Positions 1-64,000 of a stretch of 64,000 bases of DNA are shown piece after piece. Made by a program: the position numbers and the translations under genes. The stretch comes from Rhodobacterales bacterium (lineage in GTDB: Bacteria > Pseudomonadota > Alphaproteobacteria > Rhodobacterales > Rhodobacteraceae). The first letter of the stretch is position 1, and every line of letters starts with the position of its first letter. The notes beneath the pieces are model-generated. The model was given only the letters and a program-made list of their open reading frames with translations, searched no databases and was not told where the DNA came from. The stretch lies in contig JANNES010000016.1 in assembly GCA_031378845.1 (NCBI GenBank), positions 51,616 through 115,615 on the forward strand. The letters are read 5' to 3'.

Positions 1-130
1 GGCGAAAAACTCATCCGCCGGTGGGCATGACGAACACCCTTGTGAGGTGTAGAGTTCCACCACCACGACGGGCGTGCCGGTCTGCGCCGTAACCGGATTT
101 ACGCAGCCAATCGCTATCCACAGCCCGCAT
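1..130 (-). CDS. DUF1223-family protein, N-terminal fragment (gene runs off the window start)
   Basis: Hand translation of the minus strand from ATG at 130-128 gives MRAVDSDWLRKSGYGAQTGTPVVVVELYTSQGCSSCPPADEFFA. The TSQGCSSCPPAD motif is typical of DUF1223. The ORF is below the ORF-track size cut-off. Confidence 0.55.
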
Positions 131-282
131 GCGGCGCTGAACACTTGACGTATCATTTACTTTGTTTCCCCAAAGTCGCTGCAAAATTCATACGAAATGG
201 TGCCGCACGATACCAATCAAGGTTTAGAGAGCCGGATAACGAAAGAGGCACAATTTGGTGTAATACTTGCAAAAAATCCATC

Positions 283-311
283 TGGCAAAGGATCGCGCAT
301 TTTGGTATACT
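283..311 (+). promoter_or_regulatory. Candidate sigma70-type promoter for acnA (-35 TGGCAA, 17-nt spacer, TG-extended -10 TATACT)
   Basis: Read in the AT-rich 131-398 divergent intergenic region. Position is ~90 nt upstream of the acnA ATG. Confidence 0.3.
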
Positions 312-398
312 ATTGCATGCATTCTTTGCGGATGCGTATATGGTCGTCTGGCAGCGTCATGCCGATGACGATCCTTCACCATAGCCAAGGGGCAAGCA

Positions 399-3095
<2,697 letters not shown>

Positions 3096-3130
3096 TCGTT
3101 TCAAGATAAGAAACCGATTGTTTCTGATGC

Positions 3131-3160
3131 AAAGGTCCGGGGCAGCTCGGGCCTTTTGCC
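3131..3160 (+). terminator. Candidate intrinsic terminator after acnA
   Basis: Imperfect hairpin aaaggtccg / cgggccttt with loop gggcagct, followed by ttg. It starts 36 nt after the acnA stop. Confidence 0.4.
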
Positions 3161-3215
3161 GTCGTTAACGATGTTGGCGCAAGGTCGGGGCATCCCGTTC
3201 TCGAAAGGTCCCCCC

Positions 3216-3338
3216 ATGTATGCCAGCTACGCCCTGCCCGCGAAGTACCGCACCCTGTCCCTGTCGCGCATCCCTCTGCCGATGGGCGAGGTGTTGGTGC
3301 TGATGGTGGTTGTGATGATCGTGATGGTGGGCGGGTGA
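3216..3338 (+). CDS. Candidate 40-aa small membrane peptide (MYASYALPAKYRTLSLSRIPLPMGEVLVLMVVVMIVMVGG)
   Basis: Internal ATG of ORF 3156..3338 preceded by GAAAGG 7 nt upstream. Third codon positions are host-like (GC-rich). The C-terminal stretch is hydrophobic. Confidence 0.3.
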   Translation: MYASYALPAKYRTLSLSRIPLPMGEVLVLMVVVMIVMVGG

Positions 3339-3393
3339 AAAACGAATGCCGCCCCAGTCGGAGCGGCCTAGCTCTTTAAAAGCGTCCTTGCCC

Positions 3394-3795
3394 CTACAAG
3401 TTCTTCAACGCGTTCCTCAAAGTCGGAATGCTAACTGCGAAGTGGCGCGCCAGTTTTTCGTGGTCATTTCCGAAGAGCGACCGAGCAGCCTCCAGCGCGC
3501 CATCACCGAATACGAGGCCTTCAACAAACTCATTAACTTCGCGTTCCTCTTCAAGCTCATCCTCCAAGTAAAAGTGCGACCCGCCCGCGCGGTGCTGAAC
3601 TGAAAACGGGTCTTTGCGATGATGAAGAAGGGCGTGCATAAGTTCATGCAGCACCGTCCATCGCCTTGCGCAAACATCGTCGGCTTCATTCACTTCAATT
3701 CGGTAGCCAGAGTCTGAAAACGTGTCATGAACCAGACGACCGCGTTCCGACTTTCGCATCGGGACAAGGTTCACGTCAAATCCAAGGCGACGCAC
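3394..3795 (-). CDS. ImmA/IrrE-family (DUF955) zinc metallopeptidase domain protein, possibly a decaying gene
   Basis: 133-aa ORF with HELMH (HExxH) and a C-terminal LARHFAVSIPTLRNAL helix typical of ImmA/IrrE. GC is clearly lower than in the neighbours. A 40-codon in-frame ORF lies directly upstream, separated only by TAA at 3799-3801. Confidence 0.6.
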   Translation of the reverse strand: MRRLGFDVNLVPMRKSERGRLVHDTFSDSGYRIEVNEADDVCARRWTVLHELMHALLHHRKDPFSVQHRAGGSHFYLEDELEEEREVNEFVEGLVFGDGALEAARSLFGNDHEKLARHFAVSIPTLRNALKNL

Positions 3796-3935
3796 CAGTT
3801 ACAAGACAGATGGAGTTACGCCAGACCCCATCATTCCAAGATTGAAGTTGCGCAATTCGTGGCGAACATCGCCATTTGCTGCAAGGCGCGAAAACAAGTT
3901 TCTGATTGATTTGATTGCCATTTTCCATATCTTCC

Positions 3936-6900
3936 TCAGCTACAGCCGCTCGTCCCGCCGCAGGTATTGCACTTCATGCAGGTGCCGTTCCGGACCAGTG
4001 TGTAATTTCCGCACTCGCCGCAGGGATCGCCTTCATAGCCTTGCATCTTGGCCTTGACGCGGACGTCCATCGTCACGGTTCCTGTCGCCAGCGCCGTCAC
4101 CGACCGCACCGAGGATGACCCGCCGTCGGGTAACAGCATACTCAGCGCCATCGCAGCATCCGTGCCGGTGGCAAGCGCGGTTGCATCCATGCGCTCGGCC
4201 ATCCCCCCCTGCAAAACGACCAGATCGTTCGGCAGACGCTTACGCAAGTACCCGGTCGAGCTGATGCTTTTCAGCATTTCGATGCTCTTGGACGCCGCCG
4301 ATTCCGAAACCTCGCCGATGTTCAGCTTGCCCTCTTCGACACCGCGACCAAGATCGTCGAACGCCGTGCCACCCGGTTTGACATGCGCCAGATCGGTGCG
4401 GTCGAGGTACGACACGGCGAGTTCGCGAAAGATGTAGTCCAGGATCGAGGTCGCGTTCTTGATGCTGTCATTGCCCTGCACCATCCCGGCAGGCTCGAAC
4501 CGGGTAAAGGTAAAGGCCTCGACGAACTCTTCCAGCGGCACCCCGTATTGCAGACCGACCGACACCGCGATGGCGAAGTTGTTCATCATGGCGCGGAAAC
4601 CCGCACCTTCCTTGTGCATGTCGATAAAAATCTCACCAAGGGAGCCGTCGCCATATTCGCCGGTGCGCAGGTAGACCTTGTGCCCGCCGACGATGGCCTT
4701 TTGGGTATAGCCCTTGCGCCGCTCGGGCAGCTTTTCGCGGTTGGAGCGCACGATTTCCTTGATGATGATCCGCTCGACGATCTTTTCGGCCAACACGGCG
4801 GCTTTTTCCTGCTGCGAGCCGTTGGCGAGAACCTCTTCGGCCTCCTCGTCGTCCTCGACCAGCGCAGACGCCAAAGGCTGGCTCAGTTTGGACCCGTCGC
4901 GGTACAGCGCATTGGCCTTGATGCCCAGCGACCACGACAGCTCATACGCGGCCAGCGTCTCGGCAATCGTCGCATTGTTCGGCATGTTGATGGTCTTGGA
5001 AATCGCGCCCGAGATGAACGACTGCGCTGCGGCCATCATGTGGATATGGCTGTCCACGCTCAGGAACCGCTTGCCGGTCTTGCCACAGGGATTGGCGCAG
5101 TCGAACACCGAATAATGCTCGGTCTTCAGGAACGGCGCGCCTTCGAGCGTCATCGTGCCGCACACATGGTCATTGGCGGCGTCGATCTGCGCCTTGGTGA
5201 AGCCGAGATGGCGCAGAAGGTCAAACGTCGGATCCGCCAGCTTTTCGTCCGGGATGCCCAGCGTGCCCTTGCAGAAGTCGACGCCAAGCGTCCACTGGTT
5301 GAACACGAACCGGATGTCGAAGGCCGACGGCAGCGCCGCCTCGACCTTTTCGATCTCGCGCGGGCCAAACCCGTGCCCGATCAGCGAGGTGTGGTTGATC
5401 GCAGGCGCCTGGCCCATCGAGCCGTGACCCACCGCATAGGCGACGATTTCAGCGGCCTGGCTGGTGGAATAGCCCAACTTTTCCAGCGCCGCCGGGACCG
5501 ACTGGTTGATGATCTTGAAATAACCACCCCCCGCCAGCTTCTTGAACTTGACCAGCGCAAAGTCCGGCTCGATCCCGGTCGTGTCGCAATCCATGACAAG
5601 GCCGATGGTGCCGGTGGGCGCGATCACGGTGGTTTGCGCGTTGCGGTAGCCATGCGCCTCGCCCAGGGCCAGCGCCTCGTCCCAAGCGGATTTTGCAAGG
5701 GAAACAAGTGTTTGATCGGGGCAGTTCACCTGATCCAAAGCAACCGGATTGACGTTCAACGCTTCATATATCGTCGTCCCATAGACAGCCGCGCGGTGAT
5801 TGCGAATGACACGCAGCATATGGTCGCTGTTGCGGGCGTAACCTGAAAATGCGCCCAGTTCTCGCGCCATCTCGGCCGACGTGGCGTAGGACACACCCGT
5901 CATCAGCGCCGTCAGCGCGCCGCACATTGCGCGGCCTTTGACCGAGTCGTAGCCCAAGCCCATATTCATCAAAAGCCCGCCGATATTGGCGTAGCCGAGG
6001 CCCAGGGTCCGGAAATCATACGACAATTGCGCGATTTCCTTGGACGGGAACTGCGCCATCATCACGCTGATTTCCAAGGTGACGGTCCAAAGGCGGGTCG
6101 CGTGCACATAGGCCTCGGCGTCAAACTTGCCGTTCGCAAAGAACGTGAGCAGGTTCATCGAGGCAAGGTTACAGGCGGTGTCGTCGAGGAACATGTATTC
6201 CGAACAGGGGTTCGAGCCCCGGATCGCGCCATCCGCCGGGCAGGTATGCCACGCGTTGACGGTGTCATTAAACTGGATGCCCGGATCGGCACACGCCCAG
6301 GCGGCGTGGCCGACCTGATCCCAAAGATCACGCGCCTTGATCGTCTTGGCGGTCTTGCCATCGGTGCGGCGGATCAGTGCCCAGTCGGCGTCGTCCTTGA
6401 CCGCCTGCAAGAAGGCATCCGTCACGCGGACCGAGTTGTTGGAGTTCTGACCCGAGACCGATATATACGCCTCGGAATCCCAATCCACGTCATAGGTCGG
6501 AAACTCGATCGAGGTGAAGACTTGCCGCGCGTATTGCAAGATCCGGTTGGTATAGGTGTCGGGGATCATGGACTTTTTCGCCGCCTTGATCGCGGCTTTG
6601 AGGCCTGTGTTCCTGGCAGGGTCCGTGGCGTCGGCCATCGCGCCGTCCCAGGCCTTGATCGCGGCAAAGATGTCGTTCAGCCGGACTTCATGGATTTTCG
6701 ATCCCGCCACAAGGCTCGCGACTTTCTGTTCCTCGATGACCTTCCAGTTGACGAACGCCTCCACATCGGGGTGATCCATGTCGCAGATCACCATTTTGGC
6801 GGCGCGGCGCGTGGTACCACCGGACTTGATCGCGCCCGCTGCCCGGTCGCCGATCTTGAGGAACCCCATCAGGCCCGAGGATTTGCCGCCGCCCGACAGC

Positions 6901-7631
6901 TTTTCGCCCTCACCGCGCAGGCTGGAAAAGTTGGTGCCCGTGCCTGAGCCATACTTGAACAGCCGCGCCTCACGGACCCACAGATCCATGATGCCGCCAT
7001 CGCCCACAAGGTCATCCTTGACCGACTGGATAAAGCAGGCATGCGGCTGTGGGTGTTCGTAGGCCGAGGACGATTTCGTCAGCTCGCCCGACTGGTAGTC
7101 GACATAGTAGTGCCCCTGCGACGGGCCATCGATCCCGTACGCCCAATGCAGGCCGGTATTGAACCACTGGGGCGAGTTCGGCGCGGCCATCTGGCGCGCC
7201 AGCATAAAGCGCATCTCGTCATAATAGGCGCGGGCATCGGATTCGGTGGTGAAATAGCCGCCCTTCCAGCCCCAATAGGCCCACGCACCCGCAAGACGGT
7301 CGAAAACCTGCTTGGCAGAGGTCTCACCGACGATCCGGTCTTCAGGCGCAAGCTTGGCCAGCGCATTCTCGTCGGGGATGGCGCGCCAAAGAAACTCCGG
7401 CATACCCTTTTCGCGAACCTTTTTCAGACGCGCAGGGATCCCGGCCTTGCGGAAATACTTTTGTGCCAGCACGTCGCTGGCGACCTGGCTCCAGCCTGCG
7501 GGAACCTCGACGGCGTCGTTGCGAAACACGACCGTGCCGTCAGGATTGCGGATTTCGGAAATCGTGGTGGTGAACTCCATCGTGCCGTACGCGCCGGTGG
7601 ATTCTGCCGTAAACTTGCGCTCGATCTTCAT
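3936..7631 (-). CDS. nrdJ: Class II (adenosylcobalamin-dependent) ribonucleotide reductase
   Basis: ORF 3936..7700. I prefer the start at MKIERKF (ATG 7631), which is preceded by GGAAAAAGGA. It is a long NrdJ-type sequence ([14 protein letters not shown]) with a C-terminal Cys-rich tail ([22 protein letters not shown]). Confidence 0.93.
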
Positions 7632-7826
7632 CTGCCCCTGTCCTTTTTCCCTTGCCAGCCACGGCTTTGTGCCGCGGTCTGGAGTATTGTCGCCACACAA
7701 TTCACAACGAGGACAGCGACTTGCGCCCTGCCCGTTGAGCCGGGCAGAGCCACGATGCCGTGACCGGCATTTTGATGTATTCGCCTGTCTCCTGCCGGCC
7801 CCGCCTCTTTTTACATCTAGACGCTG

Positions 7827-7842
7827 TGACTACATCTGGTGT
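7827..7842 (-). promoter_or_regulatory. Single candidate NrdR-box-like 16-mer (plus strand TGACTACATCTGGTGT) in the nrdJ upstream region
   Basis: By my count it matches 11 of 16 positions of the remembered NrdR palindrome ACACTATATATAGTGT. I found no properly spaced second box. Confidence 0.2.
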
Positions 7843-8050
7843 TTCGGCGGACAACTTCATCAAACTGTCGTATATTTTGGGTTCAATCAAACTGTATTTT
7901 CGCGATTGAACCGATTTTCTCGCTTGACGTTGCCGACAAAGCGCGTCGCGCAAGCATGAACAAAACGCCGCGCGCTCTGGCGCACCGATGTTGGTCGCAC
8001 GCCTGTCAAAGCTAAATTGCCAACTGCCGTCTGCTGTTGCGGGCGCAGGC

Positions 8051-8974
8051 TCAAAGCTTGTCAGAAGCCTCGGCCTGCGCGGGCGACGATTCCCGTGCCG
8101 GTCGATTGACCAGCACGATGCCGATCCCGACCAGAGTTGCGCCCGCCGCGAGCAATGGCGAGACTGATTCTTGAAAGAACACAGCACCGATCGCGAGCGA
8201 GAAAACAGGCGTCAGAAAAGAGAAACTGGCGACCGTGGAGGCAGGATAGACCGAAAACAGCCAGAGCCATGTGATGAACCCGCCGGTCACCACCAGCGAC
8301 GCCTGCACCACCAGCCAAAAGATGTGGACAGCTTGAAGGTCGCGGATCAAGGGCCCGAAAAGCGGGGCCGCAAGCAGCAAAACCGGCGCCGATACCAGCA
8401 CCATCCAAAACTGCTGCATCTCGGGGCCCTCGGCCCGCATTACCGGACTGCGCGCCAAAAACGCGGTCGCCGCCCAACCAAAGGCCGCACCCAGCGCACA
8501 CAGATCCCCCGCGACACTGCCTGGACCACCGCCAAGGCCGGTGAGGATGGCCAGCGCCGTCCCCGCGAAGGCCAGCAGCAGACCTGCCCCTTTCAGAAGT
8601 GTTATGCGTTCATCCGGCAGCCCGAAATGTGCCATCAGCGCGAACCAGATCGGCATGGAGTAAAAGATCACCGCCGCCTTGCCCACGGTCGTCAGATCGA
8701 TGGCAAGAAACAACAACATGAACTCGCCCGCAAAGGCCGCGCCCATCAGCAGCCCAATGGGGACGGATTCGCGGCGCAGCCGTGCAGGACGGCCGCGAAA
8801 CCACAACCAGCCACCGATGAAAAACACGGCCAGTGCCGACCGCAGGCCCGCAAAGAAAACCGGTTGGAGGCCCGCGTTCACGACTTTGATGATGACCTGA
8901 TTCACCGCAAACAAAAGCGTCACGCCCAAAAGCAGGGCAAGGCCCGTCCCATCAAGACTGTTCTTTCGCACCAT
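8051..8974 (-). CDS. DMT-superfamily (EamA-like) transporter
   Basis: ORF 8051..9166. The plausible start is MVRKNSLDG (ATG 8974). The rest is polytopic and hydrophobic with a two-EamA-repeat appearance. Confidence 0.8.
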   Translation of the reverse strand: MVRKNSLDGTGLALLLGVTLLFAVNQVIIKVVNAGLQPVFFAGLRSALAVFFIGGWLWFRGRPARLRRESVPIGLLMGAAFAGEFMLLFLAIDLTTVGKAAVIFYSMPIWFALMAHFGLPDERITLLKGAGLLLAFAGTALAILTGLGGGPGSVAGDLCALGAAFGWAATAFLARSPVMRAEGPEMQQFWMVLVSAPVLLLAAPLFGPLIRDLQAVHIFWLVVQASLVVTGGFITWLWLFSVYPASTVASFSFLTPVFSLAIGAVFFQESVSPLLAAGATLVGIGIVLVNRPARESSPAQAEASDKL

Positions 8975-9114
8975 TGCCGCCTCGCCTTGATGTCGCCATG
9001 GGCGCGCCTGTCCAGAGCCACGCCGCACGTATGGCCTTTTGTATTGACCGGTCTCAAAGGGCACGCAAGGGTGATCGCCTCGGCGTGCGCCGTGTATTTT
9101 GGCAGGGGTATGGC

Positions 9115-10071
9115 ATGAGTCTGGCAGGAACGCTGTTGAAAGTCGCAATCGGGGTCGCCTTGGCAAAGGGCGTCAGCACTTTGGCAAAGAAGAGTACTGG
9201 CAGCGCCACCGCAGCCGAACCGGGGCGCGGCACGCCTTATGGTGGCAACCAGACGTCAGGGCTTGAAAACGTCTTTCAGGATGCACTTGGCAAAGGCAGC
9301 ACGCGGCAGAAGCAAGATAACAACTCGGCGGCGTCGGGCGGCAGTTTGGACGATCTGCTGGGCAATCTCGGTGGAAATGCGCCTCGACCAAAGACTACGA
9401 CAACACGAAGCGCCGCCCCTCAGGGTGGGCTTGAGGAGATTCTTGGCGGCCTTTTGGGTGGCAAGACCTCCAGCGGACCAGCCACCGAGGGCGGGTCGGC
9501 AAGTGGTGGCCTTGGGGATCTGCTTGGCGCGCTTTTGGGCGCAAAACCGCAAGGCGACGCGCCGACGGGCGGCGTTCGAAATACGCCGGGGTCGACATCC
9601 GGCGGCAGCATCGAAGATCTGCTGGGAACGGTCTTTGGTGGCGCCAAGGGCAGCGTTGCTGGCGACGCGATGGCGCAGGGGCGCGAAAAAGGCCCGATGC
9701 GCAGATCGGGTCGCGAGGATGATCTGGCGGCAGCCCTGATCTTGCGCGCAATGGTCCAGGCCGCCAAAAGTGACGGCGATCTGGATGAGGCGGAAAAGCG
9801 AAAACTGTTGGAAAACCTCGGCGAGGCCAACAAGGAAGAGGTCGCGTTTGTCCAGGCGGAACTCAAGCGCGCCGTCGACATTGACGGGCTGGCGCGTCAG
9901 GTTCCGGCCGGCATGGAGCAACAAGTCTATGCCATGTCGCTGTTGGCCATCAACCTCGACAACCAGACCGAGGCGCAATACCTGCTCAACCTTGCCACTT
10001 CGCTTGAACTTGGCAAGGACGAGGTCAACGCGTTACACGACCGGGCCGGGGCTGTGCGCATCTATCGCTGA
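9115..10071 (+). CDS. DUF533 / TerB-like (tellurite-resistance TerB family) protein
   Basis: Start chosen at MSLAGTLLKV (ATG 9115). It has an N-terminal hydrophobic helix, a Gly/Ser-rich linker with GGLGDLLGALLG repeats, and a C-terminal TerB-like block (AMVQAAKSDGDLDEAEKRKL...). Confidence 0.7.
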   Translation: MSLAGTLLKVAIGVALAKGVSTLAKKSTGSATAAEPGRGTPYGGNQTSGLENVFQDALGKGSTRQKQDNNSAASGGSLDDLLGNLGGNAPRPKTTTTRSAAPQGGLEEILGGLLGGKTSSGPATEGGSASGGLGDLLGALLGAKPQGDAPTGGVRNTPGSTSGGSIEDLLGTVFGGAKGSVAGDAMAQGREKGPMRRSGREDDLAAALILRAMVQAAKSDGDLDEAEKRKLLENLGEANKEEVAFVQAELKRAVDIDGLARQVPAGMEQQVYAMSLLAINLDNQTEAQYLLNLATSLELGKDEVNALHDRAGAVRIYR

Positions 10072-10248
10072 GCTGCCACTGCACAGAAACGCCGAGAGAC
10101 TGGCTTTCCCGGCGCAGACGCTGTATCGCACCGCGACCAGACGACGGATCGCGAGTCAAATTCGGCGGCTTGGCTCAGGACGCCAAAACATGGCGCCACA
10201 GCATCGATCAGCGGGCGAACATCGCCGCCCCAAGAAAGACCATGTCGT

Positions 10249-12455
<2,207 letters not shown>

Positions 12456-12473
12456 GACGCGAGACTCTGGGTT

Positions 12474-12498
12474 AACACGCTGGTTTTGCGTGTTTTCC
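12474..12498 (+). terminator. Candidate intrinsic terminator after eno
   Basis: AACACGC / GCGTGTT 7-bp stem with loop tggtttt, followed by TT(CC). Confidence 0.45.
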
Positions 12499-12590
12499 GG
12501 CGTATGATATCTGTCGAACAAGTGTCGGACATAAGTCGGACACGTGTGCTGACACGCGTAGCCCGCACGCCGCGATAACGCCCCGCGCAG

Positions 12591-13655
12591 TCAGGCGAAA
12601 CGGTCGGGGCGATAGGGGGACAGCCACGGGCTTGGCCCCTGCCCCATGACCTCGGCGGCGACCAGTTCGCCCATCAGCGCGGCGAGCGTCACACCGGAAT
12701 GCATCACGGCCACCGTCAGACCGGGCGTGACCTGCCCCACCGCGGGCAGACCATCCGCGGGCATCGGGCGCGCGGCCACGGTGACAGCGGTCCAACGCAG
12801 GTCGAGATCGGGAAACAGGGCGGCAACCCGGGATATGCCTTCGTCTGCCAAAGCCCCCAGTGTGGCGACCAGCCGGTCGCTGGTGTCGGACTGGTGCGAC
12901 AGCGCGGCCGGGGTCAACAGATGCCCCTCGGCGTCCTGGCGCAGCTCGCCATCCGGGCCCACAAGGATGTGGTGGATCACGGGGGGCAGGCGTTGGGTGC
13001 GGAGCAGCACCGCAGGACGGCGCAGCATTGGAAGGTTCACGCCCAAGGGGTCAAGCAGACTTTGCGTCGCAGCACCCGTGGCAAGGATCACATGATCGGC
13101 AAAGACCGGTCCCTGCTCGGTCAGCACACCGATGACGCCCGCATCGGACACGGCAAAGCCTGTGATGCCGGTGCCCGACCAGAGTTGCGCGCCGTGATCG
13201 GCGGCGGCGGCGAGCAGTCGGGCGGTCAGTGCTGCAGGGTCCACAGCGCCCTCAGCTGCGAAATGCAGGGCACGGGCGGGGGGCGTGGCAATGCGCGGCT
13301 CCAGCGCGCGAAACGCGGGCCGGGCAATTTCGCGCACGGGATAAGCCAGGTCACGCAACGACACGGCCATGGCGTCAAACGCGGCACCCGTTTCCTCCCA
13401 CCAAAGTGTGCCGGACCATTGCACATTGTCGGTGATCGCGCCGAAGCGATGATAGGCCGCAATCGCCTCGGCGCGCAGCCGGTGATGGGTCGGGTTTGCA
13501 AAGAAGCTGGCATTGATCCAGCCAAAACTCTTGCCCGAGGCCCCGGCGGCAGCGAATGCGGCCTCGATCACGGTGACGCGGGCCTGGGGCGCTAGTCTGT
13601 GGGCGATCGCGGCCCCGATGATGCCGGCGCCGACGATGAGGACATGGGGTTTCAT
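12591..13655 (-). CDS. FAD-dependent oxidoreductase (DAO family)
   Basis: 354 aa with an N-terminal Rossmann motif (VLIVGAGIIGAAIAHRLA). Confidence 0.8.
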   Translation of the reverse strand: MKPHVLIVGAGIIGAAIAHRLAPQARVTVIEAAFAAAGASGKSFGWINASFFANPTHHRLRAEAIAAYHRFGAITDNVQWSGTLWWEETGAAFDAMAVSLRDLAYPVREIARPAFRALEPRIATPPARALHFAAEGAVDPAALTARLLAAAADHGAQLWSGTGITGFAVSDAGVIGVLTEQGPVFADHVILATGAATQSLLDPLGVNLPMLRRPAVLLRTQRLPPVIHHILVGPDGELRQDAEGHLLTPAALSHQSDTSDRLVATLGALADEGISRVAALFPDLDLRWTAVTVAARPMPADGLPAVGQVTPGLTVAVMHSGVTLAALMGELVAAEVMGQGPSPWLSPYRPDRFA

Positions 13656-13719
13656 GAGGACAAGGTGCCAGATCCGGCAAGGACTGGAAAGCCTTCTGAC
13701 CCTATCTTATCTTGTCGGA

Positions 13720-14142
13720 ATGGACGCCGACGCAATCATCGCCAAGCTGGAACTGACCCCGCACCCGGAGGGCGGATGGTACCGGCAGACATGGACCGGG
13801 CCCGAGGGCGGGGGGCGTGCGTCGGGGACGGCGATCTACTTCTTGCTCAAGGCGGGCGAGCGCAGCCATTGGCATCGGGTGGATGCTGACGAGATCTGGC
13901 TTTGGCATGCGGGCGCAGCACTGATGCTGTCGCTGGGTTCGGATGACAGCTTGGCGCGTGCCGTGCGGCTGGGTCCGGACGTGCTGGCGGGCGAGGCGCC
14001 GCAGGTGGTGGTGCCAAAGGGCTGGTGGCAGGCGGCGCGTTCCGTCGGGGGCTGGACGCTGGTGAGCTGCACCGTCAGTCCGGGGTTCCGGTTCGAGGGG
14101 TTCGAGCTTGCACCGCCCGGTTTTGCAATCCCGGAGGGCTGA
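13720..14142 (+). CDS. Cupin-fold protein (DUF985 family)
   Basis: Start at MDADAIIAKLELTPHPEGGWYRQTW (ATG 13720). The HPEGG(W/Y)Y...HR...EIW..H pattern is typical of DUF985 cupins. Confidence 0.75.
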   Translation: MDADAIIAKLELTPHPEGGWYRQTWTGPEGGGRASGTAIYFLLKAGERSHWHRVDADEIWLWHAGAALMLSLGSDDSLARAVRLGPDVLAGEAPQVVVPKGWWQAARSVGGWTLVSCTVSPGFRFEGFELAPPGFAIPEG

Positions 14143-14146
14143 AGCA

Positions 14147-15037
14147 ATGGACCACCGCGCCTTTGTTGCAAGCCTTGCGCCGGAGCTGCGGGCGGAGTTG
14201 ACGGCCCCATCGGACCGCGCGGGCCTGGCGCATCTGGCGGGCCATGCCGGGGCGATTGTGGCGGTGGGGGCACTGATCGCCATGGGGGTGCCGGGATGGT
14301 GGGCGCTGATCCCGGTGCAGGGCGTGCTGATCGTGTTTTTGTTCACGCTGGAGCATGAGGCCACGCACAAGACGCCCTTTGCCAATGCGGCCTTGAACGA
14401 ATGGGTGGGGCGGGTCTGCGGGTTTTTGTTGCTGCTGCCCTTTGACTGGTTCAGGTCGTTTCACCTCGCCCATCACCGCTGGACCAATATCGCGGGCAAG
14501 GACCCGGAACTGGCGGTCGGCAAGCCGGAAACGCTGCGGGCCTGGGTCTGGCACGTTTCGGGTCTGCCCTTTTGGCTGGCCGGGACGCGGCTGGTGTTCG
14601 GGCTGGCACGCGGTCGCGTCCGGGCAGACTATCTGCCCGAGGCCGCCTTACCCCGGATGGCGCGCGAGGCGCGCTGGATGCTTGCGGGATACGCGCTTGT
14701 GGCGGCCTCGTTCTGGGTGACACCGGTGTTGTTGTGGGTGTGGATCGTGCCGGTGCTGCTGGGGCAACCCGCGTTGCGGCTGTACCTTCTGGCCGAGCAT
14801 GGCGATTGCCCGAAGGTGGCCGAGATGTTTCTGAACACCCGCACGACGTTCACCAACCCGGTGATCCGGTTTCTTGCGTGGAACATGCCGTACCATACCG
14901 AGCACCATGTTTTCCCGCAGGTGCCGTTTCATCAATTACCGAATTTAAACAGTTATATGCTGGACTATCTTAAGGTGACTTCCGACGGGTATGCGGCGTT
15001 TACCATGGCCTATCTGAAGCGGCGACGCGGATTGTAA
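14147..15037 (+). CDS. Fatty acid desaturase family protein (membrane di-iron, His-box)
   Basis: His boxes HEATH, HLAHHRW and HTEHH. I prefer the start at MDHRAF (ATG 14147). Confidence 0.8.
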   Translation: MDHRAFVASLAPELRAELTAPSDRAGLAHLAGHAGAIVAVGALIAMGVPGWWALIPVQGVLIVFLFTLEHEATHKTPFANAALNEWVGRVCGFLLLLPFDWFRSFHLAHHRWTNIAGKDPELAVGKPETLRAWVWHVSGLPFWLAGTRLVFGLARGRVRADYLPEAALPRMAREARWMLAGYALVAASFWVTPVLLWVWIVPVLLGQPALRLYLLAEHGDCPKVAEMFLNTRTTFTNPVIRFLAWNMPYHTEHHVFPQVPFHQLPNLNSYMLDYLKVTSDGYAAFTMAYLKRRRGL

Positions 15038-15090
15038 GGGGCACAACTTCGCCCGTGGCGCGGCGATGCATTCGGGACTAGGCAGGTTGT

Positions 15091-15996
15091 ATGAGCGAAA
15101 ACCCCGACAATACCGATTCCCCCCGTGGACTGGCCTTTGCGGTCACCGCCTATCTGCTCTGGGGGTTCTTGCCGATCTACATGAAGGCGCTGGCGCACAT
15201 CTCGCCCGCCGAGGTGATCGCGCATCGGGTGATCTGGTCGGTGCCGATTGCGGGGGCGGTCCTGATCTGGCTGGGGCGGACGGCGGATCTGCGGGTGGCG
15301 CTGCGCAGCCCGCGGCTTTTGGGGATGGCCTGCATGACGGCGGCGCTGATCACGGTCAACTGGGGCATTTATGTCTGGGCCATTGGGTCCGGCAACACCT
15401 TGGATGCGGCCCTGGGCTATTACATCAACCCCTTGTTCAGCGTGTTTCTTGGTGCGGTGCTCTTGGGCGAACGGCTCGATCGTGCGCAGATGGCGGCGAT
15501 TGCGCTGGCCGCTTTGGCGGTTGCGATCCTGACCTATGATACCGGCCGGCTGCCCCTGGTTGCGCTTGGTTTGACGGTGACCTGGGGCATCTACGCCTAC
15601 CTCAAGAAAAGCCTTCCGTTGGGCCCCAACCAGGGCTTCATGCTGGAAGTGCTGATCTTGCTGCCGATTGCGCTGGGGTATTTCGGCTGGCTGGTCGCCA
15701 CGCGGCAAAGCCATTTCGCGGTGGGCGTGCCGGGCGATACCTGGCTGCTTTTGGGTTGCGGGCTCGTCACGGCGGTGCCGCTGATGATCTATGCCAATGG
15801 CGCAAAGCTCTTGCGGCTGTCGACCATCGGCATCTTGCAATACATCGCGCCGACAATGATTTTCCTGACGGCGGTCTTTGTCTTTGACGAGCCCTTTGGC
15901 ACCGCGCGGATGATCGCATTCCCGATGATCTGGGCCGCATTGGTGATCTATACCGGCGCCTTGATCAGCCAGGCGCGGGCACGGTCGGCCGGCTGA
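15091..15996 (+). CDS. rarD: EamA-family transporter RarD
   Basis: 301 aa. The N-terminus ([22 protein letters not shown]...AHRVIWS) is characteristic of RarD. Confidence 0.85.
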
Positions 15997-17077
15997 TCCG
16001 CCCGCCACCGATGGCCGTGGCAACCCCGGTCGTGCTGGGCCCCGAGGTCGGCAGACCCCGCTGGACCCGCACCGCGAGATAAGCAAATGCCTGCGCCTCC
16101 AGCATGTCGCCATTGAGGCCGACCGCCTCGACCGGGTCGACCTGCAGGGCGAGGCGGGTGCGGAGTTCGCGCATCAAAACCGGGTTCAGTCGCCCGCCCC
16201 CGGTGACCAGAACGCCGGCAGGCGGGGCCGGGCAATGCTCCATTCCGCGCACGACCGAGGCGGCTGCAATTGCGGTCAGCGTCGCGGCTGCGTCTTCGGT
16301 CGAAACCGCATCAAATGTTCGAAAAATGCTATCAAATGTGCCACGATCCAAGGATTTTGGTGGAATTTTGTAGAAAAATGCATTATGCAAAAACTGCTGG
16401 ACCGTTGCTTCATCGACAGACCCCTGCGCAGCCAAAGCGCCGTCGCGGTCGAATTCCACACCCAGCCGCGCGCGCAAGAGATCGTTGACAGGCGCATTGG
16501 CGGGACCGGTATCAAAGGCCAGAAGCGCGCCCGGAGCCTCAGGCTTGTCCACTGTCGGGTCGACCCAAGTCAAGTTGCCGACCCCCCCAAGATTCAAGAA
16601 AACGACCGGCGCCTTGGCCCCCATCCAGCGGGCGCAGGCGTGGTGGAAAAAGGGCGCAAGCGGCGCCCCCTGCCCGCCCATCGCGACATCGTTGGCGCGA
16701 AAGTCCCAGACGACAGGCAGCCCCAGAACCTCGGCCAGCAAAGCGCCGTCGCCCGCCTGATGCGTGCCACGCCCGCCCGGATCATGCGCCAGCGTCTGGC
16801 CGTGAAAGCCCACGAGATCCACGCCGTGAAAGCGCGACAGGACCTCGGCATGGGTGGCCTCGACCAGCTCGGCTGCGGCTTGCACATTCGGGTCGCCGGG
16901 CCATTGGCCCAAGGCACTGCGCAAGATCGCCTGTTCATCAGGCGCATAGGGGCGATAGGCATGCGGGCCAAAGTCCAGGATGCTGTGGCCATCGGTCTGC
17001 ACCATCGCCGCATCGACGCCGTCCAGCGACGTGCCCGACATCGCGCCCAATGCCCAAAGGGCCCCGGATTTCAGCAT
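15965..17077 (-). CDS. anmK: Anhydro-N-acetylmuramic acid kinase
   Basis: Start at [24 protein letters not shown] (ATG 17077). The GxMSGTSxDGxD motif fits. The 3' end overlaps the rarD 3' end by 32 nt (convergent). Confidence 0.9.
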
Positions 17078-17134
17078 CTTCCCCTTGGCCCCTCGCCCCG
17101 GTATATCGCCCACAGCATAAAGCACGAGGGTGCC

Positions 17135-18385
17135 ATGACCTACCATCCGAAATCCGAATTCTTGCACGAACTGATCGCACGCGGCTTTTTGGCCGACTGC
17201 ACGGATTATCAGGGCCTCGACGAGCGTTTGTCCAAGGGCATGATCACGGGCTATATCGGGTTCGATCTGACGGCGTCGTCGCTGCATATCGGCAATCTGG
17301 TGCAGATCATGCTGTTGCGTTGGCTACAAAAAACCGGGCATCGCCCGATCACGCTGATGGGGGGTGGGACGACCAAGGTTGGTGATCCGTCAGGCAAGGA
17401 CGAGATGCGCAAGATGCTGTCGGTTGATCAGATCAACGCGAATGCCGACAGCATCCGGACGGTCTTTTCGCGCTACATTTCCTATGGCGACGGGCCGACG
17501 GACTCGCCCCTCGTCAACAATGCCGAATGGCTCGACAAGCTGGGATACATCGAGTTTCTGCGCGATATCGGCCCGCATTTCACCATCAATCGGCTTTTGT
17601 CGTTTGAGTCCGTGAAGTCGCGGCTGGACCGGGAACAATCGCTGAGTTTCATCGAATTCAACTACATGCTGCTGCAGGCCTATGATTTTCTGGAACTGCA
17701 TCGCCGCTATGGCACGATCCTGCAGATGGGTGGATCGGACCAGTGGGGCAACATCGTGTCGGGCACGGATCTGATCCGGCGCGTCATGGCGACCGAGGCG
17801 TTCGGCCTGACGACGCCGCTGGTGACCCGCTCGGATGGCAAGAAGATGGGCAAGTCGGTCGATGGCGCGGTCTGGCTGAACGCAGACCGGATGGCGCCGT
17901 ATGAATTCTCGCAGTGGTGGCGCAACGTGGCGGACGCCGATGTGGCCAAGTTCCTGAAAATGTTCACCGAACTGGATGTGGCGGAGTGCGACCGGCTGGG
18001 TGCGCTTGGCGGGTCGGAAATCAACGCGGCGAAAATCCGGCTGGCCAATGAGGTGACCGGATTGTTGCACGGGGCCGATGCGGCGCGGGCTGCGGAAGCG
18101 ACGGCGCGCGAGGTGTTCGAGCAGGGTGGTATCGGGGACGATTTGCCCACGGTGCATGTCACCGCGTCTGAGGCCGCCGATGGACTGGGCATCGTGCAAC
18201 TGCTCGTCCGCACGGGGCTGGCGGCCTCGGGCAAGGATGCCAAGCGCCTGATCGCCGAAGGCGGCGCGCGGATGAACGATAACATCGTGACCGATCCCGG
18301 ACTGCGCATCGGGGCCAGGGAACTGGCGGAACCGGTGAAGCTGACGGCGGGCAAGAAGCGGCACGCGCTGGTGGTGTTGGGATAG
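17135..18385 (+). CDS. tyrS: Tyrosine--tRNA ligase
   Basis: Start at [18 protein letters not shown] (ATG 17135). It has a HIGN (HIGH-class) motif, KMGKS (KMSKS) and a C-terminal S4 domain. Confidence 0.95.
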
Positions 18386-18395
18386 ATGCGCGGAT

Positions 18396-18420
18396 GATGG
18401 GCAGATTGCCCATCTTGCGA
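18396..18420 (+). terminator. Candidate terminator hairpin after tyrS
   Basis: GATGGGCA gat TGCCCATC 8-bp stem followed by TTGCGAAATT. Confidence 0.35.
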
Positions 18421-18485
18421 AATTCATCTTTGCAAAAATATCCCACGGGGGTGCGGGGGCGTGAAACCCCCGCTCCGACCGAAGA

Positions 18486-19055
18486 TCAGGGTGCTACGGT
18501 CACCTTGGCCATCACATCTGGCGCGCTGCTCACTTCACCATTGGCACCATCGCCGCGCTTGATCGCATCGACCACGTCCATCCCGGAAATGACTTGTCCG
18601 ACCACAGTGTACTGGCCGTCCAGAAATTCACCCGGCGCGAACATGATGAAGAACTGGCTGTTGGCGCTGTCGGGGTCCTGCGAGCGTGCCATGCCGACGA
18701 CACCGCGCTGAAAGGATACATCCGAGAACTCTGCCGGAATGTCGGGCCTGGACGATCCGCCCATCCCGGCCTGGGCCAGATCCCCGTCCGATCTGCCGAA
18801 CTGCACGTCGCCTGTCTGCGCCATGAAGCCGTCAATCACGCGGTGAAAGACCACGCCGTCATAGGCCCCCTCCGCCGCAAGGGCGCTGATCTGTGCCACG
18901 TGCAGGGGTGCGGTGTCGGAAGCCATGTCGATGACGATGGTGCCATTGGCCTGACCTGTGACCTCGATCGTCATGTTCGGGCCGGGGCCGTCCTCTTGTG
19001 CCAAAGCGGTGCTGGCAAGCAGGGCGAAAACGAGCGCGAGGTGTTTACTGAACAT
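18486..19055 (-). CDS. Cyclophilin-type peptidyl-prolyl cis-trans isomerase, secreted/periplasmic form
   Basis: 189 aa with a signal-peptide-like N-terminus (MFSKHLALVFALLASTALAQ) and cyclophilin motifs (FHRVIDGFMAQTGD, SQFFIMF). Confidence 0.9.
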   Translation of the reverse strand: MFSKHLALVFALLASTALAQEDGPGPNMTIEVTGQANGTIVIDMASDTAPLHVAQISALAAEGAYDGVVFHRVIDGFMAQTGDVQFGRSDGDLAQAGMGGSSRPDIPAEFSDVSFQRGVVGMARSQDPDSANSQFFIMFAPGEFLDGQYTVVGQVISGMDVVDAIKRGDGANGEVSSAPDVMAKVTVAP

Positions 19056-19554
19056 CGGCGGCCACCCGGACTGTGATCATACGATCGGGATTTGCCGGAG
19101 GCTCGCCCTTGACGATCTTGTCGACAAACTCCATCCCGGAAATCACCCGGCCATAGACGGTATACTGGCCGTTCAGGAAGTGGTTGTCCTTGAAATTGAT
19201 GAAGAACTGGCTGTTGGCCGAGTTCGGGTTCGACGAGCGCGCAGCCCCGATGGTGCCCCGGTCATGCGGCAGTTTGGAAAACTCTGCCGGAACGTCGGGA
19301 TGCTCGGAGCCGCCGGTGCCGGCGCGACGGATGTTGAAGTCCTTTTCCATGTTGCCGTTCTCCACATCTCCCGTCTGCGCCATGAAGCCGTCGATCACGC
19401 GATGAAAGCAGACATTGTCGTAGGCTTTCGCACGGGCGAGGGATTTCATCCGCTCAGTGTGCTTGGGTGCAACGTCAGACAGCAGGGCGATGACGACCTC
19501 GCCGTCCTTCAGCGTCACGATGATGGTGTTTTCCGGGTCTTTGATCTCGGCCAC
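19045..19554 (-). CDS. Cyclophilin-type peptidyl-prolyl cis-trans isomerase, cytoplasmic form
   Basis: 169 aa with FHRVIDGFMAQTGD and NSQFFINF. Overlaps the downstream paralog by 11 nt. Confidence 0.9.
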   Translation of the reverse strand: MAEIKDPENTIIVTLKDGEVVIALLSDVAPKHTERMKSLARAKAYDNVCFHRVIDGFMAQTGDVENGNMEKDFNIRRAGTGGSEHPDVPAEFSKLPHDRGTIGAARSSNPNSANSQFFINFKDNHFLNGQYTVYGRVISGMEFVDKIVKGEPPANPDRMITVRVAADVQ

Positions 19555-19687
19555 TTTGGTACTCCTCTGGAATTCGGGCGGAACCTAGCGGCGGGATCCG
19601 CCCAAGGAAAGGATAAACCGACAGCCCCGGTTGACGAAACCCCGTGAACACCGGCAAGAGAGTGCAAACAACCTGGGGGAGGCACAG

Positions 19688-20878
19688 ATGGCGTGGAAGA
19701 CGTTGGACGATATGGCAATGGCCGATAAAGTCGTGCTGGTGCGGGTCGACATCAACGTGCCGATGGAGGCCGGGAAGGTGACCGACACGACCCGGATCGA
19801 CAAGATCAAGCCCACGGTCGAGGACATCATCGCACGCGGCGGCAAGGTGGTGCTGCTGGCACATTTCGACCGTCCCAAAGGCAAAGTCGTGCCCGAGATG
19901 AGCCTGAGCCACGTCGTCACTGCGTTGGAAGCATCGCTGGGCCGCAAGGTGGCTTTTGGCCCCGATTGCGTCGGTGCGCCCGCCGCAGCCGCGATTGCCA
20001 AAGCAGGTCCGAAAGACGTGGTGTTGCTCGAAAATACCCGTTTTCATGCTGGTGAAGAGGCCAATGATGCAGGTTTTGCGGCAGAATTGGCCGCCCTTGG
20101 CCAAATCTATGTAAATGACGCCTTTTCGGCCGCGCACCGCGCACATGCCTCGACCGAGGCGCTTGCGCACTTGCTGCCTGCCGCTGCGGGTCGGCTGATG
20201 GAGGCAGAGTTGCGCGCGCTGGAGGCGGCACTGGGCAATCCCGAGCGGCCCGTCGTGGCGGTTGTCGGGGGGGCAAAAGTCTCGACCAAGATCGAGCTTT
20301 TGGCAAATCTCGTCACCAAGGTCGACCATCTGATCATCGGCGGCGGCATGGCCAACACCTTCCTTGTGGCCGAGGGGATCGAGGTGGGCCGGTCGCTGGC
20401 CGAACGCGAGATGGCAGAGATGGCGCGCGAAATCCGGCGCAAGGCGCAAAAGGCGGGCTGCGCCATCCACCTGCCCATTGATCTGGTGGTTGCGCGCGAA
20501 TTCAAGGCAGGGGCGGCGTCGGAGGTTGTCGGTCTGCAAGATTGTCCGCCCGATGCGATGATCCTCGATGCAGGGCCTGCGACGGTCACCGAAATCTCTG
20601 CGGTGTTTCAGGGTGCCAAGACCTTGATCTGGAACGGGCCCTTGGGCGCGTTCGAGATTGCGCCCTTTGATATGGCGACCAATGCAGCCGCACGGTCTGC
20701 AGCCGCATTGACCAAGGCAGGCAAGCTGATCTCGGTCGCTGGCGGCGGCGATACGGTCGCGGCCCTCAATCAGGCCGGGGCGGCAGAGGATTTCACCTTT
20801 ATCTCGACGGCGGGTGGCGCATTTCTGGAATGGATGGAGGGCAAGGAGCTGCCCGGGGTCGCGGCATTGATGCACTAG
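19688..20878 (+). CDS. pgk: Phosphoglycerate kinase
   Basis: Start at MAWKTLDDM (ATG 19688) preceded by [18 protein letters not shown] and [12 protein letters not shown] motifs. Confidence 0.95.
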
Positions 20879-20947
20879 CGCTATCGCGATTGCGACAGCG
20901 TTCTTGACAGGCTATTTCCGCAAGGGAACATCGGGGAGACGACAGAC

Positions 20948-21841
20948 ATGACCAACGCGCAGATGACCGAACAGGTGCGGAACGGCAAAGGATTTATCGC
21001 AGCACTTGACCAAAGCGGCGGGTCGACGCCAAAGGCGCTGAAGCTTTATGGGGTGCATGAGTCCGCTTATTCGGGCGAGACGGAAATGTACGACATGATC
21101 CATGCGATGCGCAGCCGGATCATCACGAGCCCTGCCTTTACCGGCGACAAGGTGGTGGGTGCGATTCTTTTCGAGCAGACAATGGACCGCGCCATCGACG
21201 GTGTTCCGACCGCGACCTACCTGTGGGAAAACCGCCATGTCGTGCCGTTCCTCAAGATCGACAAGGGGCTGGAAGCCGACGCCGACGGCGTGCAGCTGAT
21301 GAAGCCGATGCCGGGTCTTGATGCGCTGCTGGCACGCGCCGCCAAGGCGGGGATCTACGGCACCAAGGAGCGTTCGGTGGTCAATGCCGCAAACCGCAAG
21401 GGGATTGCCGCGATTGTGGCGCAGCAGTTTGCGGTTGGCGCGCAGGTGGCCGCGCATGGCCTGATGCCGATCCTTGAGCCGGAAGTGACGATCTCCATCG
21501 CCGACAAAGCCAAGGCCGAGGCGATGTTGCAAGAAGAGATCCTGCTGGCCCTGGACCGGCTGCCCGAAGGGCGCCAGGTGATGCTAAAGCTGTCGCTGCC
21601 CACCGAGGCGAATTTCTACAAGCCATTGGTGGCACATCCCAAAGTGTTGAAGGTCGTCGCCCTGTCTGGCGGGCATGCGCGTGCCGACGCCAATGCGATT
21701 CTGGCCAAGAATACCGGCATGATCGCAAGCTTTAGCCGCGCCCTGACCGAGGGTTTGAGCGCACAACAATCCGAACCTGCGTTCGATGCAGCCTTGGCCG
21801 GGGCGATTGACAGCATCTACCGTGCCTCGATTGCAGGATAA
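20948..21841 (+). CDS. fba: Class I fructose-bisphosphate aldolase
   Basis: 297 aa with GKGFIAALDQSGGSTPKAL and LKIDKGL, as in class I FBA of alphaproteobacteria. Confidence 0.9.
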   Translation: MTNAQMTEQVRNGKGFIAALDQSGGSTPKALKLYGVHESAYSGETEMYDMIHAMRSRIITSPAFTGDKVVGAILFEQTMDRAIDGVPTATYLWENRHVVPFLKIDKGLEADADGVQLMKPMPGLDALLARAAKAGIYGTKERSVVNAANRKGIAAIVAQQFAVGAQVAAHGLMPILEPEVTISIADKAKAEAMLQEEILLALDRLPEGRQVMLKLSLPTEANFYKPLVAHPKVLKVVALSGGHARADANAILAKNTGMIASFSRALTEGLSAQQSEPAFDAALAGAIDSIYRASIAG

Positions 21842-22024
21842 CGACGGCAGGCCGGGTCTGATCGCGTAATCAGCTCGGCCAAACCGCTCATCGGCGTGAT
21901 CCCGCGCGAAATGTGTGGGTCTTTGGCAACGATTGGGGGTGATTCGCCAAGGGGGATTCCCCTTGCGACTCGGCTGTCCTAAGGTCTGCCTGACCGTCCG
22001 ATAAAGAGGCGGATAGGGCAGAGC

Positions 22025-22327
22025 ATGATGCATTCAACCGTTCGACCGGCCGTTGGCGTCGCCGCCTATTATCTGTCGCTTTTCGCGTTGGGCAGCTATT
22101 TCACCTTTGCCGCCGTGCAGGGTGAATATGGCGTCTTTCGCCAGGTCGAAATCGCAGCCGAAGTGCAAACCCTGACGGTCGAACGAGATCGGTTGGCGGC
22201 GGAGCAGGCAACCTTGGCCAATCTGACCAGGCGGTTGTCGGACACCTACCTTGATCTTGACCTCTTGGATCAGCAGGCGCGCGAGATCCTGGGCTTTTTG
22301 CGCGCCGACGAGATCGTCATCCGCTAA
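22025..22327 (+). CDS. ftsB: Septum formation initiator (FtsB/DivIC family)
   Basis: 100 aa with an N-terminal TM helix then a coiled coil. It sits in the conserved position upstream of pdhA. Confidence 0.75.
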   Translation: MMHSTVRPAVGVAAYYLSLFALGSYFTFAAVQGEYGVFRQVEIAAEVQTLTVERDRLAAEQATLANLTRRLSDTYLDLDLLDQQAREILGFLRADEIVIR

Positions 22328-22413
22328 TCCCCGTTCCCGTCCGCGGCCTCGGCAAAAACGCGCGCCGCGCGCTGCAAAATCTTTGCCAAACCCAACATTC
22401 TTCGATACAGTCA

Positions 22414-22437
22414 AGATAGTTTAACGTTGAACTATCT
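22414..22437. promoter_or_regulatory. 24-bp near-perfect palindrome AGATAGTT-TAACGTTG-AACTATCT upstream of pdhA
   Basis: 8-bp perfect arms and only 2 asymmetric positions in 24. It lies ~27 nt upstream of the pdhA ATG in an AT-rich patch. Confidence 0.4.
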
Positions 22438-22463
22438 GATAGACTCAGGGGAGGATGCCGCGT

Positions 22464-23453
22464 ATGGCCGCCAAAAAGCCGGATGCGAGACCAAATGTCT
22501 CGAAAGAGGACTTGCTGACGTATTACCGCGCGATGTTGCTGATCCGGCGGTTCGAGGAAAAGGCAGGTCAGCTTTACGGGATGGGGCTTATCGGTGGGTT
22601 TTGCCACCTTTACATCGGGCAAGAGGCCGTCGTCGTGGGCCTGGAGGCCGCGACGAAAGAGGGCGACAAGCGCGTCACGAGCTACCGCGACCACGGCCAT
22701 ATGCTGGCCTGCGGGATGGACCCCAAGGGCGTCATGGCTGAACTGACGGGGCGCATCGGGGGCTATTCCAAGGGCAAGGGCGGCTCGATGCACATGTTCT
22801 CCAAGGAAAAGCATTTCTATGGCGGACACGGAATCGTCGGCGCGCAGGTGCCGCTTGGTGCGGGGCTGGCGTTTGCCGACAAGTACAACGGCAATGACAA
22901 TGTGACGTTCACCTATTTCGGCGATGGCGCGGCGAACCAGGGTCAGGTCTACGAGACCTACAATATGGCCGAGCTGTGGGACTTGCCGGTGATTTTCGTG
23001 ATTGAAAACAACGGCTATGCGATGGGCACCAGCGTCAGGCGGTCGACCAAATCGACCTCGTTGTTCGGGCGCGGGCTGGCTTACGGCATCCCCGGAGAGC
23101 AGGTCGACGGCATGGATGTGCTGGCGGTCAAGGCGGCAGGGGAAAAGGCAGTGGCGCACTGCCGGGCGGGCAAAGGGCCCTATATTCTGGAGATGATGAC
23201 CTATCGCTATCGCGGGCATTCGATGTCCGATCCGGCCAAGTACCGGACCCGCGAAGAGGTGGAAAAGATGCGCTCGGAAAAGGACGCCATCGAGCATGTG
23301 CGCGAAATGCTGATCAGTTCAGGGCTGGCCTCGGACGAGGACCTCAAGGCCATCGACAAGGACATCAAGGCGGTGGTCAACGAGAGTGCCGAATTTGCCA
23401 AAGACAGCCCGGAGCCTTCGCAAGAAGAGCTCTGGACCGATATCTACGCGTAA
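22464..23453 (+). CDS. pdhA: Pyruvate dehydrogenase E1 component, alpha subunit
   Basis: ORF 22455..23453. The second ATG (22464, MAAKKPD) has better spacing to GGGGAGG. It carries a TPP-binding E1-alpha motif region (YRGHSMSDP). Confidence 0.93.
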   Translation: MAAKKPDARPNVSKEDLLTYYRAMLLIRRFEEKAGQLYGMGLIGGFCHLYIGQEAVVVGLEAATKEGDKRVTSYRDHGHMLACGMDPKGVMAELTGRIGGYSKGKGGSMHMFSKEKHFYGGHGIVGAQVPLGAGLAFADKYNGNDNVTFTYFGDGAANQGQVYETYNMAELWDLPVIFVIENNGYAMGTSVRRSTKSTSLFGRGLAYGIPGEQVDGMDVLAVKAAGEKAVAHCRAGKGPYILEMMTYRYRGHSMSDPAKYRTREEVEKMRSEKDAIEHVREMLISSGLASDEDLKAIDKDIKAVVNESAEFAKDSPEPSQEELWTDIYA

Positions 23454-23465
23454 GGGGAAGATAAA

Positions 23466-24863
23466 ATGGCAACCGACGTATTGATGCCCGCCCTGTCGCC
23501 GACGATGGAGGAAGGCACGCTGGCCAAATGGCTGGTCAAAGAGGGCGATGTGGTCAAATCCGGCCAGATCCTCGCCGAAATCGAAACCGACAAGGCGACG
23601 ATGGAATTCGAGGCGGTGGACGAGGGCACGGTGGGCCGGATTCTGGTGGCCGAGGGCACGTCAGGGGTGAAGGTGAACACGCCGATCATGGTGATGGTCG
23701 AGGCGGGCGAGAAGGTGTCGGATGCGCCCAAGGCAACGGCGGTGGCCGTGGCCGCCAGTTCCGGCGAGGCCCCCGTTGCAGTTGCGGCAGCTGCGATAAT
23801 CGCACCGAAAGGATTGCCGGACATCACAGTCATGGGTCCTGAGGTGCCATGGCCGCACCTGGATGTGCCGCGCGGTGCGGCCACCAAGACGATGACCGTG
23901 CGCGAGGCCCTGCGCGAGGCGATGGCCGAAGAAATGCGCGCCGATCCGTCAGTGTTCCTGATGGGCGAAGAGGTGGGCGAATATCAGGGCGCCTACAAGA
24001 TCAGCCAGGGCTTGCTGGACGAGTTCGGCCCCAAGCGCGTGGTCGATACCCCCATTACCGAGATGGGCTTTGCCGGGATCGCAGTGGGCGCAAGCTGGGG
24101 TGGCACCAAGCCGATCGTCGAATTCATGACCTTCAACTTTTCAATGCAGTCGATTGATCATATTATCAATAAGGCGGCAAAGACGCTGTATATGTCGGGT
24201 GGCCAGAATGGCAGCCCCATGGTGTTCCGGGGGCCAAACGGGGCAGCTGCCCGCGTCGGCGCTCAGCACAGCCAGGACTTTTCCGCCTGGTATGCCGCCA
24301 TTCCGGGTCTGCGCGTCTGTGCTCCATATTCGGCGGCAGATGCCAAGGGCCTGCTGAAATCGGCAATCCGCGATCCGAACCCGGTGATCTTTCTGGAAAA
24401 CGAAATCCTCTATGGACGGTCCTTTGAGGTGCCGACGGATGCGGACTTTACCATTCCCTTTGGCAAGGCCTCGATCCTGCGCGAGGGAGCGGATGTGACG
24501 ATCGTGTCCTTTGCCATCGGGCTGACCTATGCCTTGGCCGCAGCGGAAGAATTGGCCAAAGAAGGCATCAACGCCGAAGTGATCAACCTGCGCACCCTGC
24601 GCCCCATCGACTATGACACGGTGCTTGCCTCAGTGATGAAGACGAACCGCTGCGTGACCGTCGAAGAGGGATTCCCCGTGGGCTCCATCGGCAACCATAT
24701 CGGCGCCGTGGTGATGCAGCGGGCGTTCGATTACCTCGACGCGCCGGTGATCAACTGCACTGGCAAGGATGTGCCGATGCCTTACGCGGCCAACCTAGAA
24801 AAGCTTGCGCTGACGACGACCGCCGAAGTGGTCGCCGCCGTCAAATCCGTTTGCTACCGGTGA
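23466..24863 (+). CDS. pdhB: Pyruvate dehydrogenase E1 component, beta subunit with N-terminal lipoyl domain
   Basis: 465 aa. The N-terminal ~85 aa form a lipoyl domain ([13 protein letters not shown]), followed by an Ala-rich linker and the transketolase-like E1-beta. Confidence 0.93.
23496..23626 (+). repeat. Direct repeat copy 1 (lipoyl-domain coding segment of pdhB)
   Basis: Aligned by eye to 24903-25033. I counted ~10 mismatches in 131 nt. Weaker similarity extends to ~23715. Confidence 0.8.
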
Positions 24864-24872
24864 GGAAAAGCC

Positions 24873-26171
24873 ATGGCTGTTGAAATTCTGATGCCTGCGC
24901 TTTCGCCGACGATGGAGGAAGGCACGCTGGCAAAATGGCTGGTCAAAGAGGGGGATGTGGTCAAATCGGGCCAGATCTTGGCCGAGATCGAAACCGACAA
25001 GGCGACGATGGAGTTCGAGGCGGTCGATGAAGGGATCGTCGGCAAACTGCTGGTGGCCGAAGGTACGGCGGGGGTGAAGGTGAACACACCGATTGCGGTG
25101 ATGGTCGACGAGGGCGAAGAGGTATCTGCAGCCCCTGTCCCAACCGCGGTGCAGGCAGCGGCGCCGGTGGCGGTTCCAGCCGTCGCGGCAAAATTGGCAA
25201 CCCCGGTTGCAGCGGCGCCTGTCGCAACTGGCGGGGCGCGGGTCTTTGCCTCACCGCTGGCGCGGCGGATCGCGGCAGAAAAGGGACTGGATCTGACCAA
25301 AGTCGCAGGCTCAGGCCCGCATGGACGCATCATCAAGGCCGATGTCGAGGCGGCAAAGACCGGCATTTCCGCTGCGGCACCAGTTGCTGCCCCGGTTTCC
25401 GGTCCACCCGCGGCGAAACCGCCGAGCGGAATGCCAACCGGCATGGCGACCGAGACCGTTCTCAAGATATATGCCGACCGCGAATTTGTCGAAGTTCCGC
25501 TGGATGGGATGCGCCGGACCATTGCGGCGCGGCTGACCGAGGCCAAACAGACCATCCCGCATTTCTATCTGCGCCGCGAGGTCCGGCTAGACGCGCTGAT
25601 GGCGTTCCGCGAACAGCTGAACAAAGGGCTGGAAAGCCGCGGTGTGAAGCTGAGTGTCAATGATTTCATCATCAAGGCCTGCGCCATGGCGTTGCAGGTC
25701 GTGCCTGATGCCAATTCGGTCTGGGCAGGGGATCGGACGTTGCGATTGAAGCCGTCCGATGTCGCCGTGGCTGTGGCCGTGGAGGGGGGCTTGTTTACGC
25801 CCGTGCTGCGCGATGCGGACAAGAAGTCGCTGAGTGCCTTGTCGGCCGAGATGAAGGATCTGGCAGGTCGCGCCAAGACCAAAAAGCTTGCTCCCCATGA
25901 GTATCAAGGCGGAAGCTTTGCGATTTCGAACCTCGGGATGATGGGGATCGAAAACTTTGACGCTGTCATAAACCCGCCGCACGGCTCGATTCTCGCGGTT
26001 GGCGCAGGCCTGAAAAAGCCGGTTGTCATGGCAGATGGGACGATCGGCGTGGCGACCGTCATGTCGATGACGCTGTCGGTAGATCACCGGGTGATCGACG
26101 GGGCCTTGGGGGCACAATTCCTGAAGGCGATCGTTGAGAATCTGGAAAACCCGATGGCGATGTTGGCCTGA
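24873..26171 (+). CDS. pdhC: Dihydrolipoamide acetyltransferase (pyruvate dehydrogenase E2)
   Basis: 432 aa with a lipoyl domain, a peripheral-subunit-binding domain ([16 protein letters not shown]) and a catalytic domain (DHRVIDG). Confidence 0.93.
24903..25033 (+). repeat. Direct repeat copy 2 (lipoyl-domain coding segment of pdhC)
   Basis: See copy 1. The antisense shadow ORFs of both regions also share near-identical peptide strings in the ORF track. Confidence 0.8.
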
Positions 26172-26180
26172 CCGGCTGGC

Positions 26181-26825
26181 CTAGTGCGCGTTCAATGCGG
26201 AAATAAGGCGGATCGAGCGCCGGATGACGGTCGCTGCGGTCCCCAAAACGATGACCCAGAGCGTCACCTCAAGAATCTTGGCGGCGCTCTGGTCGATCGG
26301 CAACAGTGCCGCAGCAACGCAACCCAAGGTGAGCGCCGCCATGCGGTGCTGTTTGGCCATCGGACCGGAGAAGTCCGCCGCCATGCCCTCGGCCCGACCC
26401 AATTCACGAATGTAAGCGGTAAAGACTGCGCCCGCTGCCGCGAGGACGCCCAAAGTCGGCACCCCGCAAGCGACACCTGCCCCGCACAGCAACAAAATGT
26501 CGGAGACACGGTCGGGGGCTTCGTTCCAGAACCGTCCGTCCTTGGCCGCGCGTCCGCCCTCGATGGCGACCATCCCGTCCAAAAGGTTGCACACGAGCCG
26601 CCCCTGACAGCATGCCGCAGCCGAAAGCAGAAGCGCAGCGTGAACCAATGGACCAGCAAGCCACGACAGCCCAAGGCAGACAAAGCCGAATGCGGCAAAA
26701 ACCATGGCAAGCTGGGAAATCTGGTTGGGCGTGACACTGCGCGCGACCAGCCAAGACGCTGCGTGACGCGCGTACTTGCTGTCGCGACTTGCGAGCGGGC
26801 GGCGGTTGGAAGGCCCGCCCATCAT
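26181..26825 (-). CDS. CDP-alcohol phosphatidyltransferase family protein (YnbA-like size)
   Basis: 214 aa, polytopic. The core LDGMVA...G...DRVSD resembles the D(x)2DG(x)2AR...G(x)3D(x)3D motif. The start overlaps the upstream gene's stop by 4 nt. Confidence 0.75.
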   Translation of the reverse strand: MMGGPSNRRPLASRDSKYARHAASWLVARSVTPNQISQLAMVFAAFGFVCLGLSWLAGPLVHAALLLSAAACCQGRLVCNLLDGMVAIEGGRAAKDGRFWNEAPDRVSDILLLCGAGVACGVPTLGVLAAAGAVFTAYIRELGRAEGMAADFSGPMAKQHRMAALTLGCVAAALLPIDQSAAKILEVTLWVIVLGTAATVIRRSIRLISALNAH

Positions 26826-27769
26826 ACCGTGGACCAGCTATAGCGGACGATGTGAAAAAAGATCGGGGCTGCAAACATCACCGAGTCCAGTCGGTCAATG
26901 AACCCGCCATGCCCCTCGATCAGATGGCCCCAATCCTTGACGCCACGGTCACGCTTGATCGCCGACATCACCAAACCGCCACAAAATCCCATGAGCGTCA
27001 CCACAAGGCCGATGCCGAATGCCTCAGCAAACGTAAAGGGGGTCATCCACCAGATGCTCGCGCCAGCGAGTGTCGCCGACAGAACACCCCCGATCAACCC
27101 CTCCCAGGTTTTGGAGGGCGACAGCGTCGGGGCCACCGGATGACGCCCGAAAAGCTTGCCCCAAGCATATTGAAGCACATCACTCAGTTGCACCACAAAA
27201 ACGAGCCAGGCAATCAGCAGAACGTTGCGCCCTTCAAATCCGGGGATCTGCAGGGTCAAAAGTGCTGGCACGTGGCTCACGCAGAAGACCGCGATCATGA
27301 GCGCCCACTGGGTCTCGGACACGCGCGCCAGAAAGCTGTCTGCAGAGCCGCGGATCGCCGCAATGATGGGCAGGAAAAGAAACGCGTAGACCGGGATGAA
27401 GATCGAATAGAGACCATACCAGTCGGTCCAAACGAACCAGTATTGTAGCGGCAATGCGACAAAAAAAGCCACCACGAGCGCCCAATGATCCGCGCGTGTG
27501 GTGTTGGTGAGCGTCAGAAACTCGCGGAGCGCCGCAAATGAACAAAGCGCAAAGAGAACAATAACCCCGGTGCGTCCCGCAAGGAACGCCAGCGCCAGCA
27601 GCGCAACCATGCCCCACCAGGACAAGATACGTGCATTGAGGTTGTCGATGACGGCATTGGTGCCGTCCGGCGAATAGCGCAGACGCAATACCTGGCCAAG
27701 CGCCGTCGCCATAGCAAGTATCGCGCCAACACCCGCCAAAAGATAAAGGAGTTGCGGGGAATTCGTCAT
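26822..27769 (-). CDS. Phosphatidate cytidylyltransferase (CdsA-family paralog, YnbB-like)
   Basis: 315 aa, polytopic. The C-terminal signature SAIKRDRGVKDWGHLIEGHGGFIDRLDS is typical of the CDP-diglyceride synthase family. Confidence 0.85.
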   Translation of the reverse strand: MTNSPQLLYLLAGVGAILAMATALGQVLRLRYSPDGTNAVIDNLNARILSWWGMVALLALAFLAGRTGVIVLFALCSFAALREFLTLTNTTRADHWALVVAFFVALPLQYWFVWTDWYGLYSIFIPVYAFLFLPIIAAIRGSADSFLARVSETQWALMIAVFCVSHVPALLTLQIPGFEGRNVLLIAWLVFVVQLSDVLQYAWGKLFGRHPVAPTLSPSKTWEGLIGGVLSATLAGASIWWMTPFTFAEAFGIGLVVTLMGFCGGLVMSAIKRDRGVKDWGHLIEGHGGFIDRLDSVMFAAPIFFHIVRYSWSTV

Positions 27770-28449
27770 GAGGTGCGCGCCGTATCCAGCAAGGCCTGCT
27801 GGGCGCGTTCGAGAAATGCTTCTTTGTGTTCGTCAGGCAAAAGATGGAGTGTATCGCCAAAAATCACGCTGCAGATCAAAGGAACGGGAACGATCTCACC
27901 TTTCGGCATCACGCGGTTCAGATTGCGGATGTAGACTGGCACCAGATCAATGGTGGGCCGCGCTGCGGCCAGCTGGAAAAGACCGCTCTTGAATGGGAGC
28001 AGCGGCTCTTTGCCAGTGTTCCGCGTGCCTTCGGGGAAAATGATCAGCGAGGTGCCGTCGTCCAGCGCCGCAAGCATCTGCGCGACCGGATCCTCCGTCC
28101 GCATTTCGCGACGGCGATCGATCAGAACCGCGTGGAAGACTTCGCGCCCGATAAAGGCCCGCAATCGCGAAGCCAGCCAATAGTCGCTGCCCGCAACAGG
28201 GCGGGTCAAGGCGCGCAACGAGGGCGGCAAAACGGTCCAGATCAGCACAAAATCGCCATTGCTGCTATGGTTTGCAAAGTAAATGCGCTGTCTGGGGATC
28301 GGGGCCGTGCCCGCCCAGATAGGGTGGACGGCCGTCACAAAACGAGCAAAGGTCAATATCGCATGGCGCAACAACCAAGCCGCAACCGACCAACCAAGGT
28401 TCTCACCGGGCGGCGCGGGTCCAGTCGTGCTCTTTACGTCCGGTTGCAT
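27766..28449 (-). CDS. Lysophospholipid (1-acylglycerol-3-phosphate-type) acyltransferase, PlsC family
   Basis: 227 aa with NHSSNGD (HX4D) and FPEGTR motifs. It has a 4-nt overlap with the cdsA-like gene. Confidence 0.8.
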   Translation of the reverse strand: MQPDVKSTTGPAPPGENLGWSVAAWLLRHAILTFARFVTAVHPIWAGTAPIPRQRIYFANHSSNGDFVLIWTVLPPSLRALTRPVAGSDYWLASRLRAFIGREVFHAVLIDRRREMRTEDPVAQMLAALDDGTSLIIFPEGTRNTGKEPLLPFKSGLFQLAAARPTIDLVPVYIRNLNRVMPKGEIVPVPLICSVIFGDTLHLLPDEHKEAFLERAQQALLDTARTS

Positions 28450-28473
28450 TACCCCGACTTTGATCCCAAGGCG

Positions 28474-29283
28474 TCAGATCTCGCCGCGCAACAGTTGATC
28501 CATCGTTTGGGAAGGATTGTCGCATCCTGCAACACCGACCACACGAGCTGGCACGCCTGCTACAGTGGTGTTGTGCGGGACGTCCTGCAATACCACCGAG
28601 CCTGCGGCGATCCGGCTGCAATGGCCAACCCTGATGTTGCCAAGGATCTTAGCCCCGGCGCCGATCATCACGCCATCCTCGATCTTGGGATGCCGGTCGC
28701 CATCTTCCTTGCCGGTTCCGCCAAGCGTGACGGAATGAAGCATCGAGACATTGTCGCCGACGACTGCCGTTTCCCCGATCACGATGGAATGTGCATGGTC
28801 GATCATGATACCTTTGCCAACGCGGGCAGCAGGATGGATATCAACGCCGAACACTTCGGATACGCGCATCTGAACAAAATAAGCAAGATCGCGCCGCCCG
28901 GTCTGCCACAACCAATGCCCGATACGATAGGCCTGCACGGCCTTGTAACCCTTGAAAAAGAGCAGTGGCTGAATGAACCGATGGCATGCCGGGTCACGGT
29001 CATAGACCGCCATCAGATCCGCCCGCGCGGCAACACCCAATTCCGGATCAGACTCATAAGCTTCATCGGCCAATTCGCGCAAAATCTGCTCGCTCATCTC
29101 GCCCGAGGCGAGCTTGAGCGAGAAGCGATAGGCAAGCGCGCGCTCCATCGACGGATGGTGCAACAGGCTGGAATGCACCAAGCCGCCCAGCAATGGCTCG
29201 TTTGCAATAGCCTCTACGGCCTCGTCGCAAACCCGGCGCCAAACCGGATCGACCGAAGCCACTTTCATCCGAGTCTCAGCCAT
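28474..29283 (-). CDS. cysE: Serine O-acetyltransferase
   Basis: ORF 28474..29298. I prefer the start at MAETRMK (ATG 29283), 6 nt after GGGAG. It has a hexapeptide-repeat C-terminal half (GDNVSMLHSVTLGGTG, IGAGAKILGNI). Confidence 0.9.
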   Translation of the reverse strand: MAETRMKVASVDPVWRRVCDEAVEAIANEPLLGGLVHSSLLHHPSMERALAYRFSLKLASGEMSEQILRELADEAYESDPELGVAARADLMAVYDRDPACHRFIQPLLFFKGYKAVQAYRIGHWLWQTGRRDLAYFVQMRVSEVFGVDIHPAARVGKGIMIDHAHSIVIGETAVVGDNVSMLHSVTLGGTGKEDGDRHPKIEDGVMIGAGAKILGNIRVGHCSRIAAGSVVLQDVPHNTTVAGVPARVVGVAGCDNPSQTMDQLLRGEI

Positions 29284-29352
29284 GGCCAGCTCCCACAAAA
29301 CCCCGTTCGGGACCTCTTATATAGACCATCTTCGGCCAAGACCAATGGCCAT

Positions 29353-29646
29353 TCACGCAATGTGACCGGCCAGAGTTCGAAGCAAAGCCAAGGCCGAAGC
29401 TGAAATTGCCTCCAAGTGCTCGGCGCTGTCCGCACCCGGTTCGGGCGGTGGTGCCATCAAGAGACTTCGCGCCGAAACACTGCCGTCGCCCCAGAATGGA
29501 TGAGACCGTCCGAATCGCTGACGATGCCGATCGGCGATCTCCGCTTCTTCGATCAATTTCGCAGCAAAGCCCGAACGGTCAGTTGCCTGAACTGTCGTCA
29601 GCACGCGAGCCAGCGCCAGGATATCGGAAACCAATATCGGTCGCAT
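29353..29646 (-). CDS. Hypothetical 97-aa protein immediately downstream of GTA g15
   Basis: ORF with ATG 3 nt after the g15 stop, same strand. I recognise no motif. Third-position GC is lower than in g15. Confidence 0.45.
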   Translation of the reverse strand: MRPILVSDILALARVLTTVQATDRSGFAAKLIEEAEIADRHRQRFGRSHPFWGDGSVSARSLLMAPPPEPGADSAEHLEAISASALALLRTLAGHIA

Positions 29647-29649
29647 CGG

Positions 29650-32600
29650 TCAGGCCAAGATTTCGACGCCACGGAACGGACCAGGGCCAAAGCGATCCGA
29701 TATCTGCGCAACTTCTATCCGGAACGGCACTGACACACCGTCAATCGCCTGCTGAGCTGCCGAATAAGACCAACTGGAAGAAGTCGCAAACGCCTCTGAC
29801 AGGATCGTCGCGCCAGACCGGACTCTGACCTGATAGATTTCGCTGTCTTCTCCCAATGGTACCTCGGACGACTGCCAACTGTCTCCGTCAATTCGCGTGC
29901 GCCGTATCCATGACAGGTCAAGAGCGTTTGCCAGCGTCCGGACCGCCTTGATGTGGGCGACCGGATACGGCCTGAGCCCGATCCCGTCAAAGGCTTCGAT
30001 ACGTGTAACAACTGTCGGATCGGCGTATCCGCGCCCTGCGACACCGACACGATAATAGCGCGCCAACCCGCGAGACGAGAGTGCAAGGTCGATCTGAACT
30101 GGGGCACGGTCCAGCAAGACAACTTCGCTTCCAGTCGGCCAGACCGGCGGCATGATGCCGTCTGTTCCCAATTGCCCGCGCAGCCGAAGGCTTAACTCAT
30201 AGGTATCGGGAGCAACGACCTGAGCCTCGACAAACTGAAACACCTCCCAATTGTCAGACGATCCGTCGCCGATCGCCATCGCATTCGACCCATTCAAAAC
30301 CGCATCAAGCGACGCACTGCTCAGCGTCCCACCGGTGACTTTGATCCGAAGTGGTGCGCCTCGGTCCAACACGCCAGGTCTTGCCGCCAAAAGCGGCGAT
30401 TGGGTTACGCCAATCACGGAAGGACCAGCAATCGTGCGGTTCAATTCATACCCAGCGTCTTCTGATGAAGACCAGATTGCCACGGTTCCCGGCCAAGGCG
30501 CCGCAGTCACGGCAACATGGGGCGCATGCTCAACTTCGCTGCCCGTCAGCAAAGGAAGATCCAAAAAGACTGGATACACTGGAACCGGCGCATAGAACTG
30601 ACGCGGAAAGACCCTCTCCTCGGCTCCGTCTGACAGACGGTATACGCCCGGCTCGACCCTTACCGCCTCGATCAACTGCGCATCGCCCTGCTCCACACGA
30701 TCGATCCGATAGAGCGAATTGTCGACACGAACAACGTCCCCCGCGCCCAAACCGAGTTTTGACTTCGGCAAGGCAAACCGGGCGGTATCGCGCGCCACCC
30801 TCGCTTCAGATAGCCATCGCTCAACCGTTGCCTGTGCTTCAGTCGAGGTCATTACCAGTGGCATCTCGCTCTGCGAGACGCCAAAACTGACCTCATCGGG
30901 AAAAATCGCTTCGGCCTGCCGGATTTCATAGTTTCCTTCGGCTTCCACAAAACCTAGCCGGACCTTACCGGCAATCTCGACTTCTGATGTGCGTGTTGTT
31001 TCAAATGTCCCGTCCAAGTCACTGGCCAAAGCAAGCAACTCGCGATCAAGCGTCGCGATGGCCCGGCCCGCGCGCATCTCAAAACGCAACGTGCCGTCGC
31101 GCTCAAGTGCATCAAACCCGTAGGCCAACATCAACGGCTGAAGCACTGAGCGTGCGGTCCCGGTTTCGGACTGCAAATAGCCCCGAACCACACCATAGAG
31201 CTTGCGCGCATCCAGCGTCGACATGCCGGAACGATCACAGATCTCGGCCACCACAGCTTCAAGACTTTGATTGGACACACGACCGTTCAGCCAATGCCCG
31301 CGTGTGTAATTCGGCCCGTCGCTCCAAACCTCGGTCTGCGTTGGAAATTCGGGGAACGGGCGCGCGTCCCATGCCCACGCATGAGCGCGTGCCATGTCAA
31401 CCATCGCTCCGCCATAAAGCGTCGACACGGGATTGTTTGCAGCATATGCAAAGTGTTGGGAATATGCGCGGTAGTATTGCATCTGGATCAGGTCGTCGCG
31501 ACGACCGTTTGAAAATCGCGGCAACGCTGACTCGGACGACTTGAGGTCGACGAACTTGTTGGGCTCGTTGCCACCTTTGTCGATCGCCGCGCAGCCATAC
31601 TCGGTGAAACGGATTGGCTTTGATCCCGGCACCCAAGCGGTCGGAAAAACACTGCGCACGTCCGCCTGCCGTTCGTGATGCAGGTTGGACCACCACGACT
31701 TCAGGTCCTTGTAGCGATAGACCCAAGGCTCGTTGTGAGCGCCATCCTCAATCTGCAGCCGTCTCTGCGCGGCGCGACCCTCGGGACTGTCATAGTACCA
31801 GTCGAACCCCTCGCCCCCGGCGATGTTCGCGCGCAGATAGTCCAGACTGTGGACGGATCCGTAACCTATATCAGCATGGGCATCACTGTCGCGCCAGTCC
31901 GAGACCGGCATGTAGTTGTCGATGCCAATGAAGTCCACATTCACATCGGCCCAAAGCGGATCGAGGTGGAAATAGACATTCCCGTCAGTCTGATGCCCAA
32001 AGTATTCTGTCCAATCAGCAGCATAGCTGATCTTGGTTGCTGGGCCCAGGATCCCGCGGACATCCGCCGCCAGCTGGCGCAGTGCTGCGACTGCGGGAAA
32101 AACATCCAGCGCACCACGGATCTGCGTCAGTCCGCGCATTTCCGACCCGATGCAAAAGGCATCCACGCCCCCTGCTGCCACACAAAGATGCGCGTAGTGC
32201 AAGATGAAACGCCGATACCCCCAATCCGCAACACCCGTATAGTTGACCTGACCGTTGGTCACCGTGAAATTACTCGGCGCCACAGTCCCGAAAAAAGCCG
32301 CCACTTCGCTCGCGGCGGTCGCGCTTCGGTCAGGACTGCCCGGTCTGCCCGGTGCGACTGACAATGTGATCCGCCCGCGCCACGGCAGGGCTGCCTGCTC
32401 TGCCACATCGCTGTAGGGGTCGGGAAGGTCGCTCCCCTCCAGCTGATCCATCAAGATGAACGGATAAAACATCACTTCCTGGCCCTGCAAGCGCAGCGCC
32501 GTGATGGCTTCGATCACCGACGCATCTGACGGTGTCCCGCCATAGACCGACCGACCCTCGGACAACGGAACAACTTCGGCCTGACCTCGCGTGACACCGC

Positions 32601-33546
32601 CGGCTCGCCATGTCTGGCCAACACCTTCAAAACCGTTCTGCACCACCTTGGGAAAAATATGGCATTCCCCACAGCGCAGGTCTGACCCAAACCACGACAC
32701 GACCAATGAGACCGACTGGCACAGCGGCAGTTCTTCGGTCAGCTGATCCAGCGATGTCGCAAAGTCCGTCTTGCCCGACGCACTGTGGACGTTGGCACTG
32801 CGACTGACGCCGCGCTCCAGATTGTAATGTACACGTGTTGTGGCCAGACCATATTCACCCGTCCCGGGGATAAGTGAAACGGCCTGAACTGCTGCAGCGA
32901 TGTCCGATGGCTCAGAATCCAGGCCACTTTTGGCGCGGCGCAGCACTTCAAATGTGAATTGGGGGACCCGGTTTCCATAAGGCGAAAGGTCAAGGTCCTC
33001 GATCACGACATACGCGATACCACGATAGGCGGGTGCCTTGCCTGTCCCCTCAACTGCCGAGATCTTTGGATCAGCAAGTTGATCTTCGGTGCCGGTGTAA
33101 ACTCTCAGATTCAAGGTCGAGGCGACGACTTCTGCGCCATCCGCCCAGATCCGACCGATCCGGGTAATCTCGCCTTCGCAAAGCGCAATCCCGACGCTGA
33201 TCGAATAGCTGAATTCCACTGTCTTGGGCTGAGGGGCGCCTTTGCCCCCACCTGACCGGGTTGAGTTTTCCTGAAACTCGGTAGCCCAGATCACTTGACC
33301 CGCTACCCGCATCCGTCCCCAGACTTGCGAGATCGCGGCGCCCTCACCAGCACTTGAGAGTCTCAGGCGGTCAACGCGTCCGATTTCGACGGCGTCCGAT
33401 CCAGCGCCCATCAATCGCTGGTCGATGACCCGCCCCAGAGTCGCCCCGATCGCGCGACCGATTACAGCGCCGGACAGACCGATAACAGTTCCGCCGAACC
33501 CGGCACCGATTGCAGCTCCCGCTGCGGATAGCAGTAGCGTCGCCAT
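29650..33546 (-). CDS. g15: GTA g15: host-specificity / baseplate multidomain tail protein
   Basis: 1298 aa. It has a Gly-rich hydrophobic N-terminus, a large glycoside-hydrolase-like central region and a phage-tail C-terminal domain. Its position is last in the cluster. Confidence 0.88.
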   Translation of the reverse strand: MATLLLSAAGAAIGAGFGGTVIGLSGAVIGRAIGATLGRVIDQRLMGAGSDAVEIGRVDRLRLSSAGEGAAISQVWGRMRVAGQVIWATEFQENSTRSGGGKGAPQPKTVEFSYSISVGIALCEGEITRIGRIWADGAEVVASTLNLRVYTGTEDQLADPKISAVEGTGKAPAYRGIAYVVIEDLDLSPYGNRVPQFTFEVLRRAKSGLDSEPSDIAAAVQAVSLIPGTGEYGLATTRVHYNLERGVSRSANVHSASGKTDFATSLDQLTEELPLCQSVSLVVSWFGSDLRCGECHIFPKVVQNGFEGVGQTWRAGGVTRGQAEVVPLSEGRSVYGGTPSDASVIEAITALRLQGQEVMFYPFILMDQLEGSDLPDPYSDVAEQAALPWRGRITLSVAPGRPGSPDRSATAASEVAAFFGTVAPSNFTVTNGQVNYTGVADWGYRRFILHYAHLCVAAGGVDAFCIGSEMRGLTQIRGALDVFPAVAALRQLAADVRGILGPATKISYAADWTEYFGHQTDGNVYFHLDPLWADVNVDFIGIDNYMPVSDWRDSDAHADIGYGSVHSLDYLRANIAGGEGFDWYYDSPEGRAAQRRLQIEDGAHNEPWVYRYKDLKSWWSNLHHERQADVRSVFPTAWVPGSKPIRFTEYGCAAIDKGGNEPNKFVDLKSSESALPRFSNGRRDDLIQMQYYRAYSQHFAYAANNPVSTLYGGAMVDMARAHAWAWDARPFPEFPTQTEVWSDGPNYTRGHWLNGRVSNQSLEAVVAEICDRSGMSTLDARKLYGVVRGYLQSETGTARSVLQPLMLAYGFDALERDGTLRFEMRAGRAIATLDRELLALASDLDGTFETTRTSEVEIAGKVRLGFVEAEGNYEIRQAEAIFPDEVSFGVSQSEMPLVMTSTEAQATVERWLSEARVARDTARFALPKSKLGLGAGDVVRVDNSLYRIDRVEQGDAQLIEAVRVEPGVYRLSDGAEERVFPRQFYAPVPVYPVFLDLPLLTGSEVEHAPHVAVTAAPWPGTVAIWSSSEDAGYELNRTIAGPSVIGVTQSPLLAARPGVLDRGAPLRIKVTGGTLSSASLDAVLNGSNAMAIGDGSSDNWEVFQFVEAQVVAPDTYELSLRLRGQLGTDGIMPPVWPTGSEVVLLDRAPVQIDLALSSRGLARYYRVGVAGRGYADPTVVTRIEAFDGIGLRPYPVAHIKAVRTLANALDLSWIRRTRIDGDSWQSSEVPLGEDSEIYQVRVRSGATILSEAFATSSSWSYSAAQQAIDGVSVPFRIEVAQISDRFGPGPFRGVEILA

Positions 33547-33990
33547 TCATTCGGCTCCTTCAGGAAAGGCAAATCGTCCCACAACGCGCCGGGCCCATGG
33601 CCGCGACAGCGGACTTTCAACGACCGCGTGACGCGAATAGGCATGGATAAAGGCGGCATCCGCGCCGACGCGCGACTGGATGCCTAGGTGTTTGGCTACA
33701 AAACCGTCCTGCATCCGGAACAATAAAACATCGCCCGGGGCAGCGTCCGTCGGCAGTTTGCGGCGCAAACACATTTCGGCAGCAGCGGTCAACACCTCAC
33801 CGGCAGCAGCCTCGTCCCAATCAGCGGTATACGCCGGGATAGGCAACGGCTCCTGGCCAATCGCTGCGCGCCACACGCCGCGCAAAAGACCCAGGCAATC
33901 CGTTCCGGCCCCCTTGACGCTGGCTTGATGGACATAGGGTGTCCCAATCCAGCTTCGCGCTTCGGTGACGACCTGACTTGCCAACGTCAT
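33547..33990 (-). CDS. g14: GTA g14: NlpC/P60-family cell-wall peptidase
   Basis: 147 aa with GTDCLGLLRGVW (catalytic Cys context) and a downstream His, typical of the phage NlpC/P60 peptidases in GTA clusters. Confidence 0.88.
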   Translation of the reverse strand: MTLASQVVTEARSWIGTPYVHQASVKGAGTDCLGLLRGVWRAAIGQEPLPIPAYTADWDEAAAGEVLTAAAEMCLRRKLPTDAAPGDVLLFRMQDGFVAKHLGIQSRVGADAAFIHAYSRHAVVESPLSRPWARRVVGRFAFPEGAE

Positions 33991-34898
33991 GACCCAAACC
34001 CGGGAACCGACGTTGGCGTGAAAAGGCTTTGGCCCTGTTGCGTGCGTTCAGGTTTTGGATAGGACGTCAGCCAATCCTCGCCCGGAATATGTGGGAACCC
34101 GCGGAAATTGGCAAAGTTTGTGAACTTCGTCCGACAGGTATCGGCGGCCTTGTCGCAACCCGCTTCCAATCGGATCAGATCACCTGACTGCAGGTTCGGC
34201 CCGATCGATTGCCAAAGCTCAATCTCGCGGCCCGCCCCTATGGTCCGGTCGTTCTTGATCAACCCGACAGAGCCTGTCGCCGCGCCAGACGTGACAACCA
34301 GCCGTCCACGCTCAAACCAGCGATCATCAAACCCGCCGAAGGCCGCAAACCGAAAGATTGTCCGATCCACCACGGTCTCGATTGCGCGACTGCTGAAGTA
34401 TCCCGGCAGCGTTAGATCAAAACGGCATTGCGTGTCTCCAAGGACTGCCGAACAACTCCGTTGATACACCCGCCCTTGCGGCAGGTTCAGCGCCTCGGTC
34501 AAGCCGCGCAACTCCGCCCGAAACGCACCCGCCGCGCGCGTGACTTCGCCCAAAGTGCCGCGGAATTGCTCCACCCTTTCTTCAGGATTTGCCCAGTTGA
34601 CCAACCAAGCACGCACCTCAGCAGCATCATAACGACCTGCCAAGAGATCCTCTTCGCTGACCGAAGCGTCCGACAGCGCACCGATGGCTTCGGTATTGTC
34701 GACGGCAAGTCCCGTCGTCTGCTGAACGGCCCGCGCGGTAAGACCGGACTCAGCCCGAAAGCTGACGCCATCAAACTCCAGAGTGCAGTCATGGTCGGTG
34801 AAGCCGAGCCGAAGCCCATCCCGCCGCGTGACCAGCCAAGCCCGACAAACAGTGGTTTGTCCGCCCGCGAGATGGGCAAGCAGATCCGCCGCGCTCAT
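33987..34898 (-). CDS. g13: GTA g13: DUF2163 / phage BR0599-like distal tail protein
   Basis: 303 aa in the conserved position, with TTVCRAWLVTRRDG...GFTDHD at the N-terminus as in DUF2163. Confidence 0.85.
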   Translation of the reverse strand: MSAADLLAHLAGGQTTVCRAWLVTRRDGLRLGFTDHDCTLEFDGVSFRAESGLTARAVQQTTGLAVDNTEAIGALSDASVSEEDLLAGRYDAAEVRAWLVNWANPEERVEQFRGTLGEVTRAAGAFRAELRGLTEALNLPQGRVYQRSCSAVLGDTQCRFDLTLPGYFSSRAIETVVDRTIFRFAAFGGFDDRWFERGRLVVTSGAATGSVGLIKNDRTIGAGREIELWQSIGPNLQSGDLIRLEAGCDKAADTCRTKFTNFANFRGFPHIPGEDWLTSYPKPERTQQGQSLFTPTSVPGFGS

Positions 34899-35539
34899 AG
34901 TCGCACCTCAAGGATCGGAACGTTCGGCACATCGCCCGCCTGGAATGAGGCAACCGAGGTTTGGATGCCGTCCGTGTCAAAACGGACTGGAACGTCAAAT
35001 TCAAACCCCGCAGTGACCCGCGCTCCGACACCCGGCGCCACCACAAAGACGACAAGGCCGCTCGTGATGTCGATGTTGTATTCAAGGGCCTCGATCTTGG
35101 GATCGCCTGCCACAGCGACCCGAACAGTGCCGGCAACCGGCTTGATGATCGGGCGTTCATAACTCTGTAGTCCCGACACATAGGTCTTGCGCAGCGCAAA
35201 ACTGGTCACGACGCCATCGCCAATTCCGATCGGCTGATCTTCGGGCTGAGGCGCCTTGGACGCGGGACAGGACTTGTAGTCCGACCAGTCCTTCCAGCGA
35301 AAGCCATAAATCTGCCCTCGACGCGCTTCGAAAAACGCAATCAGTGTCTCGATGTCTTGCAGGCTGCGCAGGCCCAATCCCGCGTCATATCGCCTCCGGG
35401 AATGCGCCCATGGGCTGTTTCGTTCTTCGTGACCATTGGCAAGCGTGACGATCTCGCTGCGCCGTTCGGGTCCACCGACCGACCCAAAGCTGAGATTGGC
35501 GGGAAACCGGATCTCGTGAAAATTCATGGCTTTGCTCAC
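34895..35539 (-). CDS. g12: GTA g12: DUF2460 (TIGR02217-like) distal tail protein
   Basis: 214 aa with FHEIRFPANLSFGSVGGPERRSEIVTL at the N-terminus, typical of DUF2460. Confidence 0.88.
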   Translation of the reverse strand: MSKAMNFHEIRFPANLSFGSVGGPERRSEIVTLANGHEERNSPWAHSRRRYDAGLGLRSLQDIETLIAFFEARRGQIYGFRWKDWSDYKSCPASKAPQPEDQPIGIGDGVVTSFALRKTYVSGLQSYERPIIKPVAGTVRVAVAGDPKIEALEYNIDITSGLVVFVVAPGVGARVTAGFEFDVPVRFDTDGIQTSVASFQAGDVPNVPILEVRL

Positions 35540-36189
35540 TTGTTGCGTTGACCGCGCGCCAGCGCCCGGCTGACTTGCGCGGCCACTTGACCCTGACTGC
35601 GTTGAAAGCTTTGCGCGTCCGGCGTCGAGATGTTCATAACCACCTGGACCGGACGTCCGCCTGACCCTGCCGACTGAACCCCTAGCCGACCGTCAGCGCC
35701 TCGGGTCAGTGGCATGATTGCCTCCGGCCCGGCTTCGCCCATCATGCCGCGCCCTCCCCGCATCGGGAATTGCACCGGGGACGAGACAATGCCGCCGTTT
35801 GCGAAAGGCACCACGCGCCCTTGCGAAAATGCGCCGCCCTTTTCAAACGGCATCAGACCGTTCAACGCCCCGGACACGCCTTGCGCCAAAAGTCCGCCCA
35901 GCGCACCTGTCACCGGCTTGATCGCGATGCCATAAACGGTGTCGATGATGCTTTGGGCGACGGTCTTCAACGCATCGCTTAACCGCATCCCGTCAAAAGC
36001 CAACCCGTCAAAAGCGCGCCGCAGCCCGCCGGACAACCCGGCCGACAAGGTGCCGACTTCCCGCCCGGTAAAGACGACCGTCTCGCGCATTCGCGCCAGC
36101 TCACCGTCAAAGCTCGCCACCATCTGGCCCGAGCTTGCCAATGTCGCTTCCAGTGACTGCAACTGTGCTTGCATGTCCTCGATTTCCAT
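35536..36189 (-). CDS. g11: GTA g11: short tail tape measure protein
   Basis: ORF 35536..36198 (GTG). The ATG at 36189 lies 8 nt after AAGAGG. The N-terminus is coiled coil and the C-terminal half is Gly-rich. Confidence 0.85.
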   Translation of the reverse strand: MEIEDMQAQLQSLEATLASSGQMVASFDGELARMRETVVFTGREVGTLSAGLSGGLRRAFDGLAFDGMRLSDALKTVAQSIIDTVYGIAIKPVTGALGGLLAQGVSGALNGLMPFEKGGAFSQGRVVPFANGGIVSSPVQFPMRGGRGMMGEAGPEAIMPLTRGADGRLGVQSAGSGGRPVQVVMNISTPDAQSFQRSQGQVAAQVSRALARGQRNK

Positions 36190-36391
36190 CGCGACCACCT
36201 CTTTTTGTATCGGGGAAAGCCGCGGCCAGTTCGTCCAGCCGCGATCGCGTCAGATGTGGCATCATCAGGTCGGCGCCCAGCATGATCCGCAGCTCAACCG
36301 GGGTCAGACGCCAGAATTCGTGCGGCGTCAGACCAAGAACATGCAAACCAGCGCGCACCAGGCCAGGCCAGTCGATCAGCCGTGTGCTCAC
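36107..36391 (-). CDS. g10.1: GTA g10.1: small tail-assembly-chaperone-like protein (rcc01693-like)
   Basis: 94-aa ORF with a GTG start overlapping the g10 stop (GTGA), in the -1 frame relative to g10. The conserved-looking part is DWPGLVRAGLHVLGLTPHEFWRLTPVELRIML. The 3' end overlaps g11 by ~83 nt. Confidence 0.7.
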   Translation of the reverse strand: MSTRLIDWPGLVRAGLHVLGLTPHEFWRLTPVELRIMLGADLMMPHLTRSRLDELAAAFPDTKRGGRDGNRGHASTVAVTGSDIGKLGPDGGEL

Positions 36392-36720
36392 GTCTCGCCC
36401 GGCACCGCAAAGGCACGCGCGAGCAACTCTGCCGCCGCCCGCGCTGCGGCCAATGGTCCGCCAGCTATCTCGACGGTCAAAAGGTCGCTCGCCTTACCTT
36501 GCCAGCCCCCGCCTCGCAAACCCGCGACGATCAGCGCCAGCACGTCGCGCGTCGAAAAGCTGCGCTGTTCAAACCGCTCAACCAGATCAATCAGTGACCC
36601 GGCACTCAAGGTCGTCTCCAGCTCGGCGAGAACCCCCAAGGTCAGCTTGGCGACATGCGGCTTGCCATCCAGGACGATGGTGACTTCACCGGCCCAAGGA
36701 TTGCCCATGGCGTCGCTCAC
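36388..36720 (-). CDS. g10: GTA g10: gene transfer agent family protein / tail assembly chaperone
   Basis: 110 aa with EVTIVLDGKPHVAKLTLGVLAELE, typical of GTA gp10-like proteins. Confidence 0.85.
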   Translation of the reverse strand: MSDAMGNPWAGEVTIVLDGKPHVAKLTLGVLAELETTLSAGSLIDLVERFEQRSFSTRDVLALIVAGLRGGGWQGKASDLLTVEIAGGPLAAARAAAELLARAFAVPGET

Positions 36721-37130
36721 AATGCGGTAAAGGTCAATGCGCCGGCCGAAGCCAGCGTCATCTCGTAGGTTGCCTCGCCGTTATAGGTTCCCGCATACTC
36801 GATGGCGGTCAGCTGGAAGGCTCCCTGCACCACGCCAAAGCTGGGGATGATCACCTGAAAGTCCGGCACCTCGCCGTCAAAAAACACTTGCCGCGCCCGC
36901 GCGTCGGTCGCCGCATCCCGAAAGACGCCCGACCCGGTGATCGATGCTGATTTGACCCCCGCACCTGCCAACAACTCGCGCCAGCCACCCTGGCTTTCGA
37001 GGCTGGTAACATCGACGGTTTCCGCATTGAAACTGATCCGCGTGGCGCGAAGCCCCGCAATCGTCTGGAACGTGCCGTCACCGATCATGTCAAGTTTGAC
37101 AAGCAGGTCCTTGCCGCTCTGAACAGCCAT
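36717..37130 (-). CDS. g9: GTA g9: major tail (tube) protein, TP901-1-like
   Basis: 137 aa with MAVQSGKDLLVKLD...FQTIAGLR, typical of phage major tail proteins of this family. Confidence 0.88.
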   Translation of the reverse strand: MAVQSGKDLLVKLDMIGDGTFQTIAGLRATRISFNAETVDVTSLESQGGWRELLAGAGVKSASITGSGVFRDAATDARARQVFFDGEVPDFQVIIPSFGVVQGAFQLTAIEYAGTYNGEATYEMTLASAGALTFTAL

Positions 37131-37210
37131 ACCATTTCTCCGATCTTTTCAACTATTGCGCCGCAAATGCGGGCAGTGACGGGACGAATTGTCCGATTAG
37201 TACAATTGAT

Positions 37211-37609
37211 CTACAGTTCCAGCCGAGCCGAAAAGGTCAGGTCCACACGCCGGACTTCGCCTTGATCGATCCGCGATGCGCGGGCGCGCTGAAACAGCAG
37301 ATGGACCAGCCGCCCTCGCGCCAAGACCAGTGTTGCCCCAACCAAGGCGTCCGATACCGCGACGGCAACGGTCTTTGCCGCCTGAAACCCGGAACCGTCT
37401 GAGATGACCGAAACCGTAAACCTGTGCTCAGCGCCGGGGCCACTTTTGTCCGAGACGTCACGAACCTCTTCTGGTCCGATCAAGACAAACGTTCCCACCC
37501 CCACCCCGGGTGGCAAAGCATCATGGATTGGCACACCCGCGAGCGGCGTCGCCGCGGTCAGGCGCTGATAGATCGCCGATTGAAGTGCGGCTGCTCCTGC
37601 ATAGCTCAT
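37211..37609 (-). CDS. g8: GTA g8: DUF3168 tail terminator/completion protein
   Basis: 132 aa at the conserved position between the adaptor and the major tail protein. Confidence 0.8.
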   Translation of the reverse strand: MSYAGAAALQSAIYQRLTAATPLAGVPIHDALPPGVGVGTFVLIGPEEVRDVSDKSGPGAEHRFTVSVISDGSGFQAAKTVAVAVSDALVGATLVLARGRLVHLLFQRARASRIDQGEVRRVDLTFSARLEL

Positions 37610-37944
37610 GCCGGCTCCTCCTCACGTGCAAAGCAGACAAGGTGACGCGCATCGCCATCGCGCTCGGTGACCGCAAGGATCCGAAAGACCCGCGCGCCTT
37701 CACGCAACCGTTGCTCCGGTACCGGCCGCGACGGCGCCCCGAACGGGGCAGCGCGAACGGTGATGCGGTAGGGCACGGTCGACAGGACGACATCTTCGCC
37801 GGCGGTATCGCGACCCGACCCCGGCAAAATCTCCGCCCAAAGCGTGCCAAGAATCATCCATGACTTGGCATAGCCCCCCGCATCGTCTGCAACCGTCATC
37901 GGCCCTTCCAAGGTCAGGGCGCGGTTTAGTTCCGGCAACTTCAT
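37606..37944 (-). CDS. g7: GTA g7: head-tail adaptor (head-tail joining) protein
   Basis: 112 aa at the conserved position, with 4-nt overlaps on both sides. Confidence 0.82.
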   Translation of the reverse strand: MKLPELNRALTLEGPMTVADDAGGYAKSWMILGTLWAEILPGSGRDTAGEDVVLSTVPYRITVRAAPFGAPSRPVPEQRLREGARVFRILAVTERDGDARHLVCFAREEEPA

Positions 37945-38540
37945 GATGCCCCCCCGCCCAGCACACGCACGGTACGCCAGCGGTCAATCAGCGTCAGCAC
38001 CGCCATCGGCAACCCTGCTTCGCGGATACCGCCATCGTGTCGGTGCTCATAGTATTCGGCTGCCAGCAGCAGAACCGCTTGTCCCAGATCCGCTGGAATC
38101 TCGGCCCAGACGCTGCCAAACCCGGCGTCAAAGATGATCTCGACGCGCCCTTCGCTTGGAATGGTCGGCAGCGATGTACCAAAGCCCGTCACTTTGGGCC
38201 TGTGTGTATCGGGCACCAACCGGTAGGACTGCGATGGGACGACGATGCTCCCGCCCAGCCCGTCATAAACAGTGACGCTGATCAGCTGTGTCACCGGCGC
38301 GATCGGCAAGGCTTGCTCCTGTCGCTGGCGCCAATCTTCCAATCGCCACAGGAATCGCCGCGCAATCAGCGCTTTTCCGATCCGGCCCTCGATGGTGGCC
38401 AGTGCCGCCCGCAGATAGCTTTCGATCAATGCATCTTGCAACGTGTCATCGGCAAAACCCGTCCCAAGACGCAGATGGTCTTTCAGCTGCTGCACCGGCA
38501 AGGCCAATGCTGGAACTGTCGTCTGCTCGATCAGTATCAT
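37941..38540 (-). CDS. g6: GTA g6: head-tail connector (gp6-like) protein
   Basis: 199 aa with VQQLKDHLRL...D..L..L..AA....E, typical of gp6-like connectors. Confidence 0.82.
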   Translation of the reverse strand: MILIEQTTVPALALPVQQLKDHLRLGTGFADDTLQDALIESYLRAALATIEGRIGKALIARRFLWRLEDWRQRQEQALPIAPVTQLISVTVYDGLGGSIVVPSQSYRLVPDTHRPKVTGFGTSLPTIPSEGRVEIIFDAGFGSVWAEIPADLGQAVLLLAAEYYEHRHDGGIREAGLPMAVLTLIDRWRTVRVLGGGAS

Positions 38541-38657
38541 CTTAACGCTCCGATCTCTCGAAAGCTCCCAAGTTCCACAAAATGGACGCGCACCCCATGC
38601 CGCTCGGACGGGGGGGAGCAGCTAGACGGCACGGTCATTCCGGCGCGCGTCCATCCA

Positions 38658-38681
38658 CCGGTCCCCAGTGACGGGGACCGG
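38658..38681 (-). promoter_or_regulatory. Perfect 9-bp stem-loop (CCGGTCCCC / GGGGACCGG, 6-nt loop) just downstream of the capsid gene g5
   Basis: It lies in the 157-nt g5-g6 gap, the largest intergenic gap inside the cluster. No U-tract follows on the transcribed strand. Confidence 0.4.
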
Positions 38682-38697
38682 ATAGCTCTGACAAAGG

Positions 38698-39894
38698 TCA
38701 GGTAAGGGCGAACTTCAGCAGCTTGATTGCCGCATAGTCCGTGACATCCCCGCCGACGCGCTTGTTGGCAAAGAACAACACGTTCGGTTTGGCCGAGAAG
38801 GGGTCGCGCAAGATGCGAATGTCCGGGCGCTCGGCGATGGTGTAGCCGGCCACAAAGTCACCAAACGCGATGGCGTGCGCATTGGCCGCGATGTCCGGCA
38901 TGTCCTCGCTGATCAGCACAGGATAGCCCATCAGACGTGCAGGCTCACCGGCCTGAAGGCTGTCACCCCACATGAAGCGACCGTCTGCATCCTTCATCTT
39001 GCGGACCGCACCCGCCGTCTTGGAGTTCATCACGAACGTCGCATTCGCACGGTAGTCCGCTGCCAGCGCATAGACGAGGTTGACGATGGTATCCGCCGCA
39101 TTGGTCGTGGGGAAGTCGGCCGCCGCACCTGACGGCACGTAACCGATGTTGCCCCAGGTCCAGCTTGCATTCGTCACTTTGGTCGGCAGCAAAAAGCCCT
39201 TGGGCTTGTCGATGCCGTCTCCATTGACGAAGGCCGCAGCCTCCGCCCGGATGAACCGCGTCGCAATCTTGCTCGACAGCCAGCCCTCGACGTCAAATGC
39301 GCTGTCGTCCAGCAGACGCTGGCTGGCCTTCGGCATCGCCGACAGTTCGTGCAGCTTGATCGAGATGCGCTCGATGATCGGTGTGCCGGTTTCTGCCTGC
39401 GCGCCGGTTTCCGTAGCCCAGCCGGAGCCGACCTCGGAGCGGTCGATCAGCACGTCATAGCTCGTCGCATCGACGTTCACGACGCTAGAGATCGCCCGCA
39501 GCGACGAGGTCGATACCAGCATCGAGCGGATCGTGTCAGCAGTCTGCGGGTCCACCAGATAGCCGCCGTCCGCTGCAATTCCGCTCGACAGCGCCTTGCC
39601 CTCCAGGACAAGACCGCGCAAGCCATCATCATCACCCGAACGCAGATAAGCGTTAAAGGCCTTCTTGTGCGGGGCTTCGGTTTCGGCATGGGCCGAAAGC
39701 GTCGGGCGTCCGTAGGTGGTCATCTTGCGGTCCAGCATGTTCAGTCGCTCTTCTTGTTGTTGCAACGATGTCTTCACTTCGGCTTGAAAGCCGTTCAGTT
39801 CCTTCAAAAATCCGGACATGGCGGATTTCACTTCCGCCCGCGGATCTGGGGACGAAGACGTAGCGTCCCGCCCCCGAGCCTCTTTCTCGGTCAT
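38698..39894 (-). CDS. g5: GTA g5: HK97-family major capsid protein
   Basis: 398 aa. The N-terminal delta-like coiled-coil region is followed by an HK97-fold capsid sequence. Confidence 0.92.
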   Translation of the reverse strand: MTEKEARGRDATSSSPDPRAEVKSAMSGFLKELNGFQAEVKTSLQQQEERLNMLDRKMTTYGRPTLSAHAETEAPHKKAFNAYLRSGDDDGLRGLVLEGKALSSGIAADGGYLVDPQTADTIRSMLVSTSSLRAISSVVNVDATSYDVLIDRSEVGSGWATETGAQAETGTPIIERISIKLHELSAMPKASQRLLDDSAFDVEGWLSSKIATRFIRAEAAAFVNGDGIDKPKGFLLPTKVTNASWTWGNIGYVPSGAAADFPTTNAADTIVNLVYALAADYRANATFVMNSKTAGAVRKMKDADGRFMWGDSLQAGEPARLMGYPVLISEDMPDIAANAHAIAFGDFVAGYTIAERPDIRILRDPFSAKPNVLFFANKRVGGDVTDYAAIKLLKFALT

Positions 39895-39935
39895 CGCGAT
39901 GTTTCCTTAAGGTTGGTCGTGAAAGGGCCGCGGCG

Positions 39936-40496
39936 TTACCGTTCGGCCAGGCTCCGGCGGGCGTCGTCGATAATCTCCGCCATGTCGCGCCAAGTCTCGG
40001 CAAGGGCGTCGGTTTTTGCCGCTACCCGTGCCTCTGCAAGCATGGGAAAGGTCACAAGCGACACTTCCCAAAGCTCCAGTTCCGAAAGGACTCGCTGGCC
40101 CTTTGCATCACGCTCGGCCCGCAAGGTGCGATAACCGATCGACAGCCCGTCAATTGCGCCCGCCGCCAGCAACGCCGCAGCCTCGCGCCCGCGTTCGACT
40201 TCGGGCAGGATGCGCCCTTTGACCCAAAGGCCAGTTGCATCCTCGCGGACCTCTTCCCAGACGCCAATGGGCTGTGCGGGATCGTGCTGCCAAAGCATCT
40301 TGACGCGCCGGCCCGCCGCAGCGAGCGCCTTCAGGCTTGTCGCATAGGCCCCCGACTGCACGATATCGCCGCTTTGATCACGTCGTCCGAACAGCGACGC
40401 ATAGCCCTCCAGGACGGTTCCGTCGCGGACGACGAGCCCCGTTTCGGGCTTTTGGAACTTTCGTTCCGGCGCCCCCCAGTCCTTCATGTCGGTCAT
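39936..40496 (-). CDS. g4: GTA g4: HK97-family prohead protease
   Basis: 186 aa with LEGYASLFGRRDQSGDIV..GA and VKMLWQHD...PIGVW motifs. Confidence 0.92.
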   Translation of the reverse strand: MTDMKDWGAPERKFQKPETGLVVRDGTVLEGYASLFGRRDQSGDIVQSGAYATSLKALAAAGRRVKMLWQHDPAQPIGVWEEVREDATGLWVKGRILPEVERGREAAALLAAGAIDGLSIGYRTLRAERDAKGQRVLSELELWEVSLVTFPMLAEARVAAKTDALAETWRDMAEIIDDARRSLAER

Positions 40497-40499
40497 CTT

Positions 40500-40745
40500 T
40501 CACCTCATCGCCGCTTGGATTATTGCCTCGGCACCTTGCGTCAGCAGAAACGCAGCTACCCCGTAAACCCCCAGCCAGATGCGTTTTTCCAGCCGCTCAA
40601 GCGCTGCGTCGATCAACGTCAGCCGGTATTCGAGCGCGCTCCAGCGTTCTTGCATGACCCGTTCATTCGCTTCGATCCGCGCTGTTGCCGCATCAAAACT
40701 GTCGTAGAGAAACCGCGACCCGGCACCGTCGCGCGGCGCCGTCAT
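40500..40745 (-). CDS. g3.5: GTA g3.5: small head-formation protein with C-terminal TM helix
   Basis: 81 aa between the portal and protease genes, as in RcGTA. Confidence 0.75.
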   Translation of the reverse strand: MTAPRDGAGSRFLYDSFDAATARIEANERVMQERWSALEYRLTLIDAALERLEKRIWLGVYGVAAFLLTQGAEAIIQAAMR

Positions 40746-41917
40746 TCTTCCTCTGCAAGGCGCGGCAGACCCAGCAGCATCCGTTTTTCCGACTGCGTCA
40801 GAAACTCAGCAGCCCCGATCCGAGCCCATTGCTGGTCACGCTCTTGCGCCAATGCCGGGATCTGGTCCAGATCGATCCGAAGTTCCGCCGCATGATCGGC
40901 AAAAGACGCCATCCAGTAAGACAGATCGGCAAGAACTTTGGTGGCAAGCGGCAAGACCGTCAGCCGGTAGAACGCCCGGTTCGCCTCTTGGTAATTGGCG
41001 TAAGTCGCGTCCCCCGGAATGCCCATCAACATCGGCGGCACGCCGAAAGCGATGGCAATCTCGCGCGAGGCTGACTCTTTGGTCTTCTGGAACTCCATGT
41101 CGGAAGGGCTGAACCCCATGGGCTTCCAATCCAGCCCCCCCTCCAGCAGCATCGGACGACCCGCATTGCGCGCACCTTGATGATGCGCCTCCATCTCGGA
41201 AACCAGGCGGTCGTACTGATCCGAACTCAGCGCCCCCTGGCCGTCCGCGCCCTTGAACACGATGGCCCCCGAGGGGCGGGCGGCGTTGTCGAGCAGCGCC
41301 TTTGACCATGCACTTGCCGAACCATGCACATCCAACGCTACCGCCGCCGCCTGCAAAGGCGAGAACCCATAGTGGTCGTCTTGCGGATGAAAGCTCTTCA
41401 AATGGCAGATCGGTTGCACCGGTGCCGTCATGTCGAACCGGTGTTTGCGCCCCGCCACTGTGTATTCGTAGGCAACAGGCCAGCCATCTGTGCCCGGAAC
41501 CACGTTGATGCGGTCCGACCGCAGCACATGCAGCTCTCCCGGCAACGCCCCGGCACCCGGCACCGCCTCGACATAGGCATTGCCCGCCAGCAGCAGATAT
41601 CCATACAATGCCTCGAACAGTTCGGCCCGCCCCTGTGCTGCGTTCGGCCGTTGAATCAAGTCCAACAGCGGATGCGTCTCATAGCGCCGCGCCGTATCTT
41701 GGCAGATCAGCGGCAGCGCAGCCGCAGCCTCGGCGATCATCTTGACCGCCCGAAATCCGACAGGATTGCCCAAGAAACCCGTTTTGGTCAGCGACACCGT
41801 GTCCCTTGGGCTCCAGGCGACGCGGCCCGAACTGCCCCATGCAACAACCCGGCCGGTGGCCGAGGCTTTTTGTTCGGGCACGGGCTGTTCCGCACGCCGC
41901 AAGAAATCAAACACCAT
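40742..41917 (-). CDS. g3: GTA g3: HK97-family portal protein
   Basis: ORF 40742..41947 starts at TTG. I prefer ATG 41917 (MVFDFLRR), 9 nt after GGGAG. The sequence is typical of portal proteins. Confidence 0.9.
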   Translation of the reverse strand: MVFDFLRRAEQPVPEQKASATGRVVAWGSSGRVAWSPRDTVSLTKTGFLGNPVGFRAVKMIAEAAAALPLICQDTARRYETHPLLDLIQRPNAAQGRAELFEALYGYLLLAGNAYVEAVPGAGALPGELHVLRSDRINVVPGTDGWPVAYEYTVAGRKHRFDMTAPVQPICHLKSFHPQDDHYGFSPLQAAAVALDVHGSASAWSKALLDNAARPSGAIVFKGADGQGALSSDQYDRLVSEMEAHHQGARNAGRPMLLEGGLDWKPMGFSPSDMEFQKTKESASREIAIAFGVPPMLMGIPGDATYANYQEANRAFYRLTVLPLATKVLADLSYWMASFADHAAELRIDLDQIPALAQERDQQWARIGAAEFLTQSEKRMLLGLPRLAEEE

Positions 41918-42036
41918 TTCGGATCGCTCCCATTTGTGCCAGGTCAAACCCCAAGCCTTTGCCGCCCCGCGCCCCCGGGGGCGCGGATAGCTGGTCGATT
42001 GTTGTCATGCCGTGTCGGCTTGGCGGGTCACCCCGC

Positions 42037-43383
42037 TCAGTATAGGCCCCGCATCTGCGGATTGCGGAACGCCTCGGCCGGGGCGACCATCAACTCGGTC
42101 AACGCCCAGACCAGCGCATCCATCCGGTCCGGACTGCCCTTGCCGCGAAACCCGCCCGCCGTCATCTGGCACATCTGTTCTTCAAGCTTTTGCAAGCCCC
42201 GCACATGTGCGACACGGCCCTGCTCATAAAGCGCGGCCACAGGTTCTGCCCGGATGGCCTTGTTCTTGGTCGCCGTGACGCGCTTGTAGGGGACCAGCGC
42301 ATCCACGGTCCGCAGCACGCTTTCCACCAGATCCCCCCCTTGGTTCACCTCGGCGACCAATCGGTCGGCCTTGTGGCGCTCCATTGCCGCGATGGCCGTG
42401 CGTGCCCACTGATCCGCCGAAACGCCTTGCACAGAGGCATCTTCGAGGACCACCGCGCGCCAATTCTGCGGCGCTCCTTCGGTGATCGCACCGACCACCA
42501 CGATCCCACAGGTGTCAGACGATTTCGTCGACGTCACCGGCGGGTCGATCGCCACGACAATCCGGCTCATCTGCGGCATCGTCTCGATCCTGCAGGCCTC
42601 AATCTGCTCAGAGGTCCACAGGGCGCCTTGCACATCCTCGATCAGCAAACCTTCCAGTTCTTGCTGACCTTGCCGCGTGCCGCCATAGCGGGTCTGAACT
42701 TCGGTCAGGAACGATGCCGCAAGATAGGCCCGGTTCGCCTCGGTCGGGGCGTGGGTGATGACGGTTGAGGGGTTCTTGAGGATCGCCTTCAACACAGCCA
42801 CATTTTTCGGCGTCGTCGTTACCACCTGACGCGGATGATCCCCCAGACGCAGCGCAAACTGCAACATGTCCCAGGCTTCCTCGGCGCGCTTCCACTTGGC
42901 CAACTCATCAACCCAGGCCGCATCGAATTGCGGCCCGCGCAGGCTTTCCGGCTCATGGGCCGAGTAGACTTGCGCGACTGCACCGTTTGGCCAGACCAGC
43001 CGCTTGCGCGTGGCTTCCCACGTCGGCATCCGGTCCGGTGGCGAACAGGCCAGTATCCCGCTGTCCCCGAACACCATGACCTCGCGTACCTGCTCAATCG
43101 TCTCACCGACCAGCGCGACGCGCTTGGACCGGCCGGGATCGATGGGCCGCGCGCCTTCAACCTCGGCCCGTACCCATTCCGCTCCGGCGCGCGTCTTGCC
43201 TGCGCCGCGCCCCCCCATGATCACCCACGATTTCCACACACCTTGTGGCGGCAATTGATGGGGGAGCGCCCAGAACTCGAACATCCACGGCAGCGACAAC
43301 AGCGCGTTGTCGCCCAGATCCGATAGAAACGCATCGACCTCATCCTGCGTCGCGGAGGCTAGCCAGGCGGCGCCCGATTTCAT
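42037..43383 (-). CDS. g2: GTA g2: large terminase (DNA-packaging ATPase/nuclease)
   Basis: ORF 42037..43467. Walker A motif GGRGAGKT. The start is uncertain (ATG 43383 or 43467), and both choices overlap the g1 3' end. Confidence 0.9.
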   Translation of the reverse strand: MKSGAAWLASATQDEVDAFLSDLGDNALLSLPWMFEFWALPHQLPPQGVWKSWVIMGGRGAGKTRAGAEWVRAEVEGARPIDPGRSKRVALVGETIEQVREVMVFGDSGILACSPPDRMPTWEATRKRLVWPNGAVAQVYSAHEPESLRGPQFDAAWVDELAKWKRAEEAWDMLQFALRLGDHPRQVVTTTPKNVAVLKAILKNPSTVITHAPTEANRAYLAASFLTEVQTRYGGTRQGQQELEGLLIEDVQGALWTSEQIEACRIETMPQMSRIVVAIDPPVTSTKSSDTCGIVVVGAITEGAPQNWRAVVLEDASVQGVSADQWARTAIAAMERHKADRLVAEVNQGGDLVESVLRTVDALVPYKRVTATKNKAIRAEPVAALYEQGRVAHVRGLQKLEEQMCQMTAGGFRGKGSPDRMDALVWALTELMVAPAEAFRNPQMRGLY

Positions 43384-43657
43384 CCCGCGCGGCGTCAAAG
43401 TCGAGCGCTTGGGCTCCGACGGCCCCAGTAACTTGTCTGCGGAGTTTTTCAACTCTGGTCCTTTCATCCATGACCATCTCGAAGGCGGTCTTCAGATCCT
43501 TGACGGCCTGGGTCGCGGCCTTGGCATCCCCAAACGCGCCCGCCTTGATACTGCGGACCGCGCGGACCAACTCCTCTGCCGTTTCGCGAAACAGCCCTTC
43601 CGTTTCCGCCAGCAGATCAACTGGCGAAACCTCTCCTTCGGAGAATTTGATTGTCAT
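43340..43657 (-). CDS. g1: GTA g1: small-terminase-like first gene of the cluster
   Basis: 105 aa, helical and charged, immediately upstream of and overlapping TerL. Confidence 0.75.
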   Translation of the reverse strand: MTIKFSEGEVSPVDLLAETEGLFRETAEELVRAVRSIKAGAFGDAKAATQAVKDLKTAFEMVMDERTRVEKLRRQVTGAVGAQALDFDAARDEIGRRLASLRDAG

Positions 43658-43759
43658 ATGTAGCTCGCACCCGCCTCATGCTGCCCGCACGAGAGAAATG
43701 AAAATGCGGCACCGGGGTCACCCCCAGGCCGCTCGCCCACTTCTTCTAGCATGCCACAA

Positions 43760-43788
43760 TCTATAGGTTGGAGCGGACGCAGAGTCAA
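43760..43788 (-). promoter_or_regulatory. Candidate sigma70-type promoter of the GTA cluster (-35 TTGACT, 17-nt spacer, -10 TATAGA on the minus strand)
   Basis: Read on the minus strand ~100 nt upstream of the g1 ATG. It is the only good hexamer pair in the 203-nt mltG-g1 gap. Confidence 0.45.
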
Positions 43789-43829
43789 GATAAAAACTCA
43801 ACGTGATCAATGCCTTGCTGTGCGGCGCG

Positions 43830-43844
43830 TTAACCGCTTGTTAA
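43830..43844. promoter_or_regulatory. Perfect CtrA-type box TTAA-N7-TTAA (TTAACCGCTTGTTAA)
   Basis: Exact match to the CtrA full-site consensus. It is centred ~50 bp upstream of the candidate -35 and 16 nt downstream of the mltG stop. Confidence 0.55.
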
Positions 43845-43860
43845 CCCTCGTGCCCCGGCG

Positions 43861-45039
43861 TCACTCGCCCTGAACGCCAGTGGCGCCCTCTTCGCCACGC
43901 GCCGCCTCTATGGCACGCCACTTGGCGACATTCTCGTTATGCGCCTCAAGCGTTTCTGCAAAAGCATGCCCCCCGGTGCCGTCAGCCACAAAGAACAGAT
44001 ACTTCGTCGCATCCGGGTTCAGCGCCGCCTCGATCGACAACTGGCCCGGATTGGCAATCGGTGTCGGTGGCAATCCGTCCACGACATAGGTGTTCCAAGG
44101 TGTCTCGCGGCGCAACTCGCTTTGCCGCAAGCCGCGCCCAAGAACGCCCTCACCCTTGGTAATCCCGTAGATCACCGTCGGGTCGGTCTGCAGCCGCATG
44201 TTTTGCCGCAACCGATTGACAAAGACACTGGCCACTTGCGGGCGTTCCTCAGGAATGCCGGTTTCCTTTTCCACGATGGAGGCCATCACCAGCGCCTCTT
44301 CAGGCGTCGCATAGGGCAAGCCCTCGGCGCGTTCGGCCCACGCAGTGGCAAGTACCGTGCCCTGCCGCTCGGTCATCTGGGCAATCAGCGCCGCACGGTC
44401 GGAGCCACGATCCACTTCGTAGCTGTCCGGCGAAAGACTGCCTTCGGGCGGAAGGGCTTCGACAACGCCTTCCAGAAAATCGGCCCGTTTCAGCGCATCG
44501 ACAACCTGCCAGCTGGTCACACCCTCGGCCAAGGTCACGCGCCAGCGCAGGTCTGGCTCTTCGATGACATCAAGATACTCGGCCGGCACTGCATCTGCGG
44601 CGGGGTCGAACTTCACGACCTCGGTGTAGCGATTTGATGCGGGATCAAGCTCGCGCAGGACGACATCCGCCGCAGCGATGCCAATCCTGAAATTGACCTC
44701 GCGCCCGCATGTCGACTGCCCCGAGGTTGTCAGCACATCCACGATCTGCGCCATCGATGACCGCGATGCCAGACGATAGGATCCAAACTTCAACCCATCC
44801 GACTTGTCCGAATAATCTGCCCCGATGCGAAAAATGCGCGCATCCGAAACCGCCCCTTGAGTTTCCAGCGCTCTGCTGACCGCGCTCAGCGTATCCCCTC
44901 GCTCAACGCGAAAGCAGATCGGTTTTGCCAAAGGCCCTTCGCCAGCGTACTGCTCGCGCCCCCAGGCAAGAATCCCGGCCGCAACCACCAGCATGACGAT
45001 GAACAGCGTCAGCGCGTTAGAGGCGATAGAGCGCCACAT
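43861..45039 (-). CDS. mltG: Endolytic murein transglycosylase MltG (YceG-like)
   Basis: 392 aa with an N-terminal TM helix and a YceG domain (LASIVEKE..., NTY...GLPP.PI.NPG). It has a 1-nt overlap with the fabF stop. Confidence 0.9.
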   Translation of the reverse strand: MWRSIASNALTLFIVMLVVAAGILAWGREQYAGEGPLAKPICFRVERGDTLSAVSRALETQGAVSDARIFRIGADYSDKSDGLKFGSYRLASRSSMAQIVDVLTTSGQSTCGREVNFRIGIAAADVVLRELDPASNRYTEVVKFDPAADAVPAEYLDVIEEPDLRWRVTLAEGVTSWQVVDALKRADFLEGVVEALPPEGSLSPDSYEVDRGSDRAALIAQMTERQGTVLATAWAERAEGLPYATPEEALVMASIVEKETGIPEERPQVASVFVNRLRQNMRLQTDPTVIYGITKGEGVLGRGLRQSELRRETPWNTYVVDGLPPTPIANPGQLSIEAALNPDATKYLFFVADGTGGHAFAETLEAHNENVAKWRAIEAARGEEGATGVQGE

Positions 45040-46301
45040 CAGCCCGCAACCTTTGCCAAAACCAGGCTGGCATTCGTGCCGCCGAACCCAAAGGAATTGG
45101 ACAGCGCCACGTCGATCCGGCGCTTTACCGCCGTGTTGGCCACAAGGTCCAGCTTTGGTGCCACAGCGGGGTTATCCAGATTGATCGTGGGCGGTGCGAC
45201 CTGATCACGGATTGCCAGCACGCAGAAGATCGCCTCCACCGCGCCTGCCGCCCCCAAAAGATGCCCGATGCTCGACTTGGTTGACGACATCGTGGCCTTC
45301 GCCGCCGCATCGCCCAATAGCCGCTCTACTGCGCCCAGCTCGATGGTGTCGGCCATCGTGCTGGTCCCGTGAGCGTTGATGTAGTCCACCGCCGCGGGCT
45401 CCAGACCGGCCCGCTTCAGCGCCATCTGCATGGACCGAAAGCCGCCCTCGCCATCCTCAGAAGGTGCCGTGATATGATGCGCATCTCCCGACAAGCCATA
45501 GCCCACCACTTCGGCATAAATCTTGGCGCCACGTGCACGCGCGTGCTCATATTCCTCCAGTACGACGACGCCTGCACCTTCGCCCATCACGAAACCATCG
45601 CGATCCGCATCATAAGGTCTGCTGGCTTTGGCGGGATCATCCGCGCGCTTGGTCGAAAGCGCTTTGCACGCATTGAACCCGGCGATGCCGATCTCGCAGA
45701 TCGGACTTTCCGCGCCACCGGCAACCATCACATCGGCGTCACCCCACTGGATCAATCGCGCCGCATCGCCGATGGCATGCGCCCCGGTCGAGCACGCCGT
45801 CACGACGGCATGGTTCGGCCCCTTAAAGCCGAACCGGATCGACACCTGACCCGAGATCAGGTTGATCAGCGCGCCCGGGATAAAGAACGGGCTTACGCGC
45901 TTGGGGCCCTTTTCCTTGATCAGCAAGGCGGTCTCTGCGATCGAGGCAAGCCCGCCGATCCCCGATCCGATCATCACGCCTGTGCGGCACCGTGCGTCTT
46001 CGTCTGCGGGTTCCCATCCGGAATCCCGCACCGCTTGCACCGCCGCTGCCATGCCGTAGACGATAAAGTCGTCAACTTTACGCTGGTCTTTCGGCTCCAT
46101 CCAGTCATCTGGATTAAACGTGCCATCCGTCCCGTCTCCGCGGGGGATCTCGCACGCGTACTTGGTTATGACCAGCGCAGGATCAAACCGCGTAATTGGC
46201 CCCGCGCCTGATTTCCCGGCAATGAGCCGGATCCAGGTGTCTTCGACCCCACACGCCAGCGGCGTGACCATCCCCAACCCCGTGATCACGACGCGACGCA
46301 T
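45039..46301 (-). CDS. fabF: Beta-ketoacyl-ACP synthase II
   Basis: 420 aa starting MRRVVITGLGMVTPL, with ACSTGAHAIGDA, NAHGTST and SNSFGFGGTNASL motifs. Confidence 0.97.
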   Translation of the reverse strand: MRRVVITGLGMVTPLACGVEDTWIRLIAGKSGAGPITRFDPALVITKYACEIPRGDGTDGTFNPDDWMEPKDQRKVDDFIVYGMAAAVQAVRDSGWEPADEDARCRTGVMIGSGIGGLASIAETALLIKEKGPKRVSPFFIPGALINLISGQVSIRFGFKGPNHAVVTACSTGAHAIGDAARLIQWGDADVMVAGGAESPICEIGIAGFNACKALSTKRADDPAKASRPYDADRDGFVMGEGAGVVVLEEYEHARARGAKIYAEVVGYGLSGDAHHITAPSEDGEGGFRSMQMALKRAGLEPAAVDYINAHGTSTMADTIELGAVERLLGDAAAKATMSSTKSSIGHLLGAAGAVEAIFCVLAIRDQVAPPTINLDNPAVAPKLDLVANTAVKRRIDVALSNSFGFGGTNASLVLAKVAG

Positions 46302-46449
46302 TCAGTCCACTCCCTGCAGTTCTTGCCCTTTAGGGGGTGATACACGCCCGCCCAAGGCCACGCAACACAAGGCAATCGACGTCGGTTCTGTGCCGCTCGT
46401 ATCCGCTCACCAACAAGGACGCGGCTGCGATCCCCGGCACCGGACCTCG

Positions 46450-47340
46450 CGATTGACGCGCCGGGCCATTCGCGGAAAACGCGAAAGACGCCAAACCTGT
46501 CAATCCATTTGCGATCCCTGACATCGGCAAACGAAGGCCGCTGAATTGCCAAAGGAGGGCTGGCAAGAACCGTCAAGTTGTCGGGGTTGTCCGTGCGAAA
46601 GGGACAGTTTGCGCCGTTGACATCCATCCGCCCTGCGAGGGGATCGCCGGGTCCGCGTAACAAGATCGCGTGCAGCTAGTCGCGGGCGGGTTCGACGACG
46701 GGGCCATGAAACGCACCAAAATGCGTCAGGGGAATCGGTCCACATGGCTTTGCGTCCATCAGTCGCGCTGAACCATTAAGCCTCTTGCCCTCGACGGCTG
46801 TTTCCAGAATGTCCAGATGACTTAGTGCACAGCCGCGCCAGCCAAAAGACAAAAAACCAGCCTTATCCTTAGGACGGATTGCACCAAAGAGGTAGGTGGT
46901 CTTGTCGTCGAATGCCGATCCGATCCTGGCCAGTTCGACCGTGGCCTTCTGTGACCGATCCGATCGACAGGGCAAATTGACAACCATCATAGGTCCCGCC
47001 AAACCAAACAAGCGCCGCGACGACCGCCTCGTGCTCCAGAATACCACCCGGTGCCGCGCCAGCCTTGACCTACGCCGCTTCGGGCCACGGGTCGAACGCA
47101 GTTCCATAGCCGCGATAGGCTTGAAACATAACGGTTTACCCGAAAAGTACGCCCGTGCAGCGATCCGTGATTGCCCACTGGCCAAACCCTATTCCTGCCA
47201 ATGCCCTGCATTGATCAAGACCGATGTCCGGTTTGTCGCCTTGGTTCGGGCTGGCACACAAATCCGTCCGGCGATCTCAGCGTCTGCCCACCGCTCGGCA
47301 AATCTGGCAAAAAAATCGCCCCACTGCATGTCATGCAAGA
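46450..47340 (-). pseudogene. Degenerate IS630/Tc1-mariner-like transposase remnant (multiple frames, in-frame stop)
   Basis: By-eye resemblance only, in the order expected for IS630 transposases: (R)VWPVGNHGS, ARIGS...YLFGAIRP, SHLDILETAV, ARLMDA, NPDNL, REW. These are spread over shifted frames with a TAG at 46676-46678. Third-position GC is lower than in the host genes. Confidence 0.35.
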
Positions 47341-47370
47341 TCAGCCGGTCACGCAACAGGTCCGGCACCG

Positions 47371-48315
47371 TCACCGTTGCATTCCCCGCGCGATCACCCC
47401 CATCACCGCCGCCAATAGTTGCGCCGCAGTGGTTGCCCCTAACCCGTCCACATCGCGGCCCGGCATGAATTCCACCATGTCGAACCCCGCGATGCCGGCC
47501 TTTTCGGCGACCGCGCCAATCAACTCCAGCACCTGCCAATAGCCAAGGCCCCCCGCCGTCCGCCCGATGACCGCTGGCATGACCCCGGGATCCAGCGCGT
47601 CGAGATCAAGACAGATGATCACCTCCGCGCCATCCGGGACGAGATCGACCGCTCGCCAGACGCCGGAACGAGCCACCTCGCCGGCGGGCACAAAGCTGAC
47701 ACCCCAGTCCAGTGCGTCGGCCAGATCGCTGTCGCGGGCCGAACCGATCCCACGGCTGCCGACCTGAATGATCCGTTCCACATGCCCCATTTCCGAGGCG
47801 CGCCGCATGGTGGAGGACAGCCCCAGCCGTTCACCCTGCACCTCGTCGCGCCAGTCGATATGCGCGTCAATTTGTAGGATTGTGAACCGTCGTCCACGCG
47901 CAGCATAGGCTTCCAGCATCGGCACGGGCAAGCTGTCATCCCCACCGATCAAGATCGGCACGGCCCCGCGATCAAGCACCAGATTGATCGCCCCGAAAAT
48001 CCGCGACCTATTACCCTGCGGGTCCGCCTCATCCTGAGGCAGATCGCCGGCGTCCACCGCTTCGATGCCCAGCGGCAGAACAGGTCCGCCCAAATCGAAA
48101 TTCACGTGGCCGAGGTTCGCCGCATAGGCCGCCCCCGCAGCCCTGATCGCCGCCGGTCCGCCCGCGCAGTAGAAGCCGACCGAAGGATAAGGCGTGCAGC
48201 CATCCGCCCCGATCAACGCGATCGGGGCTGTCAGCCGGCTCAGATCGCGGCACTTCGGAATGCCCATGAACGTATCGACCAAGCCGGACCCGAACATCGT
48301 CCCAAGCGTTGTCAT
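47371..48315 (-). CDS. Arginase/agmatinase/ureohydrolase-family protein with variant GGDDS motif
   Basis: Start at MTTLGTMFG (ATG 48315). Motifs are LIGGDDS (canonical GGDHS), QIDAHIDW (DAHxD) and LDLDALDP (DxDxxDP). Confidence 0.85.
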   Translation of the reverse strand: MTTLGTMFGSGLVDTFMGIPKCRDLSRLTAPIALIGADGCTPYPSVGFYCAGGPAAIRAAGAAYAANLGHVNFDLGGPVLPLGIEAVDAGDLPQDEADPQGNRSRIFGAINLVLDRGAVPILIGGDDSLPVPMLEAYAARGRRFTILQIDAHIDWRDEVQGERLGLSSTMRRASEMGHVERIIQVGSRGIGSARDSDLADALDWGVSFVPAGEVARSGVWRAVDLVPDGAEVIICLDLDALDPGVMPAVIGRTAGGLGYWQVLELIGAVAEKAGIAGFDMVEFMPGRDVDGLGATTAAQLLAAVMGVIARGMQR

Positions 48316-48460
48316 CTCTGCCCCGCTGCCGCGCCGATTGTGCTGGCAGCACTGTGCAGCCAATGTCGTCAGCCCAGCAAGTTACGATTGCCAAGCGATG
48401 CCGGACAGCGGCAATTGCCCGCCTGCCTGCAGGCCGTGACCCGCAAGGCCTGCGCATATG

Positions 48461-48484
48461 CAAAACGGCGTCCCAGGGGACGCC
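48461..48484 (-). terminator. Intrinsic terminator after acpP
   Basis: On the minus strand: GGCGTCCC-ct-GGGACGCC followed by GTTTTG, ~30 nt after the acpP stop. Confidence 0.6.
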
Positions 48485-48515
48485 GCAATGACAATCAACT
48501 CGACAACGCCTGGGG

Positions 48516-48749
48516 TCAGGCAGCTTCCGATATGAACTTTACCGCGTCACCAAAGGTCTGGATCGTTTCGGCGGCGTCATCGGGGATCTCGATGCCGAAC
48601 TCTTCTTCGAACGCCATCACCAGTTCCACGGTGTCAAGGCTGTCTGCGCCCAGATCGTCGATGAACGAGGCATTCTCGGTCACCTTGTCCTCTTCGACGC
48701 CCAGATGCTCGACGACGATCTTCTTCACACGGGTCGCGATGTCGCTCAT
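48516..48749 (-). CDS. acpP: Acyl carrier protein
   Basis: 77 aa with [21 protein letters not shown] (phosphopantetheine Ser motif). Confidence 0.98.
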
Positions 48750-48841
48750 TTTCTTTCCTCTGTGGTTGACGGGCGTGTCGCCCGCACTCTCTTGACGCGA
48801 CCGACGGGGTTGGCCTTCACCCCTCCCACGGTTTCGCAGCG

Positions 48842-48870
48842 CCTATAGCAAGGGGAATGCGCCAAGGCAA
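48842..48870 (-). promoter_or_regulatory. Candidate acpP promoter (-35 TTGCCT, 17 nt, -10 TATAGG on the minus strand)
   Basis: Read in the fabG-acpP intergenic region. Confidence 0.3.
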
Positions 48871-48947
48871 ACGCTTTCCAAGTGTGATCGGCAACATGGT
48901 GCAAGTGCGCGCAAGCGGTTTTGGTTCGCCGACCCGCGCATCTGCAG

Positions 48948-49685
48948 TCACACCATCTCCATGCCGCCGTTCACATGCAGGGTCGCCCCGGTGACATAGG
49001 CCGCTTCGCACGATGCGAGGAAGAGGACCGCAGCAGCGATCTCGGCAGGCTCGCCCATGCGTCCGGCGGGCACGACCCCGAGGATGGCGGCTCGTTGCGC
49101 ATCGGTGAGTTTGTCGGTCATCGCGGTCGCGATGAAACCCGGCGCCACGCAGTTGACGGTGATGCCGCGGCTTGCCACCTCGGCAGCCATGGATTTCGAC
49201 ATGCCGACCATGCCCGCCTTGCTTGCGGCATAATTCACCTGGCCCGCGTTCCCCGTGGTGCCCACGACCGAAGATATGTTGATGATCCGTCCCCAGCGCG
49301 CCTTCATCATACCACGAACTGCCGCGCGGCACAGCCGGAACGTCGCCGTCAGATTAACGTCGATAACCGATGCCCAGTCCTCATCCGACATCCGCATCGC
49401 AAGCCCGTCTTTGGTGATCCCGGCATTGTTGACCAGGATATCGACAGAACCCATCGCCTCGATGCCACGTTTGATCAGCCCTTCAACCTCTTCGGCCACC
49501 GACAGATTGCACGAAAGAACATGTGCCCGCGTGCCCAGTTCCGCCGCCAGCGCCTCCAGCGGTTCCAACCGCGTCCCAGACAGGCCAACAGACGCCCCGG
49601 CCGCATGCAGGACCCTTGCGATATCTGCCCCGATCCCACCTGACGCGCCCGTGACCAACGCCGATTTCCCGGTCAGATCAAACAT
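48948..49685 (-). CDS. fabG: 3-oxoacyl-ACP reductase
   Basis: Start at MFDLTGKSALVTGASGGIG (ATG 49685). It is an SDR with a YAASKAG catalytic motif. It overlaps the fabD stop by 8 nt. Confidence 0.95.
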   Translation of the reverse strand: MFDLTGKSALVTGASGGIGADIARVLHAAGASVGLSGTRLEPLEALAAELGTRAHVLSCNLSVAEEVEGLIKRGIEAMGSVDILVNNAGITKDGLAMRMSDEDWASVIDVNLTATFRLCRAAVRGMMKARWGRIINISSVVGTTGNAGQVNYAASKAGMVGMSKSMAAEVASRGITVNCVAPGFIATAMTDKLTDAQRAAILGVVPAGRMGEPAEIAAAVLFLASCEAAYVTGATLHVNGGMEMV

Positions 49686-50619
49686 CGCCTGCCCCCTTTG
49701 CCGCCGCAATATCCTGCGGTGTCCCGATGGCCCGCGTCACCGCACTCTCGGCGGTGCGCTTGATCATCCCCGACAACGCCTTGCCAGCGCCGATCTCCCA
49801 ATACTCGATCACCCCGGCCCCCTGCATCCACAGCACACTTTCCCGCCAGCGCACCGATCCTGTCACCTGCGCCACCAACAGCGCGCGAATGCGGTCCGGC
49901 TCAGTCACAGCCTCGGCACGAACATTGACGACAATCGGCACGGACGGCGCCGAAATCACGACAGCCGCAAGTGCCTCAGACATCACCGCCGCCGCCGGCT
50001 GCATCAGGGCGCAATGGAACGGGGCAGAGACCGGCAGGATCAAGGCCCGCCGGGCGCCGCGCGCCTTGGCGATCTCGACCGCGCGCTCAACGGCCTCTTT
50101 GTGGCCCGAAACCACGACCTGCATCGGATCGTTGTCGTTTGCTGCCTGACAGACCTGTCCCTGCGCCGCCTCTGCCGCCACCTCCGTGGCAACGACAAAA
50201 TCCAGCCCCAACAGCGCGGCCATCGCACCCACACCCACCGGCACCGCCTCTTGCATCGCCTTGCCGCGAATGCGCAGCAGCCGCGCGGTATCGGCCAGAC
50301 CCAAGGATCCGATCGCGCAGAGCGCGGAATACTCGCCCAAGGAATGCCCCGCGACAAAGCTTGCCACCTGCAGCCCCAGACCCTCCGCCTCCAGCGCGCG
50401 CAAGGCCGCAATAGATGTCGCCATCAGCGCAGGCTGCGCATTCTGCGTCATTGTCAGTGCATCTTGCTCACCCTCAAAGATCAGCGCCGACAGCTTTTCG
50501 TCCAACGCGGAATCAACCTCGTCAAAGACCGCCCGAGCGGCAGGATAAGCCTCGGCCAGTGCCTTTCCCATCCCAATGGTCTGGGCCCCCTGGCCTGGAA
50601 AAACGAATGCGCGGCTCAT
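49678..50619 (-). CDS. fabD: Malonyl CoA-ACP transacylase
   Basis: Start at MSRAFVFPGQGAQ (ATG 50619) after GGGAGAGGGAG. Active-site motif GHSLGEYSA. Confidence 0.95.
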   Translation of the reverse strand: MSRAFVFPGQGAQTIGMGKALAEAYPAARAVFDEVDSALDEKLSALIFEGEQDALTMTQNAQPALMATSIAALRALEAEGLGLQVASFVAGHSLGEYSALCAIGSLGLADTARLLRIRGKAMQEAVPVGVGAMAALLGLDFVVATEVAAEAAQGQVCQAANDNDPMQVVVSGHKEAVERAVEIAKARGARRALILPVSAPFHCALMQPAAAVMSEALAAVVISAPSVPIVVNVRAEAVTEPDRIRALLVAQVTGSVRWRESVLWMQGAGVIEYWEIGAGKALSGMIKRTAESAVTRAIGTPQDIAAAKGAGDV

Positions 50620-50711
50620 CAGTGACTCCCTCTCCCGGTGATCACCCGAATATCCCGCCAGCCCGCGTGACGCAATCGTTCCGACACACCTCCCACAACC
50701 CCGGCAAAGCC

Positions 50712-50739
50712 TTGCATCCTCACCCGCAATCTGTATAAG
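50712..50739 (+). promoter_or_regulatory. Candidate rpsF operon promoter (-35 TTGCAT, 16 nt, -10 TATAAG)
   Basis: Read in the fabD-rpsF divergent region. Confidence 0.4.
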
Positions 50740-50783
50740 GCCCCATCCTTGCAGCATTCCCATGAACCGGCGCAGCCTCTCGT

Positions 50784-50815
50784 GGACGGGCCGCTGCAAG
50801 GAGTTTCGCCCGTCC
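50784..50815 (+). promoter_or_regulatory. 5'-leader hairpin of rpsF (GGACGGGC ... GCCCGTCC, 16-nt loop)
   Basis: 8-bp perfect stem ~35 nt upstream of the rpsF ATG. This is the position where S6:S18-responsive leaders have been described in bacteria. Confidence 0.35.
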
Positions 50816-50847
50816 TATGAAATGCGCCTTGAAAAGCTGGAGACCGC

Positions 50848-51312
50848 ATGCCGCTTTATGAGCATGTCTTTATCGCGCGTCAGGACTTGTCCAACACGCA
50901 AGCCGAAGGCCTTATCGAACACTTTTCGACCGTCCTTTCGGACAACGGCGGCAAAGTCGTTGAAAACGAATACTGGGGCGTCAAGACGATGGCCTACAAG
51001 ATCAACAAGAACCGCAAGGGCCACTATGCTTTCCTCAAGTCCGATGCACCAGCATCGGCCGTGCAGGAAATGGAACGGCTGATGCGTCTGCATGATGACG
51101 TCATGCGCGTGTTGACTATCAAGGTCGACAAGCACGGCGAGGGCCCGTCGGTCCAGATGCAGAAACGTGACGACCGTGACCGTGGTGACCGTCCCGAGAT
51201 GGGCTTTGGCGGCGAACGCCGCGAGCGTCCGTCCTTTGGCGACCGCCCGGACCGTGGCGGCGACCGCGGTGACCGCGGTGACCGTCCGTCGTTCGGCGCA
51301 CCGCGTCGTTGA
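50848..51312 (+). CDS. rpsF: 30S ribosomal protein S6 (with Arg/Asp/Gly-rich C-terminal extension)
   Basis: Starts MPLYEHVFIARQDLS. The C-terminal RDRGDRP/GGDRGDRGDRP low-complexity tail is encoded by short GGTGACCG(C/T) repeats. Confidence 0.97.
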   Translation: MPLYEHVFIARQDLSNTQAEGLIEHFSTVLSDNGGKVVENEYWGVKTMAYKINKNRKGHYAFLKSDAPASAVQEMERLMRLHDDVMRVLTIKVDKHGEGPSVQMQKRDDRDRGDRPEMGFGGERRERPSFGDRPDRGGDRGDRGDRPSFGAPRR

Positions 51313-51336
51313 TCAGGTAGGCAAAGGATATAAACC

Positions 51337-51564
51337 ATGGCGAACAAACCGTTTTTCCGCCGCCGCAAGGTTTGCCCCTTCTCGGGCGACAATGCTCCGG
51401 CCATCGACTACAAAGATACCCGTCTGCTGCAGCGCTATGTCTCCGAACGCGGCAAGATCGTGCCGTCGCGGATTACCGCTGTCTCTGCCAAAAAGCAGCG
51501 CGAACTGGCCGCCGCGATCAAGCGCGCGCGCTTTCTCGCCCTGCTGCCCTATGCCGTGAAATAA
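51337..51564 (+). CDS. rpsR: 30S ribosomal protein S18
   Basis: 75 aa with [10 protein letters not shown] and IDYKD..LL..Y.SERGKI.P.RIT motifs. Confidence 0.97.
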
Positions 51565-51576
51565 GGAGCGCCAGAC

Positions 51577-52161
51577 ATGCAAGTGATCCTTCTTCAGCGC
51601 GTACCCAAGCTGGGCCAGATGGGCGAAGTCGTCAACGTCAAGGACGGCTACGGCCGCAACTACCTGCTTCCGCAGGGCAAAGCGTTGCGCGCCAATGATG
51701 GCAACATCAAATCGTTCGAGGCTAAAAAAGCACAGCTTGAGGCCGTGAACCTCGAGACCAAGAGCGAGGCCGAAGCGATCGGCGCGCAACTTGATGGCCA
51801 GACCTTTGTCGTGATCCGTTCTGCGTCCGACGCAGGCGCTCTTTACGGCTCGGTCACCACACGCGATGCGGCCGACGCGGCGACCTCCGCCGGGTTCACC
51901 GTGAACCGGGCACAGGTCGTGCTGGATCGTCCGATCAAGGATTTGGGCATGCACACGATTTCCGTCGTGCTGCACCCCGAGGTGATCGCCAAGGTCCGTC
52001 TGAACATCGCCCGCTCCGTCGAAGAGGCTGAATTGCAGGCCTCGGGCAAGTCGATCCAGGAACTCGCCGCCCAGGCCGAAGCCGAAGCGGAGTTCGAGAT
52101 TGCCGAGCTTTTCGACGAAATGGGTGCCGCCAACGACATCGATCCGCGCGACGAGCGCTAA
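51577..52161 (+). CDS. rplI: 50S ribosomal protein L9
   Basis: 194 aa starting [36 protein letters not shown]. Confidence 0.97.
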
Positions 52162-52185
52162 GGCGCGCGATCGCGTCAACTACGG

Positions 52186-52220
52186 ACCGCGCCCGGGCAA
52201 CCCGGCGCGGTTTTTCTTTT
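52186..52220 (+). terminator. Strong intrinsic terminator after rplI
   Basis: ACCGCGCC(C)GGG caa CCCGGCGCGGT stem followed by TTTTTCTTTT. Confidence 0.7.
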
Positions 52221-52288
52221 GGCATCTTCCGAGAAATTGCAGGCCCATCGAACAGCGCGTCAATTCCCGAAAACGCCAGGAACAGGTT

Positions 52289-52825
52289 TCAGCCGAAAGC
52301 GCGTTGTGCAATCGCCGCGCGGGACATCGCGACTTGCTGCGCAAACGCATTGGTTGCGCTTGGCGTGACAGGGGGCAGCGCGGCTACGACTGTCTCGGCC
52401 CAATTGACGTAGTCCGATTGACGCTTGATTGGCCAGTCCGCAGGCGGTGAAACCCCAACAGCTTTTACATTGGACAGTTTGTCGCAAATCTTGACCAGCG
52501 CCGCCGTGGGCGATTTTTCAGGCGCTGAAAGTATTTGCAGTGCTTTGCGTCGTGCCTTTGGCAGTGCCTTGTCGTCAGTCAGTTCTGCGACAAGTGCGGC
52601 AACCTTCGTTCCAAACCGGGTAACAAGCTCAGCCGGCGACACATCGCAGTCCTCGACGGTATCGTGCAGCCAGGCCGCCATCACGGCATCCTCGCTGCCG
52701 CCAAACCCCGCCACCAATGTCGCGACATCTTCAAGGTGAACTCTGTAGGGCTCTGCTTTGACCCCTTTTCGTGTTTGCCCAAGATGGGCAAATTCCGCAA
52801 ATGATCGAGCGTCTTTTATCGTCAA
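52289..52825 (-). CDS. Stand-alone HD-domain hydrolase of the RelA/SpoT (ppGpp hydrolase-like) type
   Basis: 178 aa with FAHLGQTRKG..EPY..HLEDVA and AAWLHDTVEDC motifs. There is no synthetase domain. Confidence 0.8.
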   Translation of the reverse strand: MTIKDARSFAEFAHLGQTRKGVKAEPYRVHLEDVATLVAGFGGSEDAVMAAWLHDTVEDCDVSPAELVTRFGTKVAALVAELTDDKALPKARRKALQILSAPEKSPTAALVKICDKLSNVKAVGVSPPADWPIKRQSDYVNWAETVVAALPPVTPSATNAFAQQVAMSRAAIAQRAFG

Positions 52826-52982
52826 ATCTGCGATACTCCTGTTGGACAGATCTGTGCCACGCGCAATTGCTGCGCAAAATGTGCACTATTCCGTTGTTCA
52901 TATGATGGGAAATGCGCGGTTAGAGACCACACAATATGATTTTAGCACCATAAGCAGCGGACGACAAGCAGCGCGTCAAGCC

Positions 52983-53009
52983 AAAAAGGGCCGCGCCCAA
53001 GCGCGGCCC
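52983..53009 (-). terminator. Intrinsic terminator after tig
   Basis: On the minus strand: GGGCCGCGC ttgg GCGCGGCCC followed by TTTTTGG, ~25 nt after the tig stop. Confidence 0.7.
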
Positions 53010-53034
53010 CGGTCACATCCAGCCCGATCGCTGA

Positions 53035-54369
53035 CTACATCTCGTCCAAAGCCTCGATCGCCTTTTGCAGTTTGTCTTTGGTCACGGTCTTTTCGCTGAC
53101 CTTGGCCAACGCCACGATGTGATCAACGACCTTGTCCTCGAATATCGGCGCCCGCAACTGCTGTTGCATCTGTGGGTTTTTCTGCACGAATTCAAAGTAC
53201 TGGCGTTCCTGACCGGGATACTGCCGTGCGGCTGCCAGAACAGCTTGCGTCATTTCCGCGTCGGACACCGTCACCTCGGCTTTGCGGCCGATTTCGGCCA
53301 GCAGCAACCCCAGACGGACCCGGCGCTCGGCGAGCGTCTTGTGCTCTTCGGTGGTCTCGACGGAGCCATGATTGTGATCGTGAACGTCCGGATTTTCTTC
53401 GTGCCACAGCTGGTGCGCGATTTGCGCCGCCTCCGCATCGACCAGATTGGCGGGCAGGTCGAACTTGACCATCACGTCCAACTGATCCAAGAGCGACCGC
53501 TTCATCACCGCACGCGCAGCGCCGGTATATTCGGCCTCCAGACGCTCGGCGATCTGGGCTTTGAGCGCTGCGAGGTCAGCGGCGCCGAACTTGGTCGCCA
53601 ACTCGTCGTTGATGTCTGCAGGCTTGGCCTCTTTGACCGCCTTCACGGTGCAGGCGAACACAGCGGCCTTGCCGGCCAGATGCTTGGCACCGTAGCTGTC
53701 GGGAAAGCTCACGTTGACCGTCACCTCGTCCCCAGCCTTGGTGCCGACCAGCTGCGCCTCAAAGCCGGGGATGAACGAGTTGGATCCCAGCACCAGCGGA
53801 TAATCCTCGCCCGTGCCTCCCTCAAAGAAATCGCCGTCGACCGAGCCTTTGAAGTCGATAACGACCTGATCGCCATCTTTGGCCTTGGCACTTTTCTTGC
53901 GCTCTTCGAAATTCTTGGCACTTCCCGCCAGATTTTCCAGAGCCTCGTCGATGGCCGTGTCGTCAGCTTTGACGATCAGACGATCCAGCTTGACCTTGGA
54001 TGCATCCAGTTCAGGGATCGGCGGCAAGGCTTCATAGCTCATCTCGACGACAACATCCTGACCCTCAGCCCAGGTTTCGCCGCCGACCATCTTGACGTCG
54101 GGCTGCAAGGCCGGGCGGTCGCCGGTAGCATCAAAATGCCCCTTCATCGCGCCATCGATGGCCTCTTGCATCGCATCGCCCATGATCCGCTGACCAAACT
54201 GCTTTTTCAGGATCGCCAGGGGAACCTTGCCTTTGCGAAACCCCTTGATCTCGACCTCGGGTTGCGCCTCAAGCAGCTTCTCGTGCACCTTTGCGGCCAG
54301 CTCTGCAGCCGTCACGGTGATCATGTAGCCGCGCTTCAGGCCTTCGTTCAGGGTCTCGGTGACCTGCAT
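53035..54369 (-). CDS. tig: Trigger factor
   Basis: Start at [15 protein letters not shown] (ATG 54369). The F(R/K)KGKVP ribosome-binding motif is present as GFRKGKVP. Confidence 0.95.
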
Positions 54370-54543
54370 GGTCTGGTGTCCTTTTTCTTTCATTCCGTCC
54401 GTGCACGCGCACGCAATACCTATCGCGCGCAGGACTTCGCCCCACGCGGGTCGCGCGCCTTCTAGCAACTCTTTCCGGGCGACGTAAGGGGCATTTTGGC
54501 GCGGGCGCGACCACCCGCTCCAAAGACCCATTCGTCACGCAAT

Positions 54544-54562
54544 TGACCCAATCTGACCCAAT
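54544..54562 (+). repeat. Tandem direct repeat TGACCCAAT-c-TGACCCAAT flanked by CAATTG
   Basis: 10-bp period, in the tig/Hint-gene divergent region ~55 nt upstream of the proposed Hint-gene start. Confidence 0.5.
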
Positions 54563-54615
54563 TGTTTCCGGTTTGCGGTGATATCCGGGCGTCGAAATGG
54601 TTGAGAGGACGGCCC

Positions 54616-55683
54616 TTGCCCATCGTTTCAGTTTGGATACTGCAAAAATCGGCGATCACCGTATCGGCCGGCCGGTCTCTGGATGGCATCACGCAAGGTG
54701 ATGGATCACATCTGGTCGGGCGCTCGATCACCTTGAACAGCGCGACGTGGAAAGAGACGTTCATCAACGACAATGACACAACCTTCGATGACAACGACAC
54801 AACACAAAGCCTGTCCGGTGCTCAGACGATCAACGGCGTCACCTATGCGAACGGGACAAGGGTCGAAGCGGAATACACGCTGGTTCTGCGCAACCCGCTG
54901 ACGGGTCTTACCTATACCGCTTATGGCTACAACGTCTCGACCGGAAATCCGGCCTTTGCAACCATCGAGGGCCTCAGCTTTCGCGGCGGTCTCAACGCGT
55001 TTCCGCCAATCGGCACGCCATTGCAGGTCATCAGCGCCGCGGAAGGTCCGGGCTCGCAAGGTCAGGCTGCAAACCTCTACACCAATCTTGCTTATCCCCC
55101 TTGCTTTGCGCACGGGACCCGGATCGAGACGCCGCATGGACCGGAACCCATCGAGACCTTGGGTGTTGGTGACCACGTCCTGACGCTGGATCATGGGGTG
55201 CAGGCCATCCGCTGGGTCGGGCGCATCGCCCTGTCGGCGGGCGAGGTCGCCGCGCAACCCGGTCTGCGGCCGGTCGTCATCGATCCGGGTGCATTGGCAC
55301 AAGGGGTGCCCAACCGCACATTGCGTGTCTCGCAACAACACAGGTTCGTCGTGTCGGGTTGGAAGGCTGATCTCTTTTTTGGCACGGATGCGGTGCTGGT
55401 TGCGGCACGCGATCTCGTCGATGAACGTGGCATACGCCTGGACCGACCGGACCGCGGCGTGATTTATCATCACCTGCTCTTTGACCGGCACGAGATCATC
55501 TGGGCCGAGGGTGCGCAAACCGAAAGCCTCTATCGCCCGGGACTGTCATCAGAAAATTTGCCGGCGGCTCTTTTGGCCGAAGTCGAGGCGCTCTTTCCTT
55601 GTCATTCGGCAAGCCGACATGGTTATGGGCAGGTCGCGCGCACCTGTCTTAGGCCGTGGGAAAGCCAGCTCTTGGTGACGTGA
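54616..55683 (+). CDS. Hint (Hedgehog/intein-like) domain-containing protein
   Basis: ORF 54562..55683 has no in-frame ATG near the 5' end. I propose TTG 54616, 6 nt after GAGAGGA. The N-terminal region contains LDGITQGDGSHLVG, and the Hint module starts at PPCFAHGTRIETPHGPEPIETLGVGDHVLT. Confidence 0.75.
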   Translation: MPIVSVWILQKSAITVSAGRSLDGITQGDGSHLVGRSITLNSATWKETFINDNDTTFDDNDTTQSLSGAQTINGVTYANGTRVEAEYTLVLRNPLTGLTYTAYGYNVSTGNPAFATIEGLSFRGGLNAFPPIGTPLQVISAAEGPGSQGQAANLYTNLAYPPCFAHGTRIETPHGPEPIETLGVGDHVLTLDHGVQAIRWVGRIALSAGEVAAQPGLRPVVIDPGALAQGVPNRTLRVSQQHRFVVSGWKADLFFGTDAVLVAARDLVDERGIRLDRPDRGVIYHHLLFDRHEIIWAEGAQTESLYRPGLSSENLPAALLAEVEALFPCHSASRHGYGQVARTCLRPWESQLLVT

Positions 55684-55768
55684 TGGTGCGGGTGGAGGGA
55701 CTTGAACCCCCACGCCTTGCGGCGCCAGAACCTAAATCTGGTGCGTCTGCCAATTTCGCCACACCCGC
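55684..55768 (-). tRNA. tRNA-Leu (anticodon UAG), type II with long variable arm, CCA encoded
   Basis: Hand-folded: acceptor GCGGGTG/CACCCGC, anticodon stem CCAGA/TCTGG with loop TTTAGGT, variable arm CGCC-GCAA-GGCG, T-loop TTCAAGT. Confidence 0.9.
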
Positions 55769-55990
55769 AACCTGCGCGTCGGTTTTTGTGCCTTCGCGAC
55801 AGGTTTGACCTGCCGCTGGACCACTCCCCCGCTCAGCCGCGCCGTTCTAGCAAAGCCGCAAGGTTGACGCGAGCAGAAAAGCGGCCAAGGCGCAGGCCGC
55901 CGCACCTGTCGGGAAAATGCACGACCAGCACCCCATTCTTGCCACATTGGACGCCGAAAAACACTGGCAAGGTGTGCAAGGGTTGTGCCA

Positions 55991-56479
55991 ATGTCCCAGG
56001 TGTCTCTGAGTGATCTTTTTGCCGATGAAGCGCCGCAGCGGTTGCGTGTTCCGGCCCAGGCTATGGCTGCGGGCACAATGGTTTTGACGCTCGACGGCGC
56101 GCTCCCTGTCCAGTTTCTGGCGATTGGCGACCGCGTGATCACCCGCGCTGGCGCCCGCACGCTCCGCGATGTCACAGTCACCCTCAGTCAAGAGGTGCGC
56201 CTTGTCCGCGTGTCAGCCCGGTCGCTGACCCCCGACAGCCCGCAAGATGACGTGATCTTGCCGCCAGATCAGCCGGTCTATGTGCGCGACTGGCGCGCAC
56301 CTGCCCTGCTGGGCGAGCGTCAGGGCGTTGTTGCCGTGCGCAAGTTGATGGACGGCGAACACATCCGCGCCGAGATTTTTGCCGAAATCCGCCTGTTCAC
56401 CCTGCGCTTTGACCGCGAAGAGGTGATTTATGCGGGCGGGATGGAACTGATCTGCACGCCGGAACTGGCCTTCGCGTAA
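55991..56479 (+). CDS. Small Hint-domain-like protein lacking the N-terminal nucleophile Cys
   Basis: ORF 55985..56479 (GTG), with an ATG at 55991. AAGTMVLTLDGALPVQFLAIGDRVITRAG parallels CFAHGTRIETPHG...GVGDHVLT of the upstream paralog but has Ala at the Cys position. Confidence 0.6.
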   Translation: MSQVSLSDLFADEAPQRLRVPAQAMAAGTMVLTLDGALPVQFLAIGDRVITRAGARTLRDVTVTLSQEVRLVRVSARSLTPDSPQDDVILPPDQPVYVRDWRAPALLGERQGVVAVRKLMDGEHIRAEIFAEIRLFTLRFDREEVIYAGGMELICTPELAFA

Positions 56480-56502
56480 GCCCGTCGAGCGCGCGTTGCA
56501 AT

Positions 56503-56526
56503 AAGCCGCCCTCGGGCGGCTTTTTT
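56503..56526 (+). terminator. Intrinsic terminator (AAGCCGCC ctcg GGCGGCTT + TTTT)
   Basis: Lies between the convergent small Hint gene and nnr. The T-run is on the plus strand. Confidence 0.7.
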
Positions 56527-56536
56527 CATGTGCAGG

Positions 56537-58243
56537 CTAAAGACCCAAGGCGCGGAGCACCTTTGGCAACTCTTCAGGCAGATCCTCGGCGATCAGCCCG
56601 GGACCAAAGCTGCGCGCGCATTCGACATGGAGCCAGGCCGCCGTGCAGGCTGCGTCAAAGGGCGCGAACCCTCGCGCCAGAAGCCCGGTGATGAACCCCG
56701 CCAGAACGTCGCCCGATCCGGCGGTGGCAAGCCAGGGGGCAGCGCGGTCGTAGTGGGCCGCGTTGATGGCACAGCGCCCCGAGGGGTCGGCGATGACCGT
56801 ATCGGCGCCTTTGAACAGCACCACACACCCCGCCCGCGCCGCTGCCTCGCGCGTCGCGTCCACCTTGGAATAGGCGGGGCCCTCGGTCGCGGGCGCGGCG
56901 AGTTTGGCCGCGATGTCGGGGAAAAGGCGGGCGAACTCTCCGGCATGGGGGGTGAGGATGCAGTTGGGGTGAAGGGCCGCGAACAGGGCAGGGTGTTGCG
57001 ACAGGATGGTCAGGGCGTCGGCGTCCAGAACCAGTGCCCCGCGGGTCCCCCTCCCCTCTTTCCTCCCCACAAGGGGGAGGAGAAGCTCTTGACCACCCGC
57101 AGGAACGCCCCGATCAGAGCGCCTCCCCTCCTCCCCGTGGGGAGGGGCCGGGGGCGGGGGGCCACCATGGGATACACCCAACGCCGTCGCCACCAAACCC
57201 ACCGCCCGCGCGTCGAGGCCGAGGCCTGGTCCGAGGCAGAGCACGTTGATCCGTTCGTCAGCAAGAACCTCCGCCAGCCCCGCCCCATCCGCCACGGGTC
57301 GCAGCATGATCGCATCCAACCGTGCCGCGTTTTCCGGCACGGCATCAGGTGGGCATGCGACTGTTACCAGCCCTGCGCCGATGCGGAGGGCACCGCGCGC
57401 GGAGAGGCGCGCTGCCCCGCCATGGCCGGGGAGGCCGGAAAGGATAAGGGCGTGGCCATGGGTGTATTTGTGGCCAAGGACTTGTTTGCCTATTTTAAAG
57501 AAGGGTGCATCGGACAAGCTAAGGGTGCCGTGGCCGATGTTTTGATCTAAGCCAAGCTCCTTGACTACCAATTTTCCGCAATGCCGTGGCCCATCCGTCA
57601 AATAGTGCCCCCACTTAAAGCGGTGGAACGTGACAGTAAGCATGGCTTCGGCAATAAACCCTTCAACCGCCGCCCAACGGGGTTTTTCAAACGCCACCGG
57701 CACGATGGGCCGACCGCTGTCAGAGCATAGGCCTGACGGCACATCGACGCTAACCACCCTGCCGTCCAAATAACCTCTGAACAGATTGCAGAAAACTTCC
57801 GCCACGACACCGGGCAAATGCCTGCTGAGGCCGATGCCAAAAAGTGCATCGACGACAACGTCGAATGTGAGGCCTGGGTGCCTGTCAATTTCGGTGTTCA
57901 ATGCCTCCAAAGCCCCCACCTCCCCCATCCCGACCCACCGCTCATAGTTCACCCGCGCATCCGGCGGCATCCTTTCCGGCGTCCCATACAGGAACACCTC
58001 CACCTGCCACCCCCACGCGCGCAACAGCCGCGCCACCACGAACCCGTCGCCGCCATTTCCGCCCGGCCCGCACAGGACCACCGCCCGGTGCGACGTCGCA
58101 GCCAGCTCCGGCCATTCCTCGAAAATCGCCTCGACCACACCGCGTCCGGCGCGCTCCATCAGCTCCAGGCCCGTGACCTCGCCCGAGGCAAGCGCGGCGG
58201 CTTCGATGGCGCGCATCTGCGCGGCGGTCAGCAATACGGTCAT
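56537..58243 (-). CDS. nnr: Bifunctional NAD(P)H-hydrate repair enzyme (epimerase + ADP-dependent dehydratase)
   Basis: 568 aa with an N-terminal YjeF_N domain (VVLCGPGGNGGDGFVVARLL) and a C-terminal carbohydrate-kinase domain (LDADAL, GSGDVLAG). It contains an extra ~47-codon low-complexity segment. Confidence 0.9.
   Translation of the reverse strand: MTVLLTAAQMRAIEAAALASGEVTGLELMERAGRGVVEAIFEEWPELAATSHRAVVLCGPGGNGGDGFVVARLLRAWGWQVEVFLYGTPERMPPDARVNYERWVGMGEVGALEALNTEIDRHPGLTFDVVVDALFGIGLSRHLPGVVAEVFCNLFRGYLDGRVVSVDVPSGLCSDSGRPIVPVAFEKPRWAAVEGFIAEAMLTVTFHRFKWGHYLTDGPRHCGKLVVKELGLDQNIGHGTLSLSDAPFFKIGKQVLGHKYTHGHALILSGLPGHGGAARLSARGALRIGAGLVTVACPPDAVPENAARLDAIMLRPVADGAGLAEVLADERINVLCLGPGLGLDARAVGLVATALGVSHGGPPPPAPPHGEEGRRSDRGVPAGGQELLLPLVGRKEGRGTRGALVLDADALTILSQHPALFAALHPNCILTPHAGEFARLFPDIAAKLAAPATEGPAYSKVDATREAAARAGCVVLFKGADTVIADPSGRCAINAAHYDRAAPWLATAGSGDVLAGFITGLLARGFAPFDAACTAAWLHVECARSFGPGLIAEDLPEELPKVLRALGL
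57050..57080. repeat. GC-rich palindromic unit 1 inside nnr (CCTCCCCTCTTTCCTCCCC-ACAAG-GGGGAGG)
   Basis: TCCTCCCC / GGGGAGGA 8-bp stem. It is a direct repeat of unit 2, 72 nt away. Confidence 0.6.
57122..57145. repeat. GC-rich palindromic unit 2 inside nnr (CCTCCCCTCCTCCCC-GT-GGGGAGG)
   Basis: CTCCTCCCC / GGGGAGGGG stem with one G-T pair. It shares the CCTCCCCTC...CTCCCC...GGGGAGG layout with unit 1. Confidence 0.6.
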
Positions 58244-58292
58244 GTCGTCCTCAAAGTTTTTAACCTGCCTATTTTGTCACCGTCATGGTTAA

Positions 58293-58745
<453 letters not shown>

Positions 58746-58804
58746 CGCACCAGAACCACCGGGGCCTGCGGGCCTGAAACGAAACACATTAATCAAAGGA
58801 CAGC

Positions 58805-60217
58805 ATGATGAGCGCAGTCAAGAATGCTCTGAAACTGATGAAGGACGAGGAGGTCGAATATGTCGACATCCGCTTTACCGACCCCAAGGGCAAGCTGCAG
58901 CATGTGACGCTGGTGGCCGACCTCGTCGACGAAGACTTCTGGGAAGAGGGCTTCATGTTCGACGGATCGTCGATTGCAGGCTGGAAATCCATCGACCAGT
59001 CCGACATGAAGCTGATCCCCGATCCGGCATCGGTCTATATCGACCCGTTCTATGCCGAAAAAACCGTGTGCGTGCATTGCAACGTGGTGGAGCCAGATAC
59101 GGGCGAAGCCTACAGCCGCTGCCCGCGCCAGACCGCGCTGAAGGCCGAGGCCTTCCTGAAATCCTCCGGCATCGGCGATGCGGCCTACTTTGGCCCAGAG
59201 GCCGAATTTTTCATCTTCGACGACGTGCGCTATTCGGTCACCCCGCGCAAAGTGTCGTATGAAATCGACGCCGAAGCCGCCGCCTGGAACACCGACACCG
59301 TAACCGAAGGCGGCAATTACGGCCACCGCGCGGGCCACAAGGGCGGCTACTTCCCGGTCAACCCGGTGGACGAGGCGCAGGATCTGCGCGGCGAGATGCT
59401 CAGTACCATGAAACGCATGGGCATCCGCGTCGACAAGCACCACCACGAGGTCGCGACCTGCCAGCACGAACTGGGCATGATCTTCGGCGGTCTGGTCGAA
59501 CAGGCCGACAACATCCAGAAGTACAAATACGTGATCCACAACGTGGCCCACGCCTATGGCAAGACCGTGACCTTCATGCCCAAGCCGATGAAGGGCGACA
59601 ACGGGTCCGGGATGCACGTCAACATGTCGATCTGGAAGGGCGGCAAGCCCTTGTTCGCAGGCGACAAATACGCCGACCTCAGCCAGGAGGCGCTGTATTT
59701 CATCGGCGGCATCCTGAAACATGCCAAGGCGTTGAACGCGATCACCAACCCCGCGACCAACAGCTACAAGCGCCTGATCCCCGGCTTTGAGGCCCCGGTG
59801 CTGCGCGCGTATTCCGCCCGCAACCGTTCTGGCTGCGTCCGTATTCCATGGACGGAATCGCCGAAAGCCAAGCGTGTCGAGGCGCGGTTCCCCGATCCGT
59901 CAGCGAACCCCTATCTGGCGTTCGCGGCGCTGATGATGGCCGGTCTGGACGGGATCAAGAACAAGATCGATCCCGGTCCGGCCTCGGACAAGGACCTTTA
60001 CGATCTGCCGCCCGAAGAACTGGCCGAGATTCCGACGGTGTGCGGCTCGCTTCGCGAGGCACTGGAGGAACTGGAAAAAGACCACGACTTCCTGCTTGCA
60101 GGCGACGTCTTCACCAAGGACCAGCTTGAGGGCTACATGGCGCTGAAGTGGGAAGAGGTCTACGCTTTTGAACACACCCCGCATCCGGTCGAATATCAGA
60201 TGTACTATTCTTGCTGA
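58805..60217 (+). CDS. glnA: Glutamine synthetase, type I
   Basis: 470 aa with FTDPKGKLQHV, GSGMHVNMS and the adenylylation-site region NLYDLPPEE, seen here as DLYDLPPEE. Confidence 0.97.
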   Translation: MMSAVKNALKLMKDEEVEYVDIRFTDPKGKLQHVTLVADLVDEDFWEEGFMFDGSSIAGWKSIDQSDMKLIPDPASVYIDPFYAEKTVCVHCNVVEPDTGEAYSRCPRQTALKAEAFLKSSGIGDAAYFGPEAEFFIFDDVRYSVTPRKVSYEIDAEAAAWNTDTVTEGGNYGHRAGHKGGYFPVNPVDEAQDLRGEMLSTMKRMGIRVDKHHHEVATCQHELGMIFGGLVEQADNIQKYKYVIHNVAHAYGKTVTFMPKPMKGDNGSGMHVNMSIWKGGKPLFAGDKYADLSQEALYFIGGILKHAKALNAITNPATNSYKRLIPGFEAPVLRAYSARNRSGCVRIPWTESPKAKRVEARFPDPSANPYLAFAALMMAGLDGIKNKIDPGPASDKDLYDLPPEELAEIPTVCGSLREALEELEKDHDFLLAGDVFTKDQLEGYMALKWEEVYAFEHTPHPVEYQMYYSC

Positions 60218-60258
60218 TCCGCCAGGATCTTTGAGATACTTCCGTGTGTTGAAGGTAC

Positions 60259-60290
60259 GGGGGCTGCTTTCGGGCAGCCCCTTTCTCGTT
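60259..60290 (+). terminator. Intrinsic terminator after glnA
   Basis: GGGGCTGC tttcgg GCAGCCCC followed by TTTCTCGTT. Confidence 0.6.
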
Positions 60291-60383
60291 GGCTGCCATC
60301 GCCGCGCCGCGATTGCGCCGCAATGCTGCCCCGTTGGCCTTCCAGTTTGGGCGTTTGGACTGCACCGTGCACCGGATGGCCTT

Positions 60384-61340
60384 ATGTCGACCCCAAGACC
60401 ACACTCCGATCCCAGCTCGACTGCCCCGAATGACCGACCGCCGATCTGGGTGAATGGACGGCAACGCCCATCGTTTGATCTGCGTGCCTATGGGGCTTAC
60501 AGCGTCATTGCGACCCGCGCCGCGCTCGGCCCCGCACTTGTTCGCGTGTCCGGCTCTGCAACCGGCTTGCAGGCGAAGATTCTGGCCGGCGCATTTGCCA
60601 TCAAGACCCAGCGACTGGGCCGTGCAGCAGCCTATCTGCCGACGCGCCCCGGGATCGCCGCAACCATAGGCAGTCTTGCCACTTTGCTGCAAGAAACCGC
60701 AAGCGTCGTGTCGCCTTCGCCCCCACCACCAGAATCGCTTGAGGCCTATGATGCCTTGTGGCGGTCGCGCAAGCCGCCTGCCTCTGGACGCCTTCGCGGT
60801 GTCAGCCTCGACGAGGTCCGGTTCGACCCCGACCTCAGCGCGCTGCGTGCCGATTTGCCCTTGCGCCCGCAACGTCCGGTGCGTCCCATCGTCGTGGTCA
60901 AAGAGATGACGGAGCCGACACCCGTTGTGCCGGAACCGCCAGACGCGCCGGTCGTATTGACACTTGCCCCGGTAGCAACAGCCCCACTTGTCCCGGCACC
61001 TGCGCCTGCGCCCGAAGAGGCGACCTTGCTGGCCATCCGCGACTTGATCCTGGATGCCGACGCCATTGTACCAACCACCACGCCCGCCCCGGCGGCGGCG
61101 GCCACTGTGGCAACGGCCGCGGCAGGTGCTGCGCCAACAGCCCCGATAGCACCACCCCGGATCAAGCCTCGCAAGCCCCTGCCGGCCTGGACCAAACCGG
61201 TTTTTCGCCATCTGCGCCAAGGGACGGCCTTTGGCCTGGCTTGGGTCCTCATTGTTGCGGCGATGCCGATCGGACTGGTCAAGGCGGGGATTGCGCATCT
61301 GGACGGCCGCGACCTGCGCGACCTGGTACTGGACGAATAG
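60384..61340 (+). CDS. Hypothetical Pro/Ala-rich protein with C-terminal transmembrane helix
   Basis: Start at MSTPRPHS (ATG 60384) within ORF 60168..61340. Codon third positions are host-like. It contains long PAPAP/TTTPAPAAAA tracts and a TM segment (AFGLAWVLIVAAMPIGLV). The opposite-strand ORFs look like GC shadows. Confidence 0.5.
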   Translation: MSTPRPHSDPSSTAPNDRPPIWVNGRQRPSFDLRAYGAYSVIATRAALGPALVRVSGSATGLQAKILAGAFAIKTQRLGRAAAYLPTRPGIAATIGSLATLLQETASVVSPSPPPPESLEAYDALWRSRKPPASGRLRGVSLDEVRFDPDLSALRADLPLRPQRPVRPIVVVKEMTEPTPVVPEPPDAPVVLTLAPVATAPLVPAPAPAPEEATLLAIRDLILDADAIVPTTTPAPAAAATVATAAAGAAPTAPIAPPRIKPRKPLPAWTKPVFRHLRQGTAFGLAWVLIVAAMPIGLVKAGIAHLDGRDLRDLVLDE

Positions 61341-61385
61341 ATCGACAAAAAGTTCGGCGCTCGCCTGCAGCTGCCAACCTCCTCG

Positions 61386-62168
61386 CTAGGCAATCGCCTC
61401 GCGCAGCGCAGCCAGTTCGACTGCGGTCAGGGTTTCAGCCAAAACCACGTAAGTGTGGATCGAAAAGACCACCGCCCGCGTTTGCGGCAGACGGATCAGA
61501 CACTGACGCTCGCAGCGCACAAAGAAATGCCCCATCGGACGCGGACGGCGCTGCCCCTCCAGACGCGGCTGGTGCAGCACATGATCGTCGTAGGTCAGGT
61601 AGTTCATGCGCCACAGGGGCTGATCTGGTCGGATCGCATCAAACATGCGCTGCGCCCTTCGGCCCACATCCTCGCTATAGCGCGCAACACCCTCGTGGAT
61701 CGAAAGCATCGGTCGACCCAGCTTTTGCGACAACGTCCAACTCGCCGGAAAACACAAGATTGCGCCGGTCAGCCGATGACCCTCGGCGCCGCCCTCCATC
61801 AGGCACAGATCCTCCTGAACAAGGCGTCCCAACGTTTTCAGCGGCTGATCGGCGTCGAGATCGACCACCACCCCGTCAGGCCGCGTAACCGAGGTTCGCG
61901 CGATCCGGTAGCTCGGCATCGCCGCAATCTCGTCCAGCACGCGAAGATATAGCTCATCTGCCGCCAAACGTGCCTCGGGCAAGAGTGCATGCACACTTTC
62001 GGGTTGCCCTGCGATCAGGCGATCCCGCTCGCCCATCTGCCCGGCAAAAGCGTCATCAACGGACAGCCAGGCATCGCCTGCCATAGGCAATACGCCGGGC
62101 AAGCGGGCGGTGCGCGGGTCCATCCACGGCAAGAATGGCAAGCGTGATTGCAAGATGGGCGGATGCAT
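61386..62168 (-). CDS. DUF3445 (heme-dependent oxidative N-demethylase alpha-subunit-like) family protein
   Basis: 260 aa. The N-terminal PFLPWMDPRTARLPGV...WL..D and later CLM...LTGA.LCFPS.W patterns are as I remember them for DUF3445. Confidence 0.65.
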   Translation of the reverse strand: MHPPILQSRLPFLPWMDPRTARLPGVLPMAGDAWLSVDDAFAGQMGERDRLIAGQPESVHALLPEARLAADELYLRVLDEIAAMPSYRIARTSVTRPDGVVVDLDADQPLKTLGRLVQEDLCLMEGGAEGHRLTGAILCFPASWTLSQKLGRPMLSIHEGVARYSEDVGRRAQRMFDAIRPDQPLWRMNYLTYDDHVLHQPRLEGQRRPRPMGHFFVRCERQCLIRLPQTRAVVFSIHTYVVLAETLTAVELAALREAIA

Positions 62169-62288
62169 GCGGGTGTCTAGCGGATCCCGCCGCGCGCGGA
62201 AACCCTGTCGGCGACTGTGTCATGTCGTAAAAAGCCTAGCGTCAGGCTGCGCGTCAAGGTCACACTGACGCCAAACCACGAGGCTGCC

Positions 62289-63626
62289 ATGACCACGCAC
62301 TACGCCGATATGCGCAAGATTGACCCGACCCGTGGCTCCGCGCTGGCCGACGGCTCACCGAACGACAACAACCGTGTCGAAATTGGTCCAACCCAGCTGG
62401 CCTTTGCCGAATGGGCAGCGGCAGGGCTGACGCCGCCCAACCTTGCGACCATGCGCCACTACCGGTGGGAACGGCTGACCCAAGCCCTCGTCAAACGCGA
62501 TTACGGCGGGTTGTTGATGTATGACCCGCTCAACATCCGCTACGCGACCGATACCACCAACATGCAGCTGTGGAACACGCATAACCCGTTCCGCGCCTGC
62601 CTGATCTGCGCCGATGGCCACATGGTGATGTGGGAATACAAGAATTCGCCGTTCCTTGTGACCTTCAATCCACTGGTCAGGGAACTCCGTTCCGGTGCAA
62701 CGTTCTTTTACAACTCCACCGGCGACCGCGGTCAGGCTGCGGCCAGCGCGTTCGCCGCCCAGGTGGATGAGATCATGCGCGAACACGCCGGCACCAACCG
62801 CCGCCTGGCCGTGGACAAGATCATGGTCCACGGCCTGCGCGCCCTTGAATCCATAGGGTTTGAGGTGATGGAAGGCGAAGAGGTCACCGAACGTACCCGC
62901 GCCATCAAAGGCCCCGATGACATGCGTGCCATGCGCTGCGCGGCCCATGCCTGTGAACAATCCGTCGCGACGATGGAGGCGTTCACCCGGCAAAACGTGC
63001 CGCACGGCAAAACCTCCGAGGATGACATCTGGGCCATCCTGCACGCCGAAAACATCCGGCGCGGCGGCGAATGGATCGAGACGCGCCTGCTCGCATCCGG
63101 CCCGCGTACCAATCCGTGGTTTCAGGAATGCGGTCCCCGCCTCGTGCAAAACAACGAGATTGTCACCTTTGATACCGACCTGATCGGTGCCTACGGCTTT
63201 TGCATCGACATCTCACGCACGTGGTGGGTGGGCGATCAGCGCCCAACCAACGCGATGATCTCGGCCTATGCGCACGCGCTCGATCATATCCGCGACCACG
63301 AGGCCCGCCTGAAACCCGGCGTATCGATCCGTGAGTTGACCTTTGGCGGGCACCAGCTGGACGACCAGTATTGGGCGCAGAAGTATTCGTGCAAGATGCA
63401 TGGCGTCGGCCTTTGCGATGAATGGCCTTACGTCACCTATCTTGATGGCTGGACCGAGGGCGCCTTTGATGCGGTCCTTGAACCCGGCATGACGATCTGT
63501 GTCGAGGCGCTGGTCTCGCCCGAGGGCGGCGATTTTTCGATCAAGCTTGAAGATCAGGTGCTGATCACCGAAACGGGCTGTGAAAACCTCACGCGCTATC
63601 CGTTTGACGGGCGACTGATGGGATAG
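62289..63626 (+). CDS. dddP: M24-peptidase-fold DMSP lyase DddP-like protein
   Basis: Start at MTTHYADMRKIDPTRG (ATG 62289). It agrees closely, from memory, with roseobacter DddP along its length (IEIGPTQLAF.EWA, NIRYATD.TNMQLWNTHNPFRA, GEWIETRLLASGPRTNPWFQECGPR, GGDFSIKLEDQVLITE). Confidence 0.8.
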   Translation: MTTHYADMRKIDPTRGSALADGSPNDNNRVEIGPTQLAFAEWAAAGLTPPNLATMRHYRWERLTQALVKRDYGGLLMYDPLNIRYATDTTNMQLWNTHNPFRACLICADGHMVMWEYKNSPFLVTFNPLVRELRSGATFFYNSTGDRGQAAASAFAAQVDEIMREHAGTNRRLAVDKIMVHGLRALESIGFEVMEGEEVTERTRAIKGPDDMRAMRCAAHACEQSVATMEAFTRQNVPHGKTSEDDIWAILHAENIRRGGEWIETRLLASGPRTNPWFQECGPRLVQNNEIVTFDTDLIGAYGFCIDISRTWWVGDQRPTNAMISAYAHALDHIRDHEARLKPGVSIRELTFGGHQLDDQYWAQKYSCKMHGVGLCDEWPYVTYLDGWTEGAFDAVLEPGMTICVEALVSPEGGDFSIKLEDQVLITETGCENLTRYPFDGRLMG

Positions 63627-63704
63627 CGACGGGGGCTCGGCCCCCGAACCCCCGGGACATTTGTACCAACAAGAAAATTTGCCCCTGAAAGAAAACGCGT
63701 GAGG

Positions 63705-64000
63705 TCAGCCGGCGGGGACCATCCGGTAGGCCGCACCGTTATGCACCGACAAAAACCAGACCGCGCCATCAGGACCTTCGACGACATCGCGCACCCGACC
63801 GGTTTCGGGGCTTGATATCCGTTCTTCCGCAAAGCGGTTGTCGGGGTCGAGCCGCGACAGATAGTCGAACTTCAGACTGCCGACAAAGAAATCTCCCTTC
63901 CACTGCGGGAACATCCGCCCTGAATGGATCATCAGGCCCGACGGCGCGATGGACGGATCCCAATACGTCACGGGCTGTTCCAACCCCTTTTTGGAGCTGC
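63705..64000 (-). CDS. PQQ-dependent sugar dehydrogenase (soluble glucose/sorbosone dehydrogenase family), C-terminal fragment
   Basis: C-terminal propeller blades (WDPSIAPSGL..., GDFFVGSL, RDVVEGPDGAVW). The frame stays open to the window end. Confidence 0.7.
   Translation of the reverse strand, partial: SSKKGLEQPVTYWDPSIAPSGLMIHSGRMFPQWKGDFFVGSLKFDYLSRLDPDNRFAEERISSPETGRVRDVVEGPDGAVWFLSVHNGAAYRMVPAG

Follow-up and report, generated by a model that had tools for sequence, protein, structure and literature searches.

The Rhodobacter-type gene transfer agent (GTA) is a phage head-tail operon that has been domesticated and carries random pieces of host DNA from cell to cell. The RcGTA of R. 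capsulatus SB1003 (rcc01682-rcc01699; PDB 6TBA, 6TEH and related entries) comprises 17 genes plus g16; its g1 is the small terminase, its g16 (rcc01699) is dispensable and co-transcribed with g15, and its cysE1 neighbour, a separate transcript, influences GTA receipt and biofilm formation (PMC9552610). R. capsulatus GafA is described as an activator acting via the RNA polymerase omega subunit, not as an antiterminator. The CcGTA of Caulobacter crescentus (GafY/GafZ/IHF) is a homologous alphaproteobacterial agent with an activator homologous to GafA; its activator element lies between -35 and -10, a terminator near the operon start has to be bypassed, and IHF co-activates the promoter from upstream (PMC11150451). 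GafA is one fused protein in the Rhodobacterales, whereas Caulobacter has GafY and GafZ. In lambdoid late-gene control (PR'-QBE-tR', with the Q antiterminator) a strong promoter has an intrinsic terminator close by, the regulator has its site on the DNA between -35 and -10, and a conserved initially transcribed sequence is followed by one long structural operon. Roseophage vB_DshS-R4C (PDB 8GTC), which like related siphophages has an RcGTA-like tail, is a genuine virus: its genome is complete and has no conserved host chromosomal context.

The locus described here lies within a 64-kb window (the whole stretch of DNA that was analysed). It is very probably the g1-g16 head-tail structural operon of an RcGTA-type GTA in a Rhodobacterales (Paracoccaceae) chromosome, passed on vertically with its place between mltG/yceG and cysE1 unchanged, and kept intact through selection. 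The system is already known, and as a system this further member is ordinary; its control region is taken up below.

The g1-g16 operon and its chromosomal site

The minus strand carries seventeen co-directional ORFs between 29650 and 43657; the first opens with the g1 ATG (43657) and the last closes with the g15 stop (29650) (Table 1). Profile searches matched 16 of them to families in the canonical order of the RcGTA head-tail genes g1-g15, and the GTA-specific equivalogs NF048001, NF058675 and NF048004 were matched far above their cut-offs. The check by HMM profiles against the R. capsulatus genes that the initial annotation had proposed thus bears out its observation of a GTA of known family, and confirms it as real. 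The TerL Walker A motif GGRGAGKT that it had noted is found in the translation; its short tape measure of ~217 aa comes to 217 aa if ATG 36189 is the start and to 220 aa with GTG 36198; the frames are open as it had said, every gene being full length and without frameshifts. Its claim of a complete 17-gene cluster stands for the g1-g15 set and overlooks an 18th gene, g16, with which the operon measures 14.3 kb. Only 8 of the 16 junctions are 4-nt overlaps, not most of them; two have the genes end to end (0 and 3 nt), four leave spacers of 41-157 nt, and two are longer overlaps, 44 nt at g1/g2 and about 83-92 nt at g10.1/g11, where the non-conserved C-terminus of g10.1 covers the g11 start.

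Table 1. Features of the GTA operon, its control region and the adjoining cysE1-like gene (positions in the window)
Feature	Position	Strand	Matches and remarks
CtrA-type box, perfect palindrome TTAAC-N6-GTTAA	43829-43845	.	TTAACAAGCGGTTAAC; 16 nt past mltG stop, 187 nt upstream of g1 ATG
IHF-core-like motif	43806-43817	-	CAAGGCATTGAT; antisense reads ATCAA-N4-TTG; about 160 nt upstream of g1
GTA operon promoter (GafA type)	43760-43788	-	-35 TTGACT 43783-43788; 17-nt spacer CTGCGTCCGCTCCAACC; -10-like TATAGA 43760-43765
Initially transcribed box	43738-43753	-	CATGCTAGAAGAAGTG; nearly invariant in 52 loci
Intrinsic-terminator-like element, 5' leader	43694-43732	-	hairpin GCGGCCTGGGGGTGACCCCGGTGCCGC 43706-43732, then ATTTTCATTTCT 43694-43705; ends 37 nt before g1 ATG
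Box CTCGTGC-N5-GCATGAG	43675-43693	-	just upstream of g1 ribosome-binding region; kept in most loci
g1, small-terminase-like	43340-43657	-	105 aa
g2, large terminase	42037-43383	-	448 aa from ATG 43383; Terminase_6N 1.6e-27, Terminase_6C 1.2e-18
g3, HK97-type portal	40742-41947	-	PF04860 2.7e-83; TIGR01537 209 bits
g3.5, GTA head formation protein	40500-40745	-	81 aa; NF048001 (RCAP_rcc01685 family) 108 bits, cut-off 50
g4, HK97 prohead protease (S78)	39936-40496	-	PF04586 4.3e-30; TIGR01543
g5, HK97-fold major capsid protein	38698-39894	-	TIGR01554 344 bits; Rcc01687, PDB 6TB9, 613 bits
GC-rich hairpin	38658-38681	-	CCGGTCCCC-GTCACT-GGGGACCGG; 17 nt past capsid stop; no U-tract
Structured element, g5-g6 gap	38582-38654	-	two stacked helices, C-rich loop TCTAGCTGCTCCCCCCCGTCCGAG; core 38602-38622
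g6, head-tail adaptor (connector TIGR02215)	37941-38540	-	TIGR02215 154 bits; Rcc01688 200 bits
g7, stopper / head completion protein	37606-37944	-	PF05521 8.4e-22; Rcc01689 118 bits
g8, tail terminator (tail completion, former DUF3168)	37211-37609	-	PF11367 6.4e-24; Rcc01690 133 bits
g9, tail tube protein (TP901-1-type)	36717-37130	-	PF06199 4.2e-47; Rcc01691 223 bits
g10, tail assembly chaperone (TAC_11)	36388-36720	-	PF11836 (GTA-gp10) 1.9e-28
g10.1, second tail assembly chaperone (TAC_6, rcc01693 family)	36107-36391	-	PF09550 4.4e-22; TIGR02216 60 bits
g11, short tape measure	35536-36198	-	NF058675 RcGTA_tape 332 bits, cut-off 220
g12, distal tail protein (DUF2460)	34895-35539	-	TIGR02217 276 bits; Rcc01695 331 bits
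g13, baseplate hub (DUF2163)	33987-34898	-	TIGR02218 315 bits; RcGTA hub chain 6TBA_7A 371 bits
g14, NlpC/P60 cell-wall peptidase	33547-33990	-	TIGR02219 163 bits
g15, megatron (baseplate multidomain protein)	29650-33546	-	1298 aa, the length first annotated; NF048004 1843 bits, cut-off 800; 6TBA_8A full-length 1715 bits
g16, DUF7742	29353-29646	-	97 aa; PF24891 82.7 bits, cut-off 27
cysE1-like serine O-acetyltransferase	28474-29298	-	TIGR01172 233 bits

The one ORF that has no Pfam, NCBIfam or PHROG family match is g1. It has 326 homologues of about 105-108 aa in Paracoccaceae, and tblastn places a homologue in 50 related loci, always between mltG/yceG and TerL where the locus includes mltG; for want of a curated family, its terminase role leans on this position and on R. 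capsulatus genetics. The g2 ORF is open upstream as far as 43467, and g3 likely starts at ATG 41917. Nine proteins (portal, capsid, adaptor, stopper, terminator, tube, distal tail, hub and megatron) match chains of the solved RcGTA particle over nearly their whole length at 118-1715 bits (phmmer against the PDB), the portal matching Rcc01684 of 6TBA at 637 bits. The matches of g11 to phage tape measures of 600-1900 aa are confined to the C-terminal ends of the latter.

Gene content and order are those of RcGTA, and so is the site: the order fabF-mltG/yceG, g1 to g15, g16, cysE1-plsC-cdsA recurs in most of 80 Rhodobacterales loci from many genera, and R. capsulatus shares the neighbours, with yceG/mltG upstream and cysE1-acyltransferase-cdsA downstream (PMC9552610). 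The species is a different one. The closest g9, 95% identical, belongs to an uncultured Rhodobacterales MAG; identity to Falsirhodobacter, Cypionkella and Gemmobacter is 85-88%, and the range across the 80 loci is 78-95%. In both this locus and R. capsulatus g16 starts 3 nt past the g15 stop (PMC9552610); the 54-nt gap between cysE and g16 here is a 59-bp overlap in R. capsulatus. Where present, g16 always lies between g15 and cysE, and it is gone from loci in which the g15-cysE gap is just 60-200 nt; in most loci cysE itself follows g15/g16. Linked to the cluster by position and function, cysE belongs to the host and is not a particle component.

Two elements occupy the g5-g6 gap. Immediately past the capsid gene nearly all loci have a strong hairpin of variable sequence, which may stabilise mRNA 3' ends or act as a barrier to processing. 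The second, a structured element, was previously unannotated and has no Rfam match; its model (R2) finds a single copy per locus in 53 loci and the window, always in the g5-g6 gap and on the sense strand, with an inner helix that is 96.5% paired and shows UA/CG swaps (plain MAFFT alignment).

Domesticated agent, prophage remnant or silent cluster

Searches of the genes of the 64-kb window found no integrase, repressor, replication or holin/endolysin genes, and a repeat search found no att-like direct repeat bracketing the cluster, in keeping with the initial annotation; the nearest tRNA, the sole one in the window, is 12 kb off. Composition is host-like as it had stated, with GC at 0.59-0.65 in cluster genes and 0.58-0.63 in flanking genes. 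Against the closest relative, dN/dS is 0.02-0.09 for g6-g14 and 0.32 for g10.1, next to 0.02-0.10 for the flanking cysE, plsC and cdsA, figures that are rough because dS is saturated (about 1-2). The structural genes are under purifying selection in the range of neighbouring housekeeping genes.

These results bear on whether the locus could be a degraded or cryptic prophage, an HK97-like siphophage head-tail module whose early genes have been lost. All genes of the cluster are of phage descent; the distal tail, hub and megatron have homologues in roseophage R4C (150-805 bits); and IMG/VR catalogues as viral at least 120 contigs in which the g5-g6 loop motif occurs, many of them of GTA-cluster length (about 13-15 kb) and none above 19 kb among those listed. 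Yet the similarity to R4C is far below that to RcGTA, R4C being a distant second in the PDB search (megatron 805 bits to 8GTC vs 1715 bits to 6TBA), and none of 50,697 phage records exceeds 43% identity to the capsid. The shared chromosomal site across many genera, the missing att repeats, integrase and adjacent tRNA, the host-like composition, the dN/dS well below 1 in genes without frameshifts and the matches to GTA-only equivalog models largely refute a cryptic prophage, whose probability is very slight. Gene order, equivalogs, RcGTA virion matches, orthologous site, composition and dN/dS agree on every testable point in supporting a domesticated RcGTA-type cluster rather than a prophage, as first proposed.

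Whether that cluster is productive is a separate matter. To predict particle production from its intactness is to claim more than the evidence shows, because unlinked gafA, head-spike, tail-fibre and lysis loci are also required; none of these, nor ctrA/cckA/chpT, lies in the 64-kb window, from which particle production cannot be judged. The GTA might be intact but silent or incomplete, making no transfer-competent particles since accessory or regulatory loci are missing or never induced, and might be kept for some other benefit. Many Rhodobacterales whose clusters are complete are not known to make GTAs, which counts for such a state together with the absence of all the unlinked partners from the window. 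So does g16, which is dispensable (PMC9552610) and often lost. However, no gene is truncated, purifying selection acts on the genes as it does on the adjacent housekeeping genes, and the GafA-type promoter, leader and g5-g6 element are conserved too. Conservation of this kind would be hard to account for if the operon were never expressed; a silent agent is accordingly improbable.

The control region upstream of g1

The promoter consensus, CTTGACttt-gCG..CGgtc....gTAga, is kept in 32 loci with its 17-nt spacer. It aligns base for base with R. capsulatus EMSA probes pGTA1 and pGTA2, as do, across pGTA1-4, the GafA-bound region, the leader hairpin with its U-tract and the CTCGTGC..GCATGAG box. 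In that experimentally mapped promoter pGTA2, which holds the -10 and the TSS, is the sole probe bound by GafA (PMC6363796); the promoter here is of GafA type. Farther upstream, the CtrA-type box is the single TTAA-N7-TTAAC site in 64 kb (0.03 expected); boxes with at most one mismatch occur at -205 to -161 in 19 of 32 related loci, vs 0.18% of background windows, and the palindrome at -187 would be a candidate site for CtrA. In R. capsulatus, by contrast, the probes have a yceG terminator tail there and CtrA binding is undetected: CtrA gave no in vitro shift of the RcGTA promoter, nor did GafA on the same 633-bp fragment, and the 50-bp EMSA probes reached only to -174 (PMC6363796). An exact YAA-N4-TTGAT at -150 to -163 (9 of 32 loci, vs 0.08% of background windows) is a weak lead to an IHF site, in the upstream position in which IHF acts at CcGTA.

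The 5' leader holds a GC hairpin (-12 to -27 kcal/mol, median -21) followed immediately by a T run in 50 of 52 loci; 48 of the 50 hairpin sequences are distinct. Pairing in the outer helix stands at 98.6%, GC/AU swaps occur, 18 of 18 pairs show double changes, and none of 500 shuffles reached the observed covariation score. Covariance model R1 finds one sense-strand match per locus, upstream of g1 (55 hits); apart from these there are just two weak antisense matches, which overlap them. The 3' half of the initially transcribed box is able to pair with the U-tract, lengthening the terminator helix. The element has no Rfam match, is also present in R. capsulatus probe pGTA3, and in the literature open to search we found no description of a conserved built-in transcription stop in the GTA control region.

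Could this hairpin simply be the terminator of mltG/yceG, with no part in GTA control? It does lie downstream of mltG on the same strand, and RT-PCR in R. capsulatus found no transcript spanning yceG and g1 (PMC9552610). It is, however, also downstream of the conserved -35/-10 and of the R. capsulatus fragment containing the TSS, so that GTA transcripts have to cross it; R. capsulatus pGTA1 opens with a separate terminator tail (...CCGGGGTTTTTTCTTTTTC) upstream of the promoter; and the element stays beside g1 where 1-3 kb of other DNA parts mltG from g1. A mere mltG terminator is therefore unlikely. The adjacent CTCGTGC-N5-GCATGAG box may form a second hairpin or else open a short upstream ORF; its helices are 81-89% paired, and structural support for them is modest because their variation is mostly one-sided.

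A terminator in the GTA leader fits the published idea that GafA is a Q-like antiterminator; both the stop and an antitermination step are proposed from sequence and covariation only. The layout is shared with CcGTA, with the difference that terGTA consists of three 150-bp GC-rich repeats past the first gene and the element here is a compact hairpin and U-tract before it; antitermination at RcGTA-type clusters is hypothetical. The parallel with PR'-QBE-tR' extends to the strong promoter and close terminator, the regulator site between -35 and -10, the conserved initially transcribed sequence and the single long structural operon; it is one of architecture only, and the leader here is only about 95 nt.

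A proposed sequence of events

By extension from R. capsulatus and Caulobacter, the CtrA phosphorelay would switch GafA on in a small minority of stationary-phase cells; the perfect -187 box may be a further binding site for CtrA in this lineage. GafA would engage RNA polymerase at the -35/-10 spacer and TSS, and transcripts would meet the terminator about 20-60 nt into the leader. Expression would then depend on GafA as a Q-like processive antiterminator, and the terminator would also shield the operon from leaky initiation. A short tail would be set by the 217-aa tape measure, g12-g15, including the g14 peptidase, would form the baseplate that breaches the recipient envelope, and release, head spikes and tail fibres would come from unlinked genes. 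TerS (g1) and TerL (g2) would fill small HK97-fold heads by the headful with roughly 4 kb of random host DNA; against headfuls of that size the 14.3-kb operon would be unable to transfer itself.

Gene content and particle homology

The initial annotation had proposed a complete g1-g15 cluster in canonical order, and this is borne out by the ORF listing, by Pfam and NCBIfam and by the PDB matches: 17 consecutive minus-strand ORFs, all in the same direction, comprise homologues of the R. capsulatus gene transfer agent (RcGTA) genes g1 to g15, including g3.5 and g10.1, and 16 of the 17 match a protein family (see table). The assignment to the RcGTA type holds equally well in the HMM comparison, in which the GTA-specific families NF058675, NF048001 and NF048004 score above their cut-offs. 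The sole ORF with no family match in Pfam, NCBIfam or PHROG is g1. Its 326 homologues, about 105-108 aa long, all come from Paracoccaceae and none of them is named; by tblastn, 50 related loci also have a g1 homologue, placed between mltG and the large terminase gene wherever the locus includes mltG. Its identity as g1 is supported by this position and by the 326 homologues.

Comparison with the RcGTA particle is based on one phmmer run, with the concatenated proteins as query and PDB sequences as target, which matched nine particle chains (6TBA, 6TB9 and 6TEH), mostly over their full length, at 118-1715 bits: megatron (the g15 product), 1715; portal, 637; capsid, 613; hub, 371; distal tail, 331; tube, 223; adaptor, 200; terminator, 133; stopper, 118. 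The tail of roseophage R4C (8GTC) takes second place, far behind the RcGTA chains, and identity of the capsid to any of 50,697 phage records does not exceed 43%. Judged by its genes alone, this is an RcGTA-type (alphaproteobacterial type I) GTA head-tail cluster, of a kind already known.

The extent of the cluster requires one correction: the 17 ORFs stand, but they are not the complete set, a further ORF having been overlooked. This 97-aa ORF is taken to be g16 because it starts 3 nt past the g15 stop and matches Pfam DUF7742. In R. capsulatus, g16 (rcc01699) also begins 3 bases past the g15 stop, and it is co-transcribed with g15 (PMC9552610); it has been lost in lineages in which the gap between g15 and cysE is only 60-200 nt. 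Nor are most of the gene junctions 4-nt overlaps, as had been stated; 8 of 16 are.

Features of the GTA cluster, its control region and other parts of the window
Feature	Position	Strand	Description
Cluster g1-g15	29650-43657	minus	17 ORFs, ATG at 43657 to stop at 29650
Cluster with g16	29353-43657	minus	14,305 bp
g16	29353-29646	minus	97 aa; DUF7742
g2		minus	large terminase (Pfam/NCBIfam)
g3		minus	HK97 portal (Pfam/NCBIfam)
g3.5		minus	GTA head formation protein; NF048001, 108 bits (cut-off 50)
g4		minus	S78 prohead protease (Pfam/NCBIfam)
g5		minus	HK97 capsid (Pfam/NCBIfam)
g6		minus	connector (Pfam/NCBIfam)
g7		minus	head completion protein (Pfam/NCBIfam)
g8		minus	tail completion protein (Pfam/NCBIfam)
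g9		minus	TP901-1-type tube (Pfam/NCBIfam)
g10, g10.1		minus	two tail chaperones; GTA-gp10 and rcc01693 family
g11		minus	RcGTA-type tape measure, short (about 220 aa); NF058675, 332 bits (cut-off 220)
g12		minus	distal tail protein; TIGR02217
g13		minus	hub; TIGR02218
g14		minus	NlpC/P60 peptidase; TIGR02219
g15		minus	megatron; NF048004, 1843 bits (cut-off 800)
CtrA-type box	43829-43845		TTAAC-N6-GTTAA, perfect palindrome, about 187 nt before g1 ATG
IHF-core-like motif	43806-43817		antisense ATCAA-N4-TTG, about -160, between CtrA box and -35; weaker conservation
Promoter block			CTTGACttt-gCG..CGgtc....gTAga, conserved in the 32-locus alignment
Initially transcribed box			CATGCTAGAAGAAGTG, nearly invariant
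Leader terminator (probable)	43694-43732	minus	GC-rich hairpin of variable sequence, directly followed by TTTTTCATTTC
Box just upstream of g1	43675-43693		CTCGTGC-N5-GCATGAG; structure less certain
g5-g6 gap			157 nt; strong hairpin directly after capsid stop
g5-g6 structured element	38582-38654	minus	two helices presenting C-rich loop GCTGCTCCCC(C)TCCGTCCGAGC
TerL-portal gap	41948-42036		two GC hairpins
456-aa ORF	49255-50625		antisense to fabG and fabD
tRNA-Leu	55684-55768	minus	only tRNA gene in the window
Hint_2-domain proteins	54562-55683; 55985-56479	plus	flank tRNA-Leu
716-aa ORF	16235-18385	plus	longest ORF at this place; class I tRNA synthetase (Trp/Tyr type) domain

Chromosomal setting and maintenance of the cluster

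Downstream of g15, beyond g16, lie cysE, a PlsC-type acyltransferase gene, cdsA and a CDP-alcohol phosphatidyltransferase gene; upstream are mltG (yceG), fabF and fabG-fabD, with a probable acpP ORF between fabF and fabG. The remainder of the window is made up of core genes: aconitase, class II ribonucleotide reductase, enolase, pgk, aldolase, pyruvate dehydrogenase E1 and E2, ribosomal proteins S6 and L9, trigger factor and glnB-glnA. Scanning one genome per species for g9 yielded 80 Rhodobacterales loci, most of which share the order fabF-mltG, g1 through g15, (g16), cysE when searched by tblastn with all of the window's proteins. The arrangement is that of RcGTA in R. capsulatus, where yceG precedes g1 (PMC9552610); the conserved position is thus defined by yceG/mltG on the upstream side and by g16, cysE1, the acyltransferase gene and cdsA on the downstream side. 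By this gene order, the cluster is one inherited vertically at a conserved chromosomal site.

The alternative, that the cluster is an integrated temperate siphophage, is rejected, since lysogeny and replication genes, an integrase and an att duplication are lacking in the window and the site is conserved across genera. Within the cluster and next to it, annotation of the 64-kb window showed no integrase, repressor, replication module or lysis cassette; a direct-repeat search found only short chance matches and no repeat bracketing it; and the only tRNA gene of the window is 12 kb away. The absences listed from the sequence at the outset are in this way confirmed. That tRNA-Leu gene is flanked by the genes of two Hint_2-domain proteins, with no evident link to the GTA. 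The unlinked partners of RcGTA (gafA, an rcc01866-like gene, the ghsA/B head spikes, a tail fibre, holin/endolysin and the CtrA phosphorelay) are likewise not found within the 64 kb. The 456-aa ORF was considered as a nearby gafA and rejected, having no family match and lying antisense to clear fabG and fabD genes. Elsewhere in the window, the synthetase domain of the 716-aa ORF covers only residues 336-629; the ORF may have an over-extended start or an N-terminal extension.

The profile matches of the cluster proteins are all essentially full length. Relative to the closest relative, a metagenome-assembled genome (MAG) whose g9 is 95% identical, g6-g14 show dN/dS values of 0.02-0.09, except for g10.1 (0.32), a gene that overlaps g11; dS is saturated, making these ratios rough. 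The flanking cysE, plsC and cdsA genes, at 0.02-0.10, share the range of the cluster genes. The cluster is, on these rough ratios, under purifying selection. Its composition was said to resemble that of the flanking housekeeping genes, as indeed it does (G+C of 0.59-0.65 for the cluster vs 0.58-0.63 for the flanks, in a window of about 61% G+C throughout), with a GC3 slightly below that of highly expressed core genes. In the corresponding locus of the closest relative (L001, 5090-8983, MAG Rhodobacterales VAR_61_metabat_167) an in-frame stop interrupts the g15 alignment, the result either of an assembly error or of g15 being a pseudogene there; g15 of the window is free of it. Both the observation and its interpretation in the initial annotation as a domesticated GTA hold. 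The cluster may produce particles; these would be expected to carry random host DNA of about 4 kb, less than the length of the cluster, and to transfer markers.

Conserved elements of the control region and of the g5-g6 gap

The control region lies outside the original finding. Alignment of the mltG-g1 spacer in 32 loci reveals strongly conserved blocks (see table). The CtrA-type box occurs nowhere else in the 64 kb, and 19 of the 32 loci have it with at most one mismatch at that position, compared with 0.18% of background windows. EMSA with R. capsulatus DNA was negative for CtrA, with probes extending no further than -174 and with a 633-bp fragment, which GafA did not shift either (PMC6363796); in view of where the probes stopped and of the unshifted fragment, CtrA may still act at the -187 box in other lineages. 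The IHF-core-like motif is matched exactly in 9 of the 32 loci; the GTA promoter of Caulobacter is co-activated by IHF (PMC11150451). The ATG in the CTCGTGC-N5-GCATGAG box opens, in many loci, an upstream ORF of 7-9 codons that ends at or overlaps the g1 start, and in Ruegeria this ATG shares the reading frame of g1; the box may be a hairpin, an upstream ORF or both.

Between the TSS, whose position is taken from R. capsulatus, and g1 there is a probable intrinsic terminator (a GC hairpin and a U-tract) that is conserved with covariation. With plain MAFFT input, indels left RNAalifold with a poor consensus for the GC stem, and per-sequence folding and covariance-model alignment were used instead. 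Folded individually, 50 of 52 loci have the hairpin and T run, in 48 distinct sequences at -12 to -27 kcal/mol. The covariance model finds one sense-strand match per locus, 55 in total and all upstream of g1; its only other matches are two weak antisense ones overlapping those on the sense strand. Pairing in the outer helix amounts to 98.6%, with GC/AU swaps, double changes occur in all 18 model pairs, and neither any of 500 shuffles nor any slid control came near the observed values. In loci without an adjacent mltG, the orientation of the ORF upstream of the leader was gauged roughly by GC3, which gives weak support. Rfam holds no matching family, and a consensus promoter/terminator scanner flagged neither the GTA promoter nor the hairpin, the -10 of the former ending in A and the latter being bulged. 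The leader element is probably a functional terminator.

The second structured element follows the capsid gene. Its loop is almost invariant across genera, and pairing in its inner helix reaches 96.5% in a plain MAFFT alignment, with covariation in the form of UA/CG exchanges. A covariance model of this element locates one copy per locus in 53 loci and the window, always in this gap and on the sense strand; about a dozen loci in which the gap is short do not have the element, and it has no match in Rfam. That it might set the head:tail mRNA ratio, whether by processing, by stability or by Rho-dependent attenuation, is only a guess. In a different gap, between the large terminase and portal genes, two GC hairpins occur without T runs, GCGGGGTGACCCGC and the perfect palindrome CGCGCCCCCGGGGGCGCG. 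The g5-g6 loop motif is also present in at least 120 IMG/VR contigs catalogued as viral (L081-L160 and further loci), none of them longer than 19 kb; many are 13-15 kb and have it about 5 kb from one end, which is the layout of a GTA cluster. Because contigs catalogued as viral share the size of GTA clusters and the position of the motif, mislabelling of GTA clusters as viruses appears to be widespread.

The probable leader terminator and GafA

The R. capsulatus probes connect the leader with experiment. They tile the 174 bp before g1 (Fogg 2019, supplement; PMC6363796) and, when joined, contain the same promoter and the same CATGCTAGGAGAGGTGGGCAA box as other loci, then the hairpin GCGCCCGCGGGTGACCGTGTGCGC (-15 kcal/mol) followed by TTTTTTCATTTG, and also the CTCGTGC..GCATGAGAGGCGGG box. 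GafA bound only pGTA2, the probe with the -35/-10 spacer, the -10 and the RNA-seq-supported TSS, and pGTA5, which begins with the CATGCT box, was not bound (PMC6363796); the GTA promoter region of the window aligns with pGTA2 and is a candidate GafA-dependent promoter. Since pGTA2 holds the TSS and the hairpin is further downstream, the hairpin lies inside the 5' UTR. Neither is it simply the terminator of the upstream gene: pGTA1 begins with a separate CCGGGGTTTTTTCTTTTTC tail, which appears to be yceG's own terminator. The words 'terminator' and 'hairpin' are absent from Fogg 2019 and from the 2022 GafA paper.

In Caulobacter, GafZ, which is homologous to the C-terminal domain of GafA, functions as an antiterminator: having loaded at an element between -35 and -10, it bypasses a terminator located after the first gene (PMC11150451); in the loci considered here, in contrast, the hairpin is in the leader, before g1. 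Antitermination by GafA has been put forward speculatively by two groups (PMC11150451; Bartonella preprint, bioRxiv 10.1101/2024.11.20.624540), in neither case with a cis element. By analogy with GafZ, this idea calls for a cis element, which the leader terminator would supply: GafA would load at the promoter, and RNA polymerase would then read through the terminator. GafA-dependent read-through as the mechanism stands at about even odds. An even chance is also given to the joint reading, according to which RcGTA-type operons of the Rhodobacterales, that of R. capsulatus included, carry a leader terminator and a structured RNA between the capsid and adaptor genes; λ Q-like processive antitermination by GafA, rather than simple activation, would gate GTA production; and CtrA would act directly at about -187 in part of the order.

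The system itself is textbook material, and one more intact RcGTA-type cluster, from an uncultured or poorly sampled lineage of Paracoccaceae, is of use mainly for annotation. The added value is in the control region, where a conserved, covarying hairpin and its U-tract separate the mapped promoter from g1. Worth the attention of specialists are the leader terminator, the CtrA box and the g5-g6 element. The presence of the leader hairpin, in the R. capsulatus probes as well, makes the proposal of GafA antitermination concretely and cheaply testable. The CtrA box and the g5-g6 element offer further handles on lineage-specific wiring and on the head:tail expression ratio, and the leader terminator could account for the silencing of a lethal operon in >99% of cells.
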